From Thermoanaerobaculia bacterium (GTDB taxonomy: Bacteria > Acidobacteriota > Thermoanaerobaculia > UBA5066 > Gp7-AA6): 50,147 nt of DNA. Below the pieces are notes generated by a model. That model had not been told where the DNA came from, made no database searches, and saw nothing but the letters and a program-made list of their open reading frames with translations. Positions within the stretch are counted from its first letter, which is position 1. Every line of letters begins with the position of its first letter. The stretch is taken from positions 1 through 50,147 of the forward strand of contig JBOGJN010000212.1 in assembly GCA_050745445.1 (NCBI GenBank). Direction: 5' to 3'. This document shows, one piece after another, positions 1-50,147 of the stretch. A program made the translations under genes and the position numbers.

Positions 1-86
1 AGGGGGGCCAGATCTCGTGCAGAACCGAGCGGGAGACGAGCCTCATCGGGGTGATTGTAGAAGAGGGTCCCGGGAGCTATGGGTGC

Positions 87-130
87 GATAACGTCTGATA
101 ATGTCTCATAACGTCTGATAAGATATATTA
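87..130. repeat. AT-rich direct repeats with 10-bp period (GATAACGTCT / GATAATGTCT / CATAACGTCT / GATAAGATAT ...)
   Basis: Read directly at 87-126, continuing into ATTATGTAAA. It is an AT-rich island in otherwise GC-rich DNA, downstream of the parB stop. Confidence 0.7.
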
Positions 131-248
131 TGTAAAGTCGCCTATCGTCCTGCCCGAACTGCCCGCAAGTACGGGTCCCCCTCCTGAAGGGAGCTGACGA
201 GGGTCTCTGCTGGTTCGTGCAGCCGCTGCGGTCGGTCGGACGGGTGCT

Positions 249-1055
249 CTAGGGTTTTGGGATCCTGATCTCTCCGGCTTCGAGGTGTTTGAGAACCTGG
301 CGCAGGGCCTCGATGAGCTCGGTCTTCTCGACATGGGACTTCTGGAAGGAGAGATTCAGCTGAAAGGGACCCCCCCTGGGTTTGTAGACGAAGGAGAAAT
401 GGCGGGCGCGCCGGGCGCGATGCCCGGGGGGTCGCTCTCGTGTTCGGAGGTCCTCACGCGTTGAGCCGGCGATGACAGCCCGAACCGCCTCCTTCATCCT
501 GCCGGGGTCCTTGAGGCGGGCGATCTCGAGGAGGACCGAGCGGTGCAAAATGTCGGCGCGCCGACATTGTTCGCGGACGCTCTCGGGAATGTTCTGGAGC
601 GAGAGAGTCTCGGTCACGGCGACACGGGACTTGCCGACCGCGTCGGCGATCTGCTGCTGTGTGTACCCCTGCCGCGCGAGGCTGGCGTACCCCTCCGCCT
701 CCTCGAAGGGATGCAGGTCCCGGCGGTGCAGATTCTCGATCAACGCGATCTCCAGCACCTCGGTCTCGGCGATGTCGAGCTCGATGCAAGGCACCTCCGT
801 AAGACCCGCCTCGAGTGCCGCCCGGAAGCGCCTCTCGCCGGCGATGATCCGATAGCGCCCCTTCCCCAGGGGGCGTACCAGCAGTGGTTCGAGCACGCCC
901 CGCGCCTCGATCGAACGGCGCAACGGCTCGAGATCGCCCACATTGGTTCGCGGCTGGTCCGGGTTTGTCTCGATCGCTTCGATCGGCAGCGAGCGGCCGA
1001 TCGCGCCCTCGAACCGCGCCGAGAGGGACTCGACGAAATGTGAGTCGTGGCTCAT
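249..1055 (-). CDS. parB: ParB/Spo0J chromosome partitioning protein
   Basis: ORF 249..1235 trimmed to the ATG at 1055 (MSHDSHF...), 28 nt after the parA stop. ParB-box region RYRIIAGERRFRAALEAGLTEVPC and HTH-like GYTQQQIADAVGKSRVAVTETL. Confidence 0.9.
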   Translation of the reverse strand: MSHDSHFVESLSARFEGAIGRSLPIEAIETNPDQPRTNVGDLEPLRRSIEARGVLEPLLVRPLGKGRYRIIAGERRFRAALEAGLTEVPCIELDIAETEVLEIALIENLHRRDLHPFEEAEGYASLARQGYTQQQIADAVGKSRVAVTETLSLQNIPESVREQCRRADILHRSVLLEIARLKDPGRMKEAVRAVIAGSTREDLRTRERPPGHRARRARHFSFVYKPRGGPFQLNLSFQKSHVEKTELIEALRQVLKHLEAGEIRIPKP

Positions 1056-1083
1056 GCGGGCTTCCGTCGGCAAGCCTCTTCGC

Positions 1084-1839
1084 CTAGACACGGGAGAGCA
1101 CCTCCTCGGAGAGGGAGTAGTACTCCGCGGCGCCCGTGGACCGCGGCGCAAAGGTGAAAATGGATTCGCGGTGGGCGGGGCTCTCTTCCAGGCGGACGTT
1201 CTTGGAGATCGTCGTCTTGAAGACTTTGTCGCCAAACACGGTCAAAATCTGCTTGTAGACGTCCTTGCCGATGACGGTGCGCTTGTCGTGGAGCGTGACC
1301 AGGACCCCCAGGATGCGCAGGTTCGGGTTCGGGCGTGCCTTGATCTTGTCGACCGTTTCGAGCAGGTCGTCGGTTCCCTCCAACGCGAAGTAGGAGGACT
1401 GGATCGGGATCAAGATGTGGGTGGAGGCCACGAGCGCGTTGACGGTGATCATACCCAGGGTGGGAGGCGTGTCCACCAGGATGGCGTCGTAGGTTCTGCG
1501 GATTGCTGTGATCTTCTCCCGGAGACGGAAATGACCGTCGATCTCCCCCAGCAACTTCGACTCGATCTTGGCGAGCGAGATGCGCGCCGGGGCGATGTCC
1601 AGCTTGGGCAGACCCGAGGGACGGACGATTTCCTTGAAGGAGATGGCCGGATCCGTCAAGACCTCGAACATGGACTTCTCGACGCCACGCCGGTCCAGAT
1701 ACGACATCGTGCTGTTGGCCTGGGGATCCAGATCGGCCAGGAGGGTCTTCATTCCCTTCTGAGCCAGAGCCGCCGCGAGGTTGATGGCGGTGGTGGTCTT
1801 GCCGACTCCCCCCTTTTGATTGGTGATGGAGATGATCAC
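1084..1839 (-). CDS. parA: ParA/Soj chromosome partitioning ATPase
   Basis: GTG start. Deviant Walker A ITNQKGGVGKTTTAINLAAALA. ParA-family similarity along the full length. Directly upstream of parB. Confidence 0.95.
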   Translation of the reverse strand: MIISITNQKGGVGKTTTAINLAAALAQKGMKTLLADLDPQANSTMSYLDRRGVEKSMFEVLTDPAISFKEIVRPSGLPKLDIAPARISLAKIESKLLGEIDGHFRLREKITAIRRTYDAILVDTPPTLGMITVNALVASTHILIPIQSSYFALEGTDDLLETVDKIKARPNPNLRILGVLVTLHDKRTVIGKDVYKQILTVFGDKVFKTTISKNVRLEESPAHRESIFTFAPRSTGAAEYYSLSEEVLSRV

Positions 1840-1850
1840 GGAGGGAGTAT

Positions 1851-1924
1851 AGCTTTTAGCTCTTGGCCGCTAGCTCTTGGCCAGGAATTCCGAGCCGAAA
1901 GCTAACGGCCAACAGCTAATCGCT
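1851..1924. repeat. Imperfect inverted repeat whose arms are tandem heptamers (AGCTTTT AGCTCTT GGCCGCT AGCTCTT ... GCCGAAA GCTAACG GCCAACA GCTAATC)
   Basis: About 24/31 arm positions are complementary by eye. The loop is centred on GGAATTCC. Lies between the parA start and the stop of the nuclease gene. Confidence 0.75.
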
Positions 1925-1929
1925 TCTTC

Positions 1930-2412
1930 TTACATCCGGTACTTGCCCAGATCGTCCGGGTTCACTTCCTCGAGCCATTTCTTCAGACGCTCGGGGTCGG
2001 GCTCGGTTCCCTCGGCTCGCAGCGTCTTGCTCTTCTCGAGGACCTCCTCCTCGACGAAGATGTCGGCCTGCGAACGCAACGCGAGAGCGATCGCGTCGCT
2101 CGGACGGCTGTCGATCTTCCATGTCTCCTTGCCCCGCGTCAGGTGGATGCGGGCGAAAAAGGTGTTCTCCTTCAGTTCGCTGATGACCACCCGCTCAACC
2201 CGGGTCTCCAGCTCCGTCAGGACGTTTTTCAGGAGATCGTGGGTCATCGGGCGTGGCGTCGCGATCTTTTCCATCTGGATGGCGATCGCATTGGCCTCAA
2301 AGATGCCCACCCAGATCGGCAGAAACACGCCGTCGTCGACGTCCCGCAAGATGACCACCGGCATGTTGGAGACCGGATCCATGAGCAAGCCCTTGATTTC
2401 CATTTTGACCAT
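1930..2412 (-). CDS. Bifunctional nuclease (BFN/DUF151) domain protein
   Basis: PVVILRDVDDGVFLPIWVGIFEANAIAIQMEKIATPRPMTHDLL is typical of the DNase-RNase BFN domain. Confidence 0.8.
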   Translation of the reverse strand: MVKMEIKGLLMDPVSNMPVVILRDVDDGVFLPIWVGIFEANAIAIQMEKIATPRPMTHDLLKNVLTELETRVERVVISELKENTFFARIHLTRGKETWKIDSRPSDAIALALRSQADIFVEEEVLEKSKTLRAEGTEPDPERLKKWLEEVNPDDLGKYRM

Positions 2413-2431
2413 TCGTCCAGTCCTCTCTGCT

Positions 2432-3775
2432 CTAGGCGGCGAGCTCCCCGATCAGCGAGTTAGGCAGACCCCTGATGATACGCACCCGGACGTAGCTGCC
2501 CGTGGCAAGTCCCCGCGGCCCGTCCAGAATGTGGACGATGCGGTTGCAGGGGGTCCGGCCCCGGCTTTGCCCCTTGCGATCTTTGCCCTCGATCAAGACC
2601 TCGAACTGCCGGCCTTCGAGCCCCCGATGGTTTTCGGTTTGCAGGGTCTCCTGTAGCTCGAGCAAGCGGGCGAGCCTCTCGGCCGCGAGCTTCTCGGGGA
2701 CCGCATTCTCGCTGCCCCAGCGGGCCGAGGCGGTTCCGGGGCGCGGCGAGTAGCGGAAGGCGAAGAGGCTGGCAAAGCGCACCGCGCGGACGAGATCCAG
2801 GGTCCGCTCGAAGTCTTCTTCCGTCTCTCCGGGAAAACCGACGATGAAGTCCGACGAGAGGGCGATGTCCGGAACAGCGTGGCGGACGCGCTCGACGATC
2901 TCGAGATAGCGATCGCGGTTGTATCGCCGCTTCATGCGGTAAAGGACGCGGTCGGAGCCGGATTGGGCCGGCAGGTGAAGATACGGGGCGACGATCCCTC
3001 GCCCGGCAAGCGCCTCGATCATCTCCTCGTCCACGAAGCTCGGGTGCGAGGTCAAGAAGCGCAGCCGCTTCAGGTTCGCGACGGCCGAGGCTTTCCGGAG
3101 GAGCCGCCCGAACCCGGTTCCCTCCTCCGGGTCCCGATAGGCGTTGACTGTCTGGCCGAGCAGCGTCACTTCCGTGTAACCCCGCCCGGCCAGGCATGCG
3201 AGCTCCTCGAGGATCTCCCCCGCGCGCCGACTGCGCTGTCTGCCCCGTGTGAAGGGGACGATGCAAAAGGTGCAGAACTGGTCGCAGCCCTCGATGACCG
3301 TGACATACGCCTGGAAGGCGGAGCCGCGGCTGATCTGGCGAAACTGGTAGACCGGAGATTCGTGCGGGAGCTCCACGGCCGCAATCCGGCGCCTCTCCTG
3401 GCGCACGCGTTCGACTATCTTTCCGACCTCTTCCACACAGCCCGGCCCCAGCACAAAGTCCACCCAGGGAGCCCTCTCCAGGATCTCGTCTCCCTGAACC
3501 TGGGCCACGCAGCCGGTGACGCCGACGACCAGATCCGGATTCTCCTGCTTTTGCCGGGAGAGCACGCCGAGCGCGCTGTAAACTTTGTCCACTGCCTTCT
3601 CGCGCACCGCGCAGGTGTTCAGGATCACGACGTCGCAATCCTCCGACTCTTTGGCTTTCCGGAAGCCGCGACCCTCGAGCTGCCCGCTCAGGCGTTCGCC
3701 ATCGAGCACGTTCATCTGGCAGCCCCAGGTCTCCACCCGATAGGAGACAGCCCCCGCCGCCGGCAATTCCGTCAT
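2432..3775 (-). CDS. miaB: tRNA-2-methylthio-N6-dimethylallyladenosine synthase (radical SAM methylthiotransferase)
   Basis: N-terminal UPF0004 motif ETWGCQMN. Radical-SAM CDQFCTFCIVP. C-terminal TRAM-like domain. 447 aa. Confidence 0.93.
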   Translation of the reverse strand: MTELPAAGAVSYRVETWGCQMNVLDGERLSGQLEGRGFRKAKESEDCDVVILNTCAVREKAVDKVYSALGVLSRQKQENPDLVVGVTGCVAQVQGDEILERAPWVDFVLGPGCVEEVGKIVERVRQERRRIAAVELPHESPVYQFRQISRGSAFQAYVTVIEGCDQFCTFCIVPFTRGRQRSRRAGEILEELACLAGRGYTEVTLLGQTVNAYRDPEEGTGFGRLLRKASAVANLKRLRFLTSHPSFVDEEMIEALAGRGIVAPYLHLPAQSGSDRVLYRMKRRYNRDRYLEIVERVRHAVPDIALSSDFIVGFPGETEEDFERTLDLVRAVRFASLFAFRYSPRPGTASARWGSENAVPEKLAAERLARLLELQETLQTENHRGLEGRQFEVLIEGKDRKGQSRGRTPCNRIVHILDGPRGLATGSYVRVRIIRGLPNSLIGELAA

Positions 3776-4449
3776 TCTCGTATCCAGCCGGGCAGGGCGC
3801 CCGCCTTGCGTGCCTTCTCCGGCAGATCGGCTAGCTCCCGCTCGGCGTCCTCCAGGTCTCTTCTGGCCGTCTCGAGTTCCTCGCGCTTCTTATCCCAGGC
3901 CGGCTTGATGATGCCGTCGCGGTACTGGCCGTCATCCCAGGCATAGAAGTCGGTTTCCAGCTTCTTTGTTTCGGCCTCCAGCTGCCGGATGCGTTCTTTC
4001 CCATCCTCGACACGTTTGTTGGCGGCGTGCGCCCGTGCCCGCCACTCGGCCTCCCCCGTTCCCGCCGGGGCCGGCGTCGGCGGCGCAAGCTGCGACGGCC
4101 GCGGTGTGGGCTGGGGGCCGCGGGACGCGGCGGTCGTGAGTCTGCCCTTGTTCGGGTCGGTGACGAGCGTCTTGTTCGTGATGGCAACGCTTGATTTCTG
4201 CTCCTTCGGCTGTTTCGCTTCTTCGGCCGCTCGCACGACATCGTGGAGCGTCTGCCCGGTGGTCGGGGTGTTGACCACGACGGGGGTCGCGCGGGCGCGT
4301 CCGAATCCCCCGCTCAATCGCGGGCGAGGCGTCGGCGTGGGTGACGGCGAAGGTTCTGCCAGCAGCACGGCTGCTGCAAGAAGCAGGAGCCCCAGGTTGA
4401 CAGTCTGCCAGGTTCGAAATTCGAAATCCGGAATCCCAAATCTCTTCAT
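3772..4449 (-). CDS. Hypothetical secreted/membrane-anchored protein with Pro-rich region and C-terminal coiled coil
   Basis: ORF trimmed to MKRFGIPDFEF... at 4449, which forms an ATGA overlap with the upstream cupin stop. Hydrophobic segment LGLLLLAAAVLLA. Its stop overlaps the miaB start. No recognisable family. Confidence 0.6.
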   Translation of the reverse strand: MKRFGIPDFEFRTWQTVNLGLLLLAAAVLLAEPSPSPTPTPRPRLSGGFGRARATPVVVNTPTTGQTLHDVVRAAEEAKQPKEQKSSVAITNKTLVTDPNKGRLTTAASRGPQPTPRPSQLAPPTPAPAGTGEAEWRARAHAANKRVEDGKERIRQLEAETKKLETDFYAWDDGQYRDGIIKPAWDKKREELETARRDLEDAERELADLPEKARKAGALPGWIRE

Positions 4450-4844
4450 GGCGCGCTGGTCCCGGCTCGTCCGTAGGCGTCCTCGAGCCGGACGACGTCC
4501 TCGAGTTCCGGCGAGGAGACCTCGACGAGGTCGCAAGAGTTCTCGGCGCGCAGGCGGTGGCGCACCCCGGGACGCACCCGGTACGCCTCCCCCGGCGAGA
4601 GTCGGATCTGGCGCATCTGCCCGTCCACCTCCACCGAAAGCTCCACCTCGCCCATCAGAACATAGAGAGTCTCGTCTTTTCTTTCATGGTACTGGAGAGA
4701 GAGACAGTGTCCCCCTTCCAGGTGCAGGATCTTTCCCGCGTACCGGTCGTTTTCGGCAAAGATCAGCTCGTGACCCCAGGGCTTCGCGATTCTTCTGACG
4801 CCGCGACCCTCCCGCTCGGCCCGGGGCGCTCCTTCCTCAGGCAT
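4446..4844 (-). CDS. Cupin-domain protein (mannose-6-phosphate isomerase type II-like cupin)
   Basis: KPWGHELIFAENDRYAGKILHLEGGHCLSLQYHERKDETLYVL..GEAYRVRPGVRHRL is a typical cupin 2 fold signature. Confidence 0.8.
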   Translation of the reverse strand: MPEEGAPRAEREGRGVRRIAKPWGHELIFAENDRYAGKILHLEGGHCLSLQYHERKDETLYVLMGEVELSVEVDGQMRQIRLSPGEAYRVRPGVRHRLRAENSCDLVEVSSPELEDVVRLEDAYGRAGTSAP

Positions 4845-6531
4845 GGTATGGGCTCCTGAACATCCGCTCGACCTCGGCCGCGTCGCCGGCTTTTAGCGCC
4901 TTCTCCGCGAGCGTTTGCGCGCGCGCGGAATCGATCGCAGAAAGCGTGTCTTTGACTCCCGCAATGGCGACCGGCGTGACCGACAGCTCCCGGATCTGCA
5001 GGCCCACGAGCACCCCAATCCCTGCCGGGTCGGATGCCATCTCCCCGCAGACCGCCACAGGCCGGTCGCAGGCGGTACCCGCCTCGACGACCAATTTTAT
5101 CATCCGGAGAATGGCCGGATGAAGAGGCCGGTAGAACGCCGACACGTCGGGGTTCGAACGGTCCACGGCCAGCGCGTACTGGGCGAGGTCGTTGGTTCCG
5201 ATGGAGAAGAAGTCCACTTCCGGCGCGAGTCGTTCGGCGATGAGCGCCGCCGACGGCACCTCGATCATGATACCGAGCGGCGGCGGCTTCGGCAGGCCCG
5301 CGTGCCCCGCCGCCGCCTCGAGGTGTCGGCGCGCCGCGCGCAGTTCGGGCAGCCCGGCGACCATGGGAAGAAGGATCCGCAGCTCCCCTTTTTGCGAGGC
5401 GAGACAGAGCGCCAAAAGCTGCGCATCGAACAGATCCGGGTGCGCGAGGCAGTAGCGCAGCCCGCGCAGGCCGAGCGCCGGGTTTTCTCCCGGCGCGGGA
5501 GCGATCCCCTTTTCTCCCCCGAGGTCGTAGGTTCGAACCACGACGGGCTGTCCGCCCGCCGCCTCAAGCAACCTCTCATAGGCGGCGCGCTGCTCCTCCA
5601 CCCCCGGAACCGCGGGGGCGGCCTTGAGATAAAGAAACTCCGAACGGAAGAGGCCGATGCCTTCGGCGTGGCAGCGTTCCAGCGCAGGGAGTTCTTCGGG
5701 CAGCTCCAGGTTGGCCCGCAGGATGATCCGAACGCCGTCGCGCGTGGCCGCGGCCTTCATGGTTCGGGCTCGCAGACGGCGGTGCTTCTCCCGTGCCTCC
5801 CGGACCCTCTCGAGGCTACGCCGCAGCCTTTCCTTGGAGGGAGAGACTTCGACGACTCCCCGGTCCCCGTCCACCACGATCGGGCGCTCGGGAGAAACGG
5901 CGTCGCACAGCCCCGGGATGCCGACCACGGCCGGCAGCCCGAAGGACCTTGCAATGATGCTCGCGTGGGACGTCGGCCCGCCCCTTTCCAGCGCCAGAGC
6001 CCTCACGCGGCGCGGATCGAGCCTGGCCACGTCCACCGGGGCGAGCTCGTCGGCGACGAGGATCGATCCCCGGGGCAGCTCCGGCAGACGCAGCGGCACA
6101 CCGCTCGAGAGCTGCCGTGCGATCTCTCGCGCCACGTCGGCGATGTCGGCCGCGCGCTCTCGAAGGGCGGAGGAGTCGGCCGCCTCCAGCCGCCGCTCGA
6201 AATCGCGTGTCACGGCGGCCAGCGCCCATTCGGCGTTGACCCGCTCACGGCGCATCTGGTCTGCGATCGAGGCCAGAAAGCTTTCGTCTGCCGCCATCAG
6301 GCCGTGGGCCCCGAGGATCGCTCCGAGCTCCGAGCCCATCTCTCCGCTCGATTGGCGGGAGTGACGCATGAAGTCCTCGGAGGCCTGCCGCGCCGCGCGC
6401 CGCAGACGCCGTTCTTCCTCCTCGAACTCCTCGGGCGGGACGGCCCGGCGAAAAGTCGGTACGCCGCCGAACCGGGCGATGACCGCGCGTCCGACGGCGA
6501 TGCCCGGAGAAACCGAAAGGCCCTGGAGCAT
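4837..6531 (-). CDS. ptsI: Phosphoenolpyruvate-protein phosphotransferase (PTS Enzyme I)
   Basis: Trimmed to MLQGLSVSPGIAVGRAVI. Active-site region ERGGPTSHASIIARSFGLPAVVG. C-terminal PEP-utilising domain FFSIGTNDLAQY. Confidence 0.93.
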   Translation of the reverse strand: MLQGLSVSPGIAVGRAVIARFGGVPTFRRAVPPEEFEEEERRLRRAARQASEDFMRHSRQSSGEMGSELGAILGAHGLMAADESFLASIADQMRRERVNAEWALAAVTRDFERRLEAADSSALRERAADIADVAREIARQLSSGVPLRLPELPRGSILVADELAPVDVARLDPRRVRALALERGGPTSHASIIARSFGLPAVVGIPGLCDAVSPERPIVVDGDRGVVEVSPSKERLRRSLERVREAREKHRRLRARTMKAAATRDGVRIILRANLELPEELPALERCHAEGIGLFRSEFLYLKAAPAVPGVEEQRAAYERLLEAAGGQPVVVRTYDLGGEKGIAPAPGENPALGLRGLRYCLAHPDLFDAQLLALCLASQKGELRILLPMVAGLPELRAARRHLEAAAGHAGLPKPPPLGIMIEVPSAALIAERLAPEVDFFSIGTNDLAQYALAVDRSNPDVSAFYRPLHPAILRMIKLVVEAGTACDRPVAVCGEMASDPAGIGVLVGLQIRELSVTPVAIAGVKDTLSAIDSARAQTLAEKALKAGDAAEVERMFRSPYHA

Positions 6532-6619
6532 GGCGAAGGACTTGCGATTGGCAACCGGTGATTGGCGAGGGCCCCTGCCGGGCCTCCAAATCACAGATCA
6601 CCCGATCACAAGTCTCTCC

Positions 6620-6892
6620 TCATTCTTCCTCGTCGAAGCTGCGGGCGATCAGGTCCTCGACGGCGGCGAAGGCGTCCTTCTCGTCCTCTCCGACGACCGC
6701 TACGGTGATGCGGGTGCCCTGCGAGGCAGCGAGCAGCAGAATCCCCAGGATGCTCTTACCGTCCACTTCTTCCTCTCCGTTCTTGTGGATCTTGACGGCC
6801 GACTTGAACCGGCTGGCCGTTTGCACGAACTTGGCGGCGGCGCGTGCGTGTAACCCCAGGCGGTTACGGATCGCGAGCTCCCGCTCGATCAT
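6620..6892 (-). CDS. ptsH: Phosphocarrier protein HPr
   Basis: Trimmed to MIERELAIRNRLGLHARAAAKF (His-15 context) with a Ser-46 context GKSILGIL. 90 aa. Confidence 0.9.
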   Translation of the reverse strand: MIERELAIRNRLGLHARAAAKFVQTASRFKSAVKIHKNGEEEVDGKSILGILLLAASQGTRITVAVVGEDEKDAFAAVEDLIARSFDEEE

Positions 6893-7335
6893 CGCTCGGG
6901 CGACTCCAGACCGGCGGCGGCCGACGCCGCGCCTTCGTCGGCCAGCAGATCGGAAGCCACACAGATCGATCTCTGGCCCCGGTCCTTCGCCAGGTGAGCG
7001 ATCTCTGCAACGGCCTTGCCGCTCCCCTGGAGCATGGCGCACTTCAGAACCATCGGAAGATTCAAACCCGTTACGATCTCGACGCGGTCCTTCTTCAAGA
7101 AGGAGAGGGTCAGGTTCGTCGGTGTGCCGCCGAACATATCTGTCAGGATGACGACCCCCTCCCCCTCATCCGCTTCGGCCAGCCCCTTGGCGATCCGTTC
7201 GCGCGCATCCTCCCCCGTCTGGCTCCACTCGAGCGACACCGCCACGATCCGCGAGATCTCTGGCTGGATCGTCAGGGCGGCCGCCCGGAGCTCTTCCGCG
7301 AGTTTTCCGTGTGTCACCAGAAGGACGCCAATCAT
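6889..7335 (-). CDS. PTS EIIA component, mannose/fructose family
   Basis: Trimmed to MIGVLLVTHGKLAEEL (phosphorylatable His in the THG context) plus VVILTDMFGGTP. The long upstream extension of the track ORF is Arg/Ser/Pro-rich junk. Confidence 0.85.
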   Translation of the reverse strand: MIGVLLVTHGKLAEELRAAALTIQPEISRIVAVSLEWSQTGEDARERIAKGLAEADEGEGVVILTDMFGGTPTNLTLSFLKKDRVEIVTGLNLPMVLKCAMLQGSGKAVAEIAHLAKDRGQRSICVASDLLADEGAASAAAGLESPER

Positions 7336-7375
7336 AAGGCGAGCCTCCGATTCTAAGGCCTGGAGCCGCGGCGTT

Positions 7376-8269
7376 TCATTCGCGCGTCGCGTCCCGATGA
7401 GAGACCCGCACCGGGTGCCCCTTCCCGCGGAGCAGCTCGGCGAGCCTCTCCGCGATGTAGACGGACCGATGCTTGCCTCCGGTGCAACCCACACCGATCG
7501 AAAGGTAGCTCTTGTGTTCTCTCTCGTAGAGGGGCAGCAGGTAGTCCAGGAAATCCGAGACCTTGCCGAGGAAAACCGCGGTCTCCGGATCCTTCTCGAT
7601 GTAGGCGGCGACGGCCGGCTCCATGCCGGTCTTGGCCTTGAGCTCGGGCACGAAGTGGGGGTTCGCGAGGAAGCGGACGTCGAAGAGCAAGTCCACATCG
7701 TGCGGCACACCGAACTTGAAGCCGAAGGAGGTGGCCGAGACGAGCATCCGGGCGCGGGACGGATCGCCGACAAACGTCTTCTGAATGAAGGAATGCAGCT
7801 CGTGAACCGTCATCTCCGAAGTGTCGACGACCACATCGGCCACGGAACGGACATCCTCGAGCATGCTCCGTTCGCGCCGCAGGGACTGGAGCAGCGAGCG
7901 GTCTCCGGCCGAGAGCGGGTGGGGACGTCGCGTCTCGGAGAAGCGGCGAATCAGCGCCTCCTCGGTCGCGTCCAGGAAGAGGAGCCGCGTGCCCGGGGCC
8001 CGCGCGCGCAGGCGCGAGAGAATCTCCGGAAACCGCGCCGCGAAGTCGGGGTTGCGCACATCCAGGATGATCCCGACGAGCCGCGCCGAGACCCTCGAGA
8101 GCAGGGGTTCCACCAGTTCGAGTGGCAGGTTGTCCACGCAGAAATACCCCATGTCCTCGAGGCACTTGTTGACATAGCTCTTGCCCGACCCCGAGAGCCC
8201 CGTGACGATCACGAGGCTCTCGGGCGAGGGGCCGTTGCCCGCGACGCTGTCCGGTGCCGGGCCGGTCAC
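7376..8269 (-). CDS. rapZ: RNase adapter protein RapZ (YhbJ family P-loop NTPase)
   Basis: GTG start. LVIVTGLSGSGKSYVNKCLEDMGYFCVDNLP and C-terminal IGVGCTGGKHRSV motifs. Confidence 0.92.
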   Translation of the reverse strand: MTGPAPDSVAGNGPSPESLVIVTGLSGSGKSYVNKCLEDMGYFCVDNLPLELVEPLLSRVSARLVGIILDVRNPDFAARFPEILSRLRARAPGTRLLFLDATEEALIRRFSETRRPHPLSAGDRSLLQSLRRERSMLEDVRSVADVVVDTSEMTVHELHSFIQKTFVGDPSRARMLVSATSFGFKFGVPHDVDLLFDVRFLANPHFVPELKAKTGMEPAVAAYIEKDPETAVFLGKVSDFLDYLLPLYEREHKSYLSIGVGCTGGKHRSVYIAERLAELLRGKGHPVRVSHRDATRE

Positions 8270-8314
8270 GGACAGATCCCTCCCGCCACAGCCGGTGTCT
8301 GCCGCGGCCGGGTG

Positions 8315-9301
8315 CTACGCACGGCCGCGCGCCGCGGATCGCGCGTTCTCCGCGATTCGCTCGTCCACCTTGAGCGCGAACTCCTTGGCGGCGTCATAGC
8401 CTTGGGTCTTCAGGAGCTCGTTGCGGGCAGCGATTTCGATCAAGAGCGCGATGTTGCGACCCGAGGCGACCGGAAGCCGCAGGAAAGGGCGTGGACGGTC
8501 GAGAATCGCGTAGGTCTCTCCGTCCAAGCCCAGACGGTCGTACTTCTTCGTGGGGTCCCAGCGTTCCAGTTCGATGACGAGCTCGATCGACTTTGAGGTG
8601 CGCACGGCCGAGACGCCGAAGAGGTGCTTGATGTTGATGATGCCGATCCCGCGCAACTCCATGTGGTACCGGATCATTTCCGCGGCCCGTCCCACGACTG
8701 CCCCGTTCGGATAACGGCGGATCTCGACCACGTCATCTGCGACCAGCCGGTGGCCGCGCTGGATCAGATCCAGCGCGGACTCACTCTTGCCGATGCCGGA
8801 CTCGCCGAGCAGGAGGACGCCCATGCCGTAGACGTCCACGAGAACTCCGTGCAGGGTGGTCGACGGGGAGAGCTCGTCCTCCAGGATCCGCGTGATCGAC
8901 TGGATGACGACCGAGGTCGTCTGGCCGGACACCAGCAGGGGAACCTGCCGGGCCCGACACTCGCGAACCAGGTCCTCGGGCGCGGTTTGCCCTTTCGTGA
9001 TGACGAAGGCCGCCACGGGCAGTGCGCAGATCGAGGCGATTCTCTCGCGCCGCACCTCTTCCGGCATGGTGTCGAGATAGTGAAGCTCGCTTTCTCCCAG
9101 AACCTGGATTCGCCCCGGCTTGATGAAGGCTAGAAACCCGGCGAAGGCGAGCCCGGGCCGCTGGATGCGTCCCCAGGCAATGGCGCGGCCGAAACCGGAT
9201 TCACCCGCCACCGTGCGCAGCTCAAGATCCGCCAGAGCCGCCGAGCGAAGCACATCGGCGGTCAGCCTCGGCGTGTGGTCCGCGTCTCGTGCGGGACTCA
9301 T
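8315..9301 (-). CDS. hprK: HPr kinase/phosphorylase
   Basis: Trimmed to the ATG at 9301, giving an ATGA overlap with the ptsN stop. P-loop LLLGESGIGKSESALDLIQRGHRLVADD and the HprK signature. Confidence 0.9.
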   Translation of the reverse strand: MSPARDADHTPRLTADVLRSAALADLELRTVAGESGFGRAIAWGRIQRPGLAFAGFLAFIKPGRIQVLGESELHYLDTMPEEVRRERIASICALPVAAFVITKGQTAPEDLVRECRARQVPLLVSGQTTSVVIQSITRILEDELSPSTTLHGVLVDVYGMGVLLLGESGIGKSESALDLIQRGHRLVADDVVEIRRYPNGAVVGRAAEMIRYHMELRGIGIINIKHLFGVSAVRTSKSIELVIELERWDPTKKYDRLGLDGETYAILDRPRPFLRLPVASGRNIALLIEIAARNELLKTQGYDAAKEFALKVDERIAENARSAARGRA

Positions 9302-9792
9302 GCGGTTCCCACCGGGAGGGCCGTCCCCGCTTCTCTCAGGGCCTCCAGGATCCCTCCCGGTGTCGAAGCCCGCCGCAGGCTCTCGGCCACGCCGGGCGTG
9401 CGCAGCAGCCGGGAGATCCTCGCAAGAGCCTGCAGATGCAGGGCCGGGGCCTCCGCGGGCGAGAGGACCAGGAAGAGAAGCGTCACGGGAATACCGTCGG
9501 CCGAATGAAACTCGATGCCCGAGCGCGAGGAGCCGATGGCGACTACGATTTCGGGAAGCCCCTTCCACTTGCAGTGCGGAATCGCGAGACCCCCGCCAAG
9601 ACCCGTGCAACCCAACTGCTCCCGCTCGAGCAGTCGCCGGGCCAGCTCCCCGGCGTCCGTGACGACGCCCGCGGCGGCAAGACCCCGTGCCATCTCGGCG
9701 AGCGCGCCCTCTGCCGTCACGGACTCGAGATCCGTGAACACGAAGCGGGAATCGACCGCGCCCGGCCAGAGACCTTCTCCGGCCGGACTCAT
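9298..9792 (-). CDS. ptsN: PTS EIIA(Ntr), nitrogen regulatory IIA protein
   Basis: Trimmed to MSPAGEGL... at 9792. Active-site GLGGGLAIPHCK. 164 aa. Lies downstream of hpf and rpoN, as in the canonical rpoN operon. Confidence 0.85.
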   Translation of the reverse strand: MSPAGEGLWPGAVDSRFVFTDLESVTAEGALAEMARGLAAAGVVTDAGELARRLLEREQLGCTGLGGGLAIPHCKWKGLPEIVVAIGSSRSGIEFHSADGIPVTLLFLVLSPAEAPALHLQALARISRLLRTPGVAESLRRASTPGGILEALREAGTALPVGTA

Positions 9793-9827
9793 CGGTTCCT
9801 CTCCCGGCCTGACGGGTCGTCCTCGTC

Positions 9828-10382
9828 TCAGCATTCCGGCACGATCAACCCGAGGTCTCCATCCCGTCTTTTGTAAAGGACCGAGACCCTTTCGGAGCCC
9901 GAGTCGCGAAAGACCAGGAATTCCTGCCGCGAGTTCACGATCCACAGAGCCGCCTCCTCGACGCTCATCGGCTTTACGGGCAGGCGCTGCTCGACCCGGA
10001 TGATCCTCGGCGCCGACCCCGCTCGCAAACCCGGTCGTGCGGTGTCTCCCGCGGCGCGCGCCGTTTCGCCGACCGGTGCGAACGCTCCCCGGTGCTTGCC
10101 ATCGCGGCGTTTTTCCGAGTCCTTCCTGGCCTGCGTGTGGATCTTCTCGAACGCCCGCGCGACGGAGGCCTCGGGATCTGCCGTCTCCTCCTGCGCCTTC
10201 CATTGTCTCCGGCGGTGCGTCGCAATGATCTCCGCGCCGAATCGGTGCTTTTCATGAGAGAGCACGACACGCACGTTCGCCGGGCCGCCGAGATGCCGTT
10301 CGAGTCTCTGCGTTCTCTTGCGCGCAAGCTCCCTGACGGCGTCCGTCACCTCGACGTTGCGGCCTGTACATTCGACGCTCAT
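9828..10382 (-). CDS. hpf: Ribosome hibernation promoting factor (long HPF)
   Basis: N-terminal sigma-54 modulation/S30EA domain (GRNVEVTDAVRELARKRTQRLERH) and a C-terminal dimerisation domain (VKPMSVEEAALWIVNSRQEFLVFRD). Confidence 0.9.
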   Translation of the reverse strand: MSVECTGRNVEVTDAVRELARKRTQRLERHLGGPANVRVVLSHEKHRFGAEIIATHRRRQWKAQEETADPEASVARAFEKIHTQARKDSEKRRDGKHRGAFAPVGETARAAGDTARPGLRAGSAPRIIRVEQRLPVKPMSVEEAALWIVNSRQEFLVFRDSGSERVSVLYKRRDGDLGLIVPEC

Positions 10383-10400
10383 GTCTTCCTCCCGCTCGGG

Positions 10401-11867
10401 CTAAAAGCTCTGCTTTCTTTGCGAAGAGGACGGGATCTTGAGCTCCTCGCGGTACTTGGCGACTGTCCGTCGCGCGATCTGGATCCCTTCCGCCCGCAGC
10501 CGCTGCATGATCCGGGCGTCCGAGTGGGGGTGCCGCGCGTCCTCTTCGGCAATCAGCCGCGCGATCTTGTTCTTGATCGACAACGAGGACACGTCCGGTC
10601 CCGTGGTCGAGTCGATCCCGCTGTGGAAGAAGTATTTCATCGGGAAGAGTCCGCGCGGAGTGTGGATGTACTTGTTGGAGACGACACGCGAGACCGTAGA
10701 CTCGTGCATGCCGATGTCGTTGGCAACATCGCGCAGCACGAGCGGCCGCAGATGCTCGATGCCGTCGTCGAGGAAGGCGCGCTGGTGTCGGATGATCGAC
10801 TCGGTCACGCGGTAGATCGTGCGCTGCCGCTGGTCGAGGCTCTTGATCAGCCAGACGGCCGAGCGCATCTTGTCTTTCAGATACGAGGCCGCTTCCGCGC
10901 CGATCGCGCCGTTGCCTCCGCGCAGCATTCTCCGGTAGGCGGAGGAAATCCGGAGCTTGGGAAGACCGTCTTCGTTCAACTGGATGACGTACTCGTCGCC
11001 GATCTTCTGGATGGCCACATCCGGCTCCACGTAGATCGTGCGCTCGGTGGAGTGTTTGCGCCCCGGCTTGGGTTCCAGATTCTTGATGATCTCGACCACC
11101 GCCTGTAGCTCCGACATTCCCACGCCGAGCGCCCGCGCGAGCTGAGGAAACTGGCGGTTCAGGAACTCCTGCCAGTGCTCCGTGACGACCTTGTCGATCA
11201 GCGGGTTCTCGATGCCAAGCACGCGGATCTGCAACATCAGACAGTCGGGCAGATCGAAGGCGCAGATGCCGGGGGGATCAAAGGAACGCACGAGTTCGAG
11301 TCCCGCCTCGACATCCACGTCCTTCGTGAAGCCGGCGGTTCGGATCTCTTCGCGTGTGATCCGCAGATAACCATCCTCGTCCAGGTTGCCAATCAGGTAG
11401 GTCGCGATTTCGCGCACGGCCGGCGTCGCGTCGGACACGGAGAGCTGCCAGGTGAGGTACTCAGTCAGGCCCGGCGCACTGGAAAGCGTGTTCTCGAGGG
11501 GAACTCGCTCGCTCTCCTCGTATTGGCGGGGGTTGTAGGCCGTGTCCAGATAATCCTGAAAGTAAGAGTCGAAATCGATCTCCTCGAAGGAGTCCGGTTG
11601 CCGATCGGGCTCTTCTCCCCGCACCAGCGCCGGCGCAGACGGCGGGAGGGCCTCGGGCGCCGACGCGGCGGCGGCTTCCTCCGTGCGCTCGGCGGCGGGT
11701 GTCTCTTCCTGTTCCTCCTCGAGGAGCGGGTTCTCGACCATCTCCTGGTTGAGGACCTCTTCCAGCTCGAGCTTCGACATTTGTAGCAGTTTGATTGCCT
11801 GCTGCAACGACGGCGTCATGACCAGCCGTTGGGAGAGGCGAAGACTCAGCTTTTGTTCCAGGGCCAT
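10401..11867 (-). CDS. rpoN: RNA polymerase sigma-54 factor
   Basis: Region I MALEQKLSLRLSQRLVMTPSLQQAIKLLQMS. C-terminal RpoN box ARRTVAKYRE. Confidence 0.97.
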   Translation of the reverse strand: MALEQKLSLRLSQRLVMTPSLQQAIKLLQMSKLELEEVLNQEMVENPLLEEEQEETPAAERTEEAAAASAPEALPPSAPALVRGEEPDRQPDSFEEIDFDSYFQDYLDTAYNPRQYEESERVPLENTLSSAPGLTEYLTWQLSVSDATPAVREIATYLIGNLDEDGYLRITREEIRTAGFTKDVDVEAGLELVRSFDPPGICAFDLPDCLMLQIRVLGIENPLIDKVVTEHWQEFLNRQFPQLARALGVGMSELQAVVEIIKNLEPKPGRKHSTERTIYVEPDVAIQKIGDEYVIQLNEDGLPKLRISSAYRRMLRGGNGAIGAEAASYLKDKMRSAVWLIKSLDQRQRTIYRVTESIIRHQRAFLDDGIEHLRPLVLRDVANDIGMHESTVSRVVSNKYIHTPRGLFPMKYFFHSGIDSTTGPDVSSLSIKNKIARLIAEEDARHPHSDARIMQRLRAEGIQIARRTVAKYREELKIPSSSQRKQSF

Positions 11868-11958
11868 GCGTCGGTCGTTCCTAGCGGCTCGGGACGCGGC
11901 CCACGGGGGGCCACAGTCCTCGTCGCAATGGATTCTTTCGATCAGAGGTCATCGGCGG

Positions 11959-12711
11959 TCAATGGAGTTGGAATGCCTCCCCGAGGTAGATCCTTTTCAC
12001 GACGGCGTCGCTCGAGAGCGCAAGGGGCGTGCCGGCCCGCAGGATCTCGCCCGCATTAATTATATAGGCGCGGTCCACGATCGACAAAGTCTCTCGGACG
12101 TTGTGGTCCGTGATGAGAACGCCGATCCCGGAGGAGGCGAGCCGGCGGGCGGTCGACTGGATGTCCAGGACCGCAATCGGGTCGATGCCGGCGAAGGGCT
12201 CATCGAGCAGGAGAAAGTACGGAGAAAGAACCAGGCTGCGGGCGATCTCGACGCGCCGCCGCTCGCCGCCTGAAAGCGTGTAGGCCCGGTTCCGCCGAAG
12301 CGCCTCGAGGCCAAAATCCGCGAGGAGCTGATCGGCACGCTCCCGGCGTTCCCCCTGGGTCAGATCGAAAGTCTCCAGGATCGCCAGAAGATTTTCCTCT
12401 ACGGTCATCTTGCGAAAAACCGACGGCTCTTGCGGAAGGTAGGAGATCCCGGCGCGGGCCCTGCGGTACATCGGCAGGTTCGTCAGGTCCCGGTTTCCGA
12501 GCCGCACAACGCCCGCGTCGGGCCGCACCAGCCCCACGACGATCGAGAAGGTTGTGGTCTTGCCAGCGCCGTTGGGGCCAAGCAGCCCCACGATCTCTCC
12601 CCCGCCGATCTCCAGGGACACGTCGTTAACAACCGCGCGCCCCGCGTACTTCTTGATCAGCCCTTCGGCCACGAGCCGGGGCCGGGGCGGGTTTTCGGCA
12701 GCTGAGCTCAA
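11959..12711 (-). CDS. lptB: LPS export ABC transporter ATP-binding protein LptB
   Basis: TTG start overlapping the upstream stop. Walker [10 protein letters not shown]. Signature [13 protein letters not shown]. Sits directly upstream of rpoN. Confidence 0.92.
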
Positions 12712-14684
12712 GGGCTGCTTGTCCGATGGATCGTCTCGGTCTTGCCCCCTTCGGGGGCGGTGACTTCGACCTTAAGCCCTCGGTCCGCGATCGTCAAGGT
12801 GGCGCCGGACACCCGGTTGCCTTGCGCATCGGTCACCCAGGCGGGGCAGCCTTCGAGCACGGTCTTGCCTTCCCGGGGCCAGTCCACGGCCCTGTCGGCT
12901 TTGCCGTTTCGGCCGGCGACAGGATCGGCCAGGGTGACCTCACCCGACAGCTCGACGCGCTCGAGCCTGCGGTCCTTCGTGAAGAAGGCCTGCGCCGTCC
13001 GCGCGCTGGTCCGCCAGGGACCCCGCGTGACAATGACGTCACCCTCAAACTGCGCCGTCGCGTTCGAGTCCTGGTACATCACGCGTTGAGCCGTGACGAC
13101 GGCAGGGCGTCGGTCGGCCTGCGGCGACTTCGGATCGGGAGCCGGCGAGAAGACGGTGCGCGTGTTGACGACGGCCAGAAGCGTCCTCTGGGCGTCATCA
13201 AGGGTGATGTTGTCTCCGGTGAGCGAGGCATTCTCCTGCCAGAGCGTGGCGCCGCCCAGAAGAGTCGCCGTCCGACTCGCGTCATCGAACACCATGCGCT
13301 CGGCTCTTCCGTAGGTGGGCCGCGAAGGGTCGCCCAGGAGGGTCGGCGTCCTCTCGCTCCCGTCCTCGGGGACGAAGACGGCTCGAGCGCCTCCCGCGGC
13401 GCGGAGCAACCTGTGCTTCTCGTCGAGCTCGATGCGCGGCGCGGAAACGCGCGAGCTTCCCTTCTCCGCCACGGCCGAACCGCCGGGGCGACCCGTCAAC
13501 ACCCAGACCGCGTCCGACGGGCGAACGACCGCCTTTTCGGCCAGCGCCGACCGCCCCTGCGCCTGCAGACGGGTTGCGCCGAAGAACTCCAGTTGCTCGA
13601 CGTCTCCGGTCTTTGAAAAGAGGAGTCTGGCATGCGCGGCCTCGGCGCGACCCTCCTCGGACACGACGCGGACATCTCCCTGCGCCCGGGCCGAGACGGC
13701 TCGGCCCGACTCGAAGGCCACTTCGATCGATTGCGCCTCGACTGTCCGGCCGGGTTCCTCGAGCTCGGCGGGCGTGCCTCTCAAGGCGAGAGAGCGGGCC
13801 GCACCGTCGGGCGCGAATGAGAGAAGGGCCTCGTCCGCCGCGTAACGGCGTTGTCCGGTTCCGCTCCGGACACCGCCGCGCGCAAGCGAGGAGAGCGTCC
13901 CTCTCACTCGAGAGAGGGCTTTCGCCCACAGAAGGCGTTTGCCATCCGCCTCTGTCTTGAGCTGGATCCGGTCGCAGGAGATCCGGTCGCCGTCTCGCGA
14001 AGCGGCCGAGACGGAGCCCGCCAGCTCGACGACGCCCTCGTCCCGCCCGTAGACCGCGCCGTCGGCCGCCAGGTCCGAGAGCCCCCCGCTCCCCTCCCCG
14101 GTTCCGGCGCCTCGCACCGGCCCCTCCAGAACAAGCTCCCGCTGGCCGATGTCGTAGTATGCCGACCGGGCGGACACCTTGAAGGCCCCGCGCGAAAGAT
14201 GGATCGCGCCGGGGGCCACCAGCCGGCGGGTCGAGGGCAGGAAGTCGAGTCGCTCGGTCTCCCCCACCGCCTTTCGTTCGTCCACCCACCGGACATTTCC
14301 CTCCAGGTGCGCCTCGTTCGTGCGGTGGTCATAGTCAGCCTGGTCCGCGCGCACCGTCACGGCGGCGCCCTGATCCGGATAGACCGTGAGAGTGACCTTC
14401 TCCAGCGCATAGGCGTTCGGGACGAGGCCGGCGGCGGCGCCGAACCCCACCGTGCGCTCGGACTGAATCCGGAAGAGCGGTTTGCCGCGCAACGTCTCGG
14501 TGTAGTCGAAACCCTTGAGGACCGTGGTCGGTTGCCCCGCGTCGGCGGCGGGGGGTTGGCCCGGCAAGGCTTCGCGGTCCGAGCCGGAAGACGGGCGGCG
14601 GCCCGGGCGGAAGGAATAAAGCACAAACGAGAGGAAGAGCACGCCGAAAACCAGAACGGCTGTCTCGAGTTTGCGCCGGGTCAT
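12708..14684 (-). CDS. Membrane-anchored LptC-like / multi-OstA(LptA)-like fusion protein
   Basis: ATG at 14684 forms an ATGA overlap with the recJ stop. N-terminal TM helix [18 protein letters not shown]. This is followed by several segments with the LptC/LptA-type beta-jellyroll repeat pattern (e.g. [73 protein letters not shown]). Occupies the lptC-lptA position upstream of lptB. Confidence 0.7.
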
Positions 14685-16474
14685 GCGCCCCCGCACACCG
14701 CGCTGCGGACGACGGGTCCGTCCGTGCGATCCGCCTCTCCCCTTGGGAGAGGGCCGGGGTCAGCGGCCGTCTCACGCCCGTAGAGTGCCGGACGCGCGGC
14801 GAGGACTTCGGCCTCCGGCTCGCCGGAGCGGCCGCGCCGGAGCCGATACTGAATCTCGAAGGGCCCCTCCCGGCCGGAGATCGGTTCGAGAATCTCCTTT
14901 CGCCAGCAGACGAACCGGAGGTCCGTGGCACCAGCGCGCAGTCGGCCGCGCACGCCGGATTCCGACACCGCGGAAGTCTGTCCGGCCAGTCTGGCGTCCG
15001 TCGAGTGGAACACGGGGCGCGGGTTGCCCATGCCGTGCGGCTCGAAGGGCTCGAGTGCCGCGAGAAGTTCCGGTGTGGCCTCGCCGAGCGGCAGTTCGGC
15101 CTCCGCTTCGTTAACCCGCTGCAGACACTGGGGCGCAACCCGCGCGGCAAAGAGAGTCCGCAACGCCTCGCAAAACTCCGGCACTCGGACCGTCGGCAGA
15201 CTTACGCCCACGGCCTGCTCGTGCCCGCCAAACTCGTCGCAGAGATGCGAGATTTCCTTCAAGATCCCGTGGAGGGAAACGCCCGGGATGCTCCGGCCAG
15301 AACCGCTGGCGCGTTCTCCCTCCAAAGCCAAAAGGACAACCGGCCGGTGGTATTCCCGCGCCAGACGCGATGCCACGATTCCCAGAACCCCCCGATGCCA
15401 CCCTTGCTCTGCGAGGACGATGACGGCGTCTCGGTTCGGGTCAAATTCCTGGCCGATCCTTTCCCGGGCTTGCCGGGCAATGCCTCTTTCGATCCGCTGG
15501 CGCTCGGCGTTGCGCAGCGTCAGCTGTCGGGCGGTCCGCGCGGCGAGCGCCGGGTCACGCTCCTCGAAGAGGGAAAGGGCGAGCTGTGCCGTGTCGAGCC
15601 GCCCGGCGGCGTTCAAACGGGGAGCGATCCGGAAGGCGACCTCCTCCGCGGTGGGTGGCTGACCTGGCGCGACACCCGATTCGGCCAGGAGCGCGCGTAG
15701 CCCCGGCGCCCGGGGCCGCGCCAGAGCGGCAAGACCAGCGGCCGCGAGGACGCGGTTCTCCCCCGTGAGGGGCACCAGATCGGCGATCGTGCCGAGGCAC
15801 ACGGCCCGCAGCAGCGATTCGCGCGACATCCGCAGACCGGCCCGTTGTGCGACCGCCTCGGCGATTTTCATTGCGATCCCGCAGGCCGCGAGCTCCTTGT
15901 ACGGATAGGCGCAGCCAGGCTGTTTCGGGTTGACGAGGACGGCTCCCCGCGGGAGCTGATCGGGCACGAGGTGGTGGTCGGTCACGACGACTTGCACGCC
16001 CCGCTGCCGCGCGACGGCGACGCCCTCGACCGCGCTGATCCCGCAGTCCACCGTGATGAGGACGGCAGGGCGAAGCTCTTCGAGGACCCGGCGCACGGTC
16101 TCGGGCTTCAAACCGTAACCGTCCCGAAGCCGGTGTGGCAGGAACGCCACGGCGTCCGCTCCCGCGCGCAGGAGAGTCGCGCGCAGTTGCGCGACCGCGG
16201 TGACGCCGTCGACATCGTAGTCCCCGAAGACCACGATCCGGCGACCGGCGCGGGCCGCGGACAGGAGCACCGCAACCGCCTCCTCGGCTCCGAGCATCGC
16301 GAAAGGATCGTGAAGCCTCGTGGCGTCCGGATGGAAGAAATGCGACGCCTCCTCGGGAGTCTCGATGCCCCTCGCGATCAGGAGCGTCGCGACGATGAGG
16401 GGCAGGCCCGCCTTGACGGCCAGAGCTTCCGCGCGAAGCGAATCGGCCCGCGGGATTCGCCAGAGAGAGTCCAT
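14681..16474 (-). CDS. recJ: Single-stranded-DNA-specific exonuclease RecJ
   Basis: Trimmed to MDSLWRIPRAD... at 16474. DHH motifs VVFGDYDVDGVTA and TVDCGI, then VVVTDHH. DHHA1 region GGHEQAVG. Confidence 0.93.
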   Translation of the reverse strand: MDSLWRIPRADSLRAEALAVKAGLPLIVATLLIARGIETPEEASHFFHPDATRLHDPFAMLGAEEAVAVLLSAARAGRRIVVFGDYDVDGVTAVAQLRATLLRAGADAVAFLPHRLRDGYGLKPETVRRVLEELRPAVLITVDCGISAVEGVAVARQRGVQVVVTDHHLVPDQLPRGAVLVNPKQPGCAYPYKELAACGIAMKIAEAVAQRAGLRMSRESLLRAVCLGTIADLVPLTGENRVLAAAGLAALARPRAPGLRALLAESGVAPGQPPTAEEVAFRIAPRLNAAGRLDTAQLALSLFEERDPALAARTARQLTLRNAERQRIERGIARQARERIGQEFDPNRDAVIVLAEQGWHRGVLGIVASRLAREYHRPVVLLALEGERASGSGRSIPGVSLHGILKEISHLCDEFGGHEQAVGVSLPTVRVPEFCEALRTLFAARVAPQCLQRVNEAEAELPLGEATPELLAALEPFEPHGMGNPRPVFHSTDARLAGQTSAVSESGVRGRLRAGATDLRFVCWRKEILEPISGREGPFEIQYRLRRGRSGEPEAEVLAARPALYGRETAADPGPLPRGEADRTDGPVVRSAVCGGA

Positions 16475-16548
16475 CGCAACAAGTCTCCCCGGCCCCCTGG
16501 ACAAATCGCGTCCGTGGGTCGCGGCGGGAAGTGTCGCGGTTTGCGCCG

Positions 16549-17511
16549 TCACTGGCCTCCGACCGTCTCGAAGGATCCGAGCGCCCGGAACTTGCGGTAC
16601 CGACGCTCGCGTCGCTCCTCGGGGGTCAGGTCGCTGACCGCCCGCAAATGCCGTTCGATCGCCTCGCCCACGGCGGCGGCGGCTCCGGCCGGGTCGGCGT
16701 GCGCACCGCCGGGAGGTTCCGGCAGGATCTCGTCGACGACCTCCAGCTCCTTCAGGTCGGCCGCCGTGAGTCTGAGGGCCTCGGCCGCCTCCTTCTTTCG
16801 CGAAGCGTCCTTCCAGAGGATGGCCGCGCACCCTTCGGGCGAGATGACGGAGTAGATCGCATGCTCGAGCATCAGGACGCGGTCCCCGATGCCGAGGGCC
16901 AGCGCTCCCCCGGAACCTCCCTCTCCCGTCACCGTCACGATGATCGGCGCAGAAAACCGGGTCATCTCGCGGAGATTGACCGCGATCGCCTCGGCCTGGC
17001 CCCGCTCCTCCGCGTCGATGCCAGGATACGCGCCGGCCGTGTCCACGAAGGTCAAAATCGGCCGCCCGAATTTCTCCGCGACCTGCATCACGCGCAGGGC
17101 CTTGCGGAATCCTTCGGGCCGCGGCATGCCGAAGTTGCGGCGGATTTTCTCTTTGGTGTCGCGCCCCTTCTGGTGGCCGATGACGGCCACGGGCTGGCCT
17201 CGGAAAAAGGCAAAACCCGCGACGATGGCCGCATCTTCCGCGAACTTCCGATCGCCGTGCAGCTCGACGAACTCCGTCATGAGGGCCGCGACGTAGTCCA
17301 GCGTGTAGGGGCGCGCGGGGTGGCGGGCGACCAGCGTCTTCTGCCAGGGTGTCAGGCTCGCGTAGATCTCTTTGGAGACGCGGTCGAGCTTCTCCCGCAG
17401 CTTTTCGATCTCGCGGCGGTGGGCGGCATCGTCAGGCAGGGCCGACAGTTCCTCGATCCGCCGGCGCAGCTTCTGGATGGGCTCTTCGAAATTGCCGTCC
17501 TCGCCGTTCAT
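16549..17511 (-). CDS. accA: Acetyl-CoA carboxylase carboxyltransferase subunit alpha
   Basis: Full-length AccA similarity: RHPARPYTLDY, FGMPRPEGFRKALR, DTAGAYPGIDAEERGQ. Confidence 0.95.
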   Translation of the reverse strand: MNGEDGNFEEPIQKLRRRIEELSALPDDAAHRREIEKLREKLDRVSKEIYASLTPWQKTLVARHPARPYTLDYVAALMTEFVELHGDRKFAEDAAIVAGFAFFRGQPVAVIGHQKGRDTKEKIRRNFGMPRPEGFRKALRVMQVAEKFGRPILTFVDTAGAYPGIDAEERGQAEAIAVNLREMTRFSAPIIVTVTGEGGSGGALALGIGDRVLMLEHAIYSVISPEGCAAILWKDASRKKEAAEALRLTAADLKELEVVDEILPEPPGGAHADPAGAAAAVGEAIERHLRAVSDLTPEERRERRYRKFRALGSFETVGGQ

Positions 17512-17533
17512 TGGGACGATTGTACCGGGGAGG

Positions 17534-17613
17534 GCTCTTAGCTATTAGCTGTTAGCTGTTAGCGACGGGAGCCGACAGGCGCGGCTAAGAGCTAATAGCT
17601 GACAACTAATAGC
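17534..17613. repeat. Imperfect inverted repeat of tandem heptamers (GCTCTTA GCTATTA GCTGTTA GCTGTTA GC ... GCTAAGA GCTAATA GCTGACA ACTAATA GC)
   Basis: 30-nt arms at 17534..17563 and 17584..17613, 24/30 complementary by eye, with a 20-nt loop. Lies between the accA start and the priA stop. Confidence 0.8.
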
Positions 17614-17628
17614 TTTCTTCTTTCTTCT

Positions 17629-20073
17629 TTACATCAGGTCTTGCGGATCCACGTCCACGGCGAGCGCAACTCCCGACGGCGGGTGCTCGGGGATACAGGC
17701 CTCCAGGGCATCCAGCACGCTGCGCCGATTCGCACCCCGAAGGAGGATCTGGTACCGCCAGCGCCCACGCAGACGCTCCAACGGCGCCGGAGCCGGTCCG
17801 GAGATCCGCAGGCTGGAGGTCCCGTCCCCGTGCGGGGCCGCCTCGCCGATCTGCCGGGCCGCCGCCTCGGCCCGCTCCCGATGGACGGAGGACACGAGGA
17901 CAGAGGCAAGCTGCGAGAAGGGAGGATAGAAAAAGGCGCGCCGAAAGGCGAGCTCTTCGCGGGTAAAACCGTCCACGTCGTGACGGGAGGCGTGCCGGAT
18001 CGCGGGGTGCTGGGGATGGAAGGTCTGGACGTGCACCGTGCCCGGGGTCTGGCCCCTCCCGGCTCGTCCGGCAACCTGGGCGATGAGCTGAAAGGTTTTT
18101 TCACCGGAGCGGAAATCGGGGAAGTTCAAGAGCGTGTCGGCCGAGAGGACTCCGACCGCCGTCACGTTGCCGAAGTCGTGCCCCTTGGCCACCATCTGGG
18201 TCCCGATCAAACACGACACGCGAGCGGCCAGGACGTCTTCCAGAACGGCCGCCGCGCCACGCTGGCGCGCCGCGTCCCGATCGAGCACGGCGAACGGCAC
18301 GCCCGGAAAAAGCTCGGCGAATCGCTCGGCCACGCGTTCGGTGCCCGACCCGATCGCTTCGAGGAGCGACCCCCCGCAATCCGCGCAACGCGCCGGACGG
18401 GCCAGACGCTCTCCGCAGTAGTGGCACAGCAACGTGCGCCCCCGGCCGTGCACGGTGCGGCAGACGCTGCAGCGGCTGCAACGAAAGTCGTATCCGCAGT
18501 CGCGGCAGAGCAGAAACGGCGCGAACCCGCGGCGCGGCTGCAGCAGAATCGCCTGCTGTCCGCGCGCGAAGACCTCGCGCAACCGACCGACGAGCGCGCG
18601 CGAGAAGAGGGGAACCCCCTTCTCCTCGGGTCTTGCGGGTTCCCGTCTCAGATCCACCAGATCCACCTGCGGGAGAGGCCGGTCGTCCACCCGCGCGGGC
18701 AAGAGCAGGAGCCGCAGACGCCCCTCGCGCGCCGCCTGGTAAGCCTCGAGAGAAGGCGTCGCCGATCCGAACACCAGTGCGGCGCCGGCGGCGCGGGCGC
18801 GCAGCGCCGCGACGTCGCGGGCGTCGTAGCGCGGCGACTCCCTCTGTTTGTAGGAGGAGTCGTGCTCCTCGTCGACGATGAGAACGCCGCAGTCCGCAAC
18901 CGGCGCGAAGGCCGCCGAACGGGGTCCGATCACGGCGCGGGCCTGCCCGCCGCGGATCCGGTCCCATGCCTCCCCGCGCTCCCGCTCGGTGAGGGCGGAG
19001 TGGAGCACCGCAGCCCGCTCTCCGAACTGCCGGCGCAGTTCCCGGGCAAAGACGGGAGTCAGCGCGATCTCAGGCACGAGCCAGATCGCGCTGCGCCCCT
19101 CTTCGAGCGCGGTCGCGATCACGCGCAGATAGACCTCGGTCTTGCCGCTGCCCGTCACGCCCTGGAGAAGCGACGGGAAGTAGCGCCGCATTCGAATCGC
19201 CGTGCGGATCTCCTCGACGGCGCTCTGCTGCTGGGCGTTGAGTTTAAAGTCTCCTCTCGTCCCGCCCGAGAGGATCATCTCCGTCTCCGGCCGGCGGGAC
19301 TGCTCGAAGCAGGACAACAGGCCGCGGGAAGTGAGCGCTCGTAAGAGCGAAGATCCGGCGCCCGTTTGAAGACGGATCTCGGCCGCGGTGGCAGGCCGGC
19401 CGATCGCATCCAGGAAACCGAGGACTTCGCGGGCGCGCAGACTGCGCCCCGTCAGGGGCGCCCGTTCCTGCTCCTGCGCCTGTGTCGGCAGGTAGGCGCG
19501 CTCGACGCGCTTCCTTGGCTCCGGCGAGGCCGAGACGGTACGGATGAAGCCTCTCTCTTCGAGCGAGCGGATCACCGGGCCGCGACCCGCGACCGAGAGA
19601 TCGGTTACACGCAGCGTCTTGCCGTCGCGCAATCTCTCGAGGACATCGCCTTCGGCGCCATCGGCGCGAGCGAGTGCTCCCTTCTCGGTGACGCGGTACC
19701 GCACGGCCCCCCTCGCGCGCAGACGCGCGGGCAGAGCAGCCTTCAAGATCTCCCCCGTCGAGGCGAAAAAGCGCCGGGCCACACGTTCGGCCAGGACGAG
19801 AAGCTCCTCCGGGCAAACCGGTTCCGCATCGAGAACCTCGAGCAAGTCCCGAAGACCGGCGGTCTGCTCTCCCGAGGCGGAAAGGACGACCCCCGTCAGC
19901 GCGCGCTCGCCAAACGGGACACGGACGCGGCAACCCGGAAGCGGGACCGAAAGAGAGTCCGGAACCCCGTACGAAAACGTCCTGCGTAGCGGCAGCGGGA
20001 GAGCGACCGTGACGATCCTGCCCGTTCGAGACTCAGAAGCGTGCGTGTGTTTCTCGGAAGGTGGAGAGCTCAC
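17629..20073 (-). CDS. priA: Primosomal protein N' (replication restart helicase PriA)
   Basis: GTG start. Walker A GVTGSGKTEVY. DEAH-like IVDEEHD. Cys-rich zinc region CRDCGYDFRCSRCS...CHYCG...CADCG. Confidence 0.95.
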   Translation of the reverse strand: MSSPPSEKHTHASESRTGRIVTVALPLPLRRTFSYGVPDSLSVPLPGCRVRVPFGERALTGVVLSASGEQTAGLRDLLEVLDAEPVCPEELLVLAERVARRFFASTGEILKAALPARLRARGAVRYRVTEKGALARADGAEGDVLERLRDGKTLRVTDLSVAGRGPVIRSLEERGFIRTVSASPEPRKRVERAYLPTQAQEQERAPLTGRSLRAREVLGFLDAIGRPATAAEIRLQTGAGSSLLRALTSRGLLSCFEQSRRPETEMILSGGTRGDFKLNAQQQSAVEEIRTAIRMRRYFPSLLQGVTGSGKTEVYLRVIATALEEGRSAIWLVPEIALTPVFARELRRQFGERAAVLHSALTERERGEAWDRIRGGQARAVIGPRSAAFAPVADCGVLIVDEEHDSSYKQRESPRYDARDVAALRARAAGAALVFGSATPSLEAYQAAREGRLRLLLLPARVDDRPLPQVDLVDLRREPARPEEKGVPLFSRALVGRLREVFARGQQAILLQPRRGFAPFLLCRDCGYDFRCSRCSVCRTVHGRGRTLLCHYCGERLARPARCADCGGSLLEAIGSGTERVAERFAELFPGVPFAVLDRDAARQRGAAAVLEDVLAARVSCLIGTQMVAKGHDFGNVTAVGVLSADTLLNFPDFRSGEKTFQLIAQVAGRAGRGQTPGTVHVQTFHPQHPAIRHASRHDVDGFTREELAFRRAFFYPPFSQLASVLVSSVHRERAEAAARQIGEAAPHGDGTSSLRISGPAPAPLERLRGRWRYQILLRGANRRSVLDALEACIPEHPPSGVALAVDVDPQDLM

Positions 20074-20090
20074 AACGGAGCGCCGAGAGC

Positions 20091-20732
20091 CTAGGTCCGC
20101 GACAGCTCGGGCGTCTCGCCTTCGCCCGAGCCCTCCCGGACGAAGATGTAGGCGCGTCGGGCCGGATCCCAGCGGTAGCGCCGCGCCGATTCGTCCTCGA
20201 GGTCGAGAGTGACGACGATCGCGTCGCGGTCAATCGAGAGATCGCCTCGTGCCAGGGAGATGTCCCGCTCGAGAAACGTCCCCGGGTCGAACGCTGGTCC
20301 GCCGGCCGACCGCTCGCGTCCTGTGAAGACCACCACGGAGAACCACGGCAGTCCCGCAGAGGAGTCGCGGCGCACAAAGCCAAGCACGAAGTCGAGAACG
20401 CCGTCGTCGTTCAGATCGCCTCGGACGAAGTAAGCGTGATAGACACCGTAGAGGTTCTTGAAGTCGGTGTCCTGCTCCAAGGAGGAGACGTGATCCGCGT
20501 CCGTCGCCACGCGCAGACTCGGATTGTGTCTGACGAAGTCGTCCACGGCCGGCCTCTCGGCGGGGGTGAACGGGGCGAGACCAGATTCCGCGCGCGCGGC
20601 CACCTCCTGCGCCGCGATTCGGCCGGCTTGCAGCGGAGCGGCCGGTGAGGAGGCTCGCCGGCAGGCGAGGGTTCCCCCCGCCAGCAACAGAGCCGCGGCC
20701 GCTGCGATGTGCCTTTCTCTTGGGAAGTTCAT
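20091..20732 (-). CDS. Hypothetical secreted protein/lipoprotein
   Basis: Trimmed to MNFPRERHIAAAAALLLAGGTLAC (signal/lipobox-like). Contains an FG-GAP/VCBS-like GDLNDDGVLDF segment. No confident family assignment. Confidence 0.6.
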   Translation of the reverse strand: MNFPRERHIAAAAALLLAGGTLACRRASSPAAPLQAGRIAAQEVAARAESGLAPFTPAERPAVDDFVRHNPSLRVATDADHVSSLEQDTDFKNLYGVYHAYFVRGDLNDDGVLDFVLGFVRRDSSAGLPWFSVVVFTGRERSAGGPAFDPGTFLERDISLARGDLSIDRDAIVVTLDLEDESARRYRWDPARRAYIFVREGSGEGETPELSRT

Positions 20733-20796
20733 ACGTGCGAATCCACATTCTACGGCAGCGGCAGCCACGCGCGATTCTGCTAATGTTGGCGAAGAT

Positions 20797-20874
20797 GAGG
20801 ACGTAGGAGGTAGGACGTGGGAGGTAGGGTTTGTCTGTCGTCCCTACCTCCTACCACCTACGTCCCACGTCCTC
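20797..20874. repeat. Imperfect inverted repeat built of NNGTAGG heptamers (GAGG ACGTAGG AGGTAGG ACGTGGG AGGTAGG G ... CCCTACC TCCTACC ACCTACG TCCCACG TCCTC)
   Basis: 33-nt arms at 20797..20829 and 20842..20874, 28/33 complementary by eye. Lies in the divergent intergenic region. It is the same unit family as 46355..46432. Confidence 0.8.
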
Positions 20875-22277
20875 GTCTTCAGAAGGAGGTTCCTCTGCGG
20901 CAGGAAAGCGACAGCCTCGGCGTTCGGGAGATTCCAGACGACGCCTATTGGGGCGCGCAGACCTCGCGCGCCGTCGAGAACTACGCCATCTCGGGGGAAC
21001 GGGCGCATCCCGAGGTCGTCTTCGCCTATGCCCGAATCAAGAAGGCCTGCGCGGAGACAAACGGAGATCTCGGACGCCTTCCCGCCGAGAAGGTCCGCGC
21101 GATCGTTCAGACCTGCGACGAGATCCTGGACGGGCGACACCTCGAGCAATTCGTCGTGGATGTCTATCAGGCGGGCGCCGGAACCTCCTTTCACATGAAC
21201 GTCAACGAGGTGATCGCGGGGCGTGCGGCCGAGATCCTGGGCTCTTCTCGCGGTGACCGGTCACGGGTCAACCCGAATGACGATGTGAACCTCGGCCAGT
21301 CCACCAACGACACGTTCCCGGCCGCGCTGCACATGGCGGCGATCGCCGTGGGGCGGCGGCTTTCGGCCGATCTGGGCAGGCTCGCCGGCGCGTTCCGGCG
21401 CAAGGGGGAGCAGTTTGCGGGAATCGTCAAGTCGGGGCGGACACACCTGATGGACGCCGTCCCGGTCACTCTTGGCCAGGAGTTCCGCGCCTTCGCGGCT
21501 GCCCTGGAGCACCGCCGGCAGGCTCTCGACCGCTCCCTGGACGGCCTGCGCGAGCTTCCACTGGGGGGCACCGCGGCCGGCACGGGTCTGAACACCCCGC
21601 GCGGGTTTCGTGAAAAGGCGATTGCGCGCCTGGCCGAAATGACCGGAGAGGCGTTCGCCCCGATCCCCGATGCGCGGGAAGGCCTCCAGAGCCGGGCGGC
21701 GGCGGGCGATTACTCGGCCGCGCTGCGCGGCTTCGCCGTGGAGCTCTCGCGGATCGCCAACGACCTGCGGCTGCTGTCTTCCGGCCCCGCCACCGGACTC
21801 GAGGAGATCCGGCTTCCGGCCGTGCAGCCCGGCTCCTCCATCATGCCGGGCAAGGTGAATCCCTCGCTGCTCGAGTGCCTGAACATGCTTTGCTTTCAAC
21901 TGGTCGGCATGGACACGGCGAACATGCTCGCCGTCGGAGCGGGACAGCTCGAGTTGAACGTGATGATGCCGCTTCTGGCCTACAATTTGACGCGGGGGCC
22001 GCAGCTCTTTCTGAACTTTCTTCCGATCTTGCGGGAGAAGTGCGTGGAAGGCATCACGGCCAACCCGGAGAAGTGCCGGCATTATCTGGAGGAGTCGCCT
22101 TCGGTGGTAACGGCGCTCACGCCCCGGATCGGCTATGCGAAGGCGGCGGAGGTCTTCAAAGAAGCCGTGGCTCGCGGGGTCCGCGTCCGGACCGTGCTTC
22201 TTGAGAAGAAGATCCTGACGGAGAAGGAACTGGATGCCGCCCTGACCCCCGAGGCGCTGCTCGGGCCTCTGGAGTGA
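20817..22277 (+). CDS. aspA: Aspartate ammonia-lyase (aspartase/fumarase superfamily)
   Basis: VDVYQAGAGTSFHMNVNEV, GRTHLMDAVPVTLGQEFRAF and LPAVQPGSSIMPGKVNP resemble AspA more than FumC. The start is uncertain. The track start is a GTG inside the hairpin at 20817, and a CTG at 20895 sits 5 nt after GAAGGAGG. Confidence 0.88.
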   Translation: MGGRVCLSSLPPTTYVPRPRLQKEVPLRQESDSLGVREIPDDAYWGAQTSRAVENYAISGERAHPEVVFAYARIKKACAETNGDLGRLPAEKVRAIVQTCDEILDGRHLEQFVVDVYQAGAGTSFHMNVNEVIAGRAAEILGSSRGDRSRVNPNDDVNLGQSTNDTFPAALHMAAIAVGRRLSADLGRLAGAFRRKGEQFAGIVKSGRTHLMDAVPVTLGQEFRAFAAALEHRRQALDRSLDGLRELPLGGTAAGTGLNTPRGFREKAIARLAEMTGEAFAPIPDAREGLQSRAAAGDYSAALRGFAVELSRIANDLRLLSSGPATGLEEIRLPAVQPGSSIMPGKVNPSLLECLNMLCFQLVGMDTANMLAVGAGQLELNVMMPLLAYNLTRGPQLFLNFLPILREKCVEGITANPEKCRHYLEESPSVVTALTPRIGYAKAAEVFKEAVARGVRVRTVLLEKKILTEKELDAALTPEALLGPLE

Positions 22278-22340
22278 GAGAATCGACCGCTTGGTGGGAG
22301 TCATGGACCATTCTTCGTTGGAAGCCTTAGGAGGAGCGAA

Positions 22341-23054
22341 ATGACCTGGCCTCAAGACTGGCAAACGAACCTCTTGTTTTTTCTCCGGTGGGGTCACTTC
22401 CTGGCGGGGATCACGTGGATCGGCCTGCTCTACTTTTTCAACCTGGTCAACGTGAACTTCATGAAGGAGCTCGACGCGGCGACGAAAGGGAAGGTCGTCC
22501 CGAACCTGATGCCCAAGGCTCTCTGGTGGTTTCGGTGGGGCGCGGTGTTTACGGTTCTGACCGGGCTCGTCTACTACGCGATCCTGCTAAACACCGAGAA
22601 GATCGACGCGAAGCTCGGCCTCGTGCTGGCCGCCTGGATCGTGGCCTGGCTGATCGTGGCCGCTCTCCTTCGGATGTCCGTCGCGGGCGGCCCCTTGAAG
22701 GACGGCCGCGTGCTCGGCGTCGTGATCGCGATCCTGGTGCTCCTCGTGGCGTGGGTCGTGGTTTCGAACATGCGCGCCGGCGGGAGCAACCGGACCGCGG
22801 CGATCGGCGTGGGAGGAGGTCTCGGCATCGTCATGTTCATGAACGTTTGGATGATCATCTGGCCGCTTCAGAAGAAGATCATCGCCGCGACCAAGGCCAC
22901 GGCCGAGTCGGGCGCGGCGGCGCCGGCCGACCAGCCGAAGTGGGCGCGCCGGGCGTTTCTGGCCTCGCGCACGAACACCTGGCTCTCGGTCCCGATGCTT
23001 TTCTTCATGGGAGCGGCCAGTCACTTTCCCATCTTCGGCAGCGTCCCGCAGTAG
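22341..23054 (+). CDS. Polytopic membrane protein, urate-hydroxylase PuuD N-terminal-like family (no cytochrome c domain)
   Basis: AGGAGG SD 6-7 nt upstream. LRWGHFLAGITWIGLLYFFNLVN resembles my recollection of the Urate_ox_N membrane domain. About 5-6 predicted TM helices. Confidence 0.7.
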   Translation: MTWPQDWQTNLLFFLRWGHFLAGITWIGLLYFFNLVNVNFMKELDAATKGKVVPNLMPKALWWFRWGAVFTVLTGLVYYAILLNTEKIDAKLGLVLAAWIVAWLIVAALLRMSVAGGPLKDGRVLGVVIAILVLLVAWVVVSNMRAGGSNRTAAIGVGGGLGIVMFMNVWMIIWPLQKKIIAATKATAESGAAAPADQPKWARRAFLASRTNTWLSVPMLFFMGAASHFPIFGSVPQ

Positions 23055-23090
23055 AAGAGTCGTCAGGTCTCGGCCTTCCGCCAGAATGAA

Positions 23091-23118
23091 GGGGGCGGCC
23101 CTCGCGGTCGCCCTTTCC
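23091..23118 (+). terminator. Candidate intrinsic terminator after the plus-strand membrane-protein gene
   Basis: GGGCGGCC-ctcgc-GGTCGCCC stem (8 bp including one G-U pair) followed by TTTCC. The T-tract is weak. Confidence 0.3.
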
Positions 23119-23170
23119 GGCTTCTCCGCTCGTTGATCCTTGCGGCACTTCGGTGAAAACGAGGTCTGTC

Positions 23171-23205
23171 TGAGCTGACAGCTGAGAGCTGACGGCTGAG
23201 AGCTA
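23171..23205. repeat. One-armed tandem heptamer array (T)GAGCTGA CAGCTGA GAGCTGA CGGCTGA GAGCTA
   Basis: Five NAGCTGA units read directly. No complementary arm was found nearby. The last unit contains the UDG stop codon (23203-23205). Confidence 0.7.
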
Positions 23206-24942
23206 TTTCCCTGCGAGATAGTCCCGCACGAGCTTCATGTCCTCCCAGACGTCCTTCTTGCGCTCCGGAGAGCGCAACAAGAAGGCAGTGTGGAAGGTCG
23301 GCATGACCCGCACGCCGCGGGCCGTTCGCCAGTGGCCGCGCAGCCTCCCGATGGTGTCGTCGGTCTCGAGGATGACCTGCGCCGCGAAGGTGCCGAGCGT
23401 CACGATCACCTTGGGCGAGATCAGCCGGATCTGTTCTTCCAGGAAGGGGCGGCAGGCGGCCACCTCCTCCGGCTCCGGATCGCGGTTGTTGGGCGGGCGG
23501 CAGTTATGGACCACTCCGCCGGAGGTGACGAAGTTGTGAGTGTCTTCGACGTCGATACAGAAGAACGTCGTGTCCGTTCGGACGCGTTCCGTGACGTCCT
23601 TCACGTCGGCCTCCTCATAGAGAACCTCCGGAGCCTCTCGCCGCAGCCGGGATGGGTCGAAGGGCACCCGAACCGCGGTTTCAGGATGAAGCTTGTACCG
23701 CATCGACGGCGGCACGTAAGGGGCGATGCGCTCGGCCAGCCTCCGCGTCGTCGAGACATCGAAGTACAAGCGTCCACGCGCGGCCTTGGCAGGCAGCCCG
23801 ACTCGAGCAAGTTCCCCCAACAGGATCTCGAGATCGGACTGTATGAAGCCGCAGGTTGCGATCTCGGCGAGCGGCTGACGCGGCGGCCGAATCCGCGTAT
23901 ATCCGTCGTCCATAAACCACACCGCTAGCATGCGATCGTTCAATCTGCCAACGATGGAGAGCGGAACGCGCTTCTTCGGCCGGTAAAACTCCCGGCGAAG
24001 AATACCGAGCGCCCGATGCGCCAGGGTACGCACGTGGATGACCGGATAGGATTTCGCCCCTCCAACTACGGCCGCCACGGAAAGCGTTTGAATCCGAGGA
24101 TGGAGTTCTTCCAGGAGGTCCGCTTTGAAAGCGGCGTAGTCGGCCTGTGCGGCGGAATGGCCGAAGCAAAGGTACGCAGTACGTGCGCTGAGATGGCCGT
24201 CCCCGAGGAGCGTCCCCCAGACGATGTCGCGAGCCAATGGACTCAAGCCCTGGCCTGTCGCGATACGGGCGCCGGGCTCGAGGCGCTCGACCAATACGTA
24301 ACCCTGGTCGGTGAGAACCGGATGATCACCCGTCAACTCGATTCCGACTCGGCCCAGTCCGGCGCGCTTGGCGGACCGATATGTCAGGCTAAAGACGCGA
24401 CGCCGCCCGAGCGGCGTCGCGTGCCAGCCGACGACCCGTCGGGGAATGATCCGGCCCGCAGCATCGACAGACATGACAGTCCCGCCATACCGGCGGCGGA
24501 CCAGACGGCCGATGCGCTCCCATGAACCGTCGCCAAGCTGTACGGGCGCGTTGTACCTGAGACACTTGATTACATTCGCAATAAAGACATCCTCCCGCTT
24601 TCTCCCCATCGCCTCGATGATCTTGGTCAAGAGCTGGCCGGCGCGGCCGACGAAGGCCAGTCCCTGCTCATCCTCGTCTCGTCCCGGCGCCTCCCCCACG
24701 AACATCAGCTCGGCCTTCGGGTTTCCTTGACCGAAGACGATGTTCGTTCTCCCCTTCGAAAGCTTGCAGCGAGGGCAACCGGCGATGAATTTCTGGAGTG
24801 ATGTCAGATCTGACATAGATCCGGGCACAAGCGCGGGAACCCCGGAGACCGCGGGCCGGAGGAACATCTCGGTGACTCCCAGGTCGCGGAAGAACTCGAG
24901 CTGCTCGGTGAGTGGATGCGAAGGCTTCATCACGCCCCTCAC
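23203..24942 (-). CDS. Family-4 uracil-DNA glycosylase interrupted by an intein (precursor 579 aa, predicted spliced extein 225 aa)
   Basis: Exteins carry [31 protein letters not shown]|CRPPNNRDP and [10 protein letters not shown]. The start is either GTG 24942 or ATG 24930. Confidence 0.9.
23503..24564 (-). mobile_element. Intein (Hint splicing domain with embedded LAGLIDADG-type homing endonuclease), 354 aa in frame
   Basis: Begins [14 protein letters not shown] (Cys1). Block B LTGDHPVL (TxxH). LAGLIDADG-like LLGDGHL and WFMDDGY. C-terminal [21 protein letters not shown] is followed by a +1 Cys (codons checked: GTT=Asn at 23503-23505 minus, GCA=Cys at 23500-23502 minus). Confidence 0.85.
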
Positions 24943-24990
24943 CCTCCCCTTTCCCGGCGGCAGAGGGGAAGCCGCCAGTCGGCCGGAAGC

Positions 24991-26235
24991 TTACTCCCTC
25001 TCTTGGCGGGAGACCGAAGGAGTCAGGGAGTCGTCACCCCGGCCGGACCGCTTGACGGCGAGAAAGGCGTCCCAGATCTTGTCGGCGACCTCGCGCTTGC
25101 CGCGGCGCGAGACCAGTTCTTTTCCCCCGTCGCGGCGCAGGATCAGGACTTCGTTCTCTTCGGCCTCAAACCCGATTCCCTCCTGACCCACGTCGTTGAC
25201 GACGATCAGGTCGGCGCCCTTGTTCTCCATCTTTCGCCATCCCCTGGCTTCGAGCTCCTCGGTTTCAGCCGCAAAGGCCACGACGGTCTGCCGGCGCACA
25301 AGCGGGCGCAGGCTGGCGAGGATGTCCCGGGCAACCGAGAGGCGCAGGATCCGATCGCCCTCCTCGCGGTGCAGGCGCGTCGGGCTCTCCTCCGGAATAA
25401 AGTCCGCGACCGCCGCCGCCATGGCGAGGCCATCGCACTCGGGGAACTCGCGCAGAAGAAGCGCGTGCAACTCATCAGCCGTTTCGAAGAAGAAGAGCCG
25501 TGCCCCCCGCGGAGCGGTGACGCCTGTGGGACCCGAGAGGAGCGTCACCTGCGCGCCGCGGTCCAATGCGGCCCGCGCGAGCGCGTAGCCCATGCGTCCG
25601 CTCGAGCGGTTTGAAAGAAATCGGACCGGATCGATGAGCTCCCGCGTGGGACCCGCCGTGACCAGGAGACGGAGCCCCTTCAGGTCCCCCCGCCGGCTGG
25701 CACCGGTCGCCAGAGACCAGGTCTCCTCCACAATCGCCTCCGGCTCCGACATGCGTCCCAGGCCCTCGTGCCCCGACGCCAGAGCGCCGCTCTCGGGCCC
25801 GAGAAAGCGGATGCCGGCCGCGGCCAGGGCCTCCCGGTTGCGGGCAACGCCCGCGCTCTTCCACATGGCCGTCTCCATGGATGGCACGAGCAGGACCGGC
25901 CCCCGATGAGCAAGGAAATAGGTCGAAAGAAAATCGTCCGCGAGCCCGTTGGCAAACTTGGCCAGCGTATGCGCCGTTGCGGGGGCGACCAGCAGCAAAT
26001 CCGCCCAATCGGCCAGGGCGACGTGGTCCACTGCGGGGGCGTCTGCACTCCCCCAGACCTCCGTGTGGACGTCGCGCTTGGAGAGGACGGCAAAGGTCAA
26101 GGGAGCAACAAACTGGCGCGCCCCGCGAGTCATGACGACCTGGACTTGCGCGCCCCGTTCGATCAGACGGCGCAGGACTTCGGCCGCCTTATACGCCGCG
26201 ATGCCCCCGCTGACGCCGAGGACGATGTGGAACAT
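24991..26235 (-). CDS. coaBC: Bifunctional phosphopantothenoylcysteine decarboxylase / phosphopantothenate-cysteine ligase
   Basis: N-terminal flavoprotein domain IVLGVSGGIAAYKAAEVLRRL and C-terminal DFP/CoaB domain (LVTAGPTRELIDPVRFLSNRSSGRMG). Confidence 0.95.
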   Translation of the reverse strand: MFHIVLGVSGGIAAYKAAEVLRRLIERGAQVQVVMTRGARQFVAPLTFAVLSKRDVHTEVWGSADAPAVDHVALADWADLLLVAPATAHTLAKFANGLADDFLSTYFLAHRGPVLLVPSMETAMWKSAGVARNREALAAAGIRFLGPESGALASGHEGLGRMSEPEAIVEETWSLATGASRRGDLKGLRLLVTAGPTRELIDPVRFLSNRSSGRMGYALARAALDRGAQVTLLSGPTGVTAPRGARLFFFETADELHALLLREFPECDGLAMAAAVADFIPEESPTRLHREEGDRILRLSVARDILASLRPLVRRQTVVAFAAETEELEARGWRKMENKGADLIVVNDVGQEGIGFEAEENEVLILRRDGGKELVSRRGKREVADKIWDAFLAVKRSGRGDDSLTPSVSRQERE

Positions 26236-26309
26236 ACGGGTCCCCGATGTCAGGTCTCAGGTGTCCGCAACCGGGCTCCCGCCCTGTTGACTCACACCGG
26301 AAACCTGCC

Positions 26310-26570
26310 TCAAACGCGCGTCTCTTCCTCCGTGATCTCGGCGCCCGCCTCCGAGTCGGCGCTCGAATCCTCGAGGACGCCGCCCTCCTGGCCGTAGTCC
26401 CAGCGAATACGGTTCTGCTCGAACTCCATCGCGGCAAGTCGTGCGGGTTTCATCGGCCGGTCCGTTTCGATCTTGGGCCGGGCTCCGCGCATGAGCTGCT
26501 CCGCGCGCCCCGCGAGAAGAAGGACGAGCCGGAACTTGCTGTCGACCCCTTCGGGTATGGTCTGAATCAT
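26310..26570 (-). CDS. rpoZ: DNA-directed RNA polymerase subunit omega
   Basis: SKFRLVLLLAGRAEQLMRGARP core. 86 aa. Lies downstream of gmk, the usual synteny. Confidence 0.88.
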   Translation of the reverse strand: MIQTIPEGVDSKFRLVLLLAGRAEQLMRGARPKIETDRPMKPARLAAMEFEQNRIRWDYGQEGGVLEDSSADSEAGAEITEEETRV

Positions 26571-26580
26571 CTTGCCCTCT

Positions 26581-27207
26581 CTAACGAAAGTCCTTTCGGA
26601 CGCGCGCCAAACGCGCCGCCTGTCGGGCCGAGGTCAAACGCCGGGCCCGAACGATCGATTCTAACTCAAGAGTGGCCCGATCCAGGTCATCGTTGACGAT
26701 GACGTAGTGAAATTCATGAGCCTGCTGGACTTCCCTGGCTGCGTTGATCAGCCGCTTCCGGATCGCCTCTTCGCCGTCCAGACCACGGCTCCGAAGACGC
26801 CGTTCGAGCTCTTCCGGGGATGACGGGACAATGAAGATCGCGACCGCCTCGGGCAAGACGCTTCGAATGTCTCTGGCCCCTTGCACGTCGATGTCGAGCA
26901 CGACGTCCTGCCCGCCCGCCAGACGCGGCATCACTTCGGCGCGGGAGGTTCCGTAGATCTGGCCGTGCACCTCGTTGTGCTCCAGGAACTCTTCCCGCTG
27001 CACCATGCGTTGGAATTCCTCGACACCCACGAAGTGGTACTCCCGGCCGTTCTCCTCCCCTTCCCGCATCGGGCGGGTCGTGTGAGAGACGGAAAAGTAG
27101 AGCGGCGGGCCCGGAGAATTTCCCAGCAGCCGCCGGATCAGCGTGGTTTTGCCCCCTCCCGACGGAGAGGAGACGATGAAGAGATCTCCTCGGCCGGCGA
27201 CGCTCAT
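26581..27207 (-). CDS. gmk: Guanylate kinase
   Basis: P-loop SSPSGGGKTTL, TTRPMREGEENGREYHFV, and the guanylate kinase fold throughout. Confidence 0.95.
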   Translation of the reverse strand: MSVAGRGDLFIVSSPSGGGKTTLIRRLLGNSPGPPLYFSVSHTTRPMREGEENGREYHFVGVEEFQRMVQREEFLEHNEVHGQIYGTSRAEVMPRLAGGQDVVLDIDVQGARDIRSVLPEAVAIFIVPSSPEELERRLRSRGLDGEEAIRKRLINAAREVQQAHEFHYVIVNDDLDRATLELESIVRARRLTSARQAARLARVRKDFR

Positions 27208-28091
27208 TCGACGTTTTGGACCTGCTCCCGGATCTTTTCGGTCTCGGCCTTCATCTCCAGGACCTCGCGGACCGACCGCAGGTCCCGGGCCTTGGAGCCC
27301 AGCGTATTGAGCTCCCGGAGGATCTCCTGGGACAGGAAGTCGAGCTTTTTTCCGACGGGCTCGGCGGAGGAGTCGATCAGCTGCGCGAACTGTTCCAGGT
27401 GACCCTGGAGGCGTTGCAGTTCCTCGGCGATATCCGAGCGTTCAGCCAGCAACGCCGCCTCCTGCTCGAGCCGCCCCGAGTCCATCGGGACCTCCGGGAC
27501 GAGCGCCTGGAGACGCTCCCGCAAACCGGAGAGGATCTGCCGTGTCAGCTCTTCCCGGCGCGCGGCGAGCCGCCCCAGCCGTTCCTGGAGGAACGCGATT
27601 CTCTCCCGAAGATTGGTTGCGATCAGAGCCCCTTCGCTCTCTCGCATGCCGGACAGCGCGCTGGCGCACTCCTCGGCCAGGGCCTCGAGGCAGGCGATCT
27701 CCTTCGGGGAGAAATCCGCCGACCCGTCCTCCACCGTGACCATTTGCGGAACCGTCAGCAGGTCGCGCACCTCGACTCTCTCCGCGATCGGGTACTTCTT
27801 CGCCAGCTCGCCGACCCGCCCGAGCAGGCTCTCGAAAAGCCCTTCGTTGATGGACACCCGCGGCGTGAGGGGGCGCGGCCGCGTCCAGCGCAACGCCACC
27901 TCGACCTTTCCGCGGGCCACGCGCCTCGAGTAGACGCGTCGCAGCACAGGCTCGAGGACGGCCTCCGTGTCCCTCACCTTGACGGCCACGTCCAGGAACC
28001 GGTGGTTGACGCTCCGCACGGAAAGCTCTGCCATTGCGTCTCCGACAGGCCCGCGCGCCTGTCCGAACCCGGTCATGCTGCGCAGCGTCAT
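27204..28091 (-). CDS. yicC: YicC-family stress-induced protein (putative endoribonuclease)
   Basis: MTLRSMTGFGQARG N-terminus and C-terminal KKLDFLSQEILRELNTLGSKA..EVLEMKAETEKIREQVQNVE. Confidence 0.9.
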   Translation of the reverse strand: MTLRSMTGFGQARGPVGDAMAELSVRSVNHRFLDVAVKVRDTEAVLEPVLRRVYSRRVARGKVEVALRWTRPRPLTPRVSINEGLFESLLGRVGELAKKYPIAERVEVRDLLTVPQMVTVEDGSADFSPKEIACLEALAEECASALSGMRESEGALIATNLRERIAFLQERLGRLAARREELTRQILSGLRERLQALVPEVPMDSGRLEQEAALLAERSDIAEELQRLQGHLEQFAQLIDSSAEPVGKKLDFLSQEILRELNTLGSKARDLRSVREVLEMKAETEKIREQVQNVE

Positions 28092-29956
28092 CGCGGGACC
28101 GCCGGGACGGCTCCTGCCGCGTCGATTTCTGTGAAGTACTGCATGTCGTGGAGCCTGCGGTAGAGACCCTGCCGAGTCAAGAGTTCCTGGTGGGTGCCCG
28201 ATTCCACGATCCGCCCCCGATCCAGGACCAAGATGCGGTCGGCCCGGCGCACCGTCGAGAGCCGGTGCGCGATCACGAGCGTCGTGCGGTCCTTCATGAG
28301 GTTGGCGAACGCCCGCGCGATGAGCCCCTCCGCCTCGGCATCGAGCTGCGAGGTCGCCTCGTCCAGGATCAGGATCGGGGCATCCTTGTAGAGGGCCCGC
28401 GCGATCGCGAGACGCTGCTTTTGCCCGCCGGAGAGACGGTCCGCGTTTTCCAGCAGTCGCGTTTCGTACCCGGAGGGCAGGCGTTCTAGAAACTCGGCGG
28501 CGTAGGCCGCGCGGGCGGCGGCCCGGACCCTCCCTTCCGGCGGCGAGGTCTGGCCGTAGGCGATGTTCTCGCGCGCGGTCGTGTCGAACAGGACCGTTTC
28601 CTGGGTCACCAGGCTCATCTGTCCGCGCAGGGAGGCAAGCGTGGCCTCTCGCAGATCGATCCCATCGAGAGTGATCCGGCCCGCAGTCGGGTCGTAGAGG
28701 CGTGGTAGGAGGTTGACCAGCGTCGTCTTGCCGGCACCGGAGGGCCCCACGATGGCCACCGTCTCTCCTCGCCGGATGGTCAGCGTGACGTCCCGGAGCA
28801 CCGGCTCCTCCCCGTACCCAAACGTAACGTTCTCGTAGCGGATCGCCTCGGCAAAAGGCGGGAGCGGCCGCGCATCGGACCGGTTGCTCCCCTCGATCTC
28901 CCGGTCCATCAGCTCAAACACGCGTCCGGCGGCCGCCAGGGCGATCTGCACCGCCATATTGATTCGCGTCACGTCCTTGAGTGGCTTGTACATCATCATG
29001 AGCGCCACCAGGAACGAGAAGAGGTCTCCCACATTCATGCGGCGGGCGTGGATTTGCGCCGCCGCGTAGATGAAGAGCGCGGAGAAACCGATCCCGGCCA
29101 GGATCTCGATCAGCGGCGAGTTCAACGCCTGGAGCCGGACGGTACGGCGAGTCACCCGAAAGTAGCGCTCGTTGGCTTCGTCGAACCGCCGCGCCTCGAA
29201 CTCTTCCATCCCGAACGTCTTGATGACGCGATGCCCGCGCAGCGTCTCCGAAAGCAAACTCCCCATCTCGCCGATACGCTCCCGGGCGGCGGTCGCGGCG
29301 CGACCCAGGCGGCGGGTGTTGTAGACGATCGGGAGGAGCAGAAAGGGCGCCAGCAGGAACGCGATCATGGCGAGGCGGGCGTTCAGCGAGAACACGTAGG
29401 CGAGCACGAGCAGCAGCGTGAGGACGCCCTGCACGAGGTCGGTCAGGTTGTTTCCGAAAGCGATCTGGATCTGCTCGACGTCGGAGAGCATGCGGCTCAT
29501 GAGGTCGCCGGTCGAGGCCTTCGAATAGAACCGGGCGGACTGTCGGAGCAGCTTGCCATAGGTGTCGCGGCGCAGGTCCCGAACCATCGAGACGCCGATG
29601 GCGTTCAACTCGAACTCGGAGAAATAGGAGAGGACGTTCTTGGAGACAAGCGAGAGCAGCAACAGAAGGACAACGGCGGCGCGAACGTCCACGCCATGGC
29701 TTTCGGCCGCCTGCCGGGCGGCCGCATAACCGGTGTCGAGCCAGCGCAGCAGCGGCGCGGTCTTGGCCCCGGCCCCGCCGCGCAGACCGGAGAGGGAGGC
29801 CGCCGTCCCTGCCCCGAGCGCATCGTCCACGACTTTTCCGATCAGGAACAGCATCGCGACCGTCGAGAGCGAAACGATCCCCATTGCGAAGAGAGCGGCC
29901 AGCGCCCGCCCACGGTAGCGTGCGAAATAGACGAGCAGCCGGCGGAGCGGTTTCAT
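28088..29956 (-). CDS. msbA: Lipid A export ABC transporter permease/ATPase (MsbA-like)
   Basis: Trimmed to MKPLRRLLVYFARYRG at 29956 (ATGA overlap with the lpxB stop). Six-TM ABC domain, Walker A GPSGAGKTT, signature LSGGQKQRLAIARA. Confidence 0.88.
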   Translation of the reverse strand: MKPLRRLLVYFARYRGRALAALFAMGIVSLSTVAMLFLIGKVVDDALGAGTAASLSGLRGGAGAKTAPLLRWLDTGYAAARQAAESHGVDVRAAVVLLLLLSLVSKNVLSYFSEFELNAIGVSMVRDLRRDTYGKLLRQSARFYSKASTGDLMSRMLSDVEQIQIAFGNNLTDLVQGVLTLLLVLAYVFSLNARLAMIAFLLAPFLLLPIVYNTRRLGRAATAARERIGEMGSLLSETLRGHRVIKTFGMEEFEARRFDEANERYFRVTRRTVRLQALNSPLIEILAGIGFSALFIYAAAQIHARRMNVGDLFSFLVALMMMYKPLKDVTRINMAVQIALAAAGRVFELMDREIEGSNRSDARPLPPFAEAIRYENVTFGYGEEPVLRDVTLTIRRGETVAIVGPSGAGKTTLVNLLPRLYDPTAGRITLDGIDLREATLASLRGQMSLVTQETVLFDTTARENIAYGQTSPPEGRVRAAARAAYAAEFLERLPSGYETRLLENADRLSGGQKQRLAIARALYKDAPILILDEATSQLDAEAEGLIARAFANLMKDRTTLVIAHRLSTVRRADRILVLDRGRIVESGTHQELLTRQGLYRRLHDMQYFTEIDAAGAVPAVPR

Positions 29957-31107
29957 GGCAGAAGCCGAGAAACGGGAATCGGAGGTTGCGAGGCGGGACG
30001 AAGATCTTCGAGAGCCTCCAGCACGGCATCGGCGGCGCGTTGGCTCCCGCCCGGAGGGCCGAGCGCCCGTGCGACGCGCGCCAGCCCTTCTTTCATCCGA
30101 CGCAACCGCTCCGGGGAGAGCAGGAGTGCCTCGGCTTCGGCCTCGAGCCGGTCCGCACAGACCTCTTTTTGCAGCAGCTCCGGAACGACCTCTTCCTGGG
30201 CGACGATATTCACCAGGGAGATCCAGGGCACCCGGACCAGGAGCCGGCCGACGGCGAAGCTTGCCGAGGAGGTGCGGTAAAGGACGATCATGGGGGTTCC
30301 GCAGAGGGCGGCCTCGAGCGTCGCCGTTCCGGAAGCGACCAGGGCGAGGTCGGCCGTCGCCAGCACCGCGTGAACGGCTTCCGAGACCAGACGGATGCCC
30401 CACCCGGCTGCGTTTTGGAAGAGGTCTTCCGACAGACCGGCGGCTCGCACGGCAATGACTTCGAGATCAAGACGCCGTGCCAGTCGCCCGGCCGCCTCGG
30501 CCATGGGCGCCCAGTGGCGCTCGAGCTCCCACCTGCGGCTGCCCGGCAGCAGAATCAGGCGGCGACGCGTTTTCCCCGGCAGCGGCGAGGGCCTCTCCAG
30601 ACCCTCGCGAACGTCGTCCACGAGCGGATGGCCGGCCCAGACGGTGTTGCCCCCGAGACGCCGGTAGATCTTCGTCTCGAAGGGAAAGAGCGTGATGATC
30701 CTGCGGGCCCTCTGCGCGATGACGCGCGCGCGCCCCGAGCGCCACGCCCACACCTGAGGGCTGACGTAGTAGAAAAGCGGAATGCGCTCGCGATGGAGGC
30801 GGCGCGCCAGGAGTCCATGAAAATCCGGGAAGTCGATCAGAATCGCGGCGTCCGGTGTGCGCCGCCGGGCCTCTTTCCTCAGGACGCCCAGCGCCCGGAA
30901 AAGCGCCGGCAATTTCTCGACGACCTCGAAGATCCCGACGACCGACAAGGCTTCGGAGCGCAGAATGGGCGATAGCCCTTCGGCCTCGAGGCGCCGACCC
31001 CCCATGCCGAATGCCGTGATGTCCGGCCGGCGCTTGCGAAGAGCGCGCAGGAGGCGAGCCCCGTGGAGGTCCCCGGAGGCCTCTCCGGCAGAGATCAGCA
31101 GGTCCAC
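29953..31107 (-). CDS. lpxB: Lipid-A-disaccharide synthase
   Basis: GTG start. MDLLISAGEASGDLHGARLLRAL N-terminus and LpxB similarity throughout (YVSPQVWAWR). Confidence 0.93.
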   Translation of the reverse strand: MDLLISAGEASGDLHGARLLRALRKRRPDITAFGMGGRRLEAEGLSPILRSEALSVVGIFEVVEKLPALFRALGVLRKEARRRTPDAAILIDFPDFHGLLARRLHRERIPLFYYVSPQVWAWRSGRARVIAQRARRIITLFPFETKIYRRLGGNTVWAGHPLVDDVREGLERPSPLPGKTRRRLILLPGSRRWELERHWAPMAEAAGRLARRLDLEVIAVRAAGLSEDLFQNAAGWGIRLVSEAVHAVLATADLALVASGTATLEAALCGTPMIVLYRTSSASFAVGRLLVRVPWISLVNIVAQEEVVPELLQKEVCADRLEAEAEALLLSPERLRRMKEGLARVARALGPPGGSQRAADAVLEALEDLRPASQPPIPVSRLLP

Positions 31108-31235
31108 GGCGTCAGATTAAACCAAGTTGAGCAGGCGGGGTGGAATTCGGCCGGCCTGCAGTGGCCGGCGCCCAGCCAGAGGCCGGTGTGATGAGCGGCG
31201 GCCGTACGCTCGAGTTCGCTCGACGGCCGTCGGAG

Positions 31236-31264
31236 AAAGGCGACCGTCGTGTCTTCGCCTTTTG
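31236..31264 (-). terminator. Candidate hairpin terminator downstream of the small membrane ORF
   Basis: Minus-strand RNA AAAGGCGA-agacacgacgg-TCGCCTTT followed by CTCC. The stem is modest and the U-tract lies partly within it. Confidence 0.25.
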
Positions 31265-31268
31265 CTGC

Positions 31269-31460
31269 CTACGAGGGGAAGGGATACATCAGCCAGGCCA
31301 GGGCAAGACCGCCGAGCACGAGGGCGGCAAAGACCTTGACGAAGAGGAGGATGCGGGCCCGTTTCTCCTGGCGCCACAGGAGCGCGAAGAAGACCGAGAG
31401 CAGCAGCGCATAGAGCGTCAGGATGAGGAAGTGGTCGGCCGGAACCACAGACGCCATCAC
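31269..31460 (-). CDS. Small hypothetical membrane protein (2 predicted TM helices)
   Basis: GGAGG lies 7-10 nt upstream of the GTG/ATG start. Two hydrophobic helices (FLILTLYALLLSVFFALLW, VFAALVLGGLALAWLMY). No known family. Confidence 0.45.
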   Translation of the reverse strand: MMASVVPADHFLILTLYALLLSVFFALLWRQEKRARILLFVKVFAALVLGGLALAWLMYPFPS

Positions 31461-31493
31461 GCCCGCGCCTCCGCTCCGAGCTCGGCGCCCGAA

Positions 31494-31521
31494 AGGCGTG
31501 AGGCGTCAGGCGTGAGGCGAA
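31494..31521. repeat. Tandem heptamer array AGGCGTG AGGCGTC AGGCGTG AGGCGAA
   Basis: Four units read directly in the intergenic region 31461..31578. Confidence 0.7.
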
Positions 31522-31546
31522 GGCCGTCGCCCGGTCCCGTTTCCGG

Positions 31547-31577
31547 GCTGAGAGCTGAGAGCTGACCGCTGACAGCT
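31547..31577. repeat. Tandem heptamer array GCTGAGA GCTGAGA GCTGACC GCTGACA GCT
   Basis: Read directly. Abuts the stop codon of the membrane-protein gene (31579). Same GCTGANA unit as at 36943..36973 and 23171..23205. Confidence 0.7.
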
Positions 31578-31578
31578 T

Positions 31579-31971
31579 TCATGTCTTTCTCCCGACCGCG
31601 ATGTCGTAGGCGTCCAGCATGAGGAGGAGGTTCATGAGTCCGGCGGTCCGCAGATACGTGCATCCGTACTCATAGGTCACGGCGAGGATCGTGCCGCCCG
31701 GGTTGTCCGAGACCATGCGGGCCCCGATGTTCAAGAGGCCGGCGCCGTAGACCGTAAAGGTCGCGAGCAGCGTCAGCGGCTGGCCCGCTTCTGGGGAATC
31801 GAGACGACCCTCGAAGGAGAGGCCGAGCAAGAACGTCGCCGTCACGATCAGCGCATAGGCGAGGGCCGTCCTGCGCCGGCCTAAATAGAGGTGTCCGGAT
31901 CCCGGGAACACCCAGGCGAGCGCCGTGGCGAGCCAGGGCCGTGGCGAGCGTTGCCCAGAAGGGGCGGTCAT
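31579..31971 (-). CDS. Hypothetical membrane protein
   Basis: Trimmed to MTAPSGQRSP at 31971 (ATGA overlap with the HIT gene stop). Three or four hydrophobic helices (ATALAWVFPGSGHLYLG, ALAYALIVTATFLLGL). Confidence 0.65.
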   Translation of the reverse strand: MTAPSGQRSPRPWLATALAWVFPGSGHLYLGRRRTALAYALIVTATFLLGLSFEGRLDSPEAGQPLTLLATFTVYGAGLLNIGARMVSDNPGGTILAVTYEYGCTYLRTAGLMNLLLMLDAYDIAVGRKT

Positions 31972-32459
31972 GGGGCGGCCGCCGCGAAGAGGGGCCGCAG
32001 TCGTCGGCGTGTGGCGGAGAGCTCCTCCGGCACCACGCGCACGTCGCCGGCCACTGTCATGAAGTTGGTGTCCCCCTTCCAGCGAGGCACAACGTGGACG
32101 TGGTAGTGGTCGGCAATGCCCGCGCCGGCTGCCGAACCGAAGTTGATCCCGACATTCAGGCCATCGGTGCCGTACTCCGAGACGAGCAACTTTTGGGCCC
32201 GCGCAACGGTTTCGATCAGCTCCGTCCGTGTCTCGGCGCTCGAGTCCGAAAGCCAGGCGTCGTGGCCGTAGGGAGCGACCATGACGTGGCCGTTGGTGTA
32301 GGGGTAGCGGTTCAAGATGACGAAGACCCTCCTGCCACGGAAGACGACGAGGGAGCGTTCCTCGTCGTCTGAGGCCGCGGCCTCGCAAAAAATGCAGCCT
32401 CCCGTTTTGCTCGCCACCAGGTAATCGTAGCGCCAGGGGGTCAAAAGGACGTCCGGCAT
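31968..32459 (-). CDS. HIT-family nucleotide hydrolase/transferase
   Basis: NRYPYTNGHVMVAP and the histidine triad DHYHVHVVPRW. Confidence 0.88.
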   Translation of the reverse strand: MPDVLLTPWRYDYLVASKTGGCIFCEAAASDDEERSLVVFRGRRVFVILNRYPYTNGHVMVAPYGHDAWLSDSSAETRTELIETVARAQKLLVSEYGTDGLNVGINFGSAAGAGIADHYHVHVVPRWKGDTNFMTVAGDVRVVPEELSATRRRLRPLFAAAAP

Positions 32460-32470
32460 GAAGACCTTAC

Positions 32471-32746
32471 CTACCGGTTGATGAGCTCCTTCAATTCCTT
32501 GCCGGGCTTGAAGTACGGGATCTTTTTGGCCGGCACGGCCACGCGGACGCCGGTCTTGGGGTTACGCCCCATCCGGGCGCCCCGCTCGCGGAGGCGGAAT
32601 GAGCCAAAACCGCGCAGCTCGATCTTCTGCCCGCCTTTGAGCGACTTGACGATGGCGTCGAACACCGTGTCGACGATGGCTTCCGCCTGTTTCTTGGTGA
32701 CGTCCGTCGCGGCCGCGACGCGCTCGATCAGTTCGGCTTTTGTCAT
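32471..32746 (-). CDS. ihfB: HU/IHF-family DNA-binding protein, IHF beta-like
   Basis: MTKAELIERV..IELRGFGSFRLRERGARMGRNPKTG..PYFKPGKELKE. Lies immediately downstream of rpsA, as in the E. coli cmk-rpsA-ihfB arrangement. Confidence 0.85.
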   Translation of the reverse strand: MTKAELIERVAAATDVTKKQAEAIVDTVFDAIVKSLKGGQKIELRGFGSFRLRERGARMGRNPKTGVRVAVPAKKIPYFKPGKELKELINR

Positions 32747-34578
32747 CGCGCGCGTCTCCGACTTGTCTTTGCCGGGGGGCTGGCGGCCTTCTTGCGCGTC
32801 GGTTTCTTCTTTGGCGCAGCCTTCCCTTCCGGCGCGGGCGTCTGCGGCGCGGGTTCGGCCGGCGCGGCCTCGGCGGCCGGCACCGCGGTCTCGGGGGGCG
32901 GGGCGGACGGCGGCGTCTCCGGCGGAACCGTCACCTCCGGCGTGGATTCCGTTTGCAGCCCCGAGAGACCCACCTTCATCTCTGCGTCGTCAATTCGAAG
33001 GATCCGGACACGCACCGGATCTCCCTCTTTGTAGTGGTCCTGCGGCTTCTGGCCGCGGGAAAGTTCGGTCTCCGAAACGTGCATGAGCCCCTCGACCAGG
33101 CCCGCGATCTGCACGAAGACTCCGAAATCCGTGACGCGCGTCACCACACCGTCCACGACTTCGCCCGGGTGGCACTTGTCCTTGAAGATCTGCCAATCGT
33201 TGGGTTGAAACTCTTTGATCGAGAGTGAGATGCGGCGGTTTTCCTGGTCAATCGAGGTGATGATGGCCTCGATGTCATCTCCCTTCTTCAGAACTTCCGA
33301 CGGGTGCTTGATGCGCTTGGTCCACGACATATCCGACACGTGCACCAGGCCGTCCACACCCTCCTCGATCTCCACGAAGGCGCCGAAGTCCGTCAGATTG
33401 CGCACCTTCCCCGAGACCCGGCTTCCGACGGCGTACTTCTCGACGACGCTCTCCCACGGGTCAGGCAACGTGTCCTTCAGGGAGAGGGAAATCCGGCGAG
33501 CCTCGCGGTTGACGTCCGACACCACCGCCTCGACCACGTCGCCCGGCGAGACAACCTTGGAGGGGTTCTTGACCTTCTTCGACCAGGACATCTCCGAGAC
33601 GTGCACAAGGCCTTCGACGCCGGGCTCCAACTCCACGAAGGCGCCGTAGTCGGTCACGTTGGTGACCCGGCCCGACACCCGGGAACCCGCCGGGTACCGG
33701 TCCGGCACGTGAGACCACGGGTCCTCCGTCAGTTGCTTGGTGCCAAGAGAGACCCGTTCGGTCTCCCGGTCGAACTTCAAGACAACGACCTCGATCTCCT
33801 CGCCGGCCTTCACCAGATCGGAGGGATGATTGACCCGGCCCCAAGACATGTCGGTCACGTGGAGCAGTCCGTCCAGGCCTCCCAGATCCACGAAGGCACC
33901 GTAGTCGGTCAGATTCTTGACCGTTCCGCGCAGGACGCGTCCTTCTTCAAGCAGCTGGAGGGTCTCTTTCTTCCTGGCCTCTTGCTCGATCTCGACGACC
34001 GCCTTGCGCGAGAGCACGATGTTGCCCCGCTTCTTGTCCACGGAGATGACCTTGAAGTCCAGGTCCTTGCCGCGCAGCGCCTCCAGGTTCTTGACCGGTT
34101 TGACATCCACCAGAGAGCCCGGCAGGAAGGCCTTCACGCCGATGTCCACGGCCAGGCCGCCCTTGATCCTGTCGATCACGCGTCCCCGAACCGTCGACCC
34201 GGAACGGTAGGATTTTTCCACCTCGTCCCAGACCTTCATTTTCTCGGCTTTGTCCTTGGAAAGGACCACATAGCCGTTCTGGTCCTCGGTGCGCTCGAGC
34301 AGGACGTCCACGGTGTCCCCGGGTTTGACCAGAACGGTGCCGGAAAAGTCGGTGAACTCGGAGACCGGGATGATCCCCTCCGACTTGTATCCGATGTCCA
34401 CGATCACTTCGGAAGGGGTAACGGTCAGGACCCGCCCCCGGATGATCTGGCCTTCTTGCAGGTTCTTGAAGGAGTTCTCGTATTGCGCCAGAAGGTGCTC
34501 GTACTCCTGGGGTGTCAGTTCCTGTTCGGCTTCCATGGATTCGTTTTCCCGACCTCCTTTGTCGTTTTCAGCCGTCAT
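32743..34578 (-). CDS. rpsA: 30S ribosomal protein S1
   Basis: Six S1 (OB-fold) repeats (e.g. GRVLTVTPSEVIVDIGYKSEGIIP, GTVKNLTDYGAFVDLGGLDGLLHVTDMSW). Has a Pro/Ala-rich basic C-terminal tail. Confidence 0.96.
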   Translation of the reverse strand: MTAENDKGGRENESMEAEQELTPQEYEHLLAQYENSFKNLQEGQIIRGRVLTVTPSEVIVDIGYKSEGIIPVSEFTDFSGTVLVKPGDTVDVLLERTEDQNGYVVLSKDKAEKMKVWDEVEKSYRSGSTVRGRVIDRIKGGLAVDIGVKAFLPGSLVDVKPVKNLEALRGKDLDFKVISVDKKRGNIVLSRKAVVEIEQEARKKETLQLLEEGRVLRGTVKNLTDYGAFVDLGGLDGLLHVTDMSWGRVNHPSDLVKAGEEIEVVVLKFDRETERVSLGTKQLTEDPWSHVPDRYPAGSRVSGRVTNVTDYGAFVELEPGVEGLVHVSEMSWSKKVKNPSKVVSPGDVVEAVVSDVNREARRISLSLKDTLPDPWESVVEKYAVGSRVSGKVRNLTDFGAFVEIEEGVDGLVHVSDMSWTKRIKHPSEVLKKGDDIEAIITSIDQENRRISLSIKEFQPNDWQIFKDKCHPGEVVDGVVTRVTDFGVFVQIAGLVEGLMHVSETELSRGQKPQDHYKEGDPVRVRILRIDDAEMKVGLSGLQTESTPEVTVPPETPPSAPPPETAVPAAEAAPAEPAPQTPAPEGKAAPKKKPTRKKAASPPAKTSRRRAR

Positions 34579-34597
34579 GGGAGAGAGGGTCCCCTCG

Positions 34598-34633
34598 CAT
34601 AAGTATTTGAATTACAAAAATATACTCTATGTT
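34598..34633 (-). promoter_or_regulatory. AT-rich rpsA upstream/leader region (candidate promoter and/or AU-rich translational leader)
   Basis: CATAAGTATTTGAATTACAAAAATATACTCTATGTT is the most AT-rich stretch of the window apart from 87..130. It lies 20-55 nt upstream of the rpsA ATG. Confidence 0.35.
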
Positions 34634-34649
34634 GCCGGAGAGAGCCGAG

Positions 34650-35327
34650 TCAACCGGCGCCCCGGATGTGCCGCTCCATCTTCGCGACCACGGCCGCCGC
34701 GTCCAGGCCGGTCGAGTCGATGAGGACATACCCCGGGCCGAGCTTTAAGGGCGAATCGGCCCGGTTCGAGTCGTCGGCGTCCCGCTGCTCGAGCTCTCCC
34801 AGAACGGTCTCGTAGGGCTGTGCAGTTCCGCGCGCGGCCAACTCCCGTGCTCGTCGTCCGGCGCGTTCGGCCACGGAAGCGGTCAGAAAGAACTTGTGCG
34901 GAGCCTGCGGAAAAACCTTTGTGCCGATGTCGCGTCCTTCCAGAACTCCTCCCCGCTCCCGCGCCAGGCGTCGCTGCAAGGGCACCAGGCAACGGCGGAC
35001 GCCCGGGATCGCGGAGACTGCCGAGGCGTAGAGCGAGATCTCCGGCTGGCGGATCGCCTCGGTCACGTCCTGCCCGTTGCAGAGCACGCGTGTTCCCCCC
35101 GCGTCCGGTAAGAGCTCGATCTGGAGAGATCCGGCCAGACTCACGACCCTCTCGCGGGTGGTGATTGGCAGGGCGATGCCGGCCTCTCTTGCGGCCAGGC
35201 CCACCGTCCGGTACATCGCCCCCGTGTCGATGTACGGAACCCCCAGCTTCTGGGCCAGCATCCTGGCCACCGTGGACTTTCCCGCGCCCGAGGGGCCATC
35301 GATCGCGACGATCAGCGGCTCCTTCAT
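34650..35327 (-). CDS. cmk: Cytidylate kinase
   Basis: IVAIDGPSGAGKSTVARMLA, YIDTGAMYR, and the (d)CMP kinase fold. Confidence 0.95.
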   Translation of the reverse strand: MKEPLIVAIDGPSGAGKSTVARMLAQKLGVPYIDTGAMYRTVGLAAREAGIALPITTRERVVSLAGSLQIELLPDAGGTRVLCNGQDVTEAIRQPEISLYASAVSAIPGVRRCLVPLQRRLARERGGVLEGRDIGTKVFPQAPHKFFLTASVAERAGRRARELAARGTAQPYETVLGELEQRDADDSNRADSPLKLGPGYVLIDSTGLDAAAVVAKMERHIRGAG

Positions 35328-36097
35328 CGCGGGGAGCCGAAGACGCGGGACGGGGGACGATGGCTGCCCACGGCCTTTCGAAGCGCTTCGACTTCTTCCG
35401 GGCGCAGCATGCGGTAGGCGCCTCTGGGCAGGCGCTCGTCCCGGATGGGTCCGATCGAGATCCGTTTCAGCTTCGAGACGGGGTGGCCGATCGCTTCGAA
35501 CATCCGCCGGATCTGTCGCGCGCGCCCTTCTCTCAGGACGACCCGAAACCAGGAGTTCCCCTCCCCTCTCCCTGCGGTCGTCCCAATCCGCTCGACCGTG
35601 CAGGAGCGCGTCGGCCGGCCGTCGATCGCGATCCCGCGTCGCAACTTCTCGAGGCGCCCCTCTTCGGGAACGCCGGAGACCTTGACCCGGTATTCCTTTG
35701 AGCAGCCGGTCGAGGGGTGCGTCACGAGGCGTGCGAGATCCCCGTCGTCGGTCAGGAGCAAGAGCCCCTCGGTCTGGACGTCCAGGCGCCCCACCGGTTT
35801 GACGGCTCGCCGCAGGCCGCCAGGCAAGAGGTCCAGCACCGTGTCGCGCTGCTCCGGGTCGGAGACGCTCGTCACATAGCCCCGTGGCTTGTTGAGGAGG
35901 ATGTAGGTTTTCCGGGCGCGCGGACGCACGCGCTTCTCGTCCAGGCGAAGCGCGTCTTTCTCGGGATCGGCGCGGTCACCGAGCCGGGCGACACGGCCGT
36001 TGACCCGGACGCGCCCCTCGCGGATCCATTCTTCGGCCTGACGACGCGATCCGAGGCCGGTTTCGGCGAGGATCTTTTGAACGCGGATCGAGGGCAT
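35324..36097 (-). CDS. rluB: Pseudouridine synthase, RluB/RsuA family (S4 domain + catalytic domain)
   Basis: S4 domain RVQKILAETGLGSRRQAEEWIREGRVRVNG. Catalytic VGRLDVQTEGLLLLTDDG. Confidence 0.9.
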   Translation of the reverse strand: MPSIRVQKILAETGLGSRRQAEEWIREGRVRVNGRVARLGDRADPEKDALRLDEKRVRPRARKTYILLNKPRGYVTSVSDPEQRDTVLDLLPGGLRRAVKPVGRLDVQTEGLLLLTDDGDLARLVTHPSTGCSKEYRVKVSGVPEEGRLEKLRRGIAIDGRPTRSCTVERIGTTAGRGEGNSWFRVVLREGRARQIRRMFEAIGHPVSKLKRISIGPIRDERLPRGAYRMLRPEEVEALRKAVGSHRPPSRVFGSPR

Positions 36098-36102
36098 TGG
36101 GA

Positions 36103-36137
36103 CCGTTAGCCGTTAGCCATTAGCCATTAGCCGAAGA
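36103..36137. repeat. Tandem heptamer array CCGTTAG CCGTTAG CCATTAG CCATTAG CCGAAGA
   Basis: Read directly, 6 nt upstream of the rluB start codon (minus-strand sense). AGCCGAA pairs with TTCGGCT at 36154..36160. Confidence 0.75.
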
Positions 36138-36156
36138 AATGCGTTTCCATCGTTTC

Positions 36157-36205
36157 GGCTTACCGCTTACGGCTCACGGCTCACGGCTCACGGCTCACGG
36201 CTCAC
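36157..36205. repeat. Tandem heptamer array GGCTTAC CGCTTAC followed by five perfect GGCTCAC units
   Basis: Read directly. The last unit contains the scpB stop codon (36202-36204). Confidence 0.85.
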
Positions 36206-36891
36206 GCGTTATCATCGTCCTCGTCCTCATCATCGTCTTCGGGATCGGACAAGGTGGAGACGAAGGGCGCGGGGAGCGCCTGCGCGGCCTCCGGGTCAGA
36301 CACCGTTGCTGAAAGGTCCTCCTCCAGCTCCTCCGGCTTTGGGAGTTCCTCGAGCTGCTTCAAGCCGAACCGGATCAGAAACTCATGGGTCGTGCGGTAG
36401 AGGAACGGCGTTCCGACCACCGGTTTTCGGCCCGCCGTCGTGATGAGGCCCTTCTCGAAGAGCGTCCGGACCACGGCGGCCGAATTCACATCCCGGATCT
36501 CCTGGATCTCCGGAAGCGTGATCGGCTGGCGGTAGGCGATGATCGCCAGAGTCTCGAGCGCGGCCAACGAGAGCCGGCTCCTCTCGGTGACCTCGTGGAA
36601 CTTGCGAAGCAGCGAGTCGAACTCGGGCCGCGTGACATATCTCCATCCTCCGGCCACCGACTCGAGCCGGATCCCGCGTTGAGGCTGCTCCGCGTCCGCG
36701 CGAAGCATTTCCAGGGCCTCGCGGATTGCCCCGCGAGTGGCCTCGAGCACGTCCGCCAGATCTTTCTCGGAGATGGGGCGCGGGCAAGAGAAGAGAAGGG
36801 CGTCGAGCGCGGCGCGAACCCTTGCCGGGTTGTCTTGCCGTGGCCGTTCCGGTTGAGTCTCGGCTGGCTCCGTCGCCGTCGTCTCGGTCAT
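36202..36891 (-). CDS. scpB: Segregation and condensation protein B
   Basis: LDALLFSCPRPISEKDLADVL, two winged-helix ScpB repeats, and an acidic tail DPEDDDEDEDDDNA. Confidence 0.92.
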   Translation of the reverse strand: MTETTATEPAETQPERPRQDNPARVRAALDALLFSCPRPISEKDLADVLEATRGAIREALEMLRADAEQPQRGIRLESVAGGWRYVTRPEFDSLLRKFHEVTERSRLSLAALETLAIIAYRQPITLPEIQEIRDVNSAAVVRTLFEKGLITTAGRKPVVGTPFLYRTTHEFLIRFGLKQLEELPKPEELEEDLSATVSDPEAAQALPAPFVSTLSDPEDDDEDEDDDNA

Positions 36892-36899
36892 GTCTCCAA

Positions 36900-36973
36900 G
36901 CTTTCAGCTCTCAGCTTTCAGCTCCCCTACTCGTCGTCTCCGGCTGAGAGCTGATAGCTGACAGCTGATGGCT
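36900..36973. repeat. Imperfect inverted repeat of heptamers (GCTTTCA GCTCTCA GCTTTCA GCTCCCC ... GCTGAGA GCTGATA GCTGACA GCTGATG GCT)
   Basis: About 21/25 complementary positions by eye, with a ~15-nt loop. Fills the scpA-scpB intergenic gap. Confidence 0.8.
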
Positions 36974-36976
36974 TTC

Positions 36977-37744
36977 TCACCGGTAAGTATCGCGCACCTG
37001 GTCGGCCGAGAACGGAACTTCGGTGCGGCTGACATGGATCTCCCCGAAGGGCAACGGCTGGAACGCGCGGACGACCCCGAGCCGGATCAGCTCCAGGGCT
37101 GCCAGGAAGACCGTGACGGCCTCGGCGCGGTAGTGCATCTCGCCCAAGAACTCCAAGAGCGGTAACGTCCCGGCCCCTTCCAGCCGAGTCACGAGCTCTT
37201 CCATTTTCTTGCCGACCGAGAAACGCAGGTGCCGGATCTCCAGGGCCGGCGGGTGGGACAACTGGTAGCGTTCCGCGGCCTTCCGAAACGCGTCGATCAA
37301 ATCGAAAAGGGAAACTTCGAGTGAAGGCGAGGAATCCCCCGATCTCGGGATCTGGCTCTCGGGCCGGGGCCAGAGCCCGGCGCGTAACGTATCGATCTCG
37401 TGGAACGACTCGGCCATTTTCTTGTAGCGCTCGTACTCGAGAAGCCTCCGGGCCAGAGCCTCCCGCGGGTCCTCCTGCGGCGGGCCGGTAGGATGCGGAA
37501 GGAGCATTCTCGACTTGATGTAGATCAGTTCGGCCGCCAGGGCCACATATTCCGAAGCGACATCCAGGTCCAGCTCCAGCATGGTGTCCAGGTACGAGGT
37601 GTACTGCTCGGTGATTTCCGCGATGGGGATGTCGGTGATCGAAACCTGGTTGATCCGAATCAGATGCAGCAGCAGGTCCAGGGGACCACTGAACGCACCG
37701 ATCTGAACAGGCGGGAGGGCGCTCTCGGTGTGTTCGTCGGACAC
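36977..37744 (-). CDS. scpA: Segregation and condensation protein A
   Basis: GTG start. FSGPLDLLLHLIRINQVSITDIPIAEITEQY is the ScpA/kleisin N-terminus. Confidence 0.92.
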   Translation of the reverse strand: MSDEHTESALPPVQIGAFSGPLDLLLHLIRINQVSITDIPIAEITEQYTSYLDTMLELDLDVASEYVALAAELIYIKSRMLLPHPTGPPQEDPREALARRLLEYERYKKMAESFHEIDTLRAGLWPRPESQIPRSGDSSPSLEVSLFDLIDAFRKAAERYQLSHPPALEIRHLRFSVGKKMEELVTRLEGAGTLPLLEFLGEMHYRAEAVTVFLAALELIRLGVVRAFQPLPFGEIHVSRTEVPFSADQVRDTYR

Positions 37745-37781
37745 TAGAGGCTCGGTGGAGAAAGAGATGACATGCGAGCGG

Positions 37782-38471
37782 TCAGTGCCCGAACACCAGC
37801 AACAGAAGCAGTCGCTGGAATGGTCTGAAGATCCACCGCAGAAAGGGGGTCGTCATCAGGAGGATCAGGGCCAGAAGGCCAAACGGCGCCAGCACGGCGA
37901 AGGCTCTCTGCGCAGAAGGTCCGATCAGGGATGCTGCCACGCCGCTTCCGTCGAGCGGCGGAATCGGAATGAGGTTGAACACGGCCAGAGAAACGTTGAC
38001 GAGAGCAAAATAGAAAAGCACGTATGTGACCGGCGCCAGGGCACCCGCCGCGAAGTGCCTTCCCTGAAGCGCCTGCACCAGGTTGTCGATCGACTGTGGC
38101 GACAGCACACGAGTCACACGTAGGAGCAGGATGCCAACGCCGGCGAGGAGGAAGTTCGACAGAGGACCGGCCGCGGACACGACGAGGTTCGCCAGGCGCG
38201 GGTTGCGAACGTACCGGAGGTCCACGGGTGTCGGCTTCGCCGCCCCGAAGATGAAGCCGGAAAAGATGAAAAGCACGAGCGGTAACACGATGCTGCCGAA
38301 CGGGTCGATGTGCCGGATCGGGTTCAAGGAGATCCGACCCCGGTCGCGGGCCGTCGTGTCGCCGAATTGAAGCGCCGACCAGGCGTGCGCCGACTCGTGG
38401 AAGGAGATGGCAAAAAGGATGACCGCGAGCTGGATCGCGAAATCGACAACCTTGAAGCCGAGGGAGTCCAC
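37782..38471 (-). CDS. Site-2 protease family (M50) membrane metalloprotease
   Basis: HExxH in a TM helix (AISFHESAHAW) and a second motif NLIPIPPLDG. Polytopic. Confidence 0.88.
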   Translation of the reverse strand: MDSLGFKVVDFAIQLAVILFAISFHESAHAWSALQFGDTTARDRGRISLNPIRHIDPFGSIVLPLVLFIFSGFIFGAAKPTPVDLRYVRNPRLANLVVSAAGPLSNFLLAGVGILLLRVTRVLSPQSIDNLVQALQGRHFAAGALAPVTYVLFYFALVNVSLAVFNLIPIPPLDGSGVAASLIGPSAQRAFAVLAPFGLLALILLMTTPFLRWIFRPFQRLLLLLVFGH

Positions 38472-38539
38472 TCGAAGGGACTATACCCGGCGCAAGGCGG
38501 TCGGCGGAAGTTGGCAGGGGAACGGACGCCGAGGCCGGC

Positions 38540-39136
38540 TCACTTCTGCACGTCGGGCAGCTTCAGTCGCCGCTGAATTGCGAGCATGTAGCCGACCGGC
38601 TCGTGGCGCCAGGCCTTCTCCTCGACGGTCTTCGGGAAGCGCCCGCCGAGGTCACCGAGATATGTGTACGTGACGAGGCAACGGTCGAGGCCGAGCGGCT
38701 CGATGCGCGTTTCGCCCGCGACCCTCTTGATCCGGACGCCTTCGGACGGATCACCGGGTTTGGCCGCGTCGTGCCACGACAGCAGGAACCCGCCTTCCGG
38801 CAGCCGCTCGCCGCGGTAGGCCACGATGGCGTCACGGTTGCGGAACGGAAAGGGATAAGGCCAGACGAAGTGGATGCGCGCGCTCTCCCCTTCCGACTCC
38901 AGGACGGCTGCCTCCTTGACCGCAGGGTGGAAGAACTCCCGGTAGTGCGGGTAGTCGACGACGACGGTGAAGACGGCTTCGGCCGGGACCGGCAGCTCCG
39001 CGACGCCGCGGATCCACGGGGTCCCGCCGGGGACTCTAGCGATCGAGACGGAGACCTGGCGCTCGGTGAACCACGGCTCGAACGCGCGGTCCGCCGGGAT
39101 CGATGCCAGCGAGGCGGCGAGCAAAACGGCGATCAA
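38540..39136 (-). CDS. START/SRPBCC lipid-binding domain protein with signal peptide
   Basis: TTG start overlapping the MauE stop. MIAVLLAASLASIPA signal-like N-terminus. START-like FPFRNRDAIVAYRG and a C-terminal helix. Confidence 0.75.
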   Translation of the reverse strand: MIAVLLAASLASIPADRAFEPWFTERQVSVSIARVPGGTPWIRGVAELPVPAEAVFTVVVDYPHYREFFHPAVKEAAVLESEGESARIHFVWPYPFPFRNRDAIVAYRGERLPEGGFLLSWHDAAKPGDPSEGVRIKRVAGETRIEPLGLDRCLVTYTYLGDLGGRFPKTVEEKAWRHEPVGYMLAIQRRLKLPDVQK

Positions 39137-39558
39137 GAGCGCTCCCCCGCCCGTGCCGCGCCGAGGAGCCAGACGGACAGGCCAACCATCACGAGGTCCT
39201 CAGCCACCGTTGCCCAGTCGAGCGGCCGCGCCAGGAAGACGCCGAAGCAGCCGCAGTTAGAAAGCTTCAGCCCCCGCATCAGGCTCACGGCCGACCACCC
39301 GGCGTAACCAGCGTGGATCGCGACCGCGGCGATGGCCGCGCCCGCGAGCCTTCGCCCGGAGAAGAGCCAGAGCGTGAGCGCCAGCTCCGCGAGCGGGATA
39401 GCGAGCGCGAGCGGCAGGAGCGCGCCCTCGGGAAACGCCTCGTACGTGCGAAGGACGCCGGCGAAGCCGCGGAGGTCGAGCAGCTTGCCCAGGCCCGTCG
39501 CCGAGAGCACCAGCCCGATGACAAACCGCAGGACGACGCCGGCGCGCCGCCCTCTCAT
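39133..39558 (-). CDS. MauE/DoxX-family membrane protein
   Basis: Four TM helices. The LRFVIGLVLSATGLGKLLDL ... NCGCFG motif is typical of MauE-like proteins. ATGA overlap with the DUF547 stop. Confidence 0.8.
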   Translation of the reverse strand: MRGRRAGVVLRFVIGLVLSATGLGKLLDLRGFAGVLRTYEAFPEGALLPLALAIPLAELALTLWLFSGRRLAGAAIAAVAIHAGYAGWSAVSLMRGLKLSNCGCFGVFLARPLDWATVAEDLVMVGLSVWLLGAARAGERS

Positions 39559-40316
39559 TGCTTGTTGAGGTTCCAGTCGTACGGGATGAAGTCCACTTTC
39601 CAGCCGCTGGGGATCTTCTCCTCCCGGTACCGGTTCACGTACTCGATGAGGCTCGGTGCTTTCTTCAGGAAGTCCTCCGTGTAGAACTGCAGGATCTGCG
39701 ACAGGAAGACGGTCTTCTTTTCCGGCTCGAGGCGCACGTTGCGCTCCTCGTTGTAGAAGCGCCCTGCCTCGCGCTCGAGCTGAGCGTCGAGCTCCGCGGC
39801 GGCGAAGGGCTCGCGGGGAAGCCTCGGGCAGCCCCGGGCCATGCAGTTCAAGGCGACGTGGACCCGCGGGTCTCCGATTGGCCGAATGACCTGGTTCTCC
39901 AACGCGTAGAGGGAAATGAACTTGCCACCCATCTCGAAGCGGTTACGGTAGAAGAAACGGACCTTCACGGCGTTCAAATCCGGTGGGAAGTCCGATTTCA
40001 AGACGTCGTAGACCGCGAGCGCGTTGTAGGCGTTGATGTAGTAGGCAAGCTTCGCTGCGGTCGTGGGGAACGACTCCGGCGCCGACTCGGGACCGATCCG
40101 GGCGATCCAGGCCACGTAGGCTTCCAGGTTCGCCGGCTTCTGGGCGATCCCGGCGAAGTCGATCCGGCCCTGGTCGTCGACGTGCCGGGAGAGCAGATTC
40201 TCCCAGGCCCTCTCCGGGGAAGGCGCGCCCTCCGGAATGATCTTCGGCGGAGGGACGTGGATCGCACAGGCGGTCAGTGTGGCGAGCAGCAGGAGCGGGA
40301 GCCTTGCGGCCTGCAT
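39555..40316 (-). CDS. DUF547 domain-containing lipoprotein
   Basis: Trimmed to MQAARLPLLLLATLTAC (lipobox-like) with a GAGGAG SD. DUF547-like YINAYNALAVYDVL ... RVHVALNCMARGCPRL. Confidence 0.8.
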   Translation of the reverse strand: MQAARLPLLLLATLTACAIHVPPPKIIPEGAPSPERAWENLLSRHVDDQGRIDFAGIAQKPANLEAYVAWIARIGPESAPESFPTTAAKLAYYINAYNALAVYDVLKSDFPPDLNAVKVRFFYRNRFEMGGKFISLYALENQVIRPIGDPRVHVALNCMARGCPRLPREPFAAAELDAQLEREAGRFYNEERNVRLEPEKKTVFLSQILQFYTEDFLKKAPSLIEYVNRYREEKIPSGWKVDFIPYDWNLNKQ

Positions 40317-40327
40317 CGGATCTCCTC

Positions 40328-41587
40328 TCACTGGATGACCGGAAGCAGCTGGCCCGAGAGCGGGTTCCACACGGCCCGGCCCTCCGCCGTGTCGACCTCG
40401 AGTGGCTTCAGAATGAACTCGTCCCGCCGGGCGTTGTGCGCGCACATGGAGATGGGTCCGTTCGACGTCATGACCATGAAGGAGCACGCGTGCAGACGCT
40501 CGGGGTCGAGCGCCGAAGCGTCCATGAAGTTCTGGACGAAGAAGGAGAGTTTGTGGACACGCCCCCGGGCGGCGAGCAGATCCCGGCGCATCTTCCAGAT
40601 CTTCGGAGCAAAGAAGCGAACCGCCCGGCCCATCCACGCGGGCCGCCGGAGGGCCTCCAGGGCGAGCGCCCAGACCACCCTCCTCGGATCACGGCGGTCG
40701 AGCATCACGTGCCGGCAGTCCGTCAAGAATCGGTTGAAGACGGCGGGATCGTCGTTCAAGTCGTAGAGGTTGCCGTTGGCCTCGAGCATCATGCCGATCC
40801 GGTGGCACATCGGATGCCCGATCAGGACGGTGTCCCAGGAGATTCTCGTGCCGGCTCCCTCGACGATCTTCTGGCGGACCGTCTCGAGCGAGATGACGCG
40901 GTCCCGCTCGCGCAGCACCCCTCGCCCGGTGTCGGCCTGGAGCTGGAAGGAAACCATGCCGACCACGTCCGCGTGCTTCCGGAAGAAGCGGATGAGATCG
41001 GGGATCTCCTCGAAGTTCGACTGGCAGACGGTGGTGTTGAAGACAACCGCGATCGGGATGCCTCGCGCCCGCTCGATGTACTCGAGGCGGATGGCGTTCA
41101 GGTCTTTCTCCGTCGCGTAGCCCCGGCGCTCCTGAGTCAAGTCCACGTGGAAGGCGATGTCGTTTAAGCCTGCGGCCGTCAACTCCTCGAGCAGGTCACG
41201 CGTGGCCTTGATGCCGTTGGTCATGAGCGTGGGGAGAAGCCCGCGCTCCCGCGTGCGGCGTACGATCTCGACCAGCTCCTCGCGTTTGCGTAGCGTCGGG
41301 TCGCCACCGGTGATCTGGACCGCCGTCCGCGCCCCGAACTGCTCCTGGATCCTGTCGATTCGCCGGAAGACCTCTTCGAGCGGGATGTCCTTGACCCGCT
41401 CGGAGTTCTCCGACAAATAGCAGAGCGTGCAGTCGAGGTTGCAGCGCTGGGTGATCTCCAGGGCCACGCAACCGATTGCGTTGCGGCGTCCGAGCACCTG
41501 ATTCTCGCGGAAGAACTTGCCCATCCGCCGGCGGGTGCGCTCGAGAGCGGCGGAGCGGTTGGGGTCAAGCGGGGCGGTGCTCGCCAT
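40328..41587 (-). CDS. Radical SAM enzyme with extended Cys-containing C-terminal domain (subfamily unresolved, possibly COG1964/tetraether-synthase-like)
   Basis: Trimmed to MASTAPL at 41587 with an AAGGAGGAGG SD. CX3CX2C motif ITQRCNLDCTLCY. VQITGGDPTL. C-terminal FVQNFMDASALDPERLHACSFMVMTSNGPISMCAHN. Confidence 0.85.
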   Translation of the reverse strand: MASTAPLDPNRSAALERTRRRMGKFFRENQVLGRRNAIGCVALEITQRCNLDCTLCYLSENSERVKDIPLEEVFRRIDRIQEQFGARTAVQITGGDPTLRKREELVEIVRRTRERGLLPTLMTNGIKATRDLLEELTAAGLNDIAFHVDLTQERRGYATEKDLNAIRLEYIERARGIPIAVVFNTTVCQSNFEEIPDLIRFFRKHADVVGMVSFQLQADTGRGVLRERDRVISLETVRQKIVEGAGTRISWDTVLIGHPMCHRIGMMLEANGNLYDLNDDPAVFNRFLTDCRHVMLDRRDPRRVVWALALEALRRPAWMGRAVRFFAPKIWKMRRDLLAARGRVHKLSFFVQNFMDASALDPERLHACSFMVMTSNGPISMCAHNARRDEFILKPLEVDTAEGRAVWNPLSGQLLPVIQ

Positions 41588-41736
41588 CGTGCCTCCTCCT
41601 TGCCATTCCCGTCCAGGCTCCAAATCCGGCCCGGCAGGGCCACCTCGATGGGCTTTTCGTAGATCATACGGTGAGAAGGGCTCCAACAGATGCCTCCACG
41701 GCGCGATCCGATCCTCTCCCCGCCCGCGGAGGACGC

Positions 41737-41761
41737 GAAACCTTTCCCGGCTCCGGGCGTC
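41737..41761 (+). promoter_or_regulatory. Candidate ECF-type promoter (GAAAC-N16-CGTC) upstream of the ECF sigma gene
   Basis: GAAAC at 41737-41741 and CGTC at 41758-41761, 36 nt before the ATG at 41797. This is a pattern match only. Confidence 0.3.
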
Positions 41762-41796
41762 TCCGGAAGTGCCGTGCCGATCGGAACGAAGCGAAA

Positions 41797-42369
41797 ATGG
41801 ACGGCGGGATGACCGAAGACCGCCGGCTGCTCGAGCGCATCCGCGAAGGCGACACGAGCGGGGCGGGAGAGCTCTTCGAGCGGTATGCCGCCCCGATCCT
41901 CCGTTTCGCGGATCGCCTGCTGTCCGACCGGTCGGCCGCAGAAGAGGTAACACAGGAAGTGTTCGTGAAAGCGATCTCCCGGGCCCACCAGTACAATGGG
42001 CGAGCCGAGGTTTCCTCCTGGCTCTTCGCGATCGCGGCTAATGCGTGCCGCGACCGCCGGCGCCGGGATCGCCGCGCCTCTGTGATTCCGCTGGAGGCGA
42101 TTCCGGAGCCCTCCCAGAGAGGGGACGGTGTCGAGGCGAGCCTCATGCGCCGGGAACAGAAAAACGCCGTGCGCCGCGCCCTCCAATCCCTTTCGGAGGA
42201 GCAGCGCGAGGCTCTGGTCCTCGCCCGCTATCACGGAATGCCCTATGCCGAGATCGCTCGCGTCCTCGGTATCTCGGTGGGCGCGGTCAAGACCCGCATC
42301 TTTCGGGCCGTGGAGACCCTGAAGGCCCGTTTTTCCGAAGGAGAAGCCTCATGGAATGCAGCGAACTGA
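41797..42369 (+). CDS. ECF-family RNA polymerase sigma-70 factor
   Basis: Trimmed to MDGGMTEDRRLLERIREGD. Region 2 (ELFERYAAPILRFA..EEVTQEVFVKA) and region 4 HTH (MPYAEIARVLGISVGAVKTRIFRA). Confidence 0.9.
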   Translation: MDGGMTEDRRLLERIREGDTSGAGELFERYAAPILRFADRLLSDRSAAEEVTQEVFVKAISRAHQYNGRAEVSSWLFAIAANACRDRRRRDRRASVIPLEAIPEPSQRGDGVEASLMRREQKNAVRRALQSLSEEQREALVLARYHGMPYAEIARVLGISVGAVKTRIFRAVETLKARFSEGEASWNAAN

Positions 42370-43277
42370 CCGGTCTGGCCGTGGACGGGCTGCTTGGTGA
42401 GTCGGCGGAGTCGCTCCGCCGCGAGGTCGCCGGGCATCTGGAAACCTGCCGGGCGTGCCGGGAGGAAATGGCCCGCATCGAGCAGGCCTGGACGGCGCTC
42501 GGGGAGGACCCGGATGCCTCGGTGACGCCGGAGTTTCGGCGGCGTTCCATGGAGCTTTTGGAGGAGGAGTTGCTGCGACAGCGCATCCGCACTTTCCGGC
42601 CGGCGGCCCGGTGGCCGCGCCTGCTCCTGCGGGCCGCGGCAATGCTCTTGGCGGCCGCGGGCGGCTACCTTGCGGCGCGTGCCGGGGCACGGGCCTCCCG
42701 CCCCGCGGCTGCGGTGGCCGCGGCGCCGGAGTTCGACCCGAGCTCCGCCCTCTCGAACGTCTCCTACCGTCCGGCAGACGCGCAGGGGAAGATCGGCGTG
42801 TCGTTCGACGTCACCTCCCGGCACACCGTCGTCGCGCGCGCCGAGGATCCGGAGATGGCCAGGCTGCTCGCCTACCTCGTTTCGCGCAATACGCAGACGT
42901 CCGGGGAGAAGTCGCGGGCCATCGAGCTGGTGTCTTCTCACTATGGCGCGGGCGTGGCTCCCGCATCACCCGACATCGTCCGCGCTCTGACGAGTACGTT
43001 GAAGCGGGATCAGAACCCGGGCGTGCGCAAGAAGGCGGCGGACGCGCTGGCCGGATTCGCCATGACGCCGGACATCCGGGGCGCCTTTCTGGATGCCCTC
43101 CAAACCGACCGCAACCCCGCCGTGCGGCTGACGGCCATCGAAGCGCTCGCGATTGCCGCAAAGGCTTCTCCCGATCCGAAAACCATCGAATCGCTGCGGG
43201 AGAAGGCCTTCGACCCATCGGAAAACGGCTTCGTGCGCGCAAAAGCGGCCTCGGCCTTGAAAGCGATCGAGTTCTGA
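42351..43277 (+). CDS. Anti-sigma factor (zf-HC2) with TM helix and periplasmic HEAT-repeat domain
   Basis: Trimmed to MECSEL at 42351 (19-nt overlap with the sigma gene). HLETCRAC = Hx3Cx2C. TM LLLRAAAMLLAAAGGYLAA. HEAT-like DQNPGVRKKAADALA and DRNPAVRLTAIEALA. Confidence 0.82.
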   Translation: MECSELTGLAVDGLLGESAESLRREVAGHLETCRACREEMARIEQAWTALGEDPDASVTPEFRRRSMELLEEELLRQRIRTFRPAARWPRLLLRAAAMLLAAAGGYLAARAGARASRPAAAVAAAPEFDPSSALSNVSYRPADAQGKIGVSFDVTSRHTVVARAEDPEMARLLAYLVSRNTQTSGEKSRAIELVSSHYGAGVAPASPDIVRALTSTLKRDQNPGVRKKAADALAGFAMTPDIRGAFLDALQTDRNPAVRLTAIEALAIAAKASPDPKTIESLREKAFDPSENGFVRAKAASALKAIEF

Positions 43278-43290
43278 GAGGAGCGCGAGA

Positions 43291-45312
43291 ATGCGGATCG
43301 TAACCTCCAAGACTTCCGGCGCGTCTCTCTCGACGATGAGCAAAGAAACGAGAATCCCGGGCCTCTCGTCCCGAAGCGAGCATCCCGACTGGGCAGGGCT
43401 CTGGCTGTTGCTCGTCCTCGGCCTTCTCCTGATGCTTGCGGCGACCGTTTCACGGGCGGAGCCCGACGGCTTCACGGCGCAGCGGGTGGACCACTTCGGC
43501 GCGACACTCGGGCCTTCCTCCACCGTGCGGATCCAGAACATTTCGGGCGACATCCTGGCCTCCCCCGGCAAGGAGTTTTCCGCGACCGTCACGCTGACCG
43601 TGACCGCCCCGACACAGAAGCGGGCCGAAGAGGCTCTGGCGAAGACGAAGATCGAGCAGCAGCGGGACGACGATGAGTTCTCACTGGAGACTCGTTGGCC
43701 CGGCTCTCGCGGCTCCGACTTCGGCAGCCGGCGACACGGAGAGTCCCGCTGCCGCGACTGCAAGATCACCGCGAAGTACGAAGTCTTCCTTCCGCCCGGC
43801 GTGAACGCGGTACTCCACACGGTCAACGGAGAGGTCCACGTCCGCGAACTGGACGGGGAACTCGACCTCCAGAGCGTCAACGGGGACGTGCTGGCGCGAG
43901 GATCACGCCAGTCGGTCACGGCCCAGAGCGTCAACGGCAAGATCGACGTGGCCGCGCAGGCCCTACCGTCGGATGCCTCGCTGGAGCTGAAGACCGTCAA
44001 CGGAGCCGTCGTTCTGACGCTTCCGAAAGACGCCACATTCGAGCTTTCGGCCTCCACGATGAACGGCACGATCGCCTCGACCTTCCCCCTCCCCTTCCGT
44101 GGGGGGACTCCGGAGGCGGAGGAGCGTCACCTGCTGTCCAGGCCGCTGCTCAACGGCGCAGAGGCGCCGCGCAAGAAGGAGCCCGCCTCGGCTGCCCCGC
44201 GGCCGCCCCGGCACGTCACAGTGCGGGACCGGGAAGACGGGGGGGTCGAGGTGGATGTCCAGGAGATCGAGAGAGAAATCGAAGAGTCGATGAGGGAGAT
44301 CGAAGTCGAGATTCGGGAGTCGATGCACGAGCTGGATCGGGCCCAGCACGAATTGAGCCGCATAAGGATTCTCAACCCGCGGCGCGAGTACTCCGGCTCC
44401 ATTGGCCAGGGAGGGGCGAGCGTGAGCCTCTTGACCTTGAACGGCGCCATCAGCCTGCTGGCCGCGGGGACCAAGGAGAGCGACGCGAAGCCTCTCGTTT
44501 CACAGCGGCGCTCCATCGTCGTGACCGTCCCACCCGTACAGGTGAAGGTCATCAGGCCGGCTCCCGCGGCGCCGCCCGCTCCCCCGGCCCCACCGGCGCC
44601 TCCGGCGGCGCCCATGCCCCCCAAAGAGGGCGAGGACGTCGTTCGGGGAGACATCGCGGGGGACTTCTTCTCGACCTCCGGGCACGGGGATTACCACGTG
44701 GGGCACGTGAGCGGGAAGGCCAGGATCCTGACGCACTCGGGTGAGATTCGTGTGGCCTCCACCGGCGCAGACGCCGATCTGAAGACCTACGGAGGCGACG
44801 TCGTCATCGGCTCCGTCGGCGGAGACCTGAAGGCGCAGACGCTGGCCGGTGACATCCAGGCGCAGTCCGTCGCCGGCGGCGTCAGGGTGGAGACTTCGGG
44901 AGGAGACATCCGGATCGACCGCGTGAAGGCGTCCGCCGAGGCTCGCACGGCGGGCGGAGACATCGTTCTCTCTTCCGTCGGGGGCGGTGTGCAGGCGGAC
45001 ACGGCGGGCGGAGACGTCCGGGTGACCGTCGTCTCGCGGGAGGCAAGGGCTGGCGTCTCCATCCGCAACTCGGGCGGGGACGTGACGCTCACGCTGCCGG
45101 CCGACTTCCGCGGCGATGTGGATCTCGGGGTCTCCGGTTGTGCCGGGTTCGAAGAGACGCTGATCCACTCCGATTTTCCCGAGATCGCGCTGACGCGCAA
45201 GTCCGGCTCCCAGCACGCTTCGGGGACCTTGAACGGAGGCGGCTCGAAGGTGGTGGTGCGCGCGACTTCCGGCGAGATCCACCTTCGAAAGGGCCCGCCG
45301 GCCGGCTCCTAG
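43291..45312 (+). CDS. DUF4097 (putative adhesin/beta-helix) repeat protein with coiled-coil and Pro-rich linker
   Basis: N-terminal TM/signal GLWLLLVLGLLLMLAA. Two blocks of NG[DEK]I/V and GGD[IV] beta-helix repeats (e.g. TYGGDVVIGSVGGDLKAQTLAGDIQAQSVAGGVRVETSGGDIRI). Linker PAPAAPPAPPAPPAPPAAPMPP. Confidence 0.8.
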   Translation: MRIVTSKTSGASLSTMSKETRIPGLSSRSEHPDWAGLWLLLVLGLLLMLAATVSRAEPDGFTAQRVDHFGATLGPSSTVRIQNISGDILASPGKEFSATVTLTVTAPTQKRAEEALAKTKIEQQRDDDEFSLETRWPGSRGSDFGSRRHGESRCRDCKITAKYEVFLPPGVNAVLHTVNGEVHVRELDGELDLQSVNGDVLARGSRQSVTAQSVNGKIDVAAQALPSDASLELKTVNGAVVLTLPKDATFELSASTMNGTIASTFPLPFRGGTPEAEERHLLSRPLLNGAEAPRKKEPASAAPRPPRHVTVRDREDGGVEVDVQEIEREIEESMREIEVEIRESMHELDRAQHELSRIRILNPRREYSGSIGQGGASVSLLTLNGAISLLAAGTKESDAKPLVSQRRSIVVTVPPVQVKVIRPAPAAPPAPPAPPAPPAAPMPPKEGEDVVRGDIAGDFFSTSGHGDYHVGHVSGKARILTHSGEIRVASTGADADLKTYGGDVVIGSVGGDLKAQTLAGDIQAQSVAGGVRVETSGGDIRIDRVKASAEARTAGGDIVLSSVGGGVQADTAGGDVRVTVVSREARAGVSIRNSGGDVTLTLPADFRGDVDLGVSGCAGFEETLIHSDFPEIALTRKSGSQHASGTLNGGGSKVVVRATSGEIHLRKGPPAGS

Positions 45313-45337
45313 GCGATCGAGAGGCTCACGCCCAGCT

Positions 45338-46324
45338 TCACCGAATGCGAAGCACCTTCACTCGATCTATGTCCGCTTCATTTCCGAAGCCGAACCTGGG
45401 GTCATGGCGCTTGCCCCCCGAAAGGTAGTCGCGGATCCCGCTCCGGAACTCCCGCCAGGGCCCTTCGAAGACCGCGAGTGTCAGCGAGATGTCGGCCGCG
45501 TTGTCTCGCGAGAGGCTCGCGAGCTGGTCACGCGTCAGCGGCGGAGCCTCGAGCCACCCTTTTCGGGCCAGCCACTCGAAGCGGCCGGCCAGGAACCGTC
45601 CCCACCAGAGGGGAAAATGCACGAGAGGCTTGCGGGGCTTCCCAACCGCCATGGCGATCTCCCGATAGATTTCGTTTAAGGTCAGTGTCTGCGGGCCGCC
45701 GACCTCGAAGGCCCGGCCCACCGTCTCGGGCTTCTCGAGCGCGTCGGCAAACACGCGCGCGACGTCGTAGACCGAGACGGGCATGAATCTCGTGGTCCCC
45801 GGGCCGATGACAGGGATGAAGAGGGGGTTGTGCCTTACGATCGGGGCGAGAAGCGAGACGAAGCCGTCTCCCGGCCCGAAGATGATCGAAGGGCGGAAGA
45901 TCGTCCCGTCGAGTCCCGATGCCCGGACCACCTTCTCGCCGGCGGCTTTTGTCCGGCCATACTGCGACGGCGAGTCTTCGGAGGTCCCCATCGCGCTCAT
46001 GTGGAGGAGCCTGCGCACGCCGGCGCTGCGCGCCGCGCCGACGACGTTTTCCACCGCCACGCGATGCATCCGGTCGAAGCTCTGGCCCACCGTCTCGTGG
46101 ATGATTCCGACGAGGTGCACAACGGCTTCCCGCCCCGTGCAGGCCGCCGACAGAGAAGGGGGATCGAGCACGTCGCCGCGCAGGGTCTCGACCGGTCGGT
46201 TGTAGCGGTTGCGCGTTGCGGCCTCGGCGCGCGCGAGGATCGCGACCGCGTGACCTCGCCGCAGGAGCGCGTTGACCAGGTGTGTTCCCACAAAACCCGT
46301 TCCACCCGTCACCAGAACCTTCAA
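45338..46324 (-). CDS. NAD(P)-binding atypical SDR (NDUFA9/complex I 39 kDa-like epimerase family)
   Basis: The track ORF starts at ATG 46354, directly abutting the hairpin and with no SD. TTG at 46324 is preceded by AAGGGAGG and gives MKVLVTGGTGFVGTHLV, a typical Rossmann N-terminus. Confidence 0.85.
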   Translation of the reverse strand: MKVLVTGGTGFVGTHLVNALLRRGHAVAILARAEAATRNRYNRPVETLRGDVLDPPSLSAACTGREAVVHLVGIIHETVGQSFDRMHRVAVENVVGAARSAGVRRLLHMSAMGTSEDSPSQYGRTKAAGEKVVRASGLDGTIFRPSIIFGPGDGFVSLLAPIVRHNPLFIPVIGPGTTRFMPVSVYDVARVFADALEKPETVGRAFEVGGPQTLTLNEIYREIAMAVGKPRKPLVHFPLWWGRFLAGRFEWLARKGWLEAPPLTRDQLASLSRDNAADISLTLAVFEGPWREFRSGIRDYLSGGKRHDPRFGFGNEADIDRVKVLRIR

Positions 46325-46354
46325 CGTCCCTCCCTTTGCGGCACTGTCTATCAT

Positions 46355-46432
46355 GAGGACGTAGGACGTAGGTGGAAGGTGGTAGGCCCGCGACCCACGC
46401 CCTACCTCCTACGTCCTACCACCTACGTCCTC
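46355..46432. repeat. Imperfect inverted repeat built of NNGTAGG heptamers (GAGG ACGTAGG ACGTAGG TGGAAGG TGGTAGG ... CCCTACC TCCTACG TCCTACC ACCTACG TCCTC)
   Basis: Arms at 46355..46386 and 46400..46432. Same heptamer family as 20797..20874. Lies between the SDR start and the recG stop. Confidence 0.8.
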
Positions 46433-46436
46433 TTTC

Positions 46437-48467
46437 TCACGGCCAACCGAACAGACTGCTCACGATCTTCTCCCCGGCCTCCATGCGCCGGACCACCTCC
46501 CGGCGGGCTTCGCCGAGACGGGAGAGATCCTTGATGGGGTCGGCGACGCGCATGGTGGGAAGTCCGGACTGTCGGCTGCCCAGCAGATCCCCCGGCCCCC
46601 GCGCCTCCAGATCCTTCTCCGCGATCAGGAAGCCATCCGAGGTCTGTTCGAGAATCGCGAGCCGGCGTCGCGCCTCCTCTCCCGCGCGCGGACCGACGAC
46701 CAGGGCGCACCAGGAGGGGCGCGTGCTACGCCCGACGCGGCCGCGCAACTGGTGGAGCTGGGCCAGACCGAAGGTCTCGGCGTTCTCGACGACCATGAAC
46801 GTGGCTTGCGAAACGTCCACGCCCACCTCGACGACGGTCGTCGCGACGAGCAGGCCGACCGAGCCGCGGGCAAACTCGGAAAGCAACCGGGCACGCTCCT
46901 GCGGCTTCATCCGTCCGTGGAGCACACCCATCGGGATACCCGGCGCCGCGGCGGCGATTCGCCTGGCCGTTTCCCGCGTGGCCGCGACCTCCCGGGCGCC
47001 CCTTTCGATCGCGGGGACTACCACATAGACGCACTCTCCCATCCGGATCCGCTCCGCCGCGAACCTGTAGATCCTCTCGCGGCCGTCTTCACCCCGGACG
47101 CGCGTGATGACAGGTGAGCGACCCGGAGGCTTCTCGTCCAATACGGAGACATCCAGCTCTCCATAGATGGCCCAGGCGAGCGAGCGCGGGATGGGCGTCG
47201 CCGTCATGACGAGCACGTGGGGAGAGTCTCCCTTGTGGAAGAGGCGGGCGCGGTGAGCCACGCCGAAACGGTGTTGCTCGTCCACGACGACCAGACCAAG
47301 GTTGCGGAAACCGACGGGTGTCTCGACCAGGGCGTGGGTGCCGACGAGCACGTCGATCGTGCCGGCGGCGAGCGCCTCGAGCAACCTCCGTCTGGGCTCC
47401 GCGCGGACCCGCCCCGTCAGCAGCGCGACTCTGATGCCGGCCGGCTCCAGCCAGGCCGCAAGGTTCTGCGCATGCTGCTCGGCCAGGATCTCCGTCGGCG
47501 CCATCAGAGCGCCCTGCACCCGGTTCCTTGCGGCGAGCAGGAGCGAGAGTCCCGCCACGATCGTCTTGCCGCTGCCCACGTCCCCCTGGAGGAGCCGCGC
47601 CATCGCCCGACCCGAGCCGAGATCGGCCGCGATCTGAGAAAGAGCCCGCTCTTGCGCGTTGGTCAGGGTAAACGGCAGCGCGCCGGCAACGAGCCCTCGG
47701 AGCGCCTCGCTCCCGCGAATCACGACGCCGGGGCGTTGCCGGAGCCGCGCGCGCTTCTCCTCGATCCCCGCCGCCAGAACGAGCAGTTCCTCCTTCGCCA
47801 GGAGGCGGCGGCAACGCTCGGCCTCCTCCAGGGAGTCCGGGAAGTGAACCGCTTCCAGGGCCCGAAGCATCTGGCTGCCCGGGGCGGCGGCCGTCTCCAG
47901 GTCCGCCGAAAGGGAATCGAGCGTGCGCCGGATCAGAGTCCTCCAGACCCTCGGGGCGATGCCGGCCAGGCGGTGGTACACGCCCACAATCCGTCCCGAG
48001 TGGAGGGGATCCGCGTCCTCTCCCGGTTCGAAGAACTCCGTCTCCGGGTTCTCGATCTGGAGTTCACCCCGGGGCGTGATAACCGGTGTCCCATAGAGAA
48101 ACGCCGCGCGACCCTTCTCCGCGGCGGCGACGAACGATGGATACCGATTGTGCCAGACGACTCGCACCGCGCCGGTGGCATCGTCGGCCGCCGCCTCGAT
48201 CCGCAGAGTCCCGCGCCGCATGCGGGCCGAACGGACGCCGGTCAGACGCACGAGAAGCGTCGCCGTCTGGCCCGGCACGAGTGTGGCGACGGTGGCGTGA
48301 CGCCGGCGGTCTTCGTAGCGAAACGGAAGTGTGATCAGGAAATCGCCCACCGTGCGCACGCCGGATTCGGCCAGTCGTGCGGCCCGCATGGCTCCGATTC
48401 GGGGAATTCGTGAGACGTGGTCGGAGGGCTCGAGAGGCGCCGCTTGCGGGTCGCGCGGGAGGGTCAA
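46437..48467 (-). CDS. recG: ATP-dependent DNA helicase RecG
   Basis: TTG start. Wedge domain, Walker A LLQGDVGSGKTIVA, DEQH box VVDEQHRFG, and the TRG motif region. Confidence 0.95.
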   Translation of the reverse strand: MTLPRDPQAAPLEPSDHVSRIPRIGAMRAARLAESGVRTVGDFLITLPFRYEDRRRHATVATLVPGQTATLLVRLTGVRSARMRRGTLRIEAAADDATGAVRVVWHNRYPSFVAAAEKGRAAFLYGTPVITPRGELQIENPETEFFEPGEDADPLHSGRIVGVYHRLAGIAPRVWRTLIRRTLDSLSADLETAAAPGSQMLRALEAVHFPDSLEEAERCRRLLAKEELLVLAAGIEEKRARLRQRPGVVIRGSEALRGLVAGALPFTLTNAQERALSQIAADLGSGRAMARLLQGDVGSGKTIVAGLSLLLAARNRVQGALMAPTEILAEQHAQNLAAWLEPAGIRVALLTGRVRAEPRRRLLEALAAGTIDVLVGTHALVETPVGFRNLGLVVVDEQHRFGVAHRARLFHKGDSPHVLVMTATPIPRSLAWAIYGELDVSVLDEKPPGRSPVITRVRGEDGRERIYRFAAERIRMGECVYVVVPAIERGAREVAATRETARRIAAAAPGIPMGVLHGRMKPQERARLLSEFARGSVGLLVATTVVEVGVDVSQATFMVVENAETFGLAQLHQLRGRVGRSTRPSWCALVVGPRAGEEARRRLAILEQTSDGFLIAEKDLEARGPGDLLGSRQSGLPTMRVADPIKDLSRLGEARREVVRRMEAGEKIVSSLFGWP

Positions 48468-48498
48468 CCGCGTTTGCCGATGGCTCGAGTGGCCGGTC

Positions 48499-49278
48499 TC
48501 AATCCTCGGAGTCGTAGAAGGTCAACGACACCAGGCCGAACTTCAGAACGTCGCCGTTCTGGAGCGCGACGGGTGCTCCCGTGGCCAGCCGCTTCTCGTT
48601 GACGAACGTTCCGTTCATCACGCCGATCTCCTCCATGAAGTAGAAGGTGCCCCCCATCTGATAGATCTTGGCGTGCCGGCGCGAAGTGGAGCGCTGCGGA
48701 TCGAGCGGCGTCAAGTCCACATCGGGCGTAATCCCCGTCACGGGGTCCGCGCGTCCCACCAGGGTGTCCCCTTCGCGGTTCACGAAGAATTCCGCTTTTT
48801 CCTCGGACGCGACGAGGCGGTAGACGTCCCGGGGCGGCGAGGGTTTCGGTCGGATGGGCCGCTCCTCCTCGGCCACCTGCCGGCCCACGGCCTTCTCGAG
48901 CATCTCGGTCACCTCGCGCAGCCGGTGGGAAAGCTTGCGCATCATCCGGACCGCGATCTCGGCGTTGCTCTTGAGCATCGTGTCGAACATCGGACCGTTG
49001 ATCCGGACGACCTCGACGTCCGTCTTGGCGCGCGCCGACGCGGTTCGCGGGGCATCCTCCAGCACGCTCATCTCGCCGAAGAAGTCGCCTTTCTCGAGTG
49101 TGGCGAGCGTGCGTGTCTCGCCGCCGATGGACTTGACGAGTTCGACAGTTCCCGATTGAATGATGTACATCTCGGTTCCAATGTCGCCCTCGGAGAAGAT
49201 GATGTCCCCCATGGGGTGGCTGACGACGTAGCGCTCGAAAGGGTTGCGCGCCCCTCCTGACTTGAAAGCGGCTTTCAT
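48499..49278 (-). CDS. Cyclic-nucleotide-binding domain + FHA domain protein
   Basis: Trimmed to MKAAFKSGG at 49278. cNMP-binding GDFFGEMSVLEDAPRTASARA. C-terminal FHA (VGRADP...SRRHAKIY..GTFYFMEEIGVMNGTFVN). Confidence 0.85.
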   Translation of the reverse strand: MKAAFKSGGARNPFERYVVSHPMGDIIFSEGDIGTEMYIIQSGTVELVKSIGGETRTLATLEKGDFFGEMSVLEDAPRTASARAKTDVEVVRINGPMFDTMLKSNAEIAVRMMRKLSHRLREVTEMLEKAVGRQVAEEERPIRPKPSPPRDVYRLVASEEKAEFFVNREGDTLVGRADPVTGITPDVDLTPLDPQRSTSRRHAKIYQMGGTFYFMEEIGVMNGTFVNEKRLATGAPVALQNGDVLKFGLVSLTFYDSED

Positions 49279-49280
49279 GG

Positions 49281-50147
49281 CTATGCCACGCCGGAATCGA
49301 GGAAGGAGAGCGTGCCCGCTCCTTCCAGATCCAACACCACGCGGCTGCCGAGGGGAAGCGTGCGCGGATGCGGGAGGTGGCCGGCCGGCAAATCCATCGC
49401 GACCGGAAACGGAGCGCTTCGGAAGCGGTCGCGCAGGTACTCCCGAACCTGCTCCCGGGACTCTCTGCGCGTGTCGGGCACAACCGAGCCGATCAGAAGA
49501 CCCTGCACCCCGTCGAATGTACCCGAGCGTTCCAGCTGGGTCAACAGACGGTCGAGCCGGTAAGTCTCCTCCCCTGTGTCTTCGAAGAAGACGATGGTGC
49601 CCCGCCCCGAGAGCGCCTCCGGCGTGCCTGCGAGCGACGCCAGCAGCGAAAGACAGCCTCCGAGCAAGACTCCCTGCCCCCGTCCCGGCGCGAGAACATC
49701 CTCCGGTGCAAAGGTGTGCGGCACGGGAGTCTGACCCGAGAGCACCGCCTCCCAGTCGAGCTCCTCTGTGCTGTCCATCTCCACGGCGACCATGGGTCCG
49801 TAAAATGTCACCAGAGACGCCCCGCGTTGCAAGGAGCAGAAGAGCGCGGTCAGGTCGGAGCCACCCAGATGAATCTTCGGGTGGGAGCGCAACTCGTCGC
49901 TCTCGAGGCGATCGAGGACGCGCGTGGCGCCGTATCCCCCTCGGGCGAAAAAGATTGCGGCAACCTTCGGATCGCAGAGGAGCGCACGGTATCCCGCCGC
50001 GCGTTCTTCGTCGGTGCCGGCGAGGAAGCCACACCGCTTGCGAACATTGGGTGCCTCGAGAACTCCGTAGCCTTTGGCGCAGAGGTGCGCGATGCCGCGT
50101 TCGAGCTTCTGCGGGTCCACCGGTCCCGAGATCGCCGCCACGCCAAT
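49281..50147 (-). CDS. ldcA: LD-carboxypeptidase (peptidase S66, muramoyltetrapeptide carboxypeptidase-like), 5' end outside the window
   Basis: GFLAGTDEERAAGYRALLCDPKVAAIFFARGGYGATRVL and the C-terminal catalytic His context PAGHLPHPRTLPLG. The reading frame stays open to the window edge. Confidence 0.85.
   Translation of the reverse strand: MGVAAISGPVDPQKLERGIAHLCAKGYGVLEAPNVRKRCGFLAGTDEERAAGYRALLCDPKVAAIFFARGGYGATRVLDRLESDELRSHPKIHLGGSDLTALFCSLQRGASLVTFYGPMVAVEMDSTEELDWEAVLSGQTPVPHTFAPEDVLAPGRGQGVLLGGCLSLLASLAGTPEALSGRGTIVFFEDTGEETYRLDRLLTQLERSGTFDGVQGLLIGSVVPDTRRESREQVREYLRDRFRSAPFPVAMDLPAGHLPHPRTLPLGSRVVLDLEGAGTLSFLDSGVA

Follow-up and report, generated by a model that had tools for sequence, protein, structure and literature searches.

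Intergenic hairpin elements with a period of 7 nt form a real, fast-evolving repeat class in a piece of core chromosome from a Thermoanaerobaculia bacterium (Acidobacteriota), which was analysed over its whole length of 50,147 nt and is called the window below. A period scan of the whole window, which called an array where 16 or more of 21 positions matched at lag p and used 50 dinucleotide-preserving shuffles as controls, returned 14 arrays of period 7; the shuffles averaged 0.26 and never exceeded 2. Periods 4–6 and 8–12 gave 0–3 arrays each, at or near shuffle level. Intergenic DNA, which makes up only ~2.8 kb or 5.5% of the window, holds 12 of the 14 arrays (binomial p = 7e-14). Head-to-tail 7-nt units in at least three copies, the hallmark of heptanucleotide long simple sequence repeats, are therefore commoner than chance, as the shuffled controls called for in a preliminary description of this DNA confirm, and they occupy many intergenic sites (8 loci in 50 kb; Table 1). 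Of the eight period-7 loci named in that description, Tandem Repeats Finder recovers seven, with period-7 arrays at 17534, 20798, 23173, 31494/31547, 36103/36156, 36899/36943 and 46356/46397. Locus 1 gives no Tandem Repeats Finder array and is more degenerate than the others; it appears instead as the longest inverted repeat of the window (41-nt arms, 80% complementary), with AGC recurring at phase 1 modulo 7 in both arms. Two extra weak arrays, at 4103 and 4408–4444, lie in coding DNA; for the latter the period scan gives 17 matches out of 21, and its ORF has no Pfam match. It may reflect chance or the co-option of an array, and it is a doubtful member of the family.

Table 1 Period-7 elements of the window, with their flanking genes, arms and units.
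Feature	Coordinates	Strand	Flanks	Arms or units
Locus 1, hairpin	1851..1924	minus	BFN-domain gene stop (1930) to parA GTG start (1839)	arms ~1851-1884 and 1891-1924; minus-strand units ATTAGCT/GTTGGCC ... AAGAGCT
Locus 2, hairpin	17534..17614	minus	priA stop (17629) to accA start (17511)	arms 17534-17563 and 17584-17614, inverted repeat 24 nt, 88% complementary; minus-strand units GAAAGCT ATTAGTT GTCAGCT ATTAGCT CTTAGCC ... TAACAGC x2 TAATAGC TAAGAGC
Locus 3, hairpin, GTAGG+NN family	20791..20880		divergent region, hypothetical gene 20091-20768 (minus) / aspartase/fumarase-class gene	arms 20791-20829 and 20842-20880, 39 nt, 85% complementary
Locus 4, single array	23171..23205	minus	begins at stop codon of intein-containing UDG gene; convergent intergenic region	TAG CTCTCAGCC GTCAGCT CTCAGCT GTCAGCT
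Locus 5, chimeric element	31494..31577	minus	DUF6677 gene stop to 63-aa gene	
Locus 5, first array	31547-31577	minus		(NTCAGC(T/G)) x4
Locus 5, central hairpin	~31529-31549			GC-rich
Locus 5, second array	31494-31521	minus		(NNCGCCT) x4
Locus 6, hairpin	36103..36206	minus	scpB stop (36202) to rluB-like start (36097)	
Locus 6, 5' arm	36156-36206	minus		(GCCGTGA) x5 + 2 variant units; stop codon inside
Locus 6, 3' arm	36103-36133	minus		(GGCTAAY) x4
Locus 7, hairpin	36899..36973	minus	scpA stop (36977) to scpB start (36891)	
Locus 7, 5' arm		minus		GAAAGCC ATCAGCT GTCAGCT ATCAGCT CTCAGCC
Locus 7, 3' arm		minus		GAGCTGA AAGCTGA GAGCTGA AAGCTT
Locus 8, hairpin, GTAGG+NN family	46355..46432	minus	recG stop (46437) to NAD-epimerase ORF start (46354)	arms 46355-46386 and 46401-46432, 32 nt, 81% complementary
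Weak extra array	4413..4442 (4408-4444 in scan)	minus	within 5' end of hypothetical secreted-protein ORF	TTCGAAA x2, TCCGGAA, TCCCAAA

Earlier it had seemed that the loci share only architecture and not sequence, but their units fall into two families, TCAGC+NN/GCTGA+NN and GTAGG+NN/CCTAC+NN. Six loci belong to the former and read, on the transcribed strand, T(C/T)AGC(T/C)N in the 5' arm and the complement RGCTRAN in the 3' arm; the GTAGG+NN family, with CCTAC+NN or CGCCT+NN as its counterpart, is found at three loci. An arm is a short tandem array, typically of ~4 units, and each unit consists of a 5-nt conserved core and two variable bases: across 292 partner-arm units of the AGCTGAN type, positions 2–6 are 92–99% conserved and the two flanking positions 38–43%. 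At four loci Tandem Repeats Finder also detects super-repeats of period 14. The match rate at period 14 exceeds that at period 7 for locus 3 (94% vs 79%) and for locus 4 (94% vs 80%), both periods are reported at locus 7, and period 7 is reported at locus 2 and at locus 6 (score 81, 7.3 copies, 93% matches).

The arms follow a fixed order, the TCAGC-type or purine-rich array leading whichever strand is read. The TCAGC arm comes first in 43 cases and second in 5, the purine-rich arm of the other families comes first in 28 and second in 8, and the orientation bias was confirmed on 92 pairs from the loci. The complementary partner lies downstream vs upstream in 44 vs 2 cases in metagenomic and 44 vs 6 in viral sequence, and GTAGG arrays have a CCTAC partner downstream 21 times and upstream never. 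Arrays start a median of 7–8 nt past a stop codon and GCTGA arrays end a median of 9–19 nt before a start. Among single arrays, 35 of 45 with TCAGC lie nearer the upstream stop than the next start, and 37 of 68 GCTGA arrays lie nearer the start. TCAGC arrays like those of the window are common in soil metagenomes, and the core recurs in contigs of 32–75% GC. In the two tailed-phage contigs examined (L179 and L219), elements sit at most gene junctions of the structural module; several copies in L179 have a TAAAACGCGC-like loop in common, and L219 carries a GGGAATN family. Three other contigs (L465, L559 and L561) hold multi-copy, MITE-like elements in which (GTAGGGT)x3 ends enclose ~70 nt of conserved sequence.

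Do the paired arrays fold? The preliminary description had counted inverted arm pairs at five loci and had suggested computing fold energies on both strands. Its view that the arms are mostly paired stands, and the count rises to six hairpins (1851, 17534, 20797, 36103, 36900 and 46355), at each of which two arrays of the same unit lie close together, convergent and on opposite strands. These six are predicted to form interrupted hairpins of 25–40 bp on either strand, and 0 of 200 shuffles per locus folded as well at any of them. As RNA they reach −36 to −59 kcal/mol (z −4.9 to −8.3) on the minus strand and z −4.4 to −10.2 on the plus strand, and DNA parameters give z −3.8 to −6.4. Individual minus-strand values are −50.4 kcal/mol and z −7.6 for locus 1 (plus strand z −6.1), z −4.9 for locus 2 (plus −5.8), −59 kcal/mol and z −8.3 for locus 3 (plus −64 kcal/mol, z −10.2), −53.4 kcal/mol and z −5.7 for locus 6, −45.2 kcal/mol and z −6.5 for locus 7, and −47.3 kcal/mol and z −5.7 for locus 8 (plus z −6.5). 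The stem of locus 6 comprises 6 bp and one mismatch per unit, and locus 3 is followed at ~20881 by a Shine-Dalgarno sequence, GAAGGAGG. Locus 4, a single array without a partner, has no folding advantage (z 0.0 minus, −1.0 plus), and locus 5, whose two arrays are mutually non-complementary, has little (z −0.8 minus, −2.4 plus). Across 23 hairpins the variable unit base is Watson–Crick paired between arms in 30% of cases vs 25% in shuffles, that is, without covariation. Selection for pairing, if any, puts up with a regular mismatch. Core complementarity could instead follow from the convergence of two arrays of one motif.

Gene junctions that carry an element in the window are also occupied in relatives, with different copy numbers. 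The scpA-scpB junction holds one in six relatives, spanning lineages with 75–92% ScpB identity, and changes in the core of one arm are mirrored in the other: TCAGCT/AGCTGA in the window and L017, TCAGTT/AACTGA in L018, L019 and L449, TCGGCT/AGCCGA in L450, and CAGTCGA/TCGACTG in L451. The cores of both arms thus change in concert, and complementarity is kept. Arm length varies at both scpB junctions, as the copy-number comparison with relatives proposed at the outset brings out. At scpB-rluB the window has a 5' arm of 7 units, compared with 3–4 in L017, L448, L018 and L019; five of the 7 are identical copies of GCCGTGA, of which the orthologues have one or two. The 3' arm at scpA-scpB is one unit longer in L017 (4) than in the window (3). 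The loop of locus 6 is conserved in L017 and L448. L450 has no scpB-rluB element, and in the more distant relatives L001 and L003–L006 the genes abut without an element at both junctions. The architecture of locus 5, including its non-complementary chimeric pair, is also present in L018; its counterpart in L451, an array-rich relative (12 arrays in 20.7 kb), consists of a TCAGCT array only. In L019 the element is absent and the two genes overlap at GTGA, so that locus 5 appears as a clean insertion of ~115 nt, and at this one site the empty and filled versions have only a shared TGA.

The proposed likeness to cyanobacterial STRR arrays holds in that both have a period of 7 nt, several unit families per genome and an intergenic position, often by start codons. 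STRR units reportedly include CCCCAGT, TTGGTCA and CAACAGT, as Mazel et al. are said to have described in 1990. The window elements are not STRR in the strict sense: their units are TCAGC+NN and GTAGG+NN, and their host is not a heterocystous cyanobacterium. STRR host genomes are AT-richer than the window, and STRR are mostly single direct arrays, with few inverted pairs in Nostoc (PMC4692102), where a regulatory role of heptamers has been proposed for recF and recO (bioRxiv 10.1101/2022.06.06.494920). The statement that no inverted-pair, GC-rich version is known does not stand, since Rehm et al. (2015) described 70–75 convergent inverted GGGAATC array pairs in the GC-rich Xanthomonas campestris and X. 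axonopodis, intergenic and mostly transcribed, with position kept and length and sequence variable between species (PMC4692102). The window elements are like these in having a GC-rich genome, intergenic 7-nt tandems and facing arrays able to form a stem-loop, and an orientation rule is common to both, the G-rich array coming first on each strand in Xanthomonas (PMC4692102). They differ in phylum and in the regular mismatch at about every seventh base of the stem. Xanthomonas uses one G-quadruplex-forming unit with up to 14 copies, whereas the window has at least two families without G3 runs, most copies carrying at most GG, and arms of ~4 units. Marine Beggiatoaceae have TAACTGA direct repeats of 2–6 units, almost all intergenic (MacGregor 2015, PMC4679880), which similarly end a few bases before start codons and have a sporadic phylogenetic distribution. 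Their unit is one base away from 3'-arm units found here, NAACTGA (L007, L019) and NAGCTGA (window), but they show 1 inverted pair in 170 sets, a single favoured unit and no predicted hairpin (PMC4679880).

As imperfect palindromes in intercistronic and 3' operon spacers, the elements also resemble the REP, BIME and REPIN sequences of Proteobacteria. REP and BIME sequences are transcribed and are not terminators. From work by Newbury (1987) and by Liang, Rudd and Deutscher (2015), REP is said to stabilise upstream mRNA and, where it lies near a stop codon, to influence how the preceding gene is translated. REP has one conserved sequence per genome and is tied to the RAYT transposase, whereas the window elements have microsatellite arms, unique interiors and no internal REP-like consensus. 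REPINs consist of two REP units in fixed inverted order (PMC3116915). No conserved multi-copy palindrome of 20–40 nt, as in REP or REPIN, is present in the window, the arms sharing only a 5-nt core, and BLAST of every window-element loop matched only itself and its orthologues. A MITE assignment likewise fails; inverted ends are present, but the interiors in the window are unrelated and no target-site duplication is definable. No transposase or RAYT-like gene was found within the 50-kb window, no tRNA or tmRNA was found in it, and an Rfam 15 search of both strands of the whole window gave 0 matches at gathering score.

We hypothesize, with about an even chance of being right, that the elements are palindromic heptamer spacers, grown by slippage, which serve as intercistronic RNA stems like those of REP and not as terminators. 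An element fills the space between a stop codon and the ribosome-binding site or start of the following gene. New elements would arise by insertion at junctions where relatives lacking them have abutting or overlapping genes. Their arms would then gain or lose 7 or 14 nt at a time through slippage in register, as the period-14 super-repeats and the run of identical GCCGTGA units at locus 6 suggest, and arrays would persist in non-coding DNA alone, presumably since an indel of 7 nt would put a coding sequence out of frame. Co-transcribed with its operon, an element would yield a very stable stem, mismatched at about every seventh position, that would not terminate transcription. Such a stem may block 3' exonucleases in the manner of REP and BIME, and it may slow ribosomes terminating a few bases upstream. 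The base of the stem may join the upstream stop and the downstream start, and the operon would for that reason tolerate the element. Slippage alone explains neither the fixed orientation, the recurrence of TCAGC across contigs of such different GC content, nor the 5+2 pattern of conservation. Loci 4 and 5 cannot form a long stem, yet locus 5 is conserved in L018, which speaks against the reading we favour.

A possible but rather improbable alternative is that the elements are a functionless by-product of replication or repair prone to 7-nt slippage, which would seed and expand arrays wherever frameshifts are harmless; pairs able to form hairpins would last only through being neutral in operons. 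Heptamers are the commonest long-unit prokaryotic simple sequence repeats and polymerase slippage has been proposed for them (Mrazek 2007, per PMC4679880 and PMC4692102); presence and absence between close relatives, rapid copy-number change, and occurrence in all kinds of spacers, both chromosomal and phage, agree with such an origin. However, neutral decay should strike all seven positions of the unit and not spare five, and the orientation fixed across families, the typical arm size and the continued occupation of the scpA-scpB junction argue against it.

An unlikely explanation is that these are non-autonomous mobile elements of the MITE or REPIN type, with heptamer arrays as terminal inverted repeats and an enzyme from another part of the genome to move them. 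Terminal inverted repeats would be expected to show a fixed arm orientation, and other observations fit as well: the clean insertion at locus 5, the nearly base-for-base alignment of the 5' arms at loci 2 and 7, variable bases included, the loop shared by the copies in phage L179 and the multi-copy elements of L465, L559 and L561. The unique interiors, the lack of a definable target-site duplication and of a transposase or RAYT-like gene in the window, and arm lengths that change in place do not, and the chimeric two-family elements (locus 5 and L018) are a poor match for one transposase acting on both ends.

We also give little credence to the hypothesis that the arrays are oriented binding sites marking gene boundaries, on which an oligomeric nucleic-acid-binding protein would place one monomer per 7 nt, the hairpin being secondary. 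Cold-shock-domain or HutP/TRAP-type proteins would be models. A 5-nt core with a 2-nt spacer suits such a protein, as do lone arrays (locus 4; L451 at 15526), conserved non-complementary pairs (locus 5 and L018) and the placement of single arrays towards stop or start, although this polarity could come from decayed hairpins. B. subtilis CspB binds one protein per heptamer (reviewed in PMC4679880), and a partner has been postulated for the Nostoc heptamers (bioRxiv 10.1101/2022.06.06.494920). Against this, several unrelated cores occur within one genome, and in stable stems the cores would be base-paired and hidden.

Terminators or attenuators are very improbable, even though the stems are very stable, GC-rich and directly after stop codons, with T-rich tracts on the antisense (plus) strand after loci 1, 2, 7 and 8: on the coding strand, the 10 nt beyond each of the six stems hold 0–3 U and no U tract of the kind that an intrinsic (Rho-independent) terminator demands, a terminator scan gave matches at shuffle level, none being the long arm-to-arm stem of any element, and elements lie inside the housekeeping operon scpA-scpB-rluB and phage late operons that need read-through, in keeping with the original view that they are not simply terminators.

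A long shot is that the arrays are scars of polar, reiterative 3'-end synthesis, in which a break in a spacer would be followed by telomerase-like extension of each 3' end with a few copies of a templated 7-nt unit and by the joining of both ends. The bacterial reverse transcriptase DRT10 makes 7-nt tandem-repeat DNA with imprecise junctions (bioRxiv 10.64898/2026.04.29.721553). If true, this would explain the fixed orientation (the synthesised unit coming first on both strands), a common core with variable junction bases that differ between arms, chimeric two-family elements, single arrays, arms of ~4 units, clean insertions between overlapping genes and the wholesale replacement of both arms at one junction.

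Related lineages live without the elements, and any function must therefore be dispensable. By analogy, the elements may be the acidobacterial counterpart of cyanobacterial STRR and Xanthomonas convergent GGGAATC arrays. As convergent heptamer pairs, they are an additional, acidobacterial case of what is known from Xanthomonas.

The period-7 arrays recognized in the preliminary description at eight loci (numbered 1–8 and beginning at 1851, 17534, 20797, 23171, 31494, 36103, 36900 and 46355) form a real family in the window. A lag-p identity scan, in which an array was called at 16 or more matches out of 21, returned 14 arrays at p = 7, far above the mean of 0.26 observed in 50 dinucleotide-preserving shuffles, and counts at periods 4–6 and 8–12 lay at or near the shuffle level. 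Intergenic DNA, which makes up ~5.5% of the window, holds 12 of the 14 arrays (p = 7e-14). Tandem Repeats Finder reported period-7 arrays at seven of the eight loci and favored a 14-nt super-period over the 7-nt one at 20798, 23172, 36943 and 46393. The inverted pairing of arms is likewise borne out, although five hairpins had been counted and arm-against-arm folding is predicted at six loci (1, 2, 3, 6, 7 and 8). RNA folding of these six gives −36 to −59 kcal mol−1 on the minus strand (z −4.9 to −8.3) and z-scores of −4.4 to −10.2 on the plus strand, folding with DNA parameters gives z-scores of −3.8 to −6.4, and under each of the three treatments all 200 shuffles folded less well. Locus 4 is a lone array with no partner, and the two arrays of locus 5 do not pair with each other. 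At several loci, most clearly loci 6 and 7, the stem consists of about six pairs and one mismatch in every seven bases. Coding DNA holds only two of the period-7 arrays, one being a degenerate array at 4413–4442 (TTCGAAA twice, TCCGGAA and TCCCAAA) inside codons 1–12 of the gene for a hypothetical secreted protein. The DUF4097 'toastrack' gene contains 18-nt and 27-nt repeats (44556–44613 and 44812–44876), whose unit lengths are multiples of three; these are ordinary in-frame coding repeats with no relation to the heptamer family.

Of the interpretation first offered, the family of period-7 inverted arms and its non-terminator status stand, whereas the claim that the loci share architecture and not sequence does not, since in six loci the 5′ arm reads T(C/T)AGC(T/C)N and the 3′ arm RGCTRAN, with AGC held at a single phase all through each arm. 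Loci 3 and 8 are built from GTAGG+NN and NN+CCTAC arms, and locus 5 is a chimera, TCAGC-type in its 5′ array and CGCCT-type in its 3′ array. Loci 2 and 7 have 5′ arms that are near-identical base for base, variable bases included. Among 292 partner-arm units from other contigs, the GCTGA core positions are 92–99% conserved and the two inter-core positions just 38–43%, which defines the unit as a 5-nt core followed by two free bases.

Features of the window and of fetched contigs, with the 5′ arms of two loci
Feature	Contig	Coordinates	Strand	Detail
5′ arm of locus 2	window			GAAAGCT ATTAGTT GTCAGCT ATTAGCT CTTAGCC
5′ arm of locus 7	window			GAAAGCC ATCAGCT GTCAGCT ATCAGCT CTCAGCC
Purine-rich leader between stop and first unit	window	1925-1935, 17614-17631, 36974-36979, 46433-46439		
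Uracil-DNA-glycosylase-superfamily gene with intein	window	23203-24942	minus	Pfam
10-nt unit GATAACGTCT	window	87-121		3.5 copies, just downstream of parB, at contig end
Tailed-phage structural module	L179 (IMG/VR)	1-12560		
Tailed-phage structural module	L219 (IMG/VR)	1-14652		
Multi-copy element	L465 (AT-rich viral)	2513-2620, 4690-4795		
Multi-copy element	L559 (AT-rich viral)			
Multi-copy element	L561 (AT-rich viral)			
126-aa gene between TCAGC-type and GCTGA-type arrays	L156	2076-2524 (gene 2104-2484)	minus (gene)	

The window is an entire 50-kb contig of 66% GC, and the proteins nearest to its ScpB come from metagenome-assembled genomes of Thermoanaerobaculia (Acidobacteriota). It carries core chromosomal genes (parAB, PTS EI/HPr, rapZ, hprK, hpf, rpoN, lpt genes, recJ, accA, priA, an aspartase/fumarase-class lyase, coaBC, gmk, lpxB, rpsA, cmk, rluB, scpAB and recG), and no transposase or reverse transcriptase was found among the genes of the window. 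Nearly all genes lie on the minus strand, and, read on that strand, an element starts 0–20 nt past the upstream gene's stop codon and stops a few bases short of the next ORF start, the exceptions being locus 3 in a divergent and locus 4 in a convergent region. The leader between stop codon and first unit is GAAAG, or AAAGAAGAAAGAAGAAAG at priA. A strong Shine-Dalgarno sequence (GAAGGAGG, within 20881–20900) of the aspartase/fumarase-class gene lies 3′ of the locus-3 hairpin, and the listed GTG start of that gene (20817) falls inside the hairpin. Since no in-frame ATG, GTG or TTG occurs between this Shine-Dalgarno sequence and the conserved N-terminus, a CTG at ~20895 is the likeliest start. 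The intein of the uracil-DNA-glycosylase-superfamily gene carries a LAGLIDADG homing-endonuclease domain, with Pfam matches to UDG in two stretches, LAGLIDADG_2 and Intein_splicing. The 10-nt repeat at the contig end contains TTATC on its opposite strand and may be origin-proximal or related to DnaA or ParB.

How do such elements evolve at a given gene junction? An exact-sequence look-up of the window's ScpB matched no other contig, and relatives were obtained by homology searches, the comparison covering fetched contigs with 75–92% ScpB identity to the window. A heptamer hairpin is present between scpA and scpB (locus 7) in every one of these relatives, and its core differs among them with both arms changing together: TCAGCT/AGCTGA in the window and L017, TCAGTT/AACTGA in L018, L019 and L449, TCGGCT/AGCCGA in L450 and CAGTCGA/TCGACTG in L451. 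Between scpB and rluB (locus 6), the 5′ arm contains seven units in the window, five of them identical, and three or four in L017, L448, L018 and L019; in L450 the genes overlap and there is no element, and L451 has one array of a different family. The chimeric architecture of locus 5 recurs in L018, a TCAGCT array stands alone there in L451, and L019 has no element at that site, where the genes overlap at GTGA. Both scpB junctions have abutting genes and no arrays in five more distant Thermoanaerobaculia contigs (L001 and L003–L006), and a Terriglobales genome (L007) has a CTCAGTT/AACTGAG hairpin between scpA and scpB. These comparisons demonstrate in part that elements originate by insertion into tightly packed gene junctions, that their occupancy of a junction is long-lasting, that their length shifts in 7-nt or 14-nt steps, and that replacement or conversion affects the two arms together.

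The reading that we prefer, with moderate confidence, is that the elements are palindromic spacers whose heptanucleotide-array arms would grow by slippage, and that they would be transcribed together with their operon and act at the RNA level as REP-like stems between cistrons. Of this reading, the anatomy, the turnover and the lack of terminator character are demonstrated, and the role in RNA is inferred. Evidence that the arms are selected to pair is mixed. The changes of core are concerted, and the arms therefore stay complementary; two convergent arrays of one core, however, are complementary by construction. At the variable base, 30% of positions are Watson-Crick compared with 25% in shuffles (sd 5%, 23 hairpins), a difference that is not significant and therefore unusable as evidence for a selected stem. 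The regular mismatch in the stem may be tolerated or even favored, since long perfect palindromes are unstable. That the elements are a neutral by-product is unlikely, yet it is the alternative that we rate highest.

A hairpin element reads identically on either strand, such that the order of its arms constitutes an intrinsic handedness. Among the matches listed, the complementary array lies downstream of TCAGC arrays in 44 cases and upstream in 2 for metagenome contigs, and in 44 and 6 cases, respectively, for viral contigs. With each pair counted once, the TCAGC arm leads in 43 and the GCTGA arm in 5 (p = 1e-8). GTAGG arrays have their CCTAC partner downstream in 21 cases and upstream in none, and among 43 pairs from other families the leading arm is purine-rich in 28 and pyrimidine-rich in 8 (p = 0.001). 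All six hairpins of the window keep this rule, and the chimeric locus 5 follows it arm by arm. Several candidate explanations were rejected. Avoidance of Rho by a leading C-poor arm does not suit the TCAGC family, in which the leading arm has more C than its partner; all-frame stop codons occur in certain arms of both types; a Chi-like role in shielding a fragile center is untenable with several unrelated cores per genome; and a common NAG phase is inseparable from purine richness. The stop/start polarity of single arrays was also set aside as evidence, being inseparable from inheritance from decayed hairpins. We consider it improbable that the elements are oriented arrays for binding a protein; heptamers in Nostoc alter recF and recO expression in reporter assays, and a binding partner has been postulated there (bioRxiv 10.1101/2022.06.06.494920).

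The TCAGCTNTCAGCTNTCAGC pattern has at least 120 matches in metagenome contigs, spanning GC contents of 0.32 to 0.75, and at least 120 in IMG/VR viral contigs. Among the viral matches listed, 30 of 120 loci have more than one array and six have exact convergent pairs. Three permuted control heptamers matched 42, at least 120 and 27 viral loci; among the matches listed, 6, 1 and 2 of these loci, respectively, have more than one array, and none has a convergent pair. Because one control, CTCGAT, also reaches at least 120 loci (single matches for the most part, and many from one sample), the total count is no proof that TCAGC is special; among the matches listed, TCAGC differs from the controls only in its multi-copy rate and inverted pairs (6 versus 0). 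L179 and L219 are both genuine structural modules of tailed phages, encoding a tape measure protein, head-tail adaptor, head protease and major head protein, and most of their gene junctions are occupied by a heptamer array or heptamer-arm hairpin. L219 has TCAGC, GGGAATN, CAGGATT and GTGAAGG units side by side. In L156, both arrays flanking the 126-aa gene lie on the gene's own strand, and the 'loop' of an inverted pair can thus be an entire gene.

Are the elements then mobile, in the manner of MITEs or REPINs? The multi-copy elements of L465, L559 and L561 have (GTAGGGT)x3 ... (ACCCTAC)x3 ends around a conserved interior of ~70 nt and resemble true MITEs whose terminal repeats are heptamer arrays, and L179 has several element copies with a common loop, making a mobile origin possible for some families. 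However, when all loops and non-array flanks were compared by BLAST with the window and ~500 fetched loci, self and orthologue matches alone were returned. The unique interiors, the lack of a shared palindrome consensus and the absence of a mobilizing gene in view argue against a classical MITE or REP, and we regard mobility as a doubtful account of the elements as a whole. A search of the window at Rfam gathering thresholds matched no family, and a tRNA/tmRNA scan of the window found none. Termination is highly improbable, since the coding strand has no U tract, the terminator scan is at shuffle level, in keeping with the earlier statement that the elements are not simply terminators, and arrays at most phage gene junctions fit poorly with efficient termination. 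On the antisense strand, the purine-rich leader means that the stems of loci 1, 2, 7 and 8 precede T-rich tracts, and these stems could stop antisense transcription.

Heptanucleotide arrays have been known since 1990. As summarized in later papers, heptamers exceed all other long-unit simple sequence repeats in abundance in many prokaryotes, and the footprint of the polymerase has been put forward as an explanation (Mrazek 2007, cited in PMC4679880 and PMC4692102). The preliminary description did not recognize an inverted-pair, GC-rich version, but Xanthomonas contains 70–75 convergent GGGAATC pairs that are intergenic, transcribed, conserved in position and variable in length, and the orientation of these G-rich arrays matches the rule found here (PMC4692102). 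In Beggiatoaceae, TAACTGA arrays end just ahead of start codons, and their unit is one base from the 3′-arm unit found here (PMC4679880). Literature searches found no description of heptamer or heptanucleotide repeats in Acidobacteria, and where the units AGCTGA and TCAGCT were concerned they yielded nothing beyond an entry in a table of the Beggiatoa paper (PMC4679880). Acidobacteriota represent a third well-separated lineage with heptamer arrays, besides cyanobacteria and Xanthomonas. Any explanation must fit a 5-nt core with two free bases, about four units per arm, a single arm orientation across unrelated unit families, tight placement at stop and start codons, concerted replacement of both arms, and, in the two tailed-phage contigs studied closely, elements at most junctions between genes. 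Most deserving of follow-up are the fixed arm orientation and the 5+2 design of the unit, and the rules are directly testable in ways that could tell mutational, mobile and regulatory origins apart. Predicted RNA stems of −36 to −64 kcal mol−1 lie inside housekeeping operons, and such stems matter when genes are called, start sites assigned and operons predicted in metagenome-assembled genomes from soil.

Follow-up and report, generated by a model that had tools for sequence, protein, structure and literature searches.

A putative homing-endonuclease intein interrupts a uracil-DNA glycosylase of family 4 at a predicted iron-sulfur cysteine in uncultured bacteria

A gene for a uracil-DNA glycosylase (UDG) of family 4 in a Thermoanaerobaculia contig is interrupted in frame by 354 codons, and the insert is very probably a splicing-competent class-1 intein with a LAGLIDADG homing endonuclease, a reading in which splicing is deduced from sequence hallmarks and a predicted structure. 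The allele has a wide distribution among uncultured soil bacteria, which belong to three phyla. The first residue after the insert appears to serve both as the second splicing nucleophile and as a ligand of the iron-sulfur cluster of the host enzyme. The window, here the whole stretch of 50,147 nucleotides that was analysed, carries the gene on its reverse strand (Table 1; slashes in motifs mark the splice points or the point of insertion).

Table 1. Features of the interrupted UDG gene (positions are those of the window; functional assignments are predicted)
Feature	Position	Strand	Remarks
Precursor ORF	23203..24942	-	579 aa from GTG; family-4 uracil-DNA glycosylase split by the putative intein
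N-extein, aa 1-126	24565..24942	-	Ends ...ANVIK
C56/C59 (CPRC) in N-extein	24766-24777	-	
Motif A GEAPG in N-extein	24682-24696	-	
Putative class-1 intein with homing-endonuclease domain, 354 aa	23503..24564	-	aa 127-480; 1062 nt, in frame
Cys1 codon, predicted first splicing nucleophile	24562..24564	-	Invariant in all homologues
Intein block B, T78-x-x-H81	24310..24336	-	LTGDHPVLT; invariant
I-SceI-like LAGLIDADG endonuclease, approx. intein residues 105-304	23653..24252	-	Pfam PF03161, I-WcaI matches
LAGLIDADG motif 1 GTLLGDGHL (Asp122)	24190-24216	-	
LAGLIDADG motif 2, WFMDDG (Asp220)	23899-23928	-	
Blocks F and G, ending His-Asn (predicted Asn cyclisation)	23503..23568	-	TIGR01443; VVHN/CRPP in 79 of 80 loci
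C-extein, aa 481-579 and stop	23203..23502	-	First residue is the +1 Cys
+1 Cys codon, also predicted third cluster cysteine	23500-23502	-	
Fourth cysteine C497	23452-23454	-	
Motif B FHTAFLLR in C-extein	23272-23295	-	

The host was taken for a family-4 UDG in an earlier sequence-only reading of this DNA, and the NCBIfam profile TIGR00758 (UDG_fam4) agrees, matching in two separate stretches at 3e-58 with 196 bits against a curated cut-off of 125. The Pfam UDG model (5.5e-36) is broken at profile position 61, and the archaeal equivalog NF040953 of NCBIfam stays under its cut-off (192 versus 250). Translation probably begins at the ATG at 24930, which is Met5 of the ORF and corresponds to the start of empty-site orthologues; the position of the intein is unaffected. 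Motif A is present as GEAPG. Motif B reads HTAFLL, in which the His is kept and a Thr replaces the Pro (HPAF), whose conservation among homologues is at least 90%. Close relatives of the window UDG have HPAFLL, whereas the window copy has HTAFLL, and the host enzyme of this copy might be impaired by the Thr.

Removal of the insert leaves a product of 225 aa that aligns with no gap across the junction to the Tth enzyme 1UI0 (1.5e-50; NIVKCRPPQNR) and to 4ZBX from S. tokodaii. A protein database search also identifies orthologues without the intein, of equal length (225 aa) and with identities up to 93%, in which NVIKCRPP is uninterrupted. These two structures and the 93%-identical orthologues bear out the expectation of a clean 354-aa insertion relative to intein-less UDGs. 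The intein-less contigs and the window have the same gene order, coaBC, udg, a Urate_ox_N-type membrane protein and fumarase, and this order is also found in the closest intein-bearing relative. At the DNA level the empty alleles (L001 and L002) read TTTATTGCGAAYGTAATCAAG/TGCCGGCCTCCCAACAACCGC, and within 21 nt to either side of the insertion point the window's reconstructed site departs from them only by synonymous changes. The extein of one intein-bearing protein, P0001, is about 93% identical; the list of close UDG orthologues contains no intein-bearing proteins, P0001 included, probably owing to the scoring of split matches. No second intein of the UDG-intein family was found within the window.

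The insert proposed at 23503-24564 matches ORF residues 127-480 exactly, and all motifs quoted in the sequence-only reading are present in the ORF. The splicing residues were followed in an alignment of 63 precursors (A1) and in one of 19 divergent inteins, down to 38% identity (A2). Cys1, T78xxH81, H353-N354 and the +1 Cys are all invariant in both, and block F (CIDVE..NF) is conserved, so the canonical class-1 splicing residues proposed earlier hold among homologues. Cys1 is unchanged in the 80 genome loci described below as well. By these sequence hallmarks, all of which are those of class 1, the intein class is conventional. Profile searches return a more divided picture of the expected intein and LAGLIDADG domains: PF03161 and the intein C-terminal model TIGR01443 (24.2 bits versus a cut-off of 15.6) score above their thresholds, and the intein models PF14890 (23 bits versus 35.8) and TIGR01445 (18.6 versus 24.5) fall below their curated cut-offs. 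Together with the two UDG profiles, the matches above threshold go well past what chance would give. Annotation pipelines probably miss the intein because the N-terminal and whole-splicing-domain models score below cut-off.

An AlphaFold2 (AF2) model built on the 63-precursor alignment has a mean pLDDT of 85.7 and is weak only at the two junctions and in the Cys loop. When the model is compared with the PDB by Foldseek, PI-SceI has the best E-value (2e-11), and the splicing domain is predicted to have the Hint fold, with the Mtu RecA mini-intein matching at a TMt of 0.55-0.60 and an rmsd of 2.7-3.0 A. Both extein halves jointly match the Tth, T. maritima and S. tokodaii UDGs (TMt 0.83-0.87), and the match to Tth, at 0.87, spans the insertion. 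The joining of the extein halves into an intact UDG fold with the insert protruding would also suit a lineage-specific insertion, a nuclease or DNA-binding module retained by the mature UDG, as would the two intein HMMs under their cut-offs. Such a permanent module is nonetheless highly improbable, since copies with an overall identity of only 38-40% all keep the four splicing positions, the predicted model gives the insert a Hint fold, and the insert parts a Lys from a cluster-ligand Cys in the core of the UDG fold. RecA-like and terminase-like proteins, too, carry the UDG-intein unit, and they do so at classic intein sites.

With proteins clustered at 90% identity, well over 120 clusters show the architecture of UDG, LAGLIDADG_2 and intein, and an exhaustive search with the intein only, against 50%-identity representatives, returned 178 representatives below 1e-30. 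Ten of ten representatives scanned against Pfam have a UDG-superfamily host that is broken at the same profile position. The scanned hosts include stand-alone UDGs, UDG-PolA fusions, a 5'-3' exonuclease-UDG fusion and a SLOG-UDG fusion, and the junction N-x-x-[KRL]/C-L ... H-N/C-R-[PT] is common to all host classes. One UDG-PolA fusion has a second intein in the polymerase.

Relatives are encoded at a minimum of 183 loci in GTDB species-representative genomes, and the best 80 of these 183 loci are all in metagenome-assembled genomes. Among these 80, the Acidobacteriota carriers are Thermoanaerobaculia, the same class as the window contig, the Actinomycetota carriers are Gaiellaceae, Solirubrobacterales, Conexibacter and Acidimicrobiia, and the Gamma- and Betaproteobacteria carriers are Sulfuricaulis, Acidiferrobacterales, Steroidobacteraceae and Burkholderiales. 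The insertion site is identical in all 80 of these best loci, and 79 have VVHN/CRPP and intact termini. The remaining locus (L009) is a decayed copy with stop codons that has lost the His-Asn terminus.

A conventional splicing pathway can be proposed. The 579-aa precursor would be translated and Cys1 would carry out an N-S acyl shift. The +1 Cys would then attack the resulting thioester, and Asn354, helped by His353, would cyclise to release the intein, with an S-N shift restoring a normal peptide bond. The spliced product would be a UDG of about 221-225 aa with the sequence NVIK-CRPPNNR at the junction, and only after splicing would the +1 Cys be free to join C56, C59 and C497 as a [4Fe-4S] ligand.

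In family-4 UDGs a [4Fe-4S] cluster is bound by cysteines, four in number and conserved (PMC5295032; PMC4787834, Figure 3 legend). Four is also the exact number of Cys in the spliced extein. These residues (56, 59, 127 and 143) form the pattern C-x2-C ... C-x15-C, correspond one to one with the cysteines of 1UI0 and are invariant in 63 homologues. From this alignment and the cysteine count the +1 Cys should be a cluster ligand, and its place among the four conserved cluster cysteines, suggested earlier from the C-x15-C half of the pattern, is supported by the alignment. Splicing presumably precedes cluster insertion, because the +1 thiol is unable to do both jobs at once. The further step, that repair activity should depend on the cluster, is overstated: when Cys is mutated to Ser in the family-4 UDGs of P. 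furiosus and A. fulgidus, the loss of activity is only about 40% (PMC5295032). The need for splicing more plausibly stems from the 354-aa interruption of the fold core than from the cluster.

Membership of the +1 Cys in the four cluster cysteines, with Cys1 beside it in the precursor, raises the idea of conditional splicing, in which redox state or iron-sulfur availability would control UDG maturation after translation. In one variant splicing would be blocked, either by a disulfide between Cys1 and Cys+1 or by a metal or cluster bound too early; in another, splicing would gate cluster insertion. Redox- and metal-sensitive splicing is documented for the DnaB intein of M. smegmatis and the SufB intein of M. 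tuberculosis (PMC6195587, PMC8891592), and the UDG allele is kept in many species, both of which would fit a switch. We regard it as unlikely, since any homing element is expected at conserved functional residues, the empty alleles in close relatives indicate that the host does not need the intein, and catalysis by family-4 UDGs does not require the cluster (PMC5295032). That splicing and cluster insertion are mutually exclusive, so that redox or iron-sulfur status gates the maturation of a repair enzyme and the intein is more than a parasite, seems distinctly unlikely. If true, at least 183 species genomes would have kept a conditional-splicing switch of natural origin that acts on a cofactor ligand.

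The endonuclease of the insert matches LAGLIDADG_2 (PF03161) at 9e-17, with 61.9 bits versus a cut-off of 25 in Pfam, and I-WcaI is its PDB sequence match; a Pfam search of the precursor gave no match to LAGLIDADG_3 at E<=1. In the predicted model the core has a pseudo-dimeric LAGLIDADG fold, close to I-WcaI (6X1J; TMt 0.70, rmsd 3.0 A) and to I-SceI (TMt 0.65-0.69, rmsd about 3 A), with about 205 columns for the I-SceI and I-WcaI comparisons. PF03161 and this fold match uphold the LAGLIDADG endonuclease that had been recognised from two motifs. The acidic residues D122 and D220, which we take to be the counterparts of the catalytic Asp44 and Asp145 of I-SceI, are both present here and in nearly all 80 genome loci. 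D220 is replaced by Asn in two UDG-PolA copies. Judging from these residues and the comparisons below, the endonuclease is likely to be currently active in homing. In intein-less udg alleles, the predicted cleavage point of the free intein (about 40 kDa) lies near TTYATYGCGAAYGTNMTSAAG/TGCCGSCCNCCC, and the cut allele would be repaired by copying the intein in.

Within the Acidobacteriota, exteins are 88% and inteins 70% identical, and therefore the intein evolves faster than its host gene. The dS of the same pairs is about 1.8-2.2 for the intein versus 0.82 for the extein, or more than twice as high. Between phyla, exteins are 45-51% versus about 65% identical for inteins, and the intein is the more similar in 944 of 944 cross-phylum pairs, among loci that were picked by intein similarity, which may inflate the cross-phylum intein identity. 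As a pattern of sequence identity, this is the opposite of what vertical descent predicts. For dN/dS the comparison gives 0.12 (endonuclease domain), 0.13 (splicing domain) and 0.08 (extein), values that are qualitative at a dS of about 2, near saturation, and that suggest, as a rough estimate, purifying selection on both intein domains. The element looks mobile because cross-phylum intein identity exceeds extein identity and because both domains appear to be under purifying selection. Its distribution is sporadic. It would then be a selfish mobile element, transferred from one bacterial phylum to another, with its activity kept by selection. Empty sites, intact copies, the decayed L009 and an intein with a degenerate endonuclease (P0143) jointly represent the stages expected in a homing cycle.

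Possible vectors were sought in three sets of sequences. Plasmids gave no match to the intein. Cultured phages have no close copy, and only inteins of about 28% identity in T5-like DNA polymerases were found there. In viral contigs the same type of intein is present, with identities that do not exceed 35% and with RecA-like and terminase-like sites as the usual location. The sole viral contig that seemingly has a UDG-type CRP junction, L089, possibly holds a UDG-site copy.

An intein that is splicing-competent, with an endonuclease that is inactive or domesticated, and that is now only inherited vertically in this lineage would be consistent with the lack of a transfer vector in plasmids, cultured phages and viral contigs, and with the presence of the intein at the same Acidobacteriota locus in several species. 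Relatives that have lost motif residues (D220N in the two UDG-PolA copies, the degenerate P0143) also point to such a course. We consider it rather improbable for this lineage, given that both acidic residues are retained here and in nearly all 80 loci and that the dN/dS of the endonuclease domain is as low as 0.12. Orthologues 93% identical to the host have empty sites, the intein is more similar than the extein in all cross-phylum pairs, and in the same genome pairs its dS is about double the extein value. An active homing endonuclease is the reading that we prefer.

Base composition was also considered. The sequence-only reading had described the insert as less GC-rich than its flanks; this does not hold for total GC, which is 63.6% versus 60.3% and 66.7% in the exteins, and it does hold for GC3, which is lower (0.73 vs 0.83). 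Across the 35 genes of the window GC3 is 0.80 +/- 0.04 with a minimum of 0.70, so that the intein lies within the spread. GC was rejected as a sign of foreign origin, since total GC equals that of the exteins and GC3 is within the range of the window genes.

In the source databases UDG-intein proteins have plain names, 'uracil-DNA glycosylase (family 4 / family protein)'. The NCBI model for the window contig (P0018, 423 aa) takes Met157 as its start, 30 residues into the intein, and therefore the N-extein with motif A and two cluster cysteines is lost from it. A widespread allele has gone unnoticed because the carriers seen are all uncultured and because annotation gives either a plain UDG name or a start inside the intein. 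Counts of UDGs and gene models from soil metagenome-assembled genomes should be read with caution, as they are possibly wrong at the udg intein locus.

A full-text literature search returned no paper on an intein in a uracil-DNA glycosylase, only unrelated papers on base editors and phage genomes, and none in which a +1 nucleophile is at the same time an Fe-S ligand. UDG goes unmentioned in the main text of PMC4760082, the largest survey of prokaryotic inteins. As far as these texts reach, the UDG host and the K/CRPP site do not seem to have been described. The catalogue would gain a host and a site in base-excision repair, in line with a bias toward DNA-metabolism enzymes. Inteins favour conserved functional residues of replication and repair proteins. 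In practical terms the element would be a new Cys1/Cys+1 intein and probably a source of a new I-SceI-type endonuclease, whose target of about 40 bp should be predictable from the natural occupied and empty alleles. It may also be a natural test case for the question of whether splicing becomes redox- or metal-responsive when its nucleophile is a cofactor ligand too.

To our knowledge the +1 residue of the mycobacterial DnaB and SufB inteins has not been reported as a cluster ligand. Like the UDG intein, those inteins have Cys as both nucleophiles and lie in a protein tied to DNA or Fe-S metabolism (PMC6195587, PMC8891592).

The spliced extein resembles the family-4 UDGs of known structure, Tth UDGA (1UI0), T. 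maritima TM0511 (1VK2) and the S. tokodaii enzyme (4ZBX), with E-values of 1e-45 to 1e-50 and no gap where the extein halves meet. It shares with them the GEAPG motif A and all four cysteines, and differs in that those enzymes have no intein. The endonuclease resembles I-SceI and I-WcaI, in that it has the same WFMDDG motif 2 as I-SceI and retains both catalytic Asp positions. Unlike these two enzymes, the domain sits inside an intein rather than in a free-standing group I intron ORF, and it has another target site.

The inteins of T5-like phage DNA polymerases, such as that of Escherichia phage SelmaRatti (annotated 'intein-containing DNA polymerase precursor'), and of the viral RecA-like and terminase-like proteins align with the UDG intein end to end, over residues 1-354. 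They are 22-35% identical to it and have different hosts and sites. With PI-SceI (the yeast VMA1 intein) and the Mtu RecA intein PI-MtuI, the UDG intein shares Cys1, TxxH, the His-Asn end and the +1 Cys, as well as a Hint splicing domain that is split by a two-motif LAGLIDADG endonuclease and a position at a conserved site of a protein of DNA or nucleotide metabolism. Its identity is 10-14% to PI-SceI and 26% to the Mtu RecA mini-intein. It differs from PI-SceI-like inteins in its endonuclease core, which is of the LAGLIDADG_2 (I-SceI) type, and from both PI-SceI and PI-MtuI in its host, a family-4 UDG, and its site, K/CRPP.

The udg gene is truncated in the deposited annotation. The NCBI model P0018 begins at Met157 of the full ORF, 30 residues into the intein, and therefore lacks the entire N-extein, and with it motif A as well as two cluster cysteines out of four (the extein cysteines that align with those of the Thermus thermophilus enzyme). 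The longest udg ORF has a GTG initiation codon (window 24928-24942 region). The ATG at 24930 is the likelier start, since intein-less (empty-site) orthologues begin with MKPPNPLTEQ and a GGAGG-like stretch lies upstream of this ATG; the precursor would then have 575 aa. Related Thermoanaerobaculia contigs keep the order of the genes around udg, both those with the intein in this gene and those without it.

Features at the udg locus in the window
Feature	Coordinates	Remark
NCBI gene model P0018, 'uracil-DNA glycosylase family protein', 423 aa	23203-24474	deposited annotation of the contig
Full udg ORF	23203-24942	
Fumarase/aspartase-like lyase, Urate_ox_N-type membrane protein, udg, coaBC	20817-26235	gene order

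Motif B (23272-23295) reads FHTAFLLR in the window copy, whereas the closest relatives, both intein-bearing and intein-less, have FHPAFLLR. The proline is at least 90% conserved among the 63 aligned homologues. The threonine may affect UDG activity, or it may be an assembly error.

Elsewhere there are a decayed copy of the UDG intein and one with a degenerate endonuclease. An uncultured Acidobacteriota MAG, MFD04944.bin.1.105, has a degraded copy of the window intein at the identical insertion site (L009:3001-4181, a locus among the best 80 of 183 from GTDB species representatives). This copy has in-frame stop codons and extra length (393 codons), and its His-Asn terminus is gone (AWST/CRPP, with the slash marking the junction); the udg of this MAG is probably a pseudogene. 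The UDG intein of the database protein P0143 (557 aa) has intact splicing termini, with an Ala/Gly-rich endonuclease region in which both LAGLIDADG acidic residues are lost. It looks like an intein in transition to a mini-intein.

The UDG domain is fused to a family-A DNA polymerase in three proteins of 1400-1680 aa (P0134, P0138 and P0141), in which a window-type intein interrupts the UDG domain at the same position. Two of them, P0134 and P0138, contain another intein within the polymerase domain, and that of P0138 includes a LAGLIDADG_3 endonuclease.

Inteins of the window type (Hint plus an I-SceI-like endonuclease), at 22-31% identity, are also found in contigs of uncultured viruses (L091, L092, L101, L104 and L116; L112, L120, L127 and L159). 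There they occupy RecA/UvsX-like (...KIGVMFG/C...HN/SPETT) and terminase-like (...DDLVM/C...HN/C) sites. Judging from its junction (/CRPT), the copy at locus L089 may be a viral one that occupies the UDG site itself.

What the first reader, a model, noticed from the sequence alone, without database searches (positions are those of the whole stretch)
38540..41587. Translationally coupled operon: radical SAM enzyme - DUF547 lipoprotein - MauE/DoxX membrane protein - secreted START lipid-binding protein
The four genes are separated by 11 nt, a 4-nt overlap (ATGA) and a 4-nt overlap (TTGA), so they are almost certainly co-expressed. The radical SAM protein (419 aa) has the CX3CX2C motif ITQRCNLDCTLCY and VQITGGDPTL. 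It also has a roughly 200-aa C-terminal domain ending FVQNFMDASALDPERLHACSFMVMTSNGPISMCAHN. From memory, this tail resembles the ...FMD...D..R...C...G....C..N tail of the COG1964 radical-SAM family, which includes the archaeal tetraether (GDGT) lipid synthase. Here the N-terminal zinc-ribbon/extra-cluster region of those enzymes is missing. The partners are an envelope lipoprotein of unknown function, a MauE/DoxX-type membrane redox protein and a START-domain protein (a lipid-binding fold). That combination suggests chemistry on, or trafficking of, a membrane lipid, for example tail-to-tail coupling to membrane-spanning lipids. I do not recognise this four-gene combination as a described system. 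The assignment is a hypothesis.
Basis: inference. Interest (0 to 1): 0.7.

Follow-up and report, generated by a model that had tools for sequence, protein, structure and literature searches.

The report
Tes-like radical SAM lipid-modification operon
A four-gene operon pairs a trimmed-down relative of the archaeal tetraether-lipid synthase with three envelope proteins; the enzyme and its DUF547 partner recur across many bacterial phyla, often beside or fused to arsenic-sugar pathway genes, which points to an undescribed membrane-lipid modification rather than tetraether synthesis.

Summary
Four minus-strand genes lie at 38540-41587, joined by an 11-nt gap and ATGA and TTGA overlaps. They encode a radical SAM enzyme, a DUF547 lipoprotein, a MauE membrane protein and a secreted START/SRPBCC protein.

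The radical SAM protein is a relative of GDGT-MAS/Tes. GDGT-MAS is its best PDB match by sequence (1e-21) and by fold (TM 0.62 over 408 columns). It lacks the Tes rubredoxin and N-terminal cluster domains and scores far below the Tes and TrsS model cut-offs, so it is a separate, uncharacterised subfamily.

The conserved core is rSAM plus DUF547: 63 of 77 genome loci across at least five phyla, and 49 of 53 metagenome loci. MauE is frequent. START occurs only in Acidobacteriota, and a secreted chalcone-isomerase-like protein takes its place elsewhere.

New here: the pair repeatedly sits with arsenosugar-pathway genes (ArsS, ArsM-like, nucleosidase, TIGR04282/04283 transferases). The TIGR04283 transferase lies directly upstream in three close relatives and is fused to the rSAM in one lineage. 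The window itself has no such genes.

Best reading: a lipid-tail-modifying enzyme with periplasmic thiol-redox and lipid-carrier partners. Its chemistry is unproven. Tetraether or membrane-spanning lipid synthesis is not supported by the taxonomic distribution.

The parts
40328..41587 (-). Radical SAM enzyme, 419 aa. It belongs to the Tes/GDGT-MAS superfamily as a distinct subfamily. It has the radical SAM core plus a C-terminal auxiliary-cluster-type domain, and lacks the rubredoxin and N-terminal cluster domains.
   Evidence: Pfam and NCBIfam. PDB by sequence: 7TOL, 1e-21. AF2 model pLDDT 86.9. Foldseek: 7TOL, TM 0.62, 408 aligned columns. Invariant C40, C49/C53/C56, C261, C368, C382 and near-invariant M333.
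39555..40316 (-). DUF547 lipoprotein, 253 aa. Lipobox LTAC (Cys17). Invariant HxxLNCMxxxCPRL cysteine pair (C158, C163).
   Evidence: Pfam 2.9e-19. Alignment A3. Lipobox or signal peptide present in partners from all phyla. AF2 pLDDT 92.9 with no PDB fold match. Directly downstream of the rSAM in 63/77 genome loci and 49/53 metagenome loci.
39133..39558 (-). MauE/DoxX-type membrane protein, 141 aa, with an invariant N-C-G-C-F-G motif (C102, C104).
   Evidence: Pfam MauE 3.3e-19. Conservation across 33 partners from six lineage groups (five phylum/class-level taxa). Present in 47 of 77 genome loci.
38540..39136 (-). Secreted START/SRPBCC (Polyketide_cyc2) protein, 198 aa, TTG start. Putative lipid carrier.
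   Evidence: Pfam START 2.6e-5 and Polyketide_cyc2 4.3e-6. Homologues carry signal peptides or lipoboxes. Found only in Acidobacteriota loci. START-like genes also follow paralogous rSAMs (L048, L076; L113).
41655..41671 (-). Conserved 17-nt motif CCGTATGATCTACGAAA, 68-84 nt upstream of the rSAM start codon. Candidate promoter (-10-like TATGAT) or operator (CGTA-N5-TACG).
   Evidence: Unique in the window, with 0 expected by chance. Present once per locus, always just upstream of the rSAM, in 24 related loci.
37782..38471 (-). M50 (site-2-protease-type) membrane metalloprotease, 68 nt downstream on the same strand. Possible fifth operon gene or merely conserved synteny.
   Evidence: Pfam Peptidase_M50 3.9e-15. 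Follows START, or the rSAM/DUF547 when MauE and START are absent, in most loci of the clade.
41797..42369 (+). Divergently transcribed ECF sigma factor. An ECF-type promoter-like motif, GAAAC-N16-CGTCT, lies at 41736-41764.
   Evidence: Pfam Sigma70_r2/r4_2/ECF. Start codon and motif. An ECF sigma plus a 113-aa gene directly precede paralogous rSAM operons in L017, L054 and L145.
42351..43277 (+). Anti-sigma factor: zf-HC2 domain, one predicted membrane helix, and periplasmic HEAT repeats.
   Evidence: Pfam zf-HC2 and HEAT_2. Start codon.

Best explanation
The operon encodes a membrane-lipid modification module. Its catalytic subunit is a cytoplasmic, minimal Tes/GDGT-MAS-like radical SAM enzyme.

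**Proposed mechanism**
1. The enzyme binds the hydrocarbon tail of a membrane (glyco)lipid.
2. It cleaves SAM reductively at the CX3CX2C cluster.
3. The 5'-deoxyadenosyl radical abstracts a hydrogen from an unactivated tail carbon.
4. As in GDGT-MAS, the C-terminal [4Fe-4S] cluster (probably C261, C368, C382 and M333) captures the substrate radical and resolves it.
5. The second reaction partner is not established. The contexts favour a thiophilic heteroatom species (an arsenical or sulfur) or a glycolipid made by the TIGR04283 transferase, rather than a second lipid tail.
6. The product then reaches the periplasmic leaflet.
7. There the DUF547 lipoprotein (CxxxxC) and MauE (CGC) carry out thiol-dependent redox or binding chemistry on it.
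8. The secreted START protein carries the lipid through the periplasm.
9. Expression is probably controlled by envelope stress through the adjacent ECF sigma/anti-sigma pair.

**Shown:** the fold, the conserved residues, the localisation signals, and the gene linkage and fusion.

**Inferred:** the substrate class, the reaction chemistry, and the role of each partner.
For: **Tes-like enzyme**
- GDGT-MAS is the top PDB match by sequence and by fold. The fold match covers the whole length, including the C-terminal domain; the next best is MoaA at TM 0.46.
- C368 and C382 align to GDGT-MAS cysteines. Near-invariant M333 falls about where the labile cluster ligand Met439 lies.

**Conserved partners**
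- rSAM->DUF547 adjacency: 63/77 genome loci in Acidobacteriota, Bdellovibrionota, Nitrospinota, Gamma-, Beta- and Alphaproteobacteria, and 49/53 metagenome loci.
- The partners are extracytoplasmic and rich in cysteine motifs.
- DUF547 is fused to thioredoxin-like DUF1223 in a marine clade.
- ResA-like thioredoxin, rhodanese and MerA-like disulfide reductase genes recur nearby.

**Lipid link**
- START in Acidobacteriota and secreted Chalcone_3 in Bdellovibrionota, Burkholderiales and Alphaproteobacteria occupy the same operon position.
- DedA/VTT, patatin and esterase genes lie nearby.

**Arsenosugar link**
- ArsS (441.9 bits against a cut-off of 300), ArsM-like, nucleoside hydrolase and TIGR04282/04283 genes lie within 6 kb in 11 of 14 Bdellovibrionota loci. 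They also occur in Acidobacteriota and Gammaproteobacteria loci.
- In L043, MauE-DUF547-ArsS-nucleosidase form a single same-strand gene run (apparent operon).
- The TIGR04283 transferase lies immediately upstream in L003, L017 and L145, whose rSAMs are 78-80% identical to the window's.
- A 712-aa TIGR04283-rSAM fusion is present in three independent assemblies.
Against: - No biochemical data exist for any family member.
- The 50-kb window carries no ArsS, ArsM or TIGR04283 gene. Most loci of its clade lack them within 6-10 kb.
- In other Thermoanaerobaculia the TIGR04283 homologue lies elsewhere in the genome.
- The 'arsenosugar' names of TIGR04282/04283 rest on genomic association, not on assays.
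- The fusion protein sits beside a carotenoid gene cluster rather than arsenic genes. The common theme may therefore be lipids or isoprenoids in general.
- Cluster ligands and lipid pockets are inferred from alignment and a predicted model. The model coordinates could not be inspected.
Confidence: 0.5

Rival explanations
1. Membrane-spanning lipid synthase. The enzyme couples two fatty-acyl or alkyl tails tail-to-tail to give iso-diabolic-acid or brGDGT-type lipids, filling the role of the missing acidobacterial synthase.
For: - The fold and C-terminal cluster domain are Tes-like.
- The acidobacterial iso-diabolic acid synthase is unknown: no Mss was found, and Tes homologues occur in only 3 of 14 producers (PMC13159169).
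- Zeng et al. proposed that bacterial Tes homologues make brGDGTs (PMC8941075).
- A lipid-binding START partner is present.
Against: - The family is widespread in Nitrospinota, Bdellovibrionota, Methylococcales and Burkholderiales. To my knowledge these do not make membrane-spanning lipids.
- None of the best 80 genome hits comes from the acidobacterial subdivisions known to make iso-diabolic acid.
- The score against the Tes model is 102.6 against a cut-off of 450, and the match covers only the core.
- The idea does not explain the thiol-redox partners or the arsenosugar linkage.
Confidence: 0.13
2. Arsenolipid synthase. The tail-carbon radical attacks a trivalent arsenical such as DMAs(III) and forms an As-C bond, giving dimethylarsinoyl fatty acids or hydrocarbons. 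Alternatively the enzyme remodels the tails of arsenosugar lipids. DUF547 and MauE would handle the trivalent, thiol-reactive arsenic in the periplasm.
For: - Arsenosugar genes are linked to the pair in three phyla, and the TIGR04283 transferase is fused to the rSAM.
- An ArsR/SmtB regulator ends the operon in a Burkholderiaceae locus, and ArsC-like genes lie nearby.
- ArsS offers a chemical precedent, a carbon radical adding to As(III) (established knowledge).
- No genes for arsenic-containing fatty acids or hydrocarbons turned up in the literature search.
Against: - No arsenic genes lie in the window or near most Nitrospinota, Gammaproteobacteria and Thermoanaerobaculia loci.
- To my knowledge arsenolipids have not been reported from these bacteria.
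- The fusion locus is next to carotenoid genes, not arsenic genes.
Confidence: 0.15
3. Sulfur-inserting enzyme. The substrate radical is trapped by a sulfide of the C-terminal cluster and released as a thiolated lipid, in the manner of LipA or BioB. The periplasmic dithiol proteins then manage the lipid thiol or disulfide.
For: - GDGT-MAS forms a substrate-sulfur adduct when SAM is limiting (PMC9433317 and PMC13459092).
- The enzyme lacks the N-terminal domains of Tes.
- Every recurrent partner is related to thiols, disulfides or sulfur: DUF547 CxxxxC, MauE CGC, DUF1223, ResA-like, rhodanese and MerA-like.
Against: - To my knowledge no thiolated membrane lipid is known from these taxa.
- This does not by itself explain the glycosyltransferase fusion.
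Confidence: 0.1
4. Protein or peptide maturase. The rSAM modifies DUF547 or another exported protein before secretion, and MauE plays the role it has in methylamine dehydrogenase maturation.
For: - MauE is named for its role in maturing an exported enzyme subunit.
- DUF547 has an invariant cysteine pair.
- Many rSAM hits in NCBIfam are peptide maturases.
Against: - Those maturase hits cover only the radical SAM core.
- There is no SPASM/twitch or RRE domain hit.
- The full-length fold match is to a lipid enzyme.
- There is no room for a precursor peptide gene: the gaps are 11 nt or overlaps.
- This does not explain the lipid-binding partners.
Confidence: 0.07

Closest known systems
GDGT-MAS / tetraether synthase Tes (M. 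jannaschii MJ0619, PDB 7TOL; NCBIfam NF045702)
   Same: - Radical SAM core with CX3CX2C.
- A C-terminal domain of the same fold (TM 0.62 over 408 columns).
- The shared FMDA...C...C.(H/Y)N tail, with two aligned cluster cysteines and a methionine near the Met439 position.
- Probably a lipid-tail substrate.
   Different: - Lacks the rubredoxin-like domain (C9/C12/C33/H36) and the [4Fe-4S]N domain (C73/C77/C80).
- About 22% identity. The model score is 102.6 against a cut-off of 450, and only residues 41-253 align.
- Bacterial, with conserved DUF547 and MauE partners that Tes is not known to have.
- The taxa are not tetraether producers.
TrsS radical SAM (seleno)protein (NCBIfam NF045646)
   Same: Best-scoring NCBIfam model (113 bits). 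The alignment spans nearly the whole protein (40-385 against 87-430 of 441), so the C-terminal architecture is shared.
   Different: - The score is far below the cut-off of 490.
- There is no selenocysteine codon.
- TrsS itself is uncharacterised, and the paper that describes it (PMC12013261) could not be read here.
Bacterial membrane-spanning lipid synthase Mss (Thermotoga, Clostridia)
   Same: A radical SAM enzyme acting on fatty-acyl tails, described as remotely related to Tes with a similar catalytic architecture (PMC13159169, PMC13274423).
   Different: - No Mss sequence was available, so no direct comparison was made.
- Mss is restricted to anaerobes. This family occurs in many aerobes.
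Arsenosugar biosynthesis cluster (ArsM, ArsS TIGR04167, TIGR04282 and TIGR04283 transferases)
   Same: The rSAM-DUF547 pair is embedded in or adjacent to such clusters in Bdellovibrionota, some Acidobacteriota and a gammaproteobacterium. It is fused to TIGR04283 in one lineage.
   Different: - The rSAM is not ArsS: it gives no TIGR04167 hit and has no DUF3641 domain.
- The window has none of these genes.
- No described arsenosugar pathway includes a Tes-like enzyme, DUF547 or MauE.
MauE/MauD of methylamine dehydrogenase maturation, and DoxX-type membrane thiol-oxidoreductase complexes
   Same: A small polytopic membrane protein with a conserved Cys motif that works with periplasmic cysteine-containing partners.
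   Different: There are no mau genes here. The partner is DUF547, not a thioredoxin-like MauD.

Membership tests
Tes / GDGT-MAS (NF045702) | Whole-protein score at or above the curated cut-off (450 bits) | tested here: not met
   102.6 bits, with only residues 41-253 aligned.
Tes / GDGT-MAS (NF045702) | N-terminal rubredoxin-like iron site (C9X2C12X20C33X2H36) | tested here: not met
   The protein has only about 40 residues before the radical SAM motif, with a single Cys (C40). The alignment starts at GDGT-MAS residue 111.
Tes / GDGT-MAS (NF045702) | N-terminal auxiliary [4Fe-4S] cluster (C73, C77, C80 plus His) | tested here: not met
   No equivalent segment or Cys triad is present.
Tes / GDGT-MAS (NF045702) | Radical SAM CX3CX2C cluster and partial TIM barrel | tested here: met
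   C49/C53/C56 are invariant. Pfam Radical_SAM 3e-18. The fold match agrees.
Tes / GDGT-MAS (NF045702) | C-terminal auxiliary-cluster domain (three Cys plus the labile Met439) next to the lipid pockets | tested here: inconclusive
   The fold aligns over the whole length (TM 0.62). C368 and C382 align to GDGT-MAS cysteines. C261 is invariant and M333 is near-invariant at about the Met439 position.
Tes / GDGT-MAS (NF045702) | Catalyses tail-to-tail Csp3-Csp3 coupling of lipid chains | not testable with these tools
   Needs an enzymatic assay or lipidomics.
TrsS (NF045646) | Score at or above the 490-bit cut-off; often a selenoprotein | tested here: not met
   113 bits. The ORF has no in-frame TGA.
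SPASM/twitch peptide-modifying radical SAM maturases | C-terminal SPASM/twitch Cys-rich domain; RRE or an adjacent precursor peptide | tested here: not met
   No SPASM Pfam hit. The maturase models match only the core, at no more than 56 bits. No intergenic space exists for a peptide gene.
ArsS (TIGR04167) | Radical SAM core plus a DUF3641 C-terminal domain; score at or above 300 bits | tested here: not met
   TIGR04167 is not among the 25 best of 62 NCBIfam families matched, and Pfam gives no DUF3641 hit. True ArsS genes are separate neighbours in other loci.
Mss (bacterial membrane-spanning lipid synthase) | Homology to the T. maritima or T. ethanolicus Mss (E <= 1e-50, identity >= 30% in the authors' definition) | not tested
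DUF547 (PF04784) | Pfam gathering score (27 bits) | tested here: met
   69.7 bits.
MauE (PF07291) | Pfam gathering score (27 bits); conserved Cys motif | tested here: met
   69.9 bits. NCGCFG is invariant.
START / SRPBCC (PF01852, PF10604) | Pfam gathering scores (22 and 27.4 bits) | tested here: met
   24.1 and 27.5 bits, both only marginally above threshold.

The most novel reading that the evidence does not exclude
This Tes-like enzyme family is the missing catalyst that attaches arsenic to, or otherwise builds, bacterial arsenolipids. A radical generated on a lipid tail is coupled to a trivalent arsenical or to an arsenosugar lipid made by the fused or adjacent TIGR04283 transferase. DUF547, a fold with no solved relative, and MauE would form a new periplasmic system that handles the thiol-reactive product. 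This would be a new reaction type for the radical SAM superfamily, and the first genes for arsenic-containing fatty acid or hydrocarbon-type lipids.
Probability: 0.15. Interest if true: 0.9.

Novelty: new variant of a known kind. Interest (0 to 1): 0.7.

Why it matters
**Bacterial GDGT-MAS homologues.** These are acknowledged as enzymes of unknown function (PMC9433317). They are being used to infer who makes brGDGT palaeoclimate biomarkers. JGI already labels some members of this family 'tetraether lipid synthase'. Showing that this large subfamily (more than 3,000 proteins, at least 545 species genomes) has a different architecture, different partners and a different distribution warns against that inference.

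**A testable module.** The work defines a compact unit: rSAM + DUF547 + MauE + lipid carrier, with a glycosyltransferase fusion.

**Links to open problems.** The arsenosugar linkage connects the module to two open questions. One is the genetic basis of arsenolipids. The other is the function of DUF547, which is widespread in bacteria, fused to glutaredoxin in plants, and here predicted with high confidence to adopt a fold without a solved relative.

Tried and rejected
- **rSAM-DUF547 fusions.** P0096 (665 aa) is a frameshift read-through and not a real fusion. P0366 (656 aa) keeps the lipoprotein signal between the two domains and is known from one contig only, so it is left open.
- **Look-up of the window's rSAM.** An exact look-up in the contig index found nothing.
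- **DUF547 against solved structures.** There is no match by sequence or by fold.
- **Regulatory RNA and signals.** No Rfam family or riboswitch lies in 37500-42500. No sigma-70 promoter and no terminator above background was found.
- **Arsenic genes in the window.** tblastn with ArsS, ArsM, nucleosidase, TIGR04282/04283, Chalcone_3, rhodanese and MerA-like queries found none.
- **Literature.**
  - Searches for DUF547 with radical SAM, for arsenolipid biosynthesis genes, and for arsenosugar with MauE/DoxX returned nothing relevant.
  - The paper defining TrsS (PMC12013261) is not held.
- **rSAM promoter.** The conserved motif upstream of the rSAM does not match the GAAAC-N16-CGTCT motif of the sigma gene, so direct control by that ECF sigma is not shown.
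- **Taxon of the fusion organism.** It could not be assigned. The rSAM part is 52-54% identical to all labelled clades.

Full report
**Observation.** Four minus-strand genes occupy 38540-41587.
- The radical SAM (rSAM) gene is 40328-41587 (419 aa). Its ATG is preceded by AAGGAGGAGG. The longer 541-aa ORF that starts at a GTG is not supported.
- The DUF547 gene is 39555-40316 (253 aa) and follows after 11 nt that contain GAGGAG.
- The MauE gene is 39133-39558 (141 aa) and overlaps DUF547 by ATGA.
- The START gene is 38540-39136 (198 aa, TTG start) and overlaps MauE by TTGA.
- Pfam confirms all four families. START and Polyketide_cyc2 score only just above their thresholds.
- The DUF547 protein begins with a lipoprotein signal (LTAC, Cys17).
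- START relatives carry signal peptides or lipoboxes.
- No promoter or terminator signal above background, and no Rfam element, lies within the block.

**The enzyme: relation to known families.**
- NCBIfam ranks two models first. TrsS scores 113 bits against a cut-off of 490, with nearly the full length aligned. Tes scores 102.6 bits against a cut-off of 450, with only residues 41-253 aligned. All peptide- and cofactor-maturase models match the core only.
- The best solved relative by sequence is GDGT-MAS (7TOL, 1e-21).
- An AlphaFold2 model built on 45 homologues has pLDDT 86.9 and pTM 0.88.
- That model matches 7TOL at E 2.9e-17 and TM 0.62 over 408 columns. The next hit is MoaA at TM 0.46.
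- GDGT-MAS has a rubredoxin site (C9/C12/C33/H36), an N-terminal cluster (C73/C77/C80 plus His), the radical SAM cluster, and a C-terminal cluster with the labile Met439. That last cluster forms the substrate-sulfur intermediate (PMC9433317; PMC13459092).
- The window protein starts about 40 residues before its CX3CX2C motif, so it lacks the first two metal sites.
- Its invariant cysteines are C40, C49/C53/C56, C261, C368 and C382. M333 is near-invariant and falls about where Met439 would align.

**The enzyme: family size and limits.**
- The protein belongs to the Tes superfamily but not to Tes or TrsS.
- More than 3,360 proteins match at E <= 1e-5.
- The family is well delimited. Full-length representatives score 300-450 bits, and the next full-length relatives score about 120-145 bits. 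None of these lower-scoring relatives reaches any NCBIfam cut-off.
- Source annotations disagree, with names such as 'tetraether lipid synthase', 'pterin dimethyltransferase' and 'PFL activase'.

**Conservation of the neighbourhood.**
- The window comes from a Thermoanaerobaculia MAG.
- A scan of one genome per species found at least 545 encoding loci. The best 79 come from Acidobacteriota (Thermoanaerobaculia, Holophagales), Bdellovibrionota, Nitrospinota, Methylococcales and other Gammaproteobacteria, Burkholderiales, and Alphaproteobacteria.
- DUF547 lies directly downstream on the same strand in 63 of the 77 loci that have room for it.
- MauE is present in 47 loci.
- START is present in 19 loci, all of them Acidobacteriota.
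- In metagenomes, DUF547 lies directly downstream in 49 of 53 loci.
- The full order, rSAM-DUF547-MauE-START followed by an M50 protease, is typical of the window's clade.
- The cross-phylum core is therefore rSAM+DUF547, usually with MauE.

**Nature of the partners: thiol-redox features.**
- DUF547 partners are lipoproteins or secreted proteins in every phylum.
- They keep an invariant HxxLNCMxxxCPRL cysteine pair.
- The predicted DUF547 fold is confident (pLDDT 92.9) but has no relative in the PDB, by sequence or by fold.
- MauE partners keep an invariant NCGCFG motif.
- In a marine clade DUF547 is fused to DUF1223, which to my knowledge is a thioredoxin-like family.
- Nitrospinota loci add a ResA-like thioredoxin.
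- Burkholderiales loci add a rhodanese.
- Several lineages add a MerA-like flavoprotein disulfide reductase, sometimes fused or adjacent to a DedA/VTT membrane domain.

**Nature of the partners: lipid-related features.**
- At the operon end, START in Acidobacteriota is replaced by a secreted chalcone-isomerase-like protein (Chalcone_3) in Bdellovibrionota, Burkholderiales and an alphaproteobacterium.
- START-like genes also follow paralogous rSAMs.
- Two unrelated hydrophobic-ligand-binding folds at the same position, together with DedA, patatin and esterase neighbours, favour a lipid product.

**An unexpected link to arsenosugar genes.**
- In 11 of 14 Bdellovibrionota loci the pair lies among arsenic-related genes. 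These are:
  - ArsS (TIGR04167, 441.9 bits against a cut-off of 300);
  - an ArsM-like methyltransferase;
  - a nucleoside hydrolase;
  - the TIGR04282 and TIGR04283 'arsenosugar' transferases;
  - an ArsC-like phosphatase.
- The arrangements vary between loci. In L043, MauE-DUF547-ArsS-nucleosidase form a single same-strand gene run (apparent operon).
- The link is not confined to one phylum:
  - TIGR04283 lies directly upstream of the rSAM in a gammaproteobacterium (L074, 277 bits).
  - It also lies directly upstream in three Thermoanaerobaculia whose rSAMs are 78-80% identical to the window's: L003 at 186.9 bits, L145 at 189.3 bits and L017 at 179.3 bits, against a cut-off of 182.
  - An acidobacterial paralogue locus has ArsM-like and TIGR04282 genes (L073).
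  - A metagenome locus has ArsM (L106).
  - A Burkholderiaceae operon ends with an ArsR/SmtB regulator.
- The top representative hit, P0361 (712 aa), is a fusion of a TIGR04283 domain (230 bits) to this rSAM (54% identity).
- The fusion has a natural-looking linker and is found at identical length in three assemblies from two sources.
- In all three assemblies a DUF547 gene lies just upstream, and a carotenoid glycoside-ester cluster follows on the same strand.

**Limits of that link.**
- The window has none of these genes.
- Most loci of its clade lack them within 6-10 kb.
- In other Thermoanaerobaculia the TIGR04283 homologue sits elsewhere in the genome.
- The 'arsenosugar' names of the two transferases rest on association.
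- The fusion locus points to isoprenoid lipids rather than arsenic.
- I therefore treat the link as strong evidence for a shared pathway with a GT2 transferase that probably acts on a lipid, and as moderate evidence for arsenic involvement.

**Most likely mechanism.**
- A cytoplasmic, minimal Tes-like enzyme generates a radical on an unactivated carbon of a lipid tail.
- It resolves that radical at its C-terminal cluster.
- The product is handled on the periplasmic side by the DUF547/MauE dithiol pair and carried by START.
- The second reaction partner is unknown. A thiophilic arsenic or sulfur species fits the partners best. A second lipid tail, which would give a membrane-spanning lipid, fits the taxonomic distribution worst.
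- Acidobacteria still lack an identified iso-diabolic acid synthase (PMC13159169), so that reading keeps some weight.
- A protein-maturase role is unlikely: there is no SPASM or RRE domain, no precursor gene, and the fold is that of a lipid enzyme.

**Regulation and context.**
- An ECF sigma gene (41797-42369), a zf-HC2/HEAT anti-sigma gene (42351-43277) and a DUF4097 gene are transcribed divergently.
- A GAAAC-N16-CGTCT motif precedes the sigma gene (41736-41764).
- A different, highly conserved 17-nt motif (41655-41671) precedes the rSAM in 24 related loci and occurs nowhere else in them.
- ECF sigma genes also head the paralogous rSAM operons.
- Downstream lie an M50 protease and then housekeeping genes (scpA, scpB, rluB, cmk, rpsA).

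**Verdict.**
- This is an uncharacterised, widespread variant of the Tes-type lipid radical SAM enzymes with a new set of envelope partners.
- It has a newly recognised genomic link, including a gene fusion, to the arsenosugar-type glycosyltransferase pathway.
- Its function remains to be tested.

Noticed in passing
window 41655-41671 (-): A 17-nt motif, CCGTATGATCTACGAAA, lies 68-84 nt upstream of the rSAM start. It occurs exactly once, at the same relative position, in 24 related Thermoanaerobaculia loci and nowhere else in them. It contains a -10-like TATGAT and a CGTA-N5-TACG inverted repeat. It is absent where a TIGR04283 gene precedes the rSAM.
   Followed up: partly
window 41736-41764 (+), 41797-45312 (+): An ECF-type promoter-like motif (GAAAC-N16-CGTCT) is conserved upstream of a divergent operon. 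That operon encodes an ECF sigma, an anti-sigma (zf-HC2, one membrane helix, HEAT repeats) and a DUF4097 'toastrack' protein. ECF sigma genes plus a 113-aa gene also head paralogous rSAM operons in L017, L054 and L145.
   Followed up: partly
L148 9039-20340; L149; L150: A 712-aa fusion of the TIGR04283 glycosyltransferase with the Tes-like rSAM has a DUF547 gene upstream. It is followed on the same strand by a carotenoid cluster: lycopene cyclase, two CrtI-like desaturases, phytoene synthase, an acyltransferase, a GT2, Caroten_synth and an FA_desaturase-type enzyme. The organism could not be identified (GC 58%).
   Followed up: partly
L138 613-2469; L117-L132: In a marine metagenome clade (rSAM about 51% identical to the window's) DUF547 is fused to DUF1223 in a protein of about 618 aa. 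A TonB-dependent receptor and a PepSY_TM gene lie upstream.
   Followed up: partly
window 39555-40316 (-) (model mee34795e4699): DUF547 is predicted with high confidence (pLDDT 92.9), yet Foldseek finds no PDB structure with E below 4 or TM above 0.21. The fold has no solved relative.
   Followed up: yes
L145 1-9904; L017; L054: Thermoanaerobaculia carry a paralogue of the rSAM (about 57% identical) in a second operon: ECF sigma, a 113-aa protein, rSAM, DedA/VTT and DUF547. Next to it lie a spondin-domain protein, a MerA-like flavoprotein disulfide reductase and a nitroreductase. In one MAG (L021 and L054) the DUF547-MauE-START genes sit with the paralogue instead of with the orthologue.
   Followed up: partly
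L022, L023, L080, L081, L104: A clade 67% identical to the window's rSAM (Bdellovibrionales or 'Deltaproteobacteria' MAGs) has no DUF547 or MauE nearby. A tRNA-dihydrouridine synthase gene follows the rSAM instead.
   Followed up: no
window 38603-39307 (+), 39558-40766 (+), 40277-41167 (+): Long ORFs of 234-402 aa lie antisense to the four genes. They recur in relatives only as mirror images of the real genes. They are by-products of the 66% G+C content, not genes.
   Followed up: yes
window 37782-38471 (-): A small M50 (site-2-protease-type) gene follows the operon after 68 nt. In relatives it stays next to the rSAM or DUF547 even when MauE and START are missing (L011, L021). With the nearby anti-sigma factor it could form a regulated-proteolysis circuit.
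   Followed up: no
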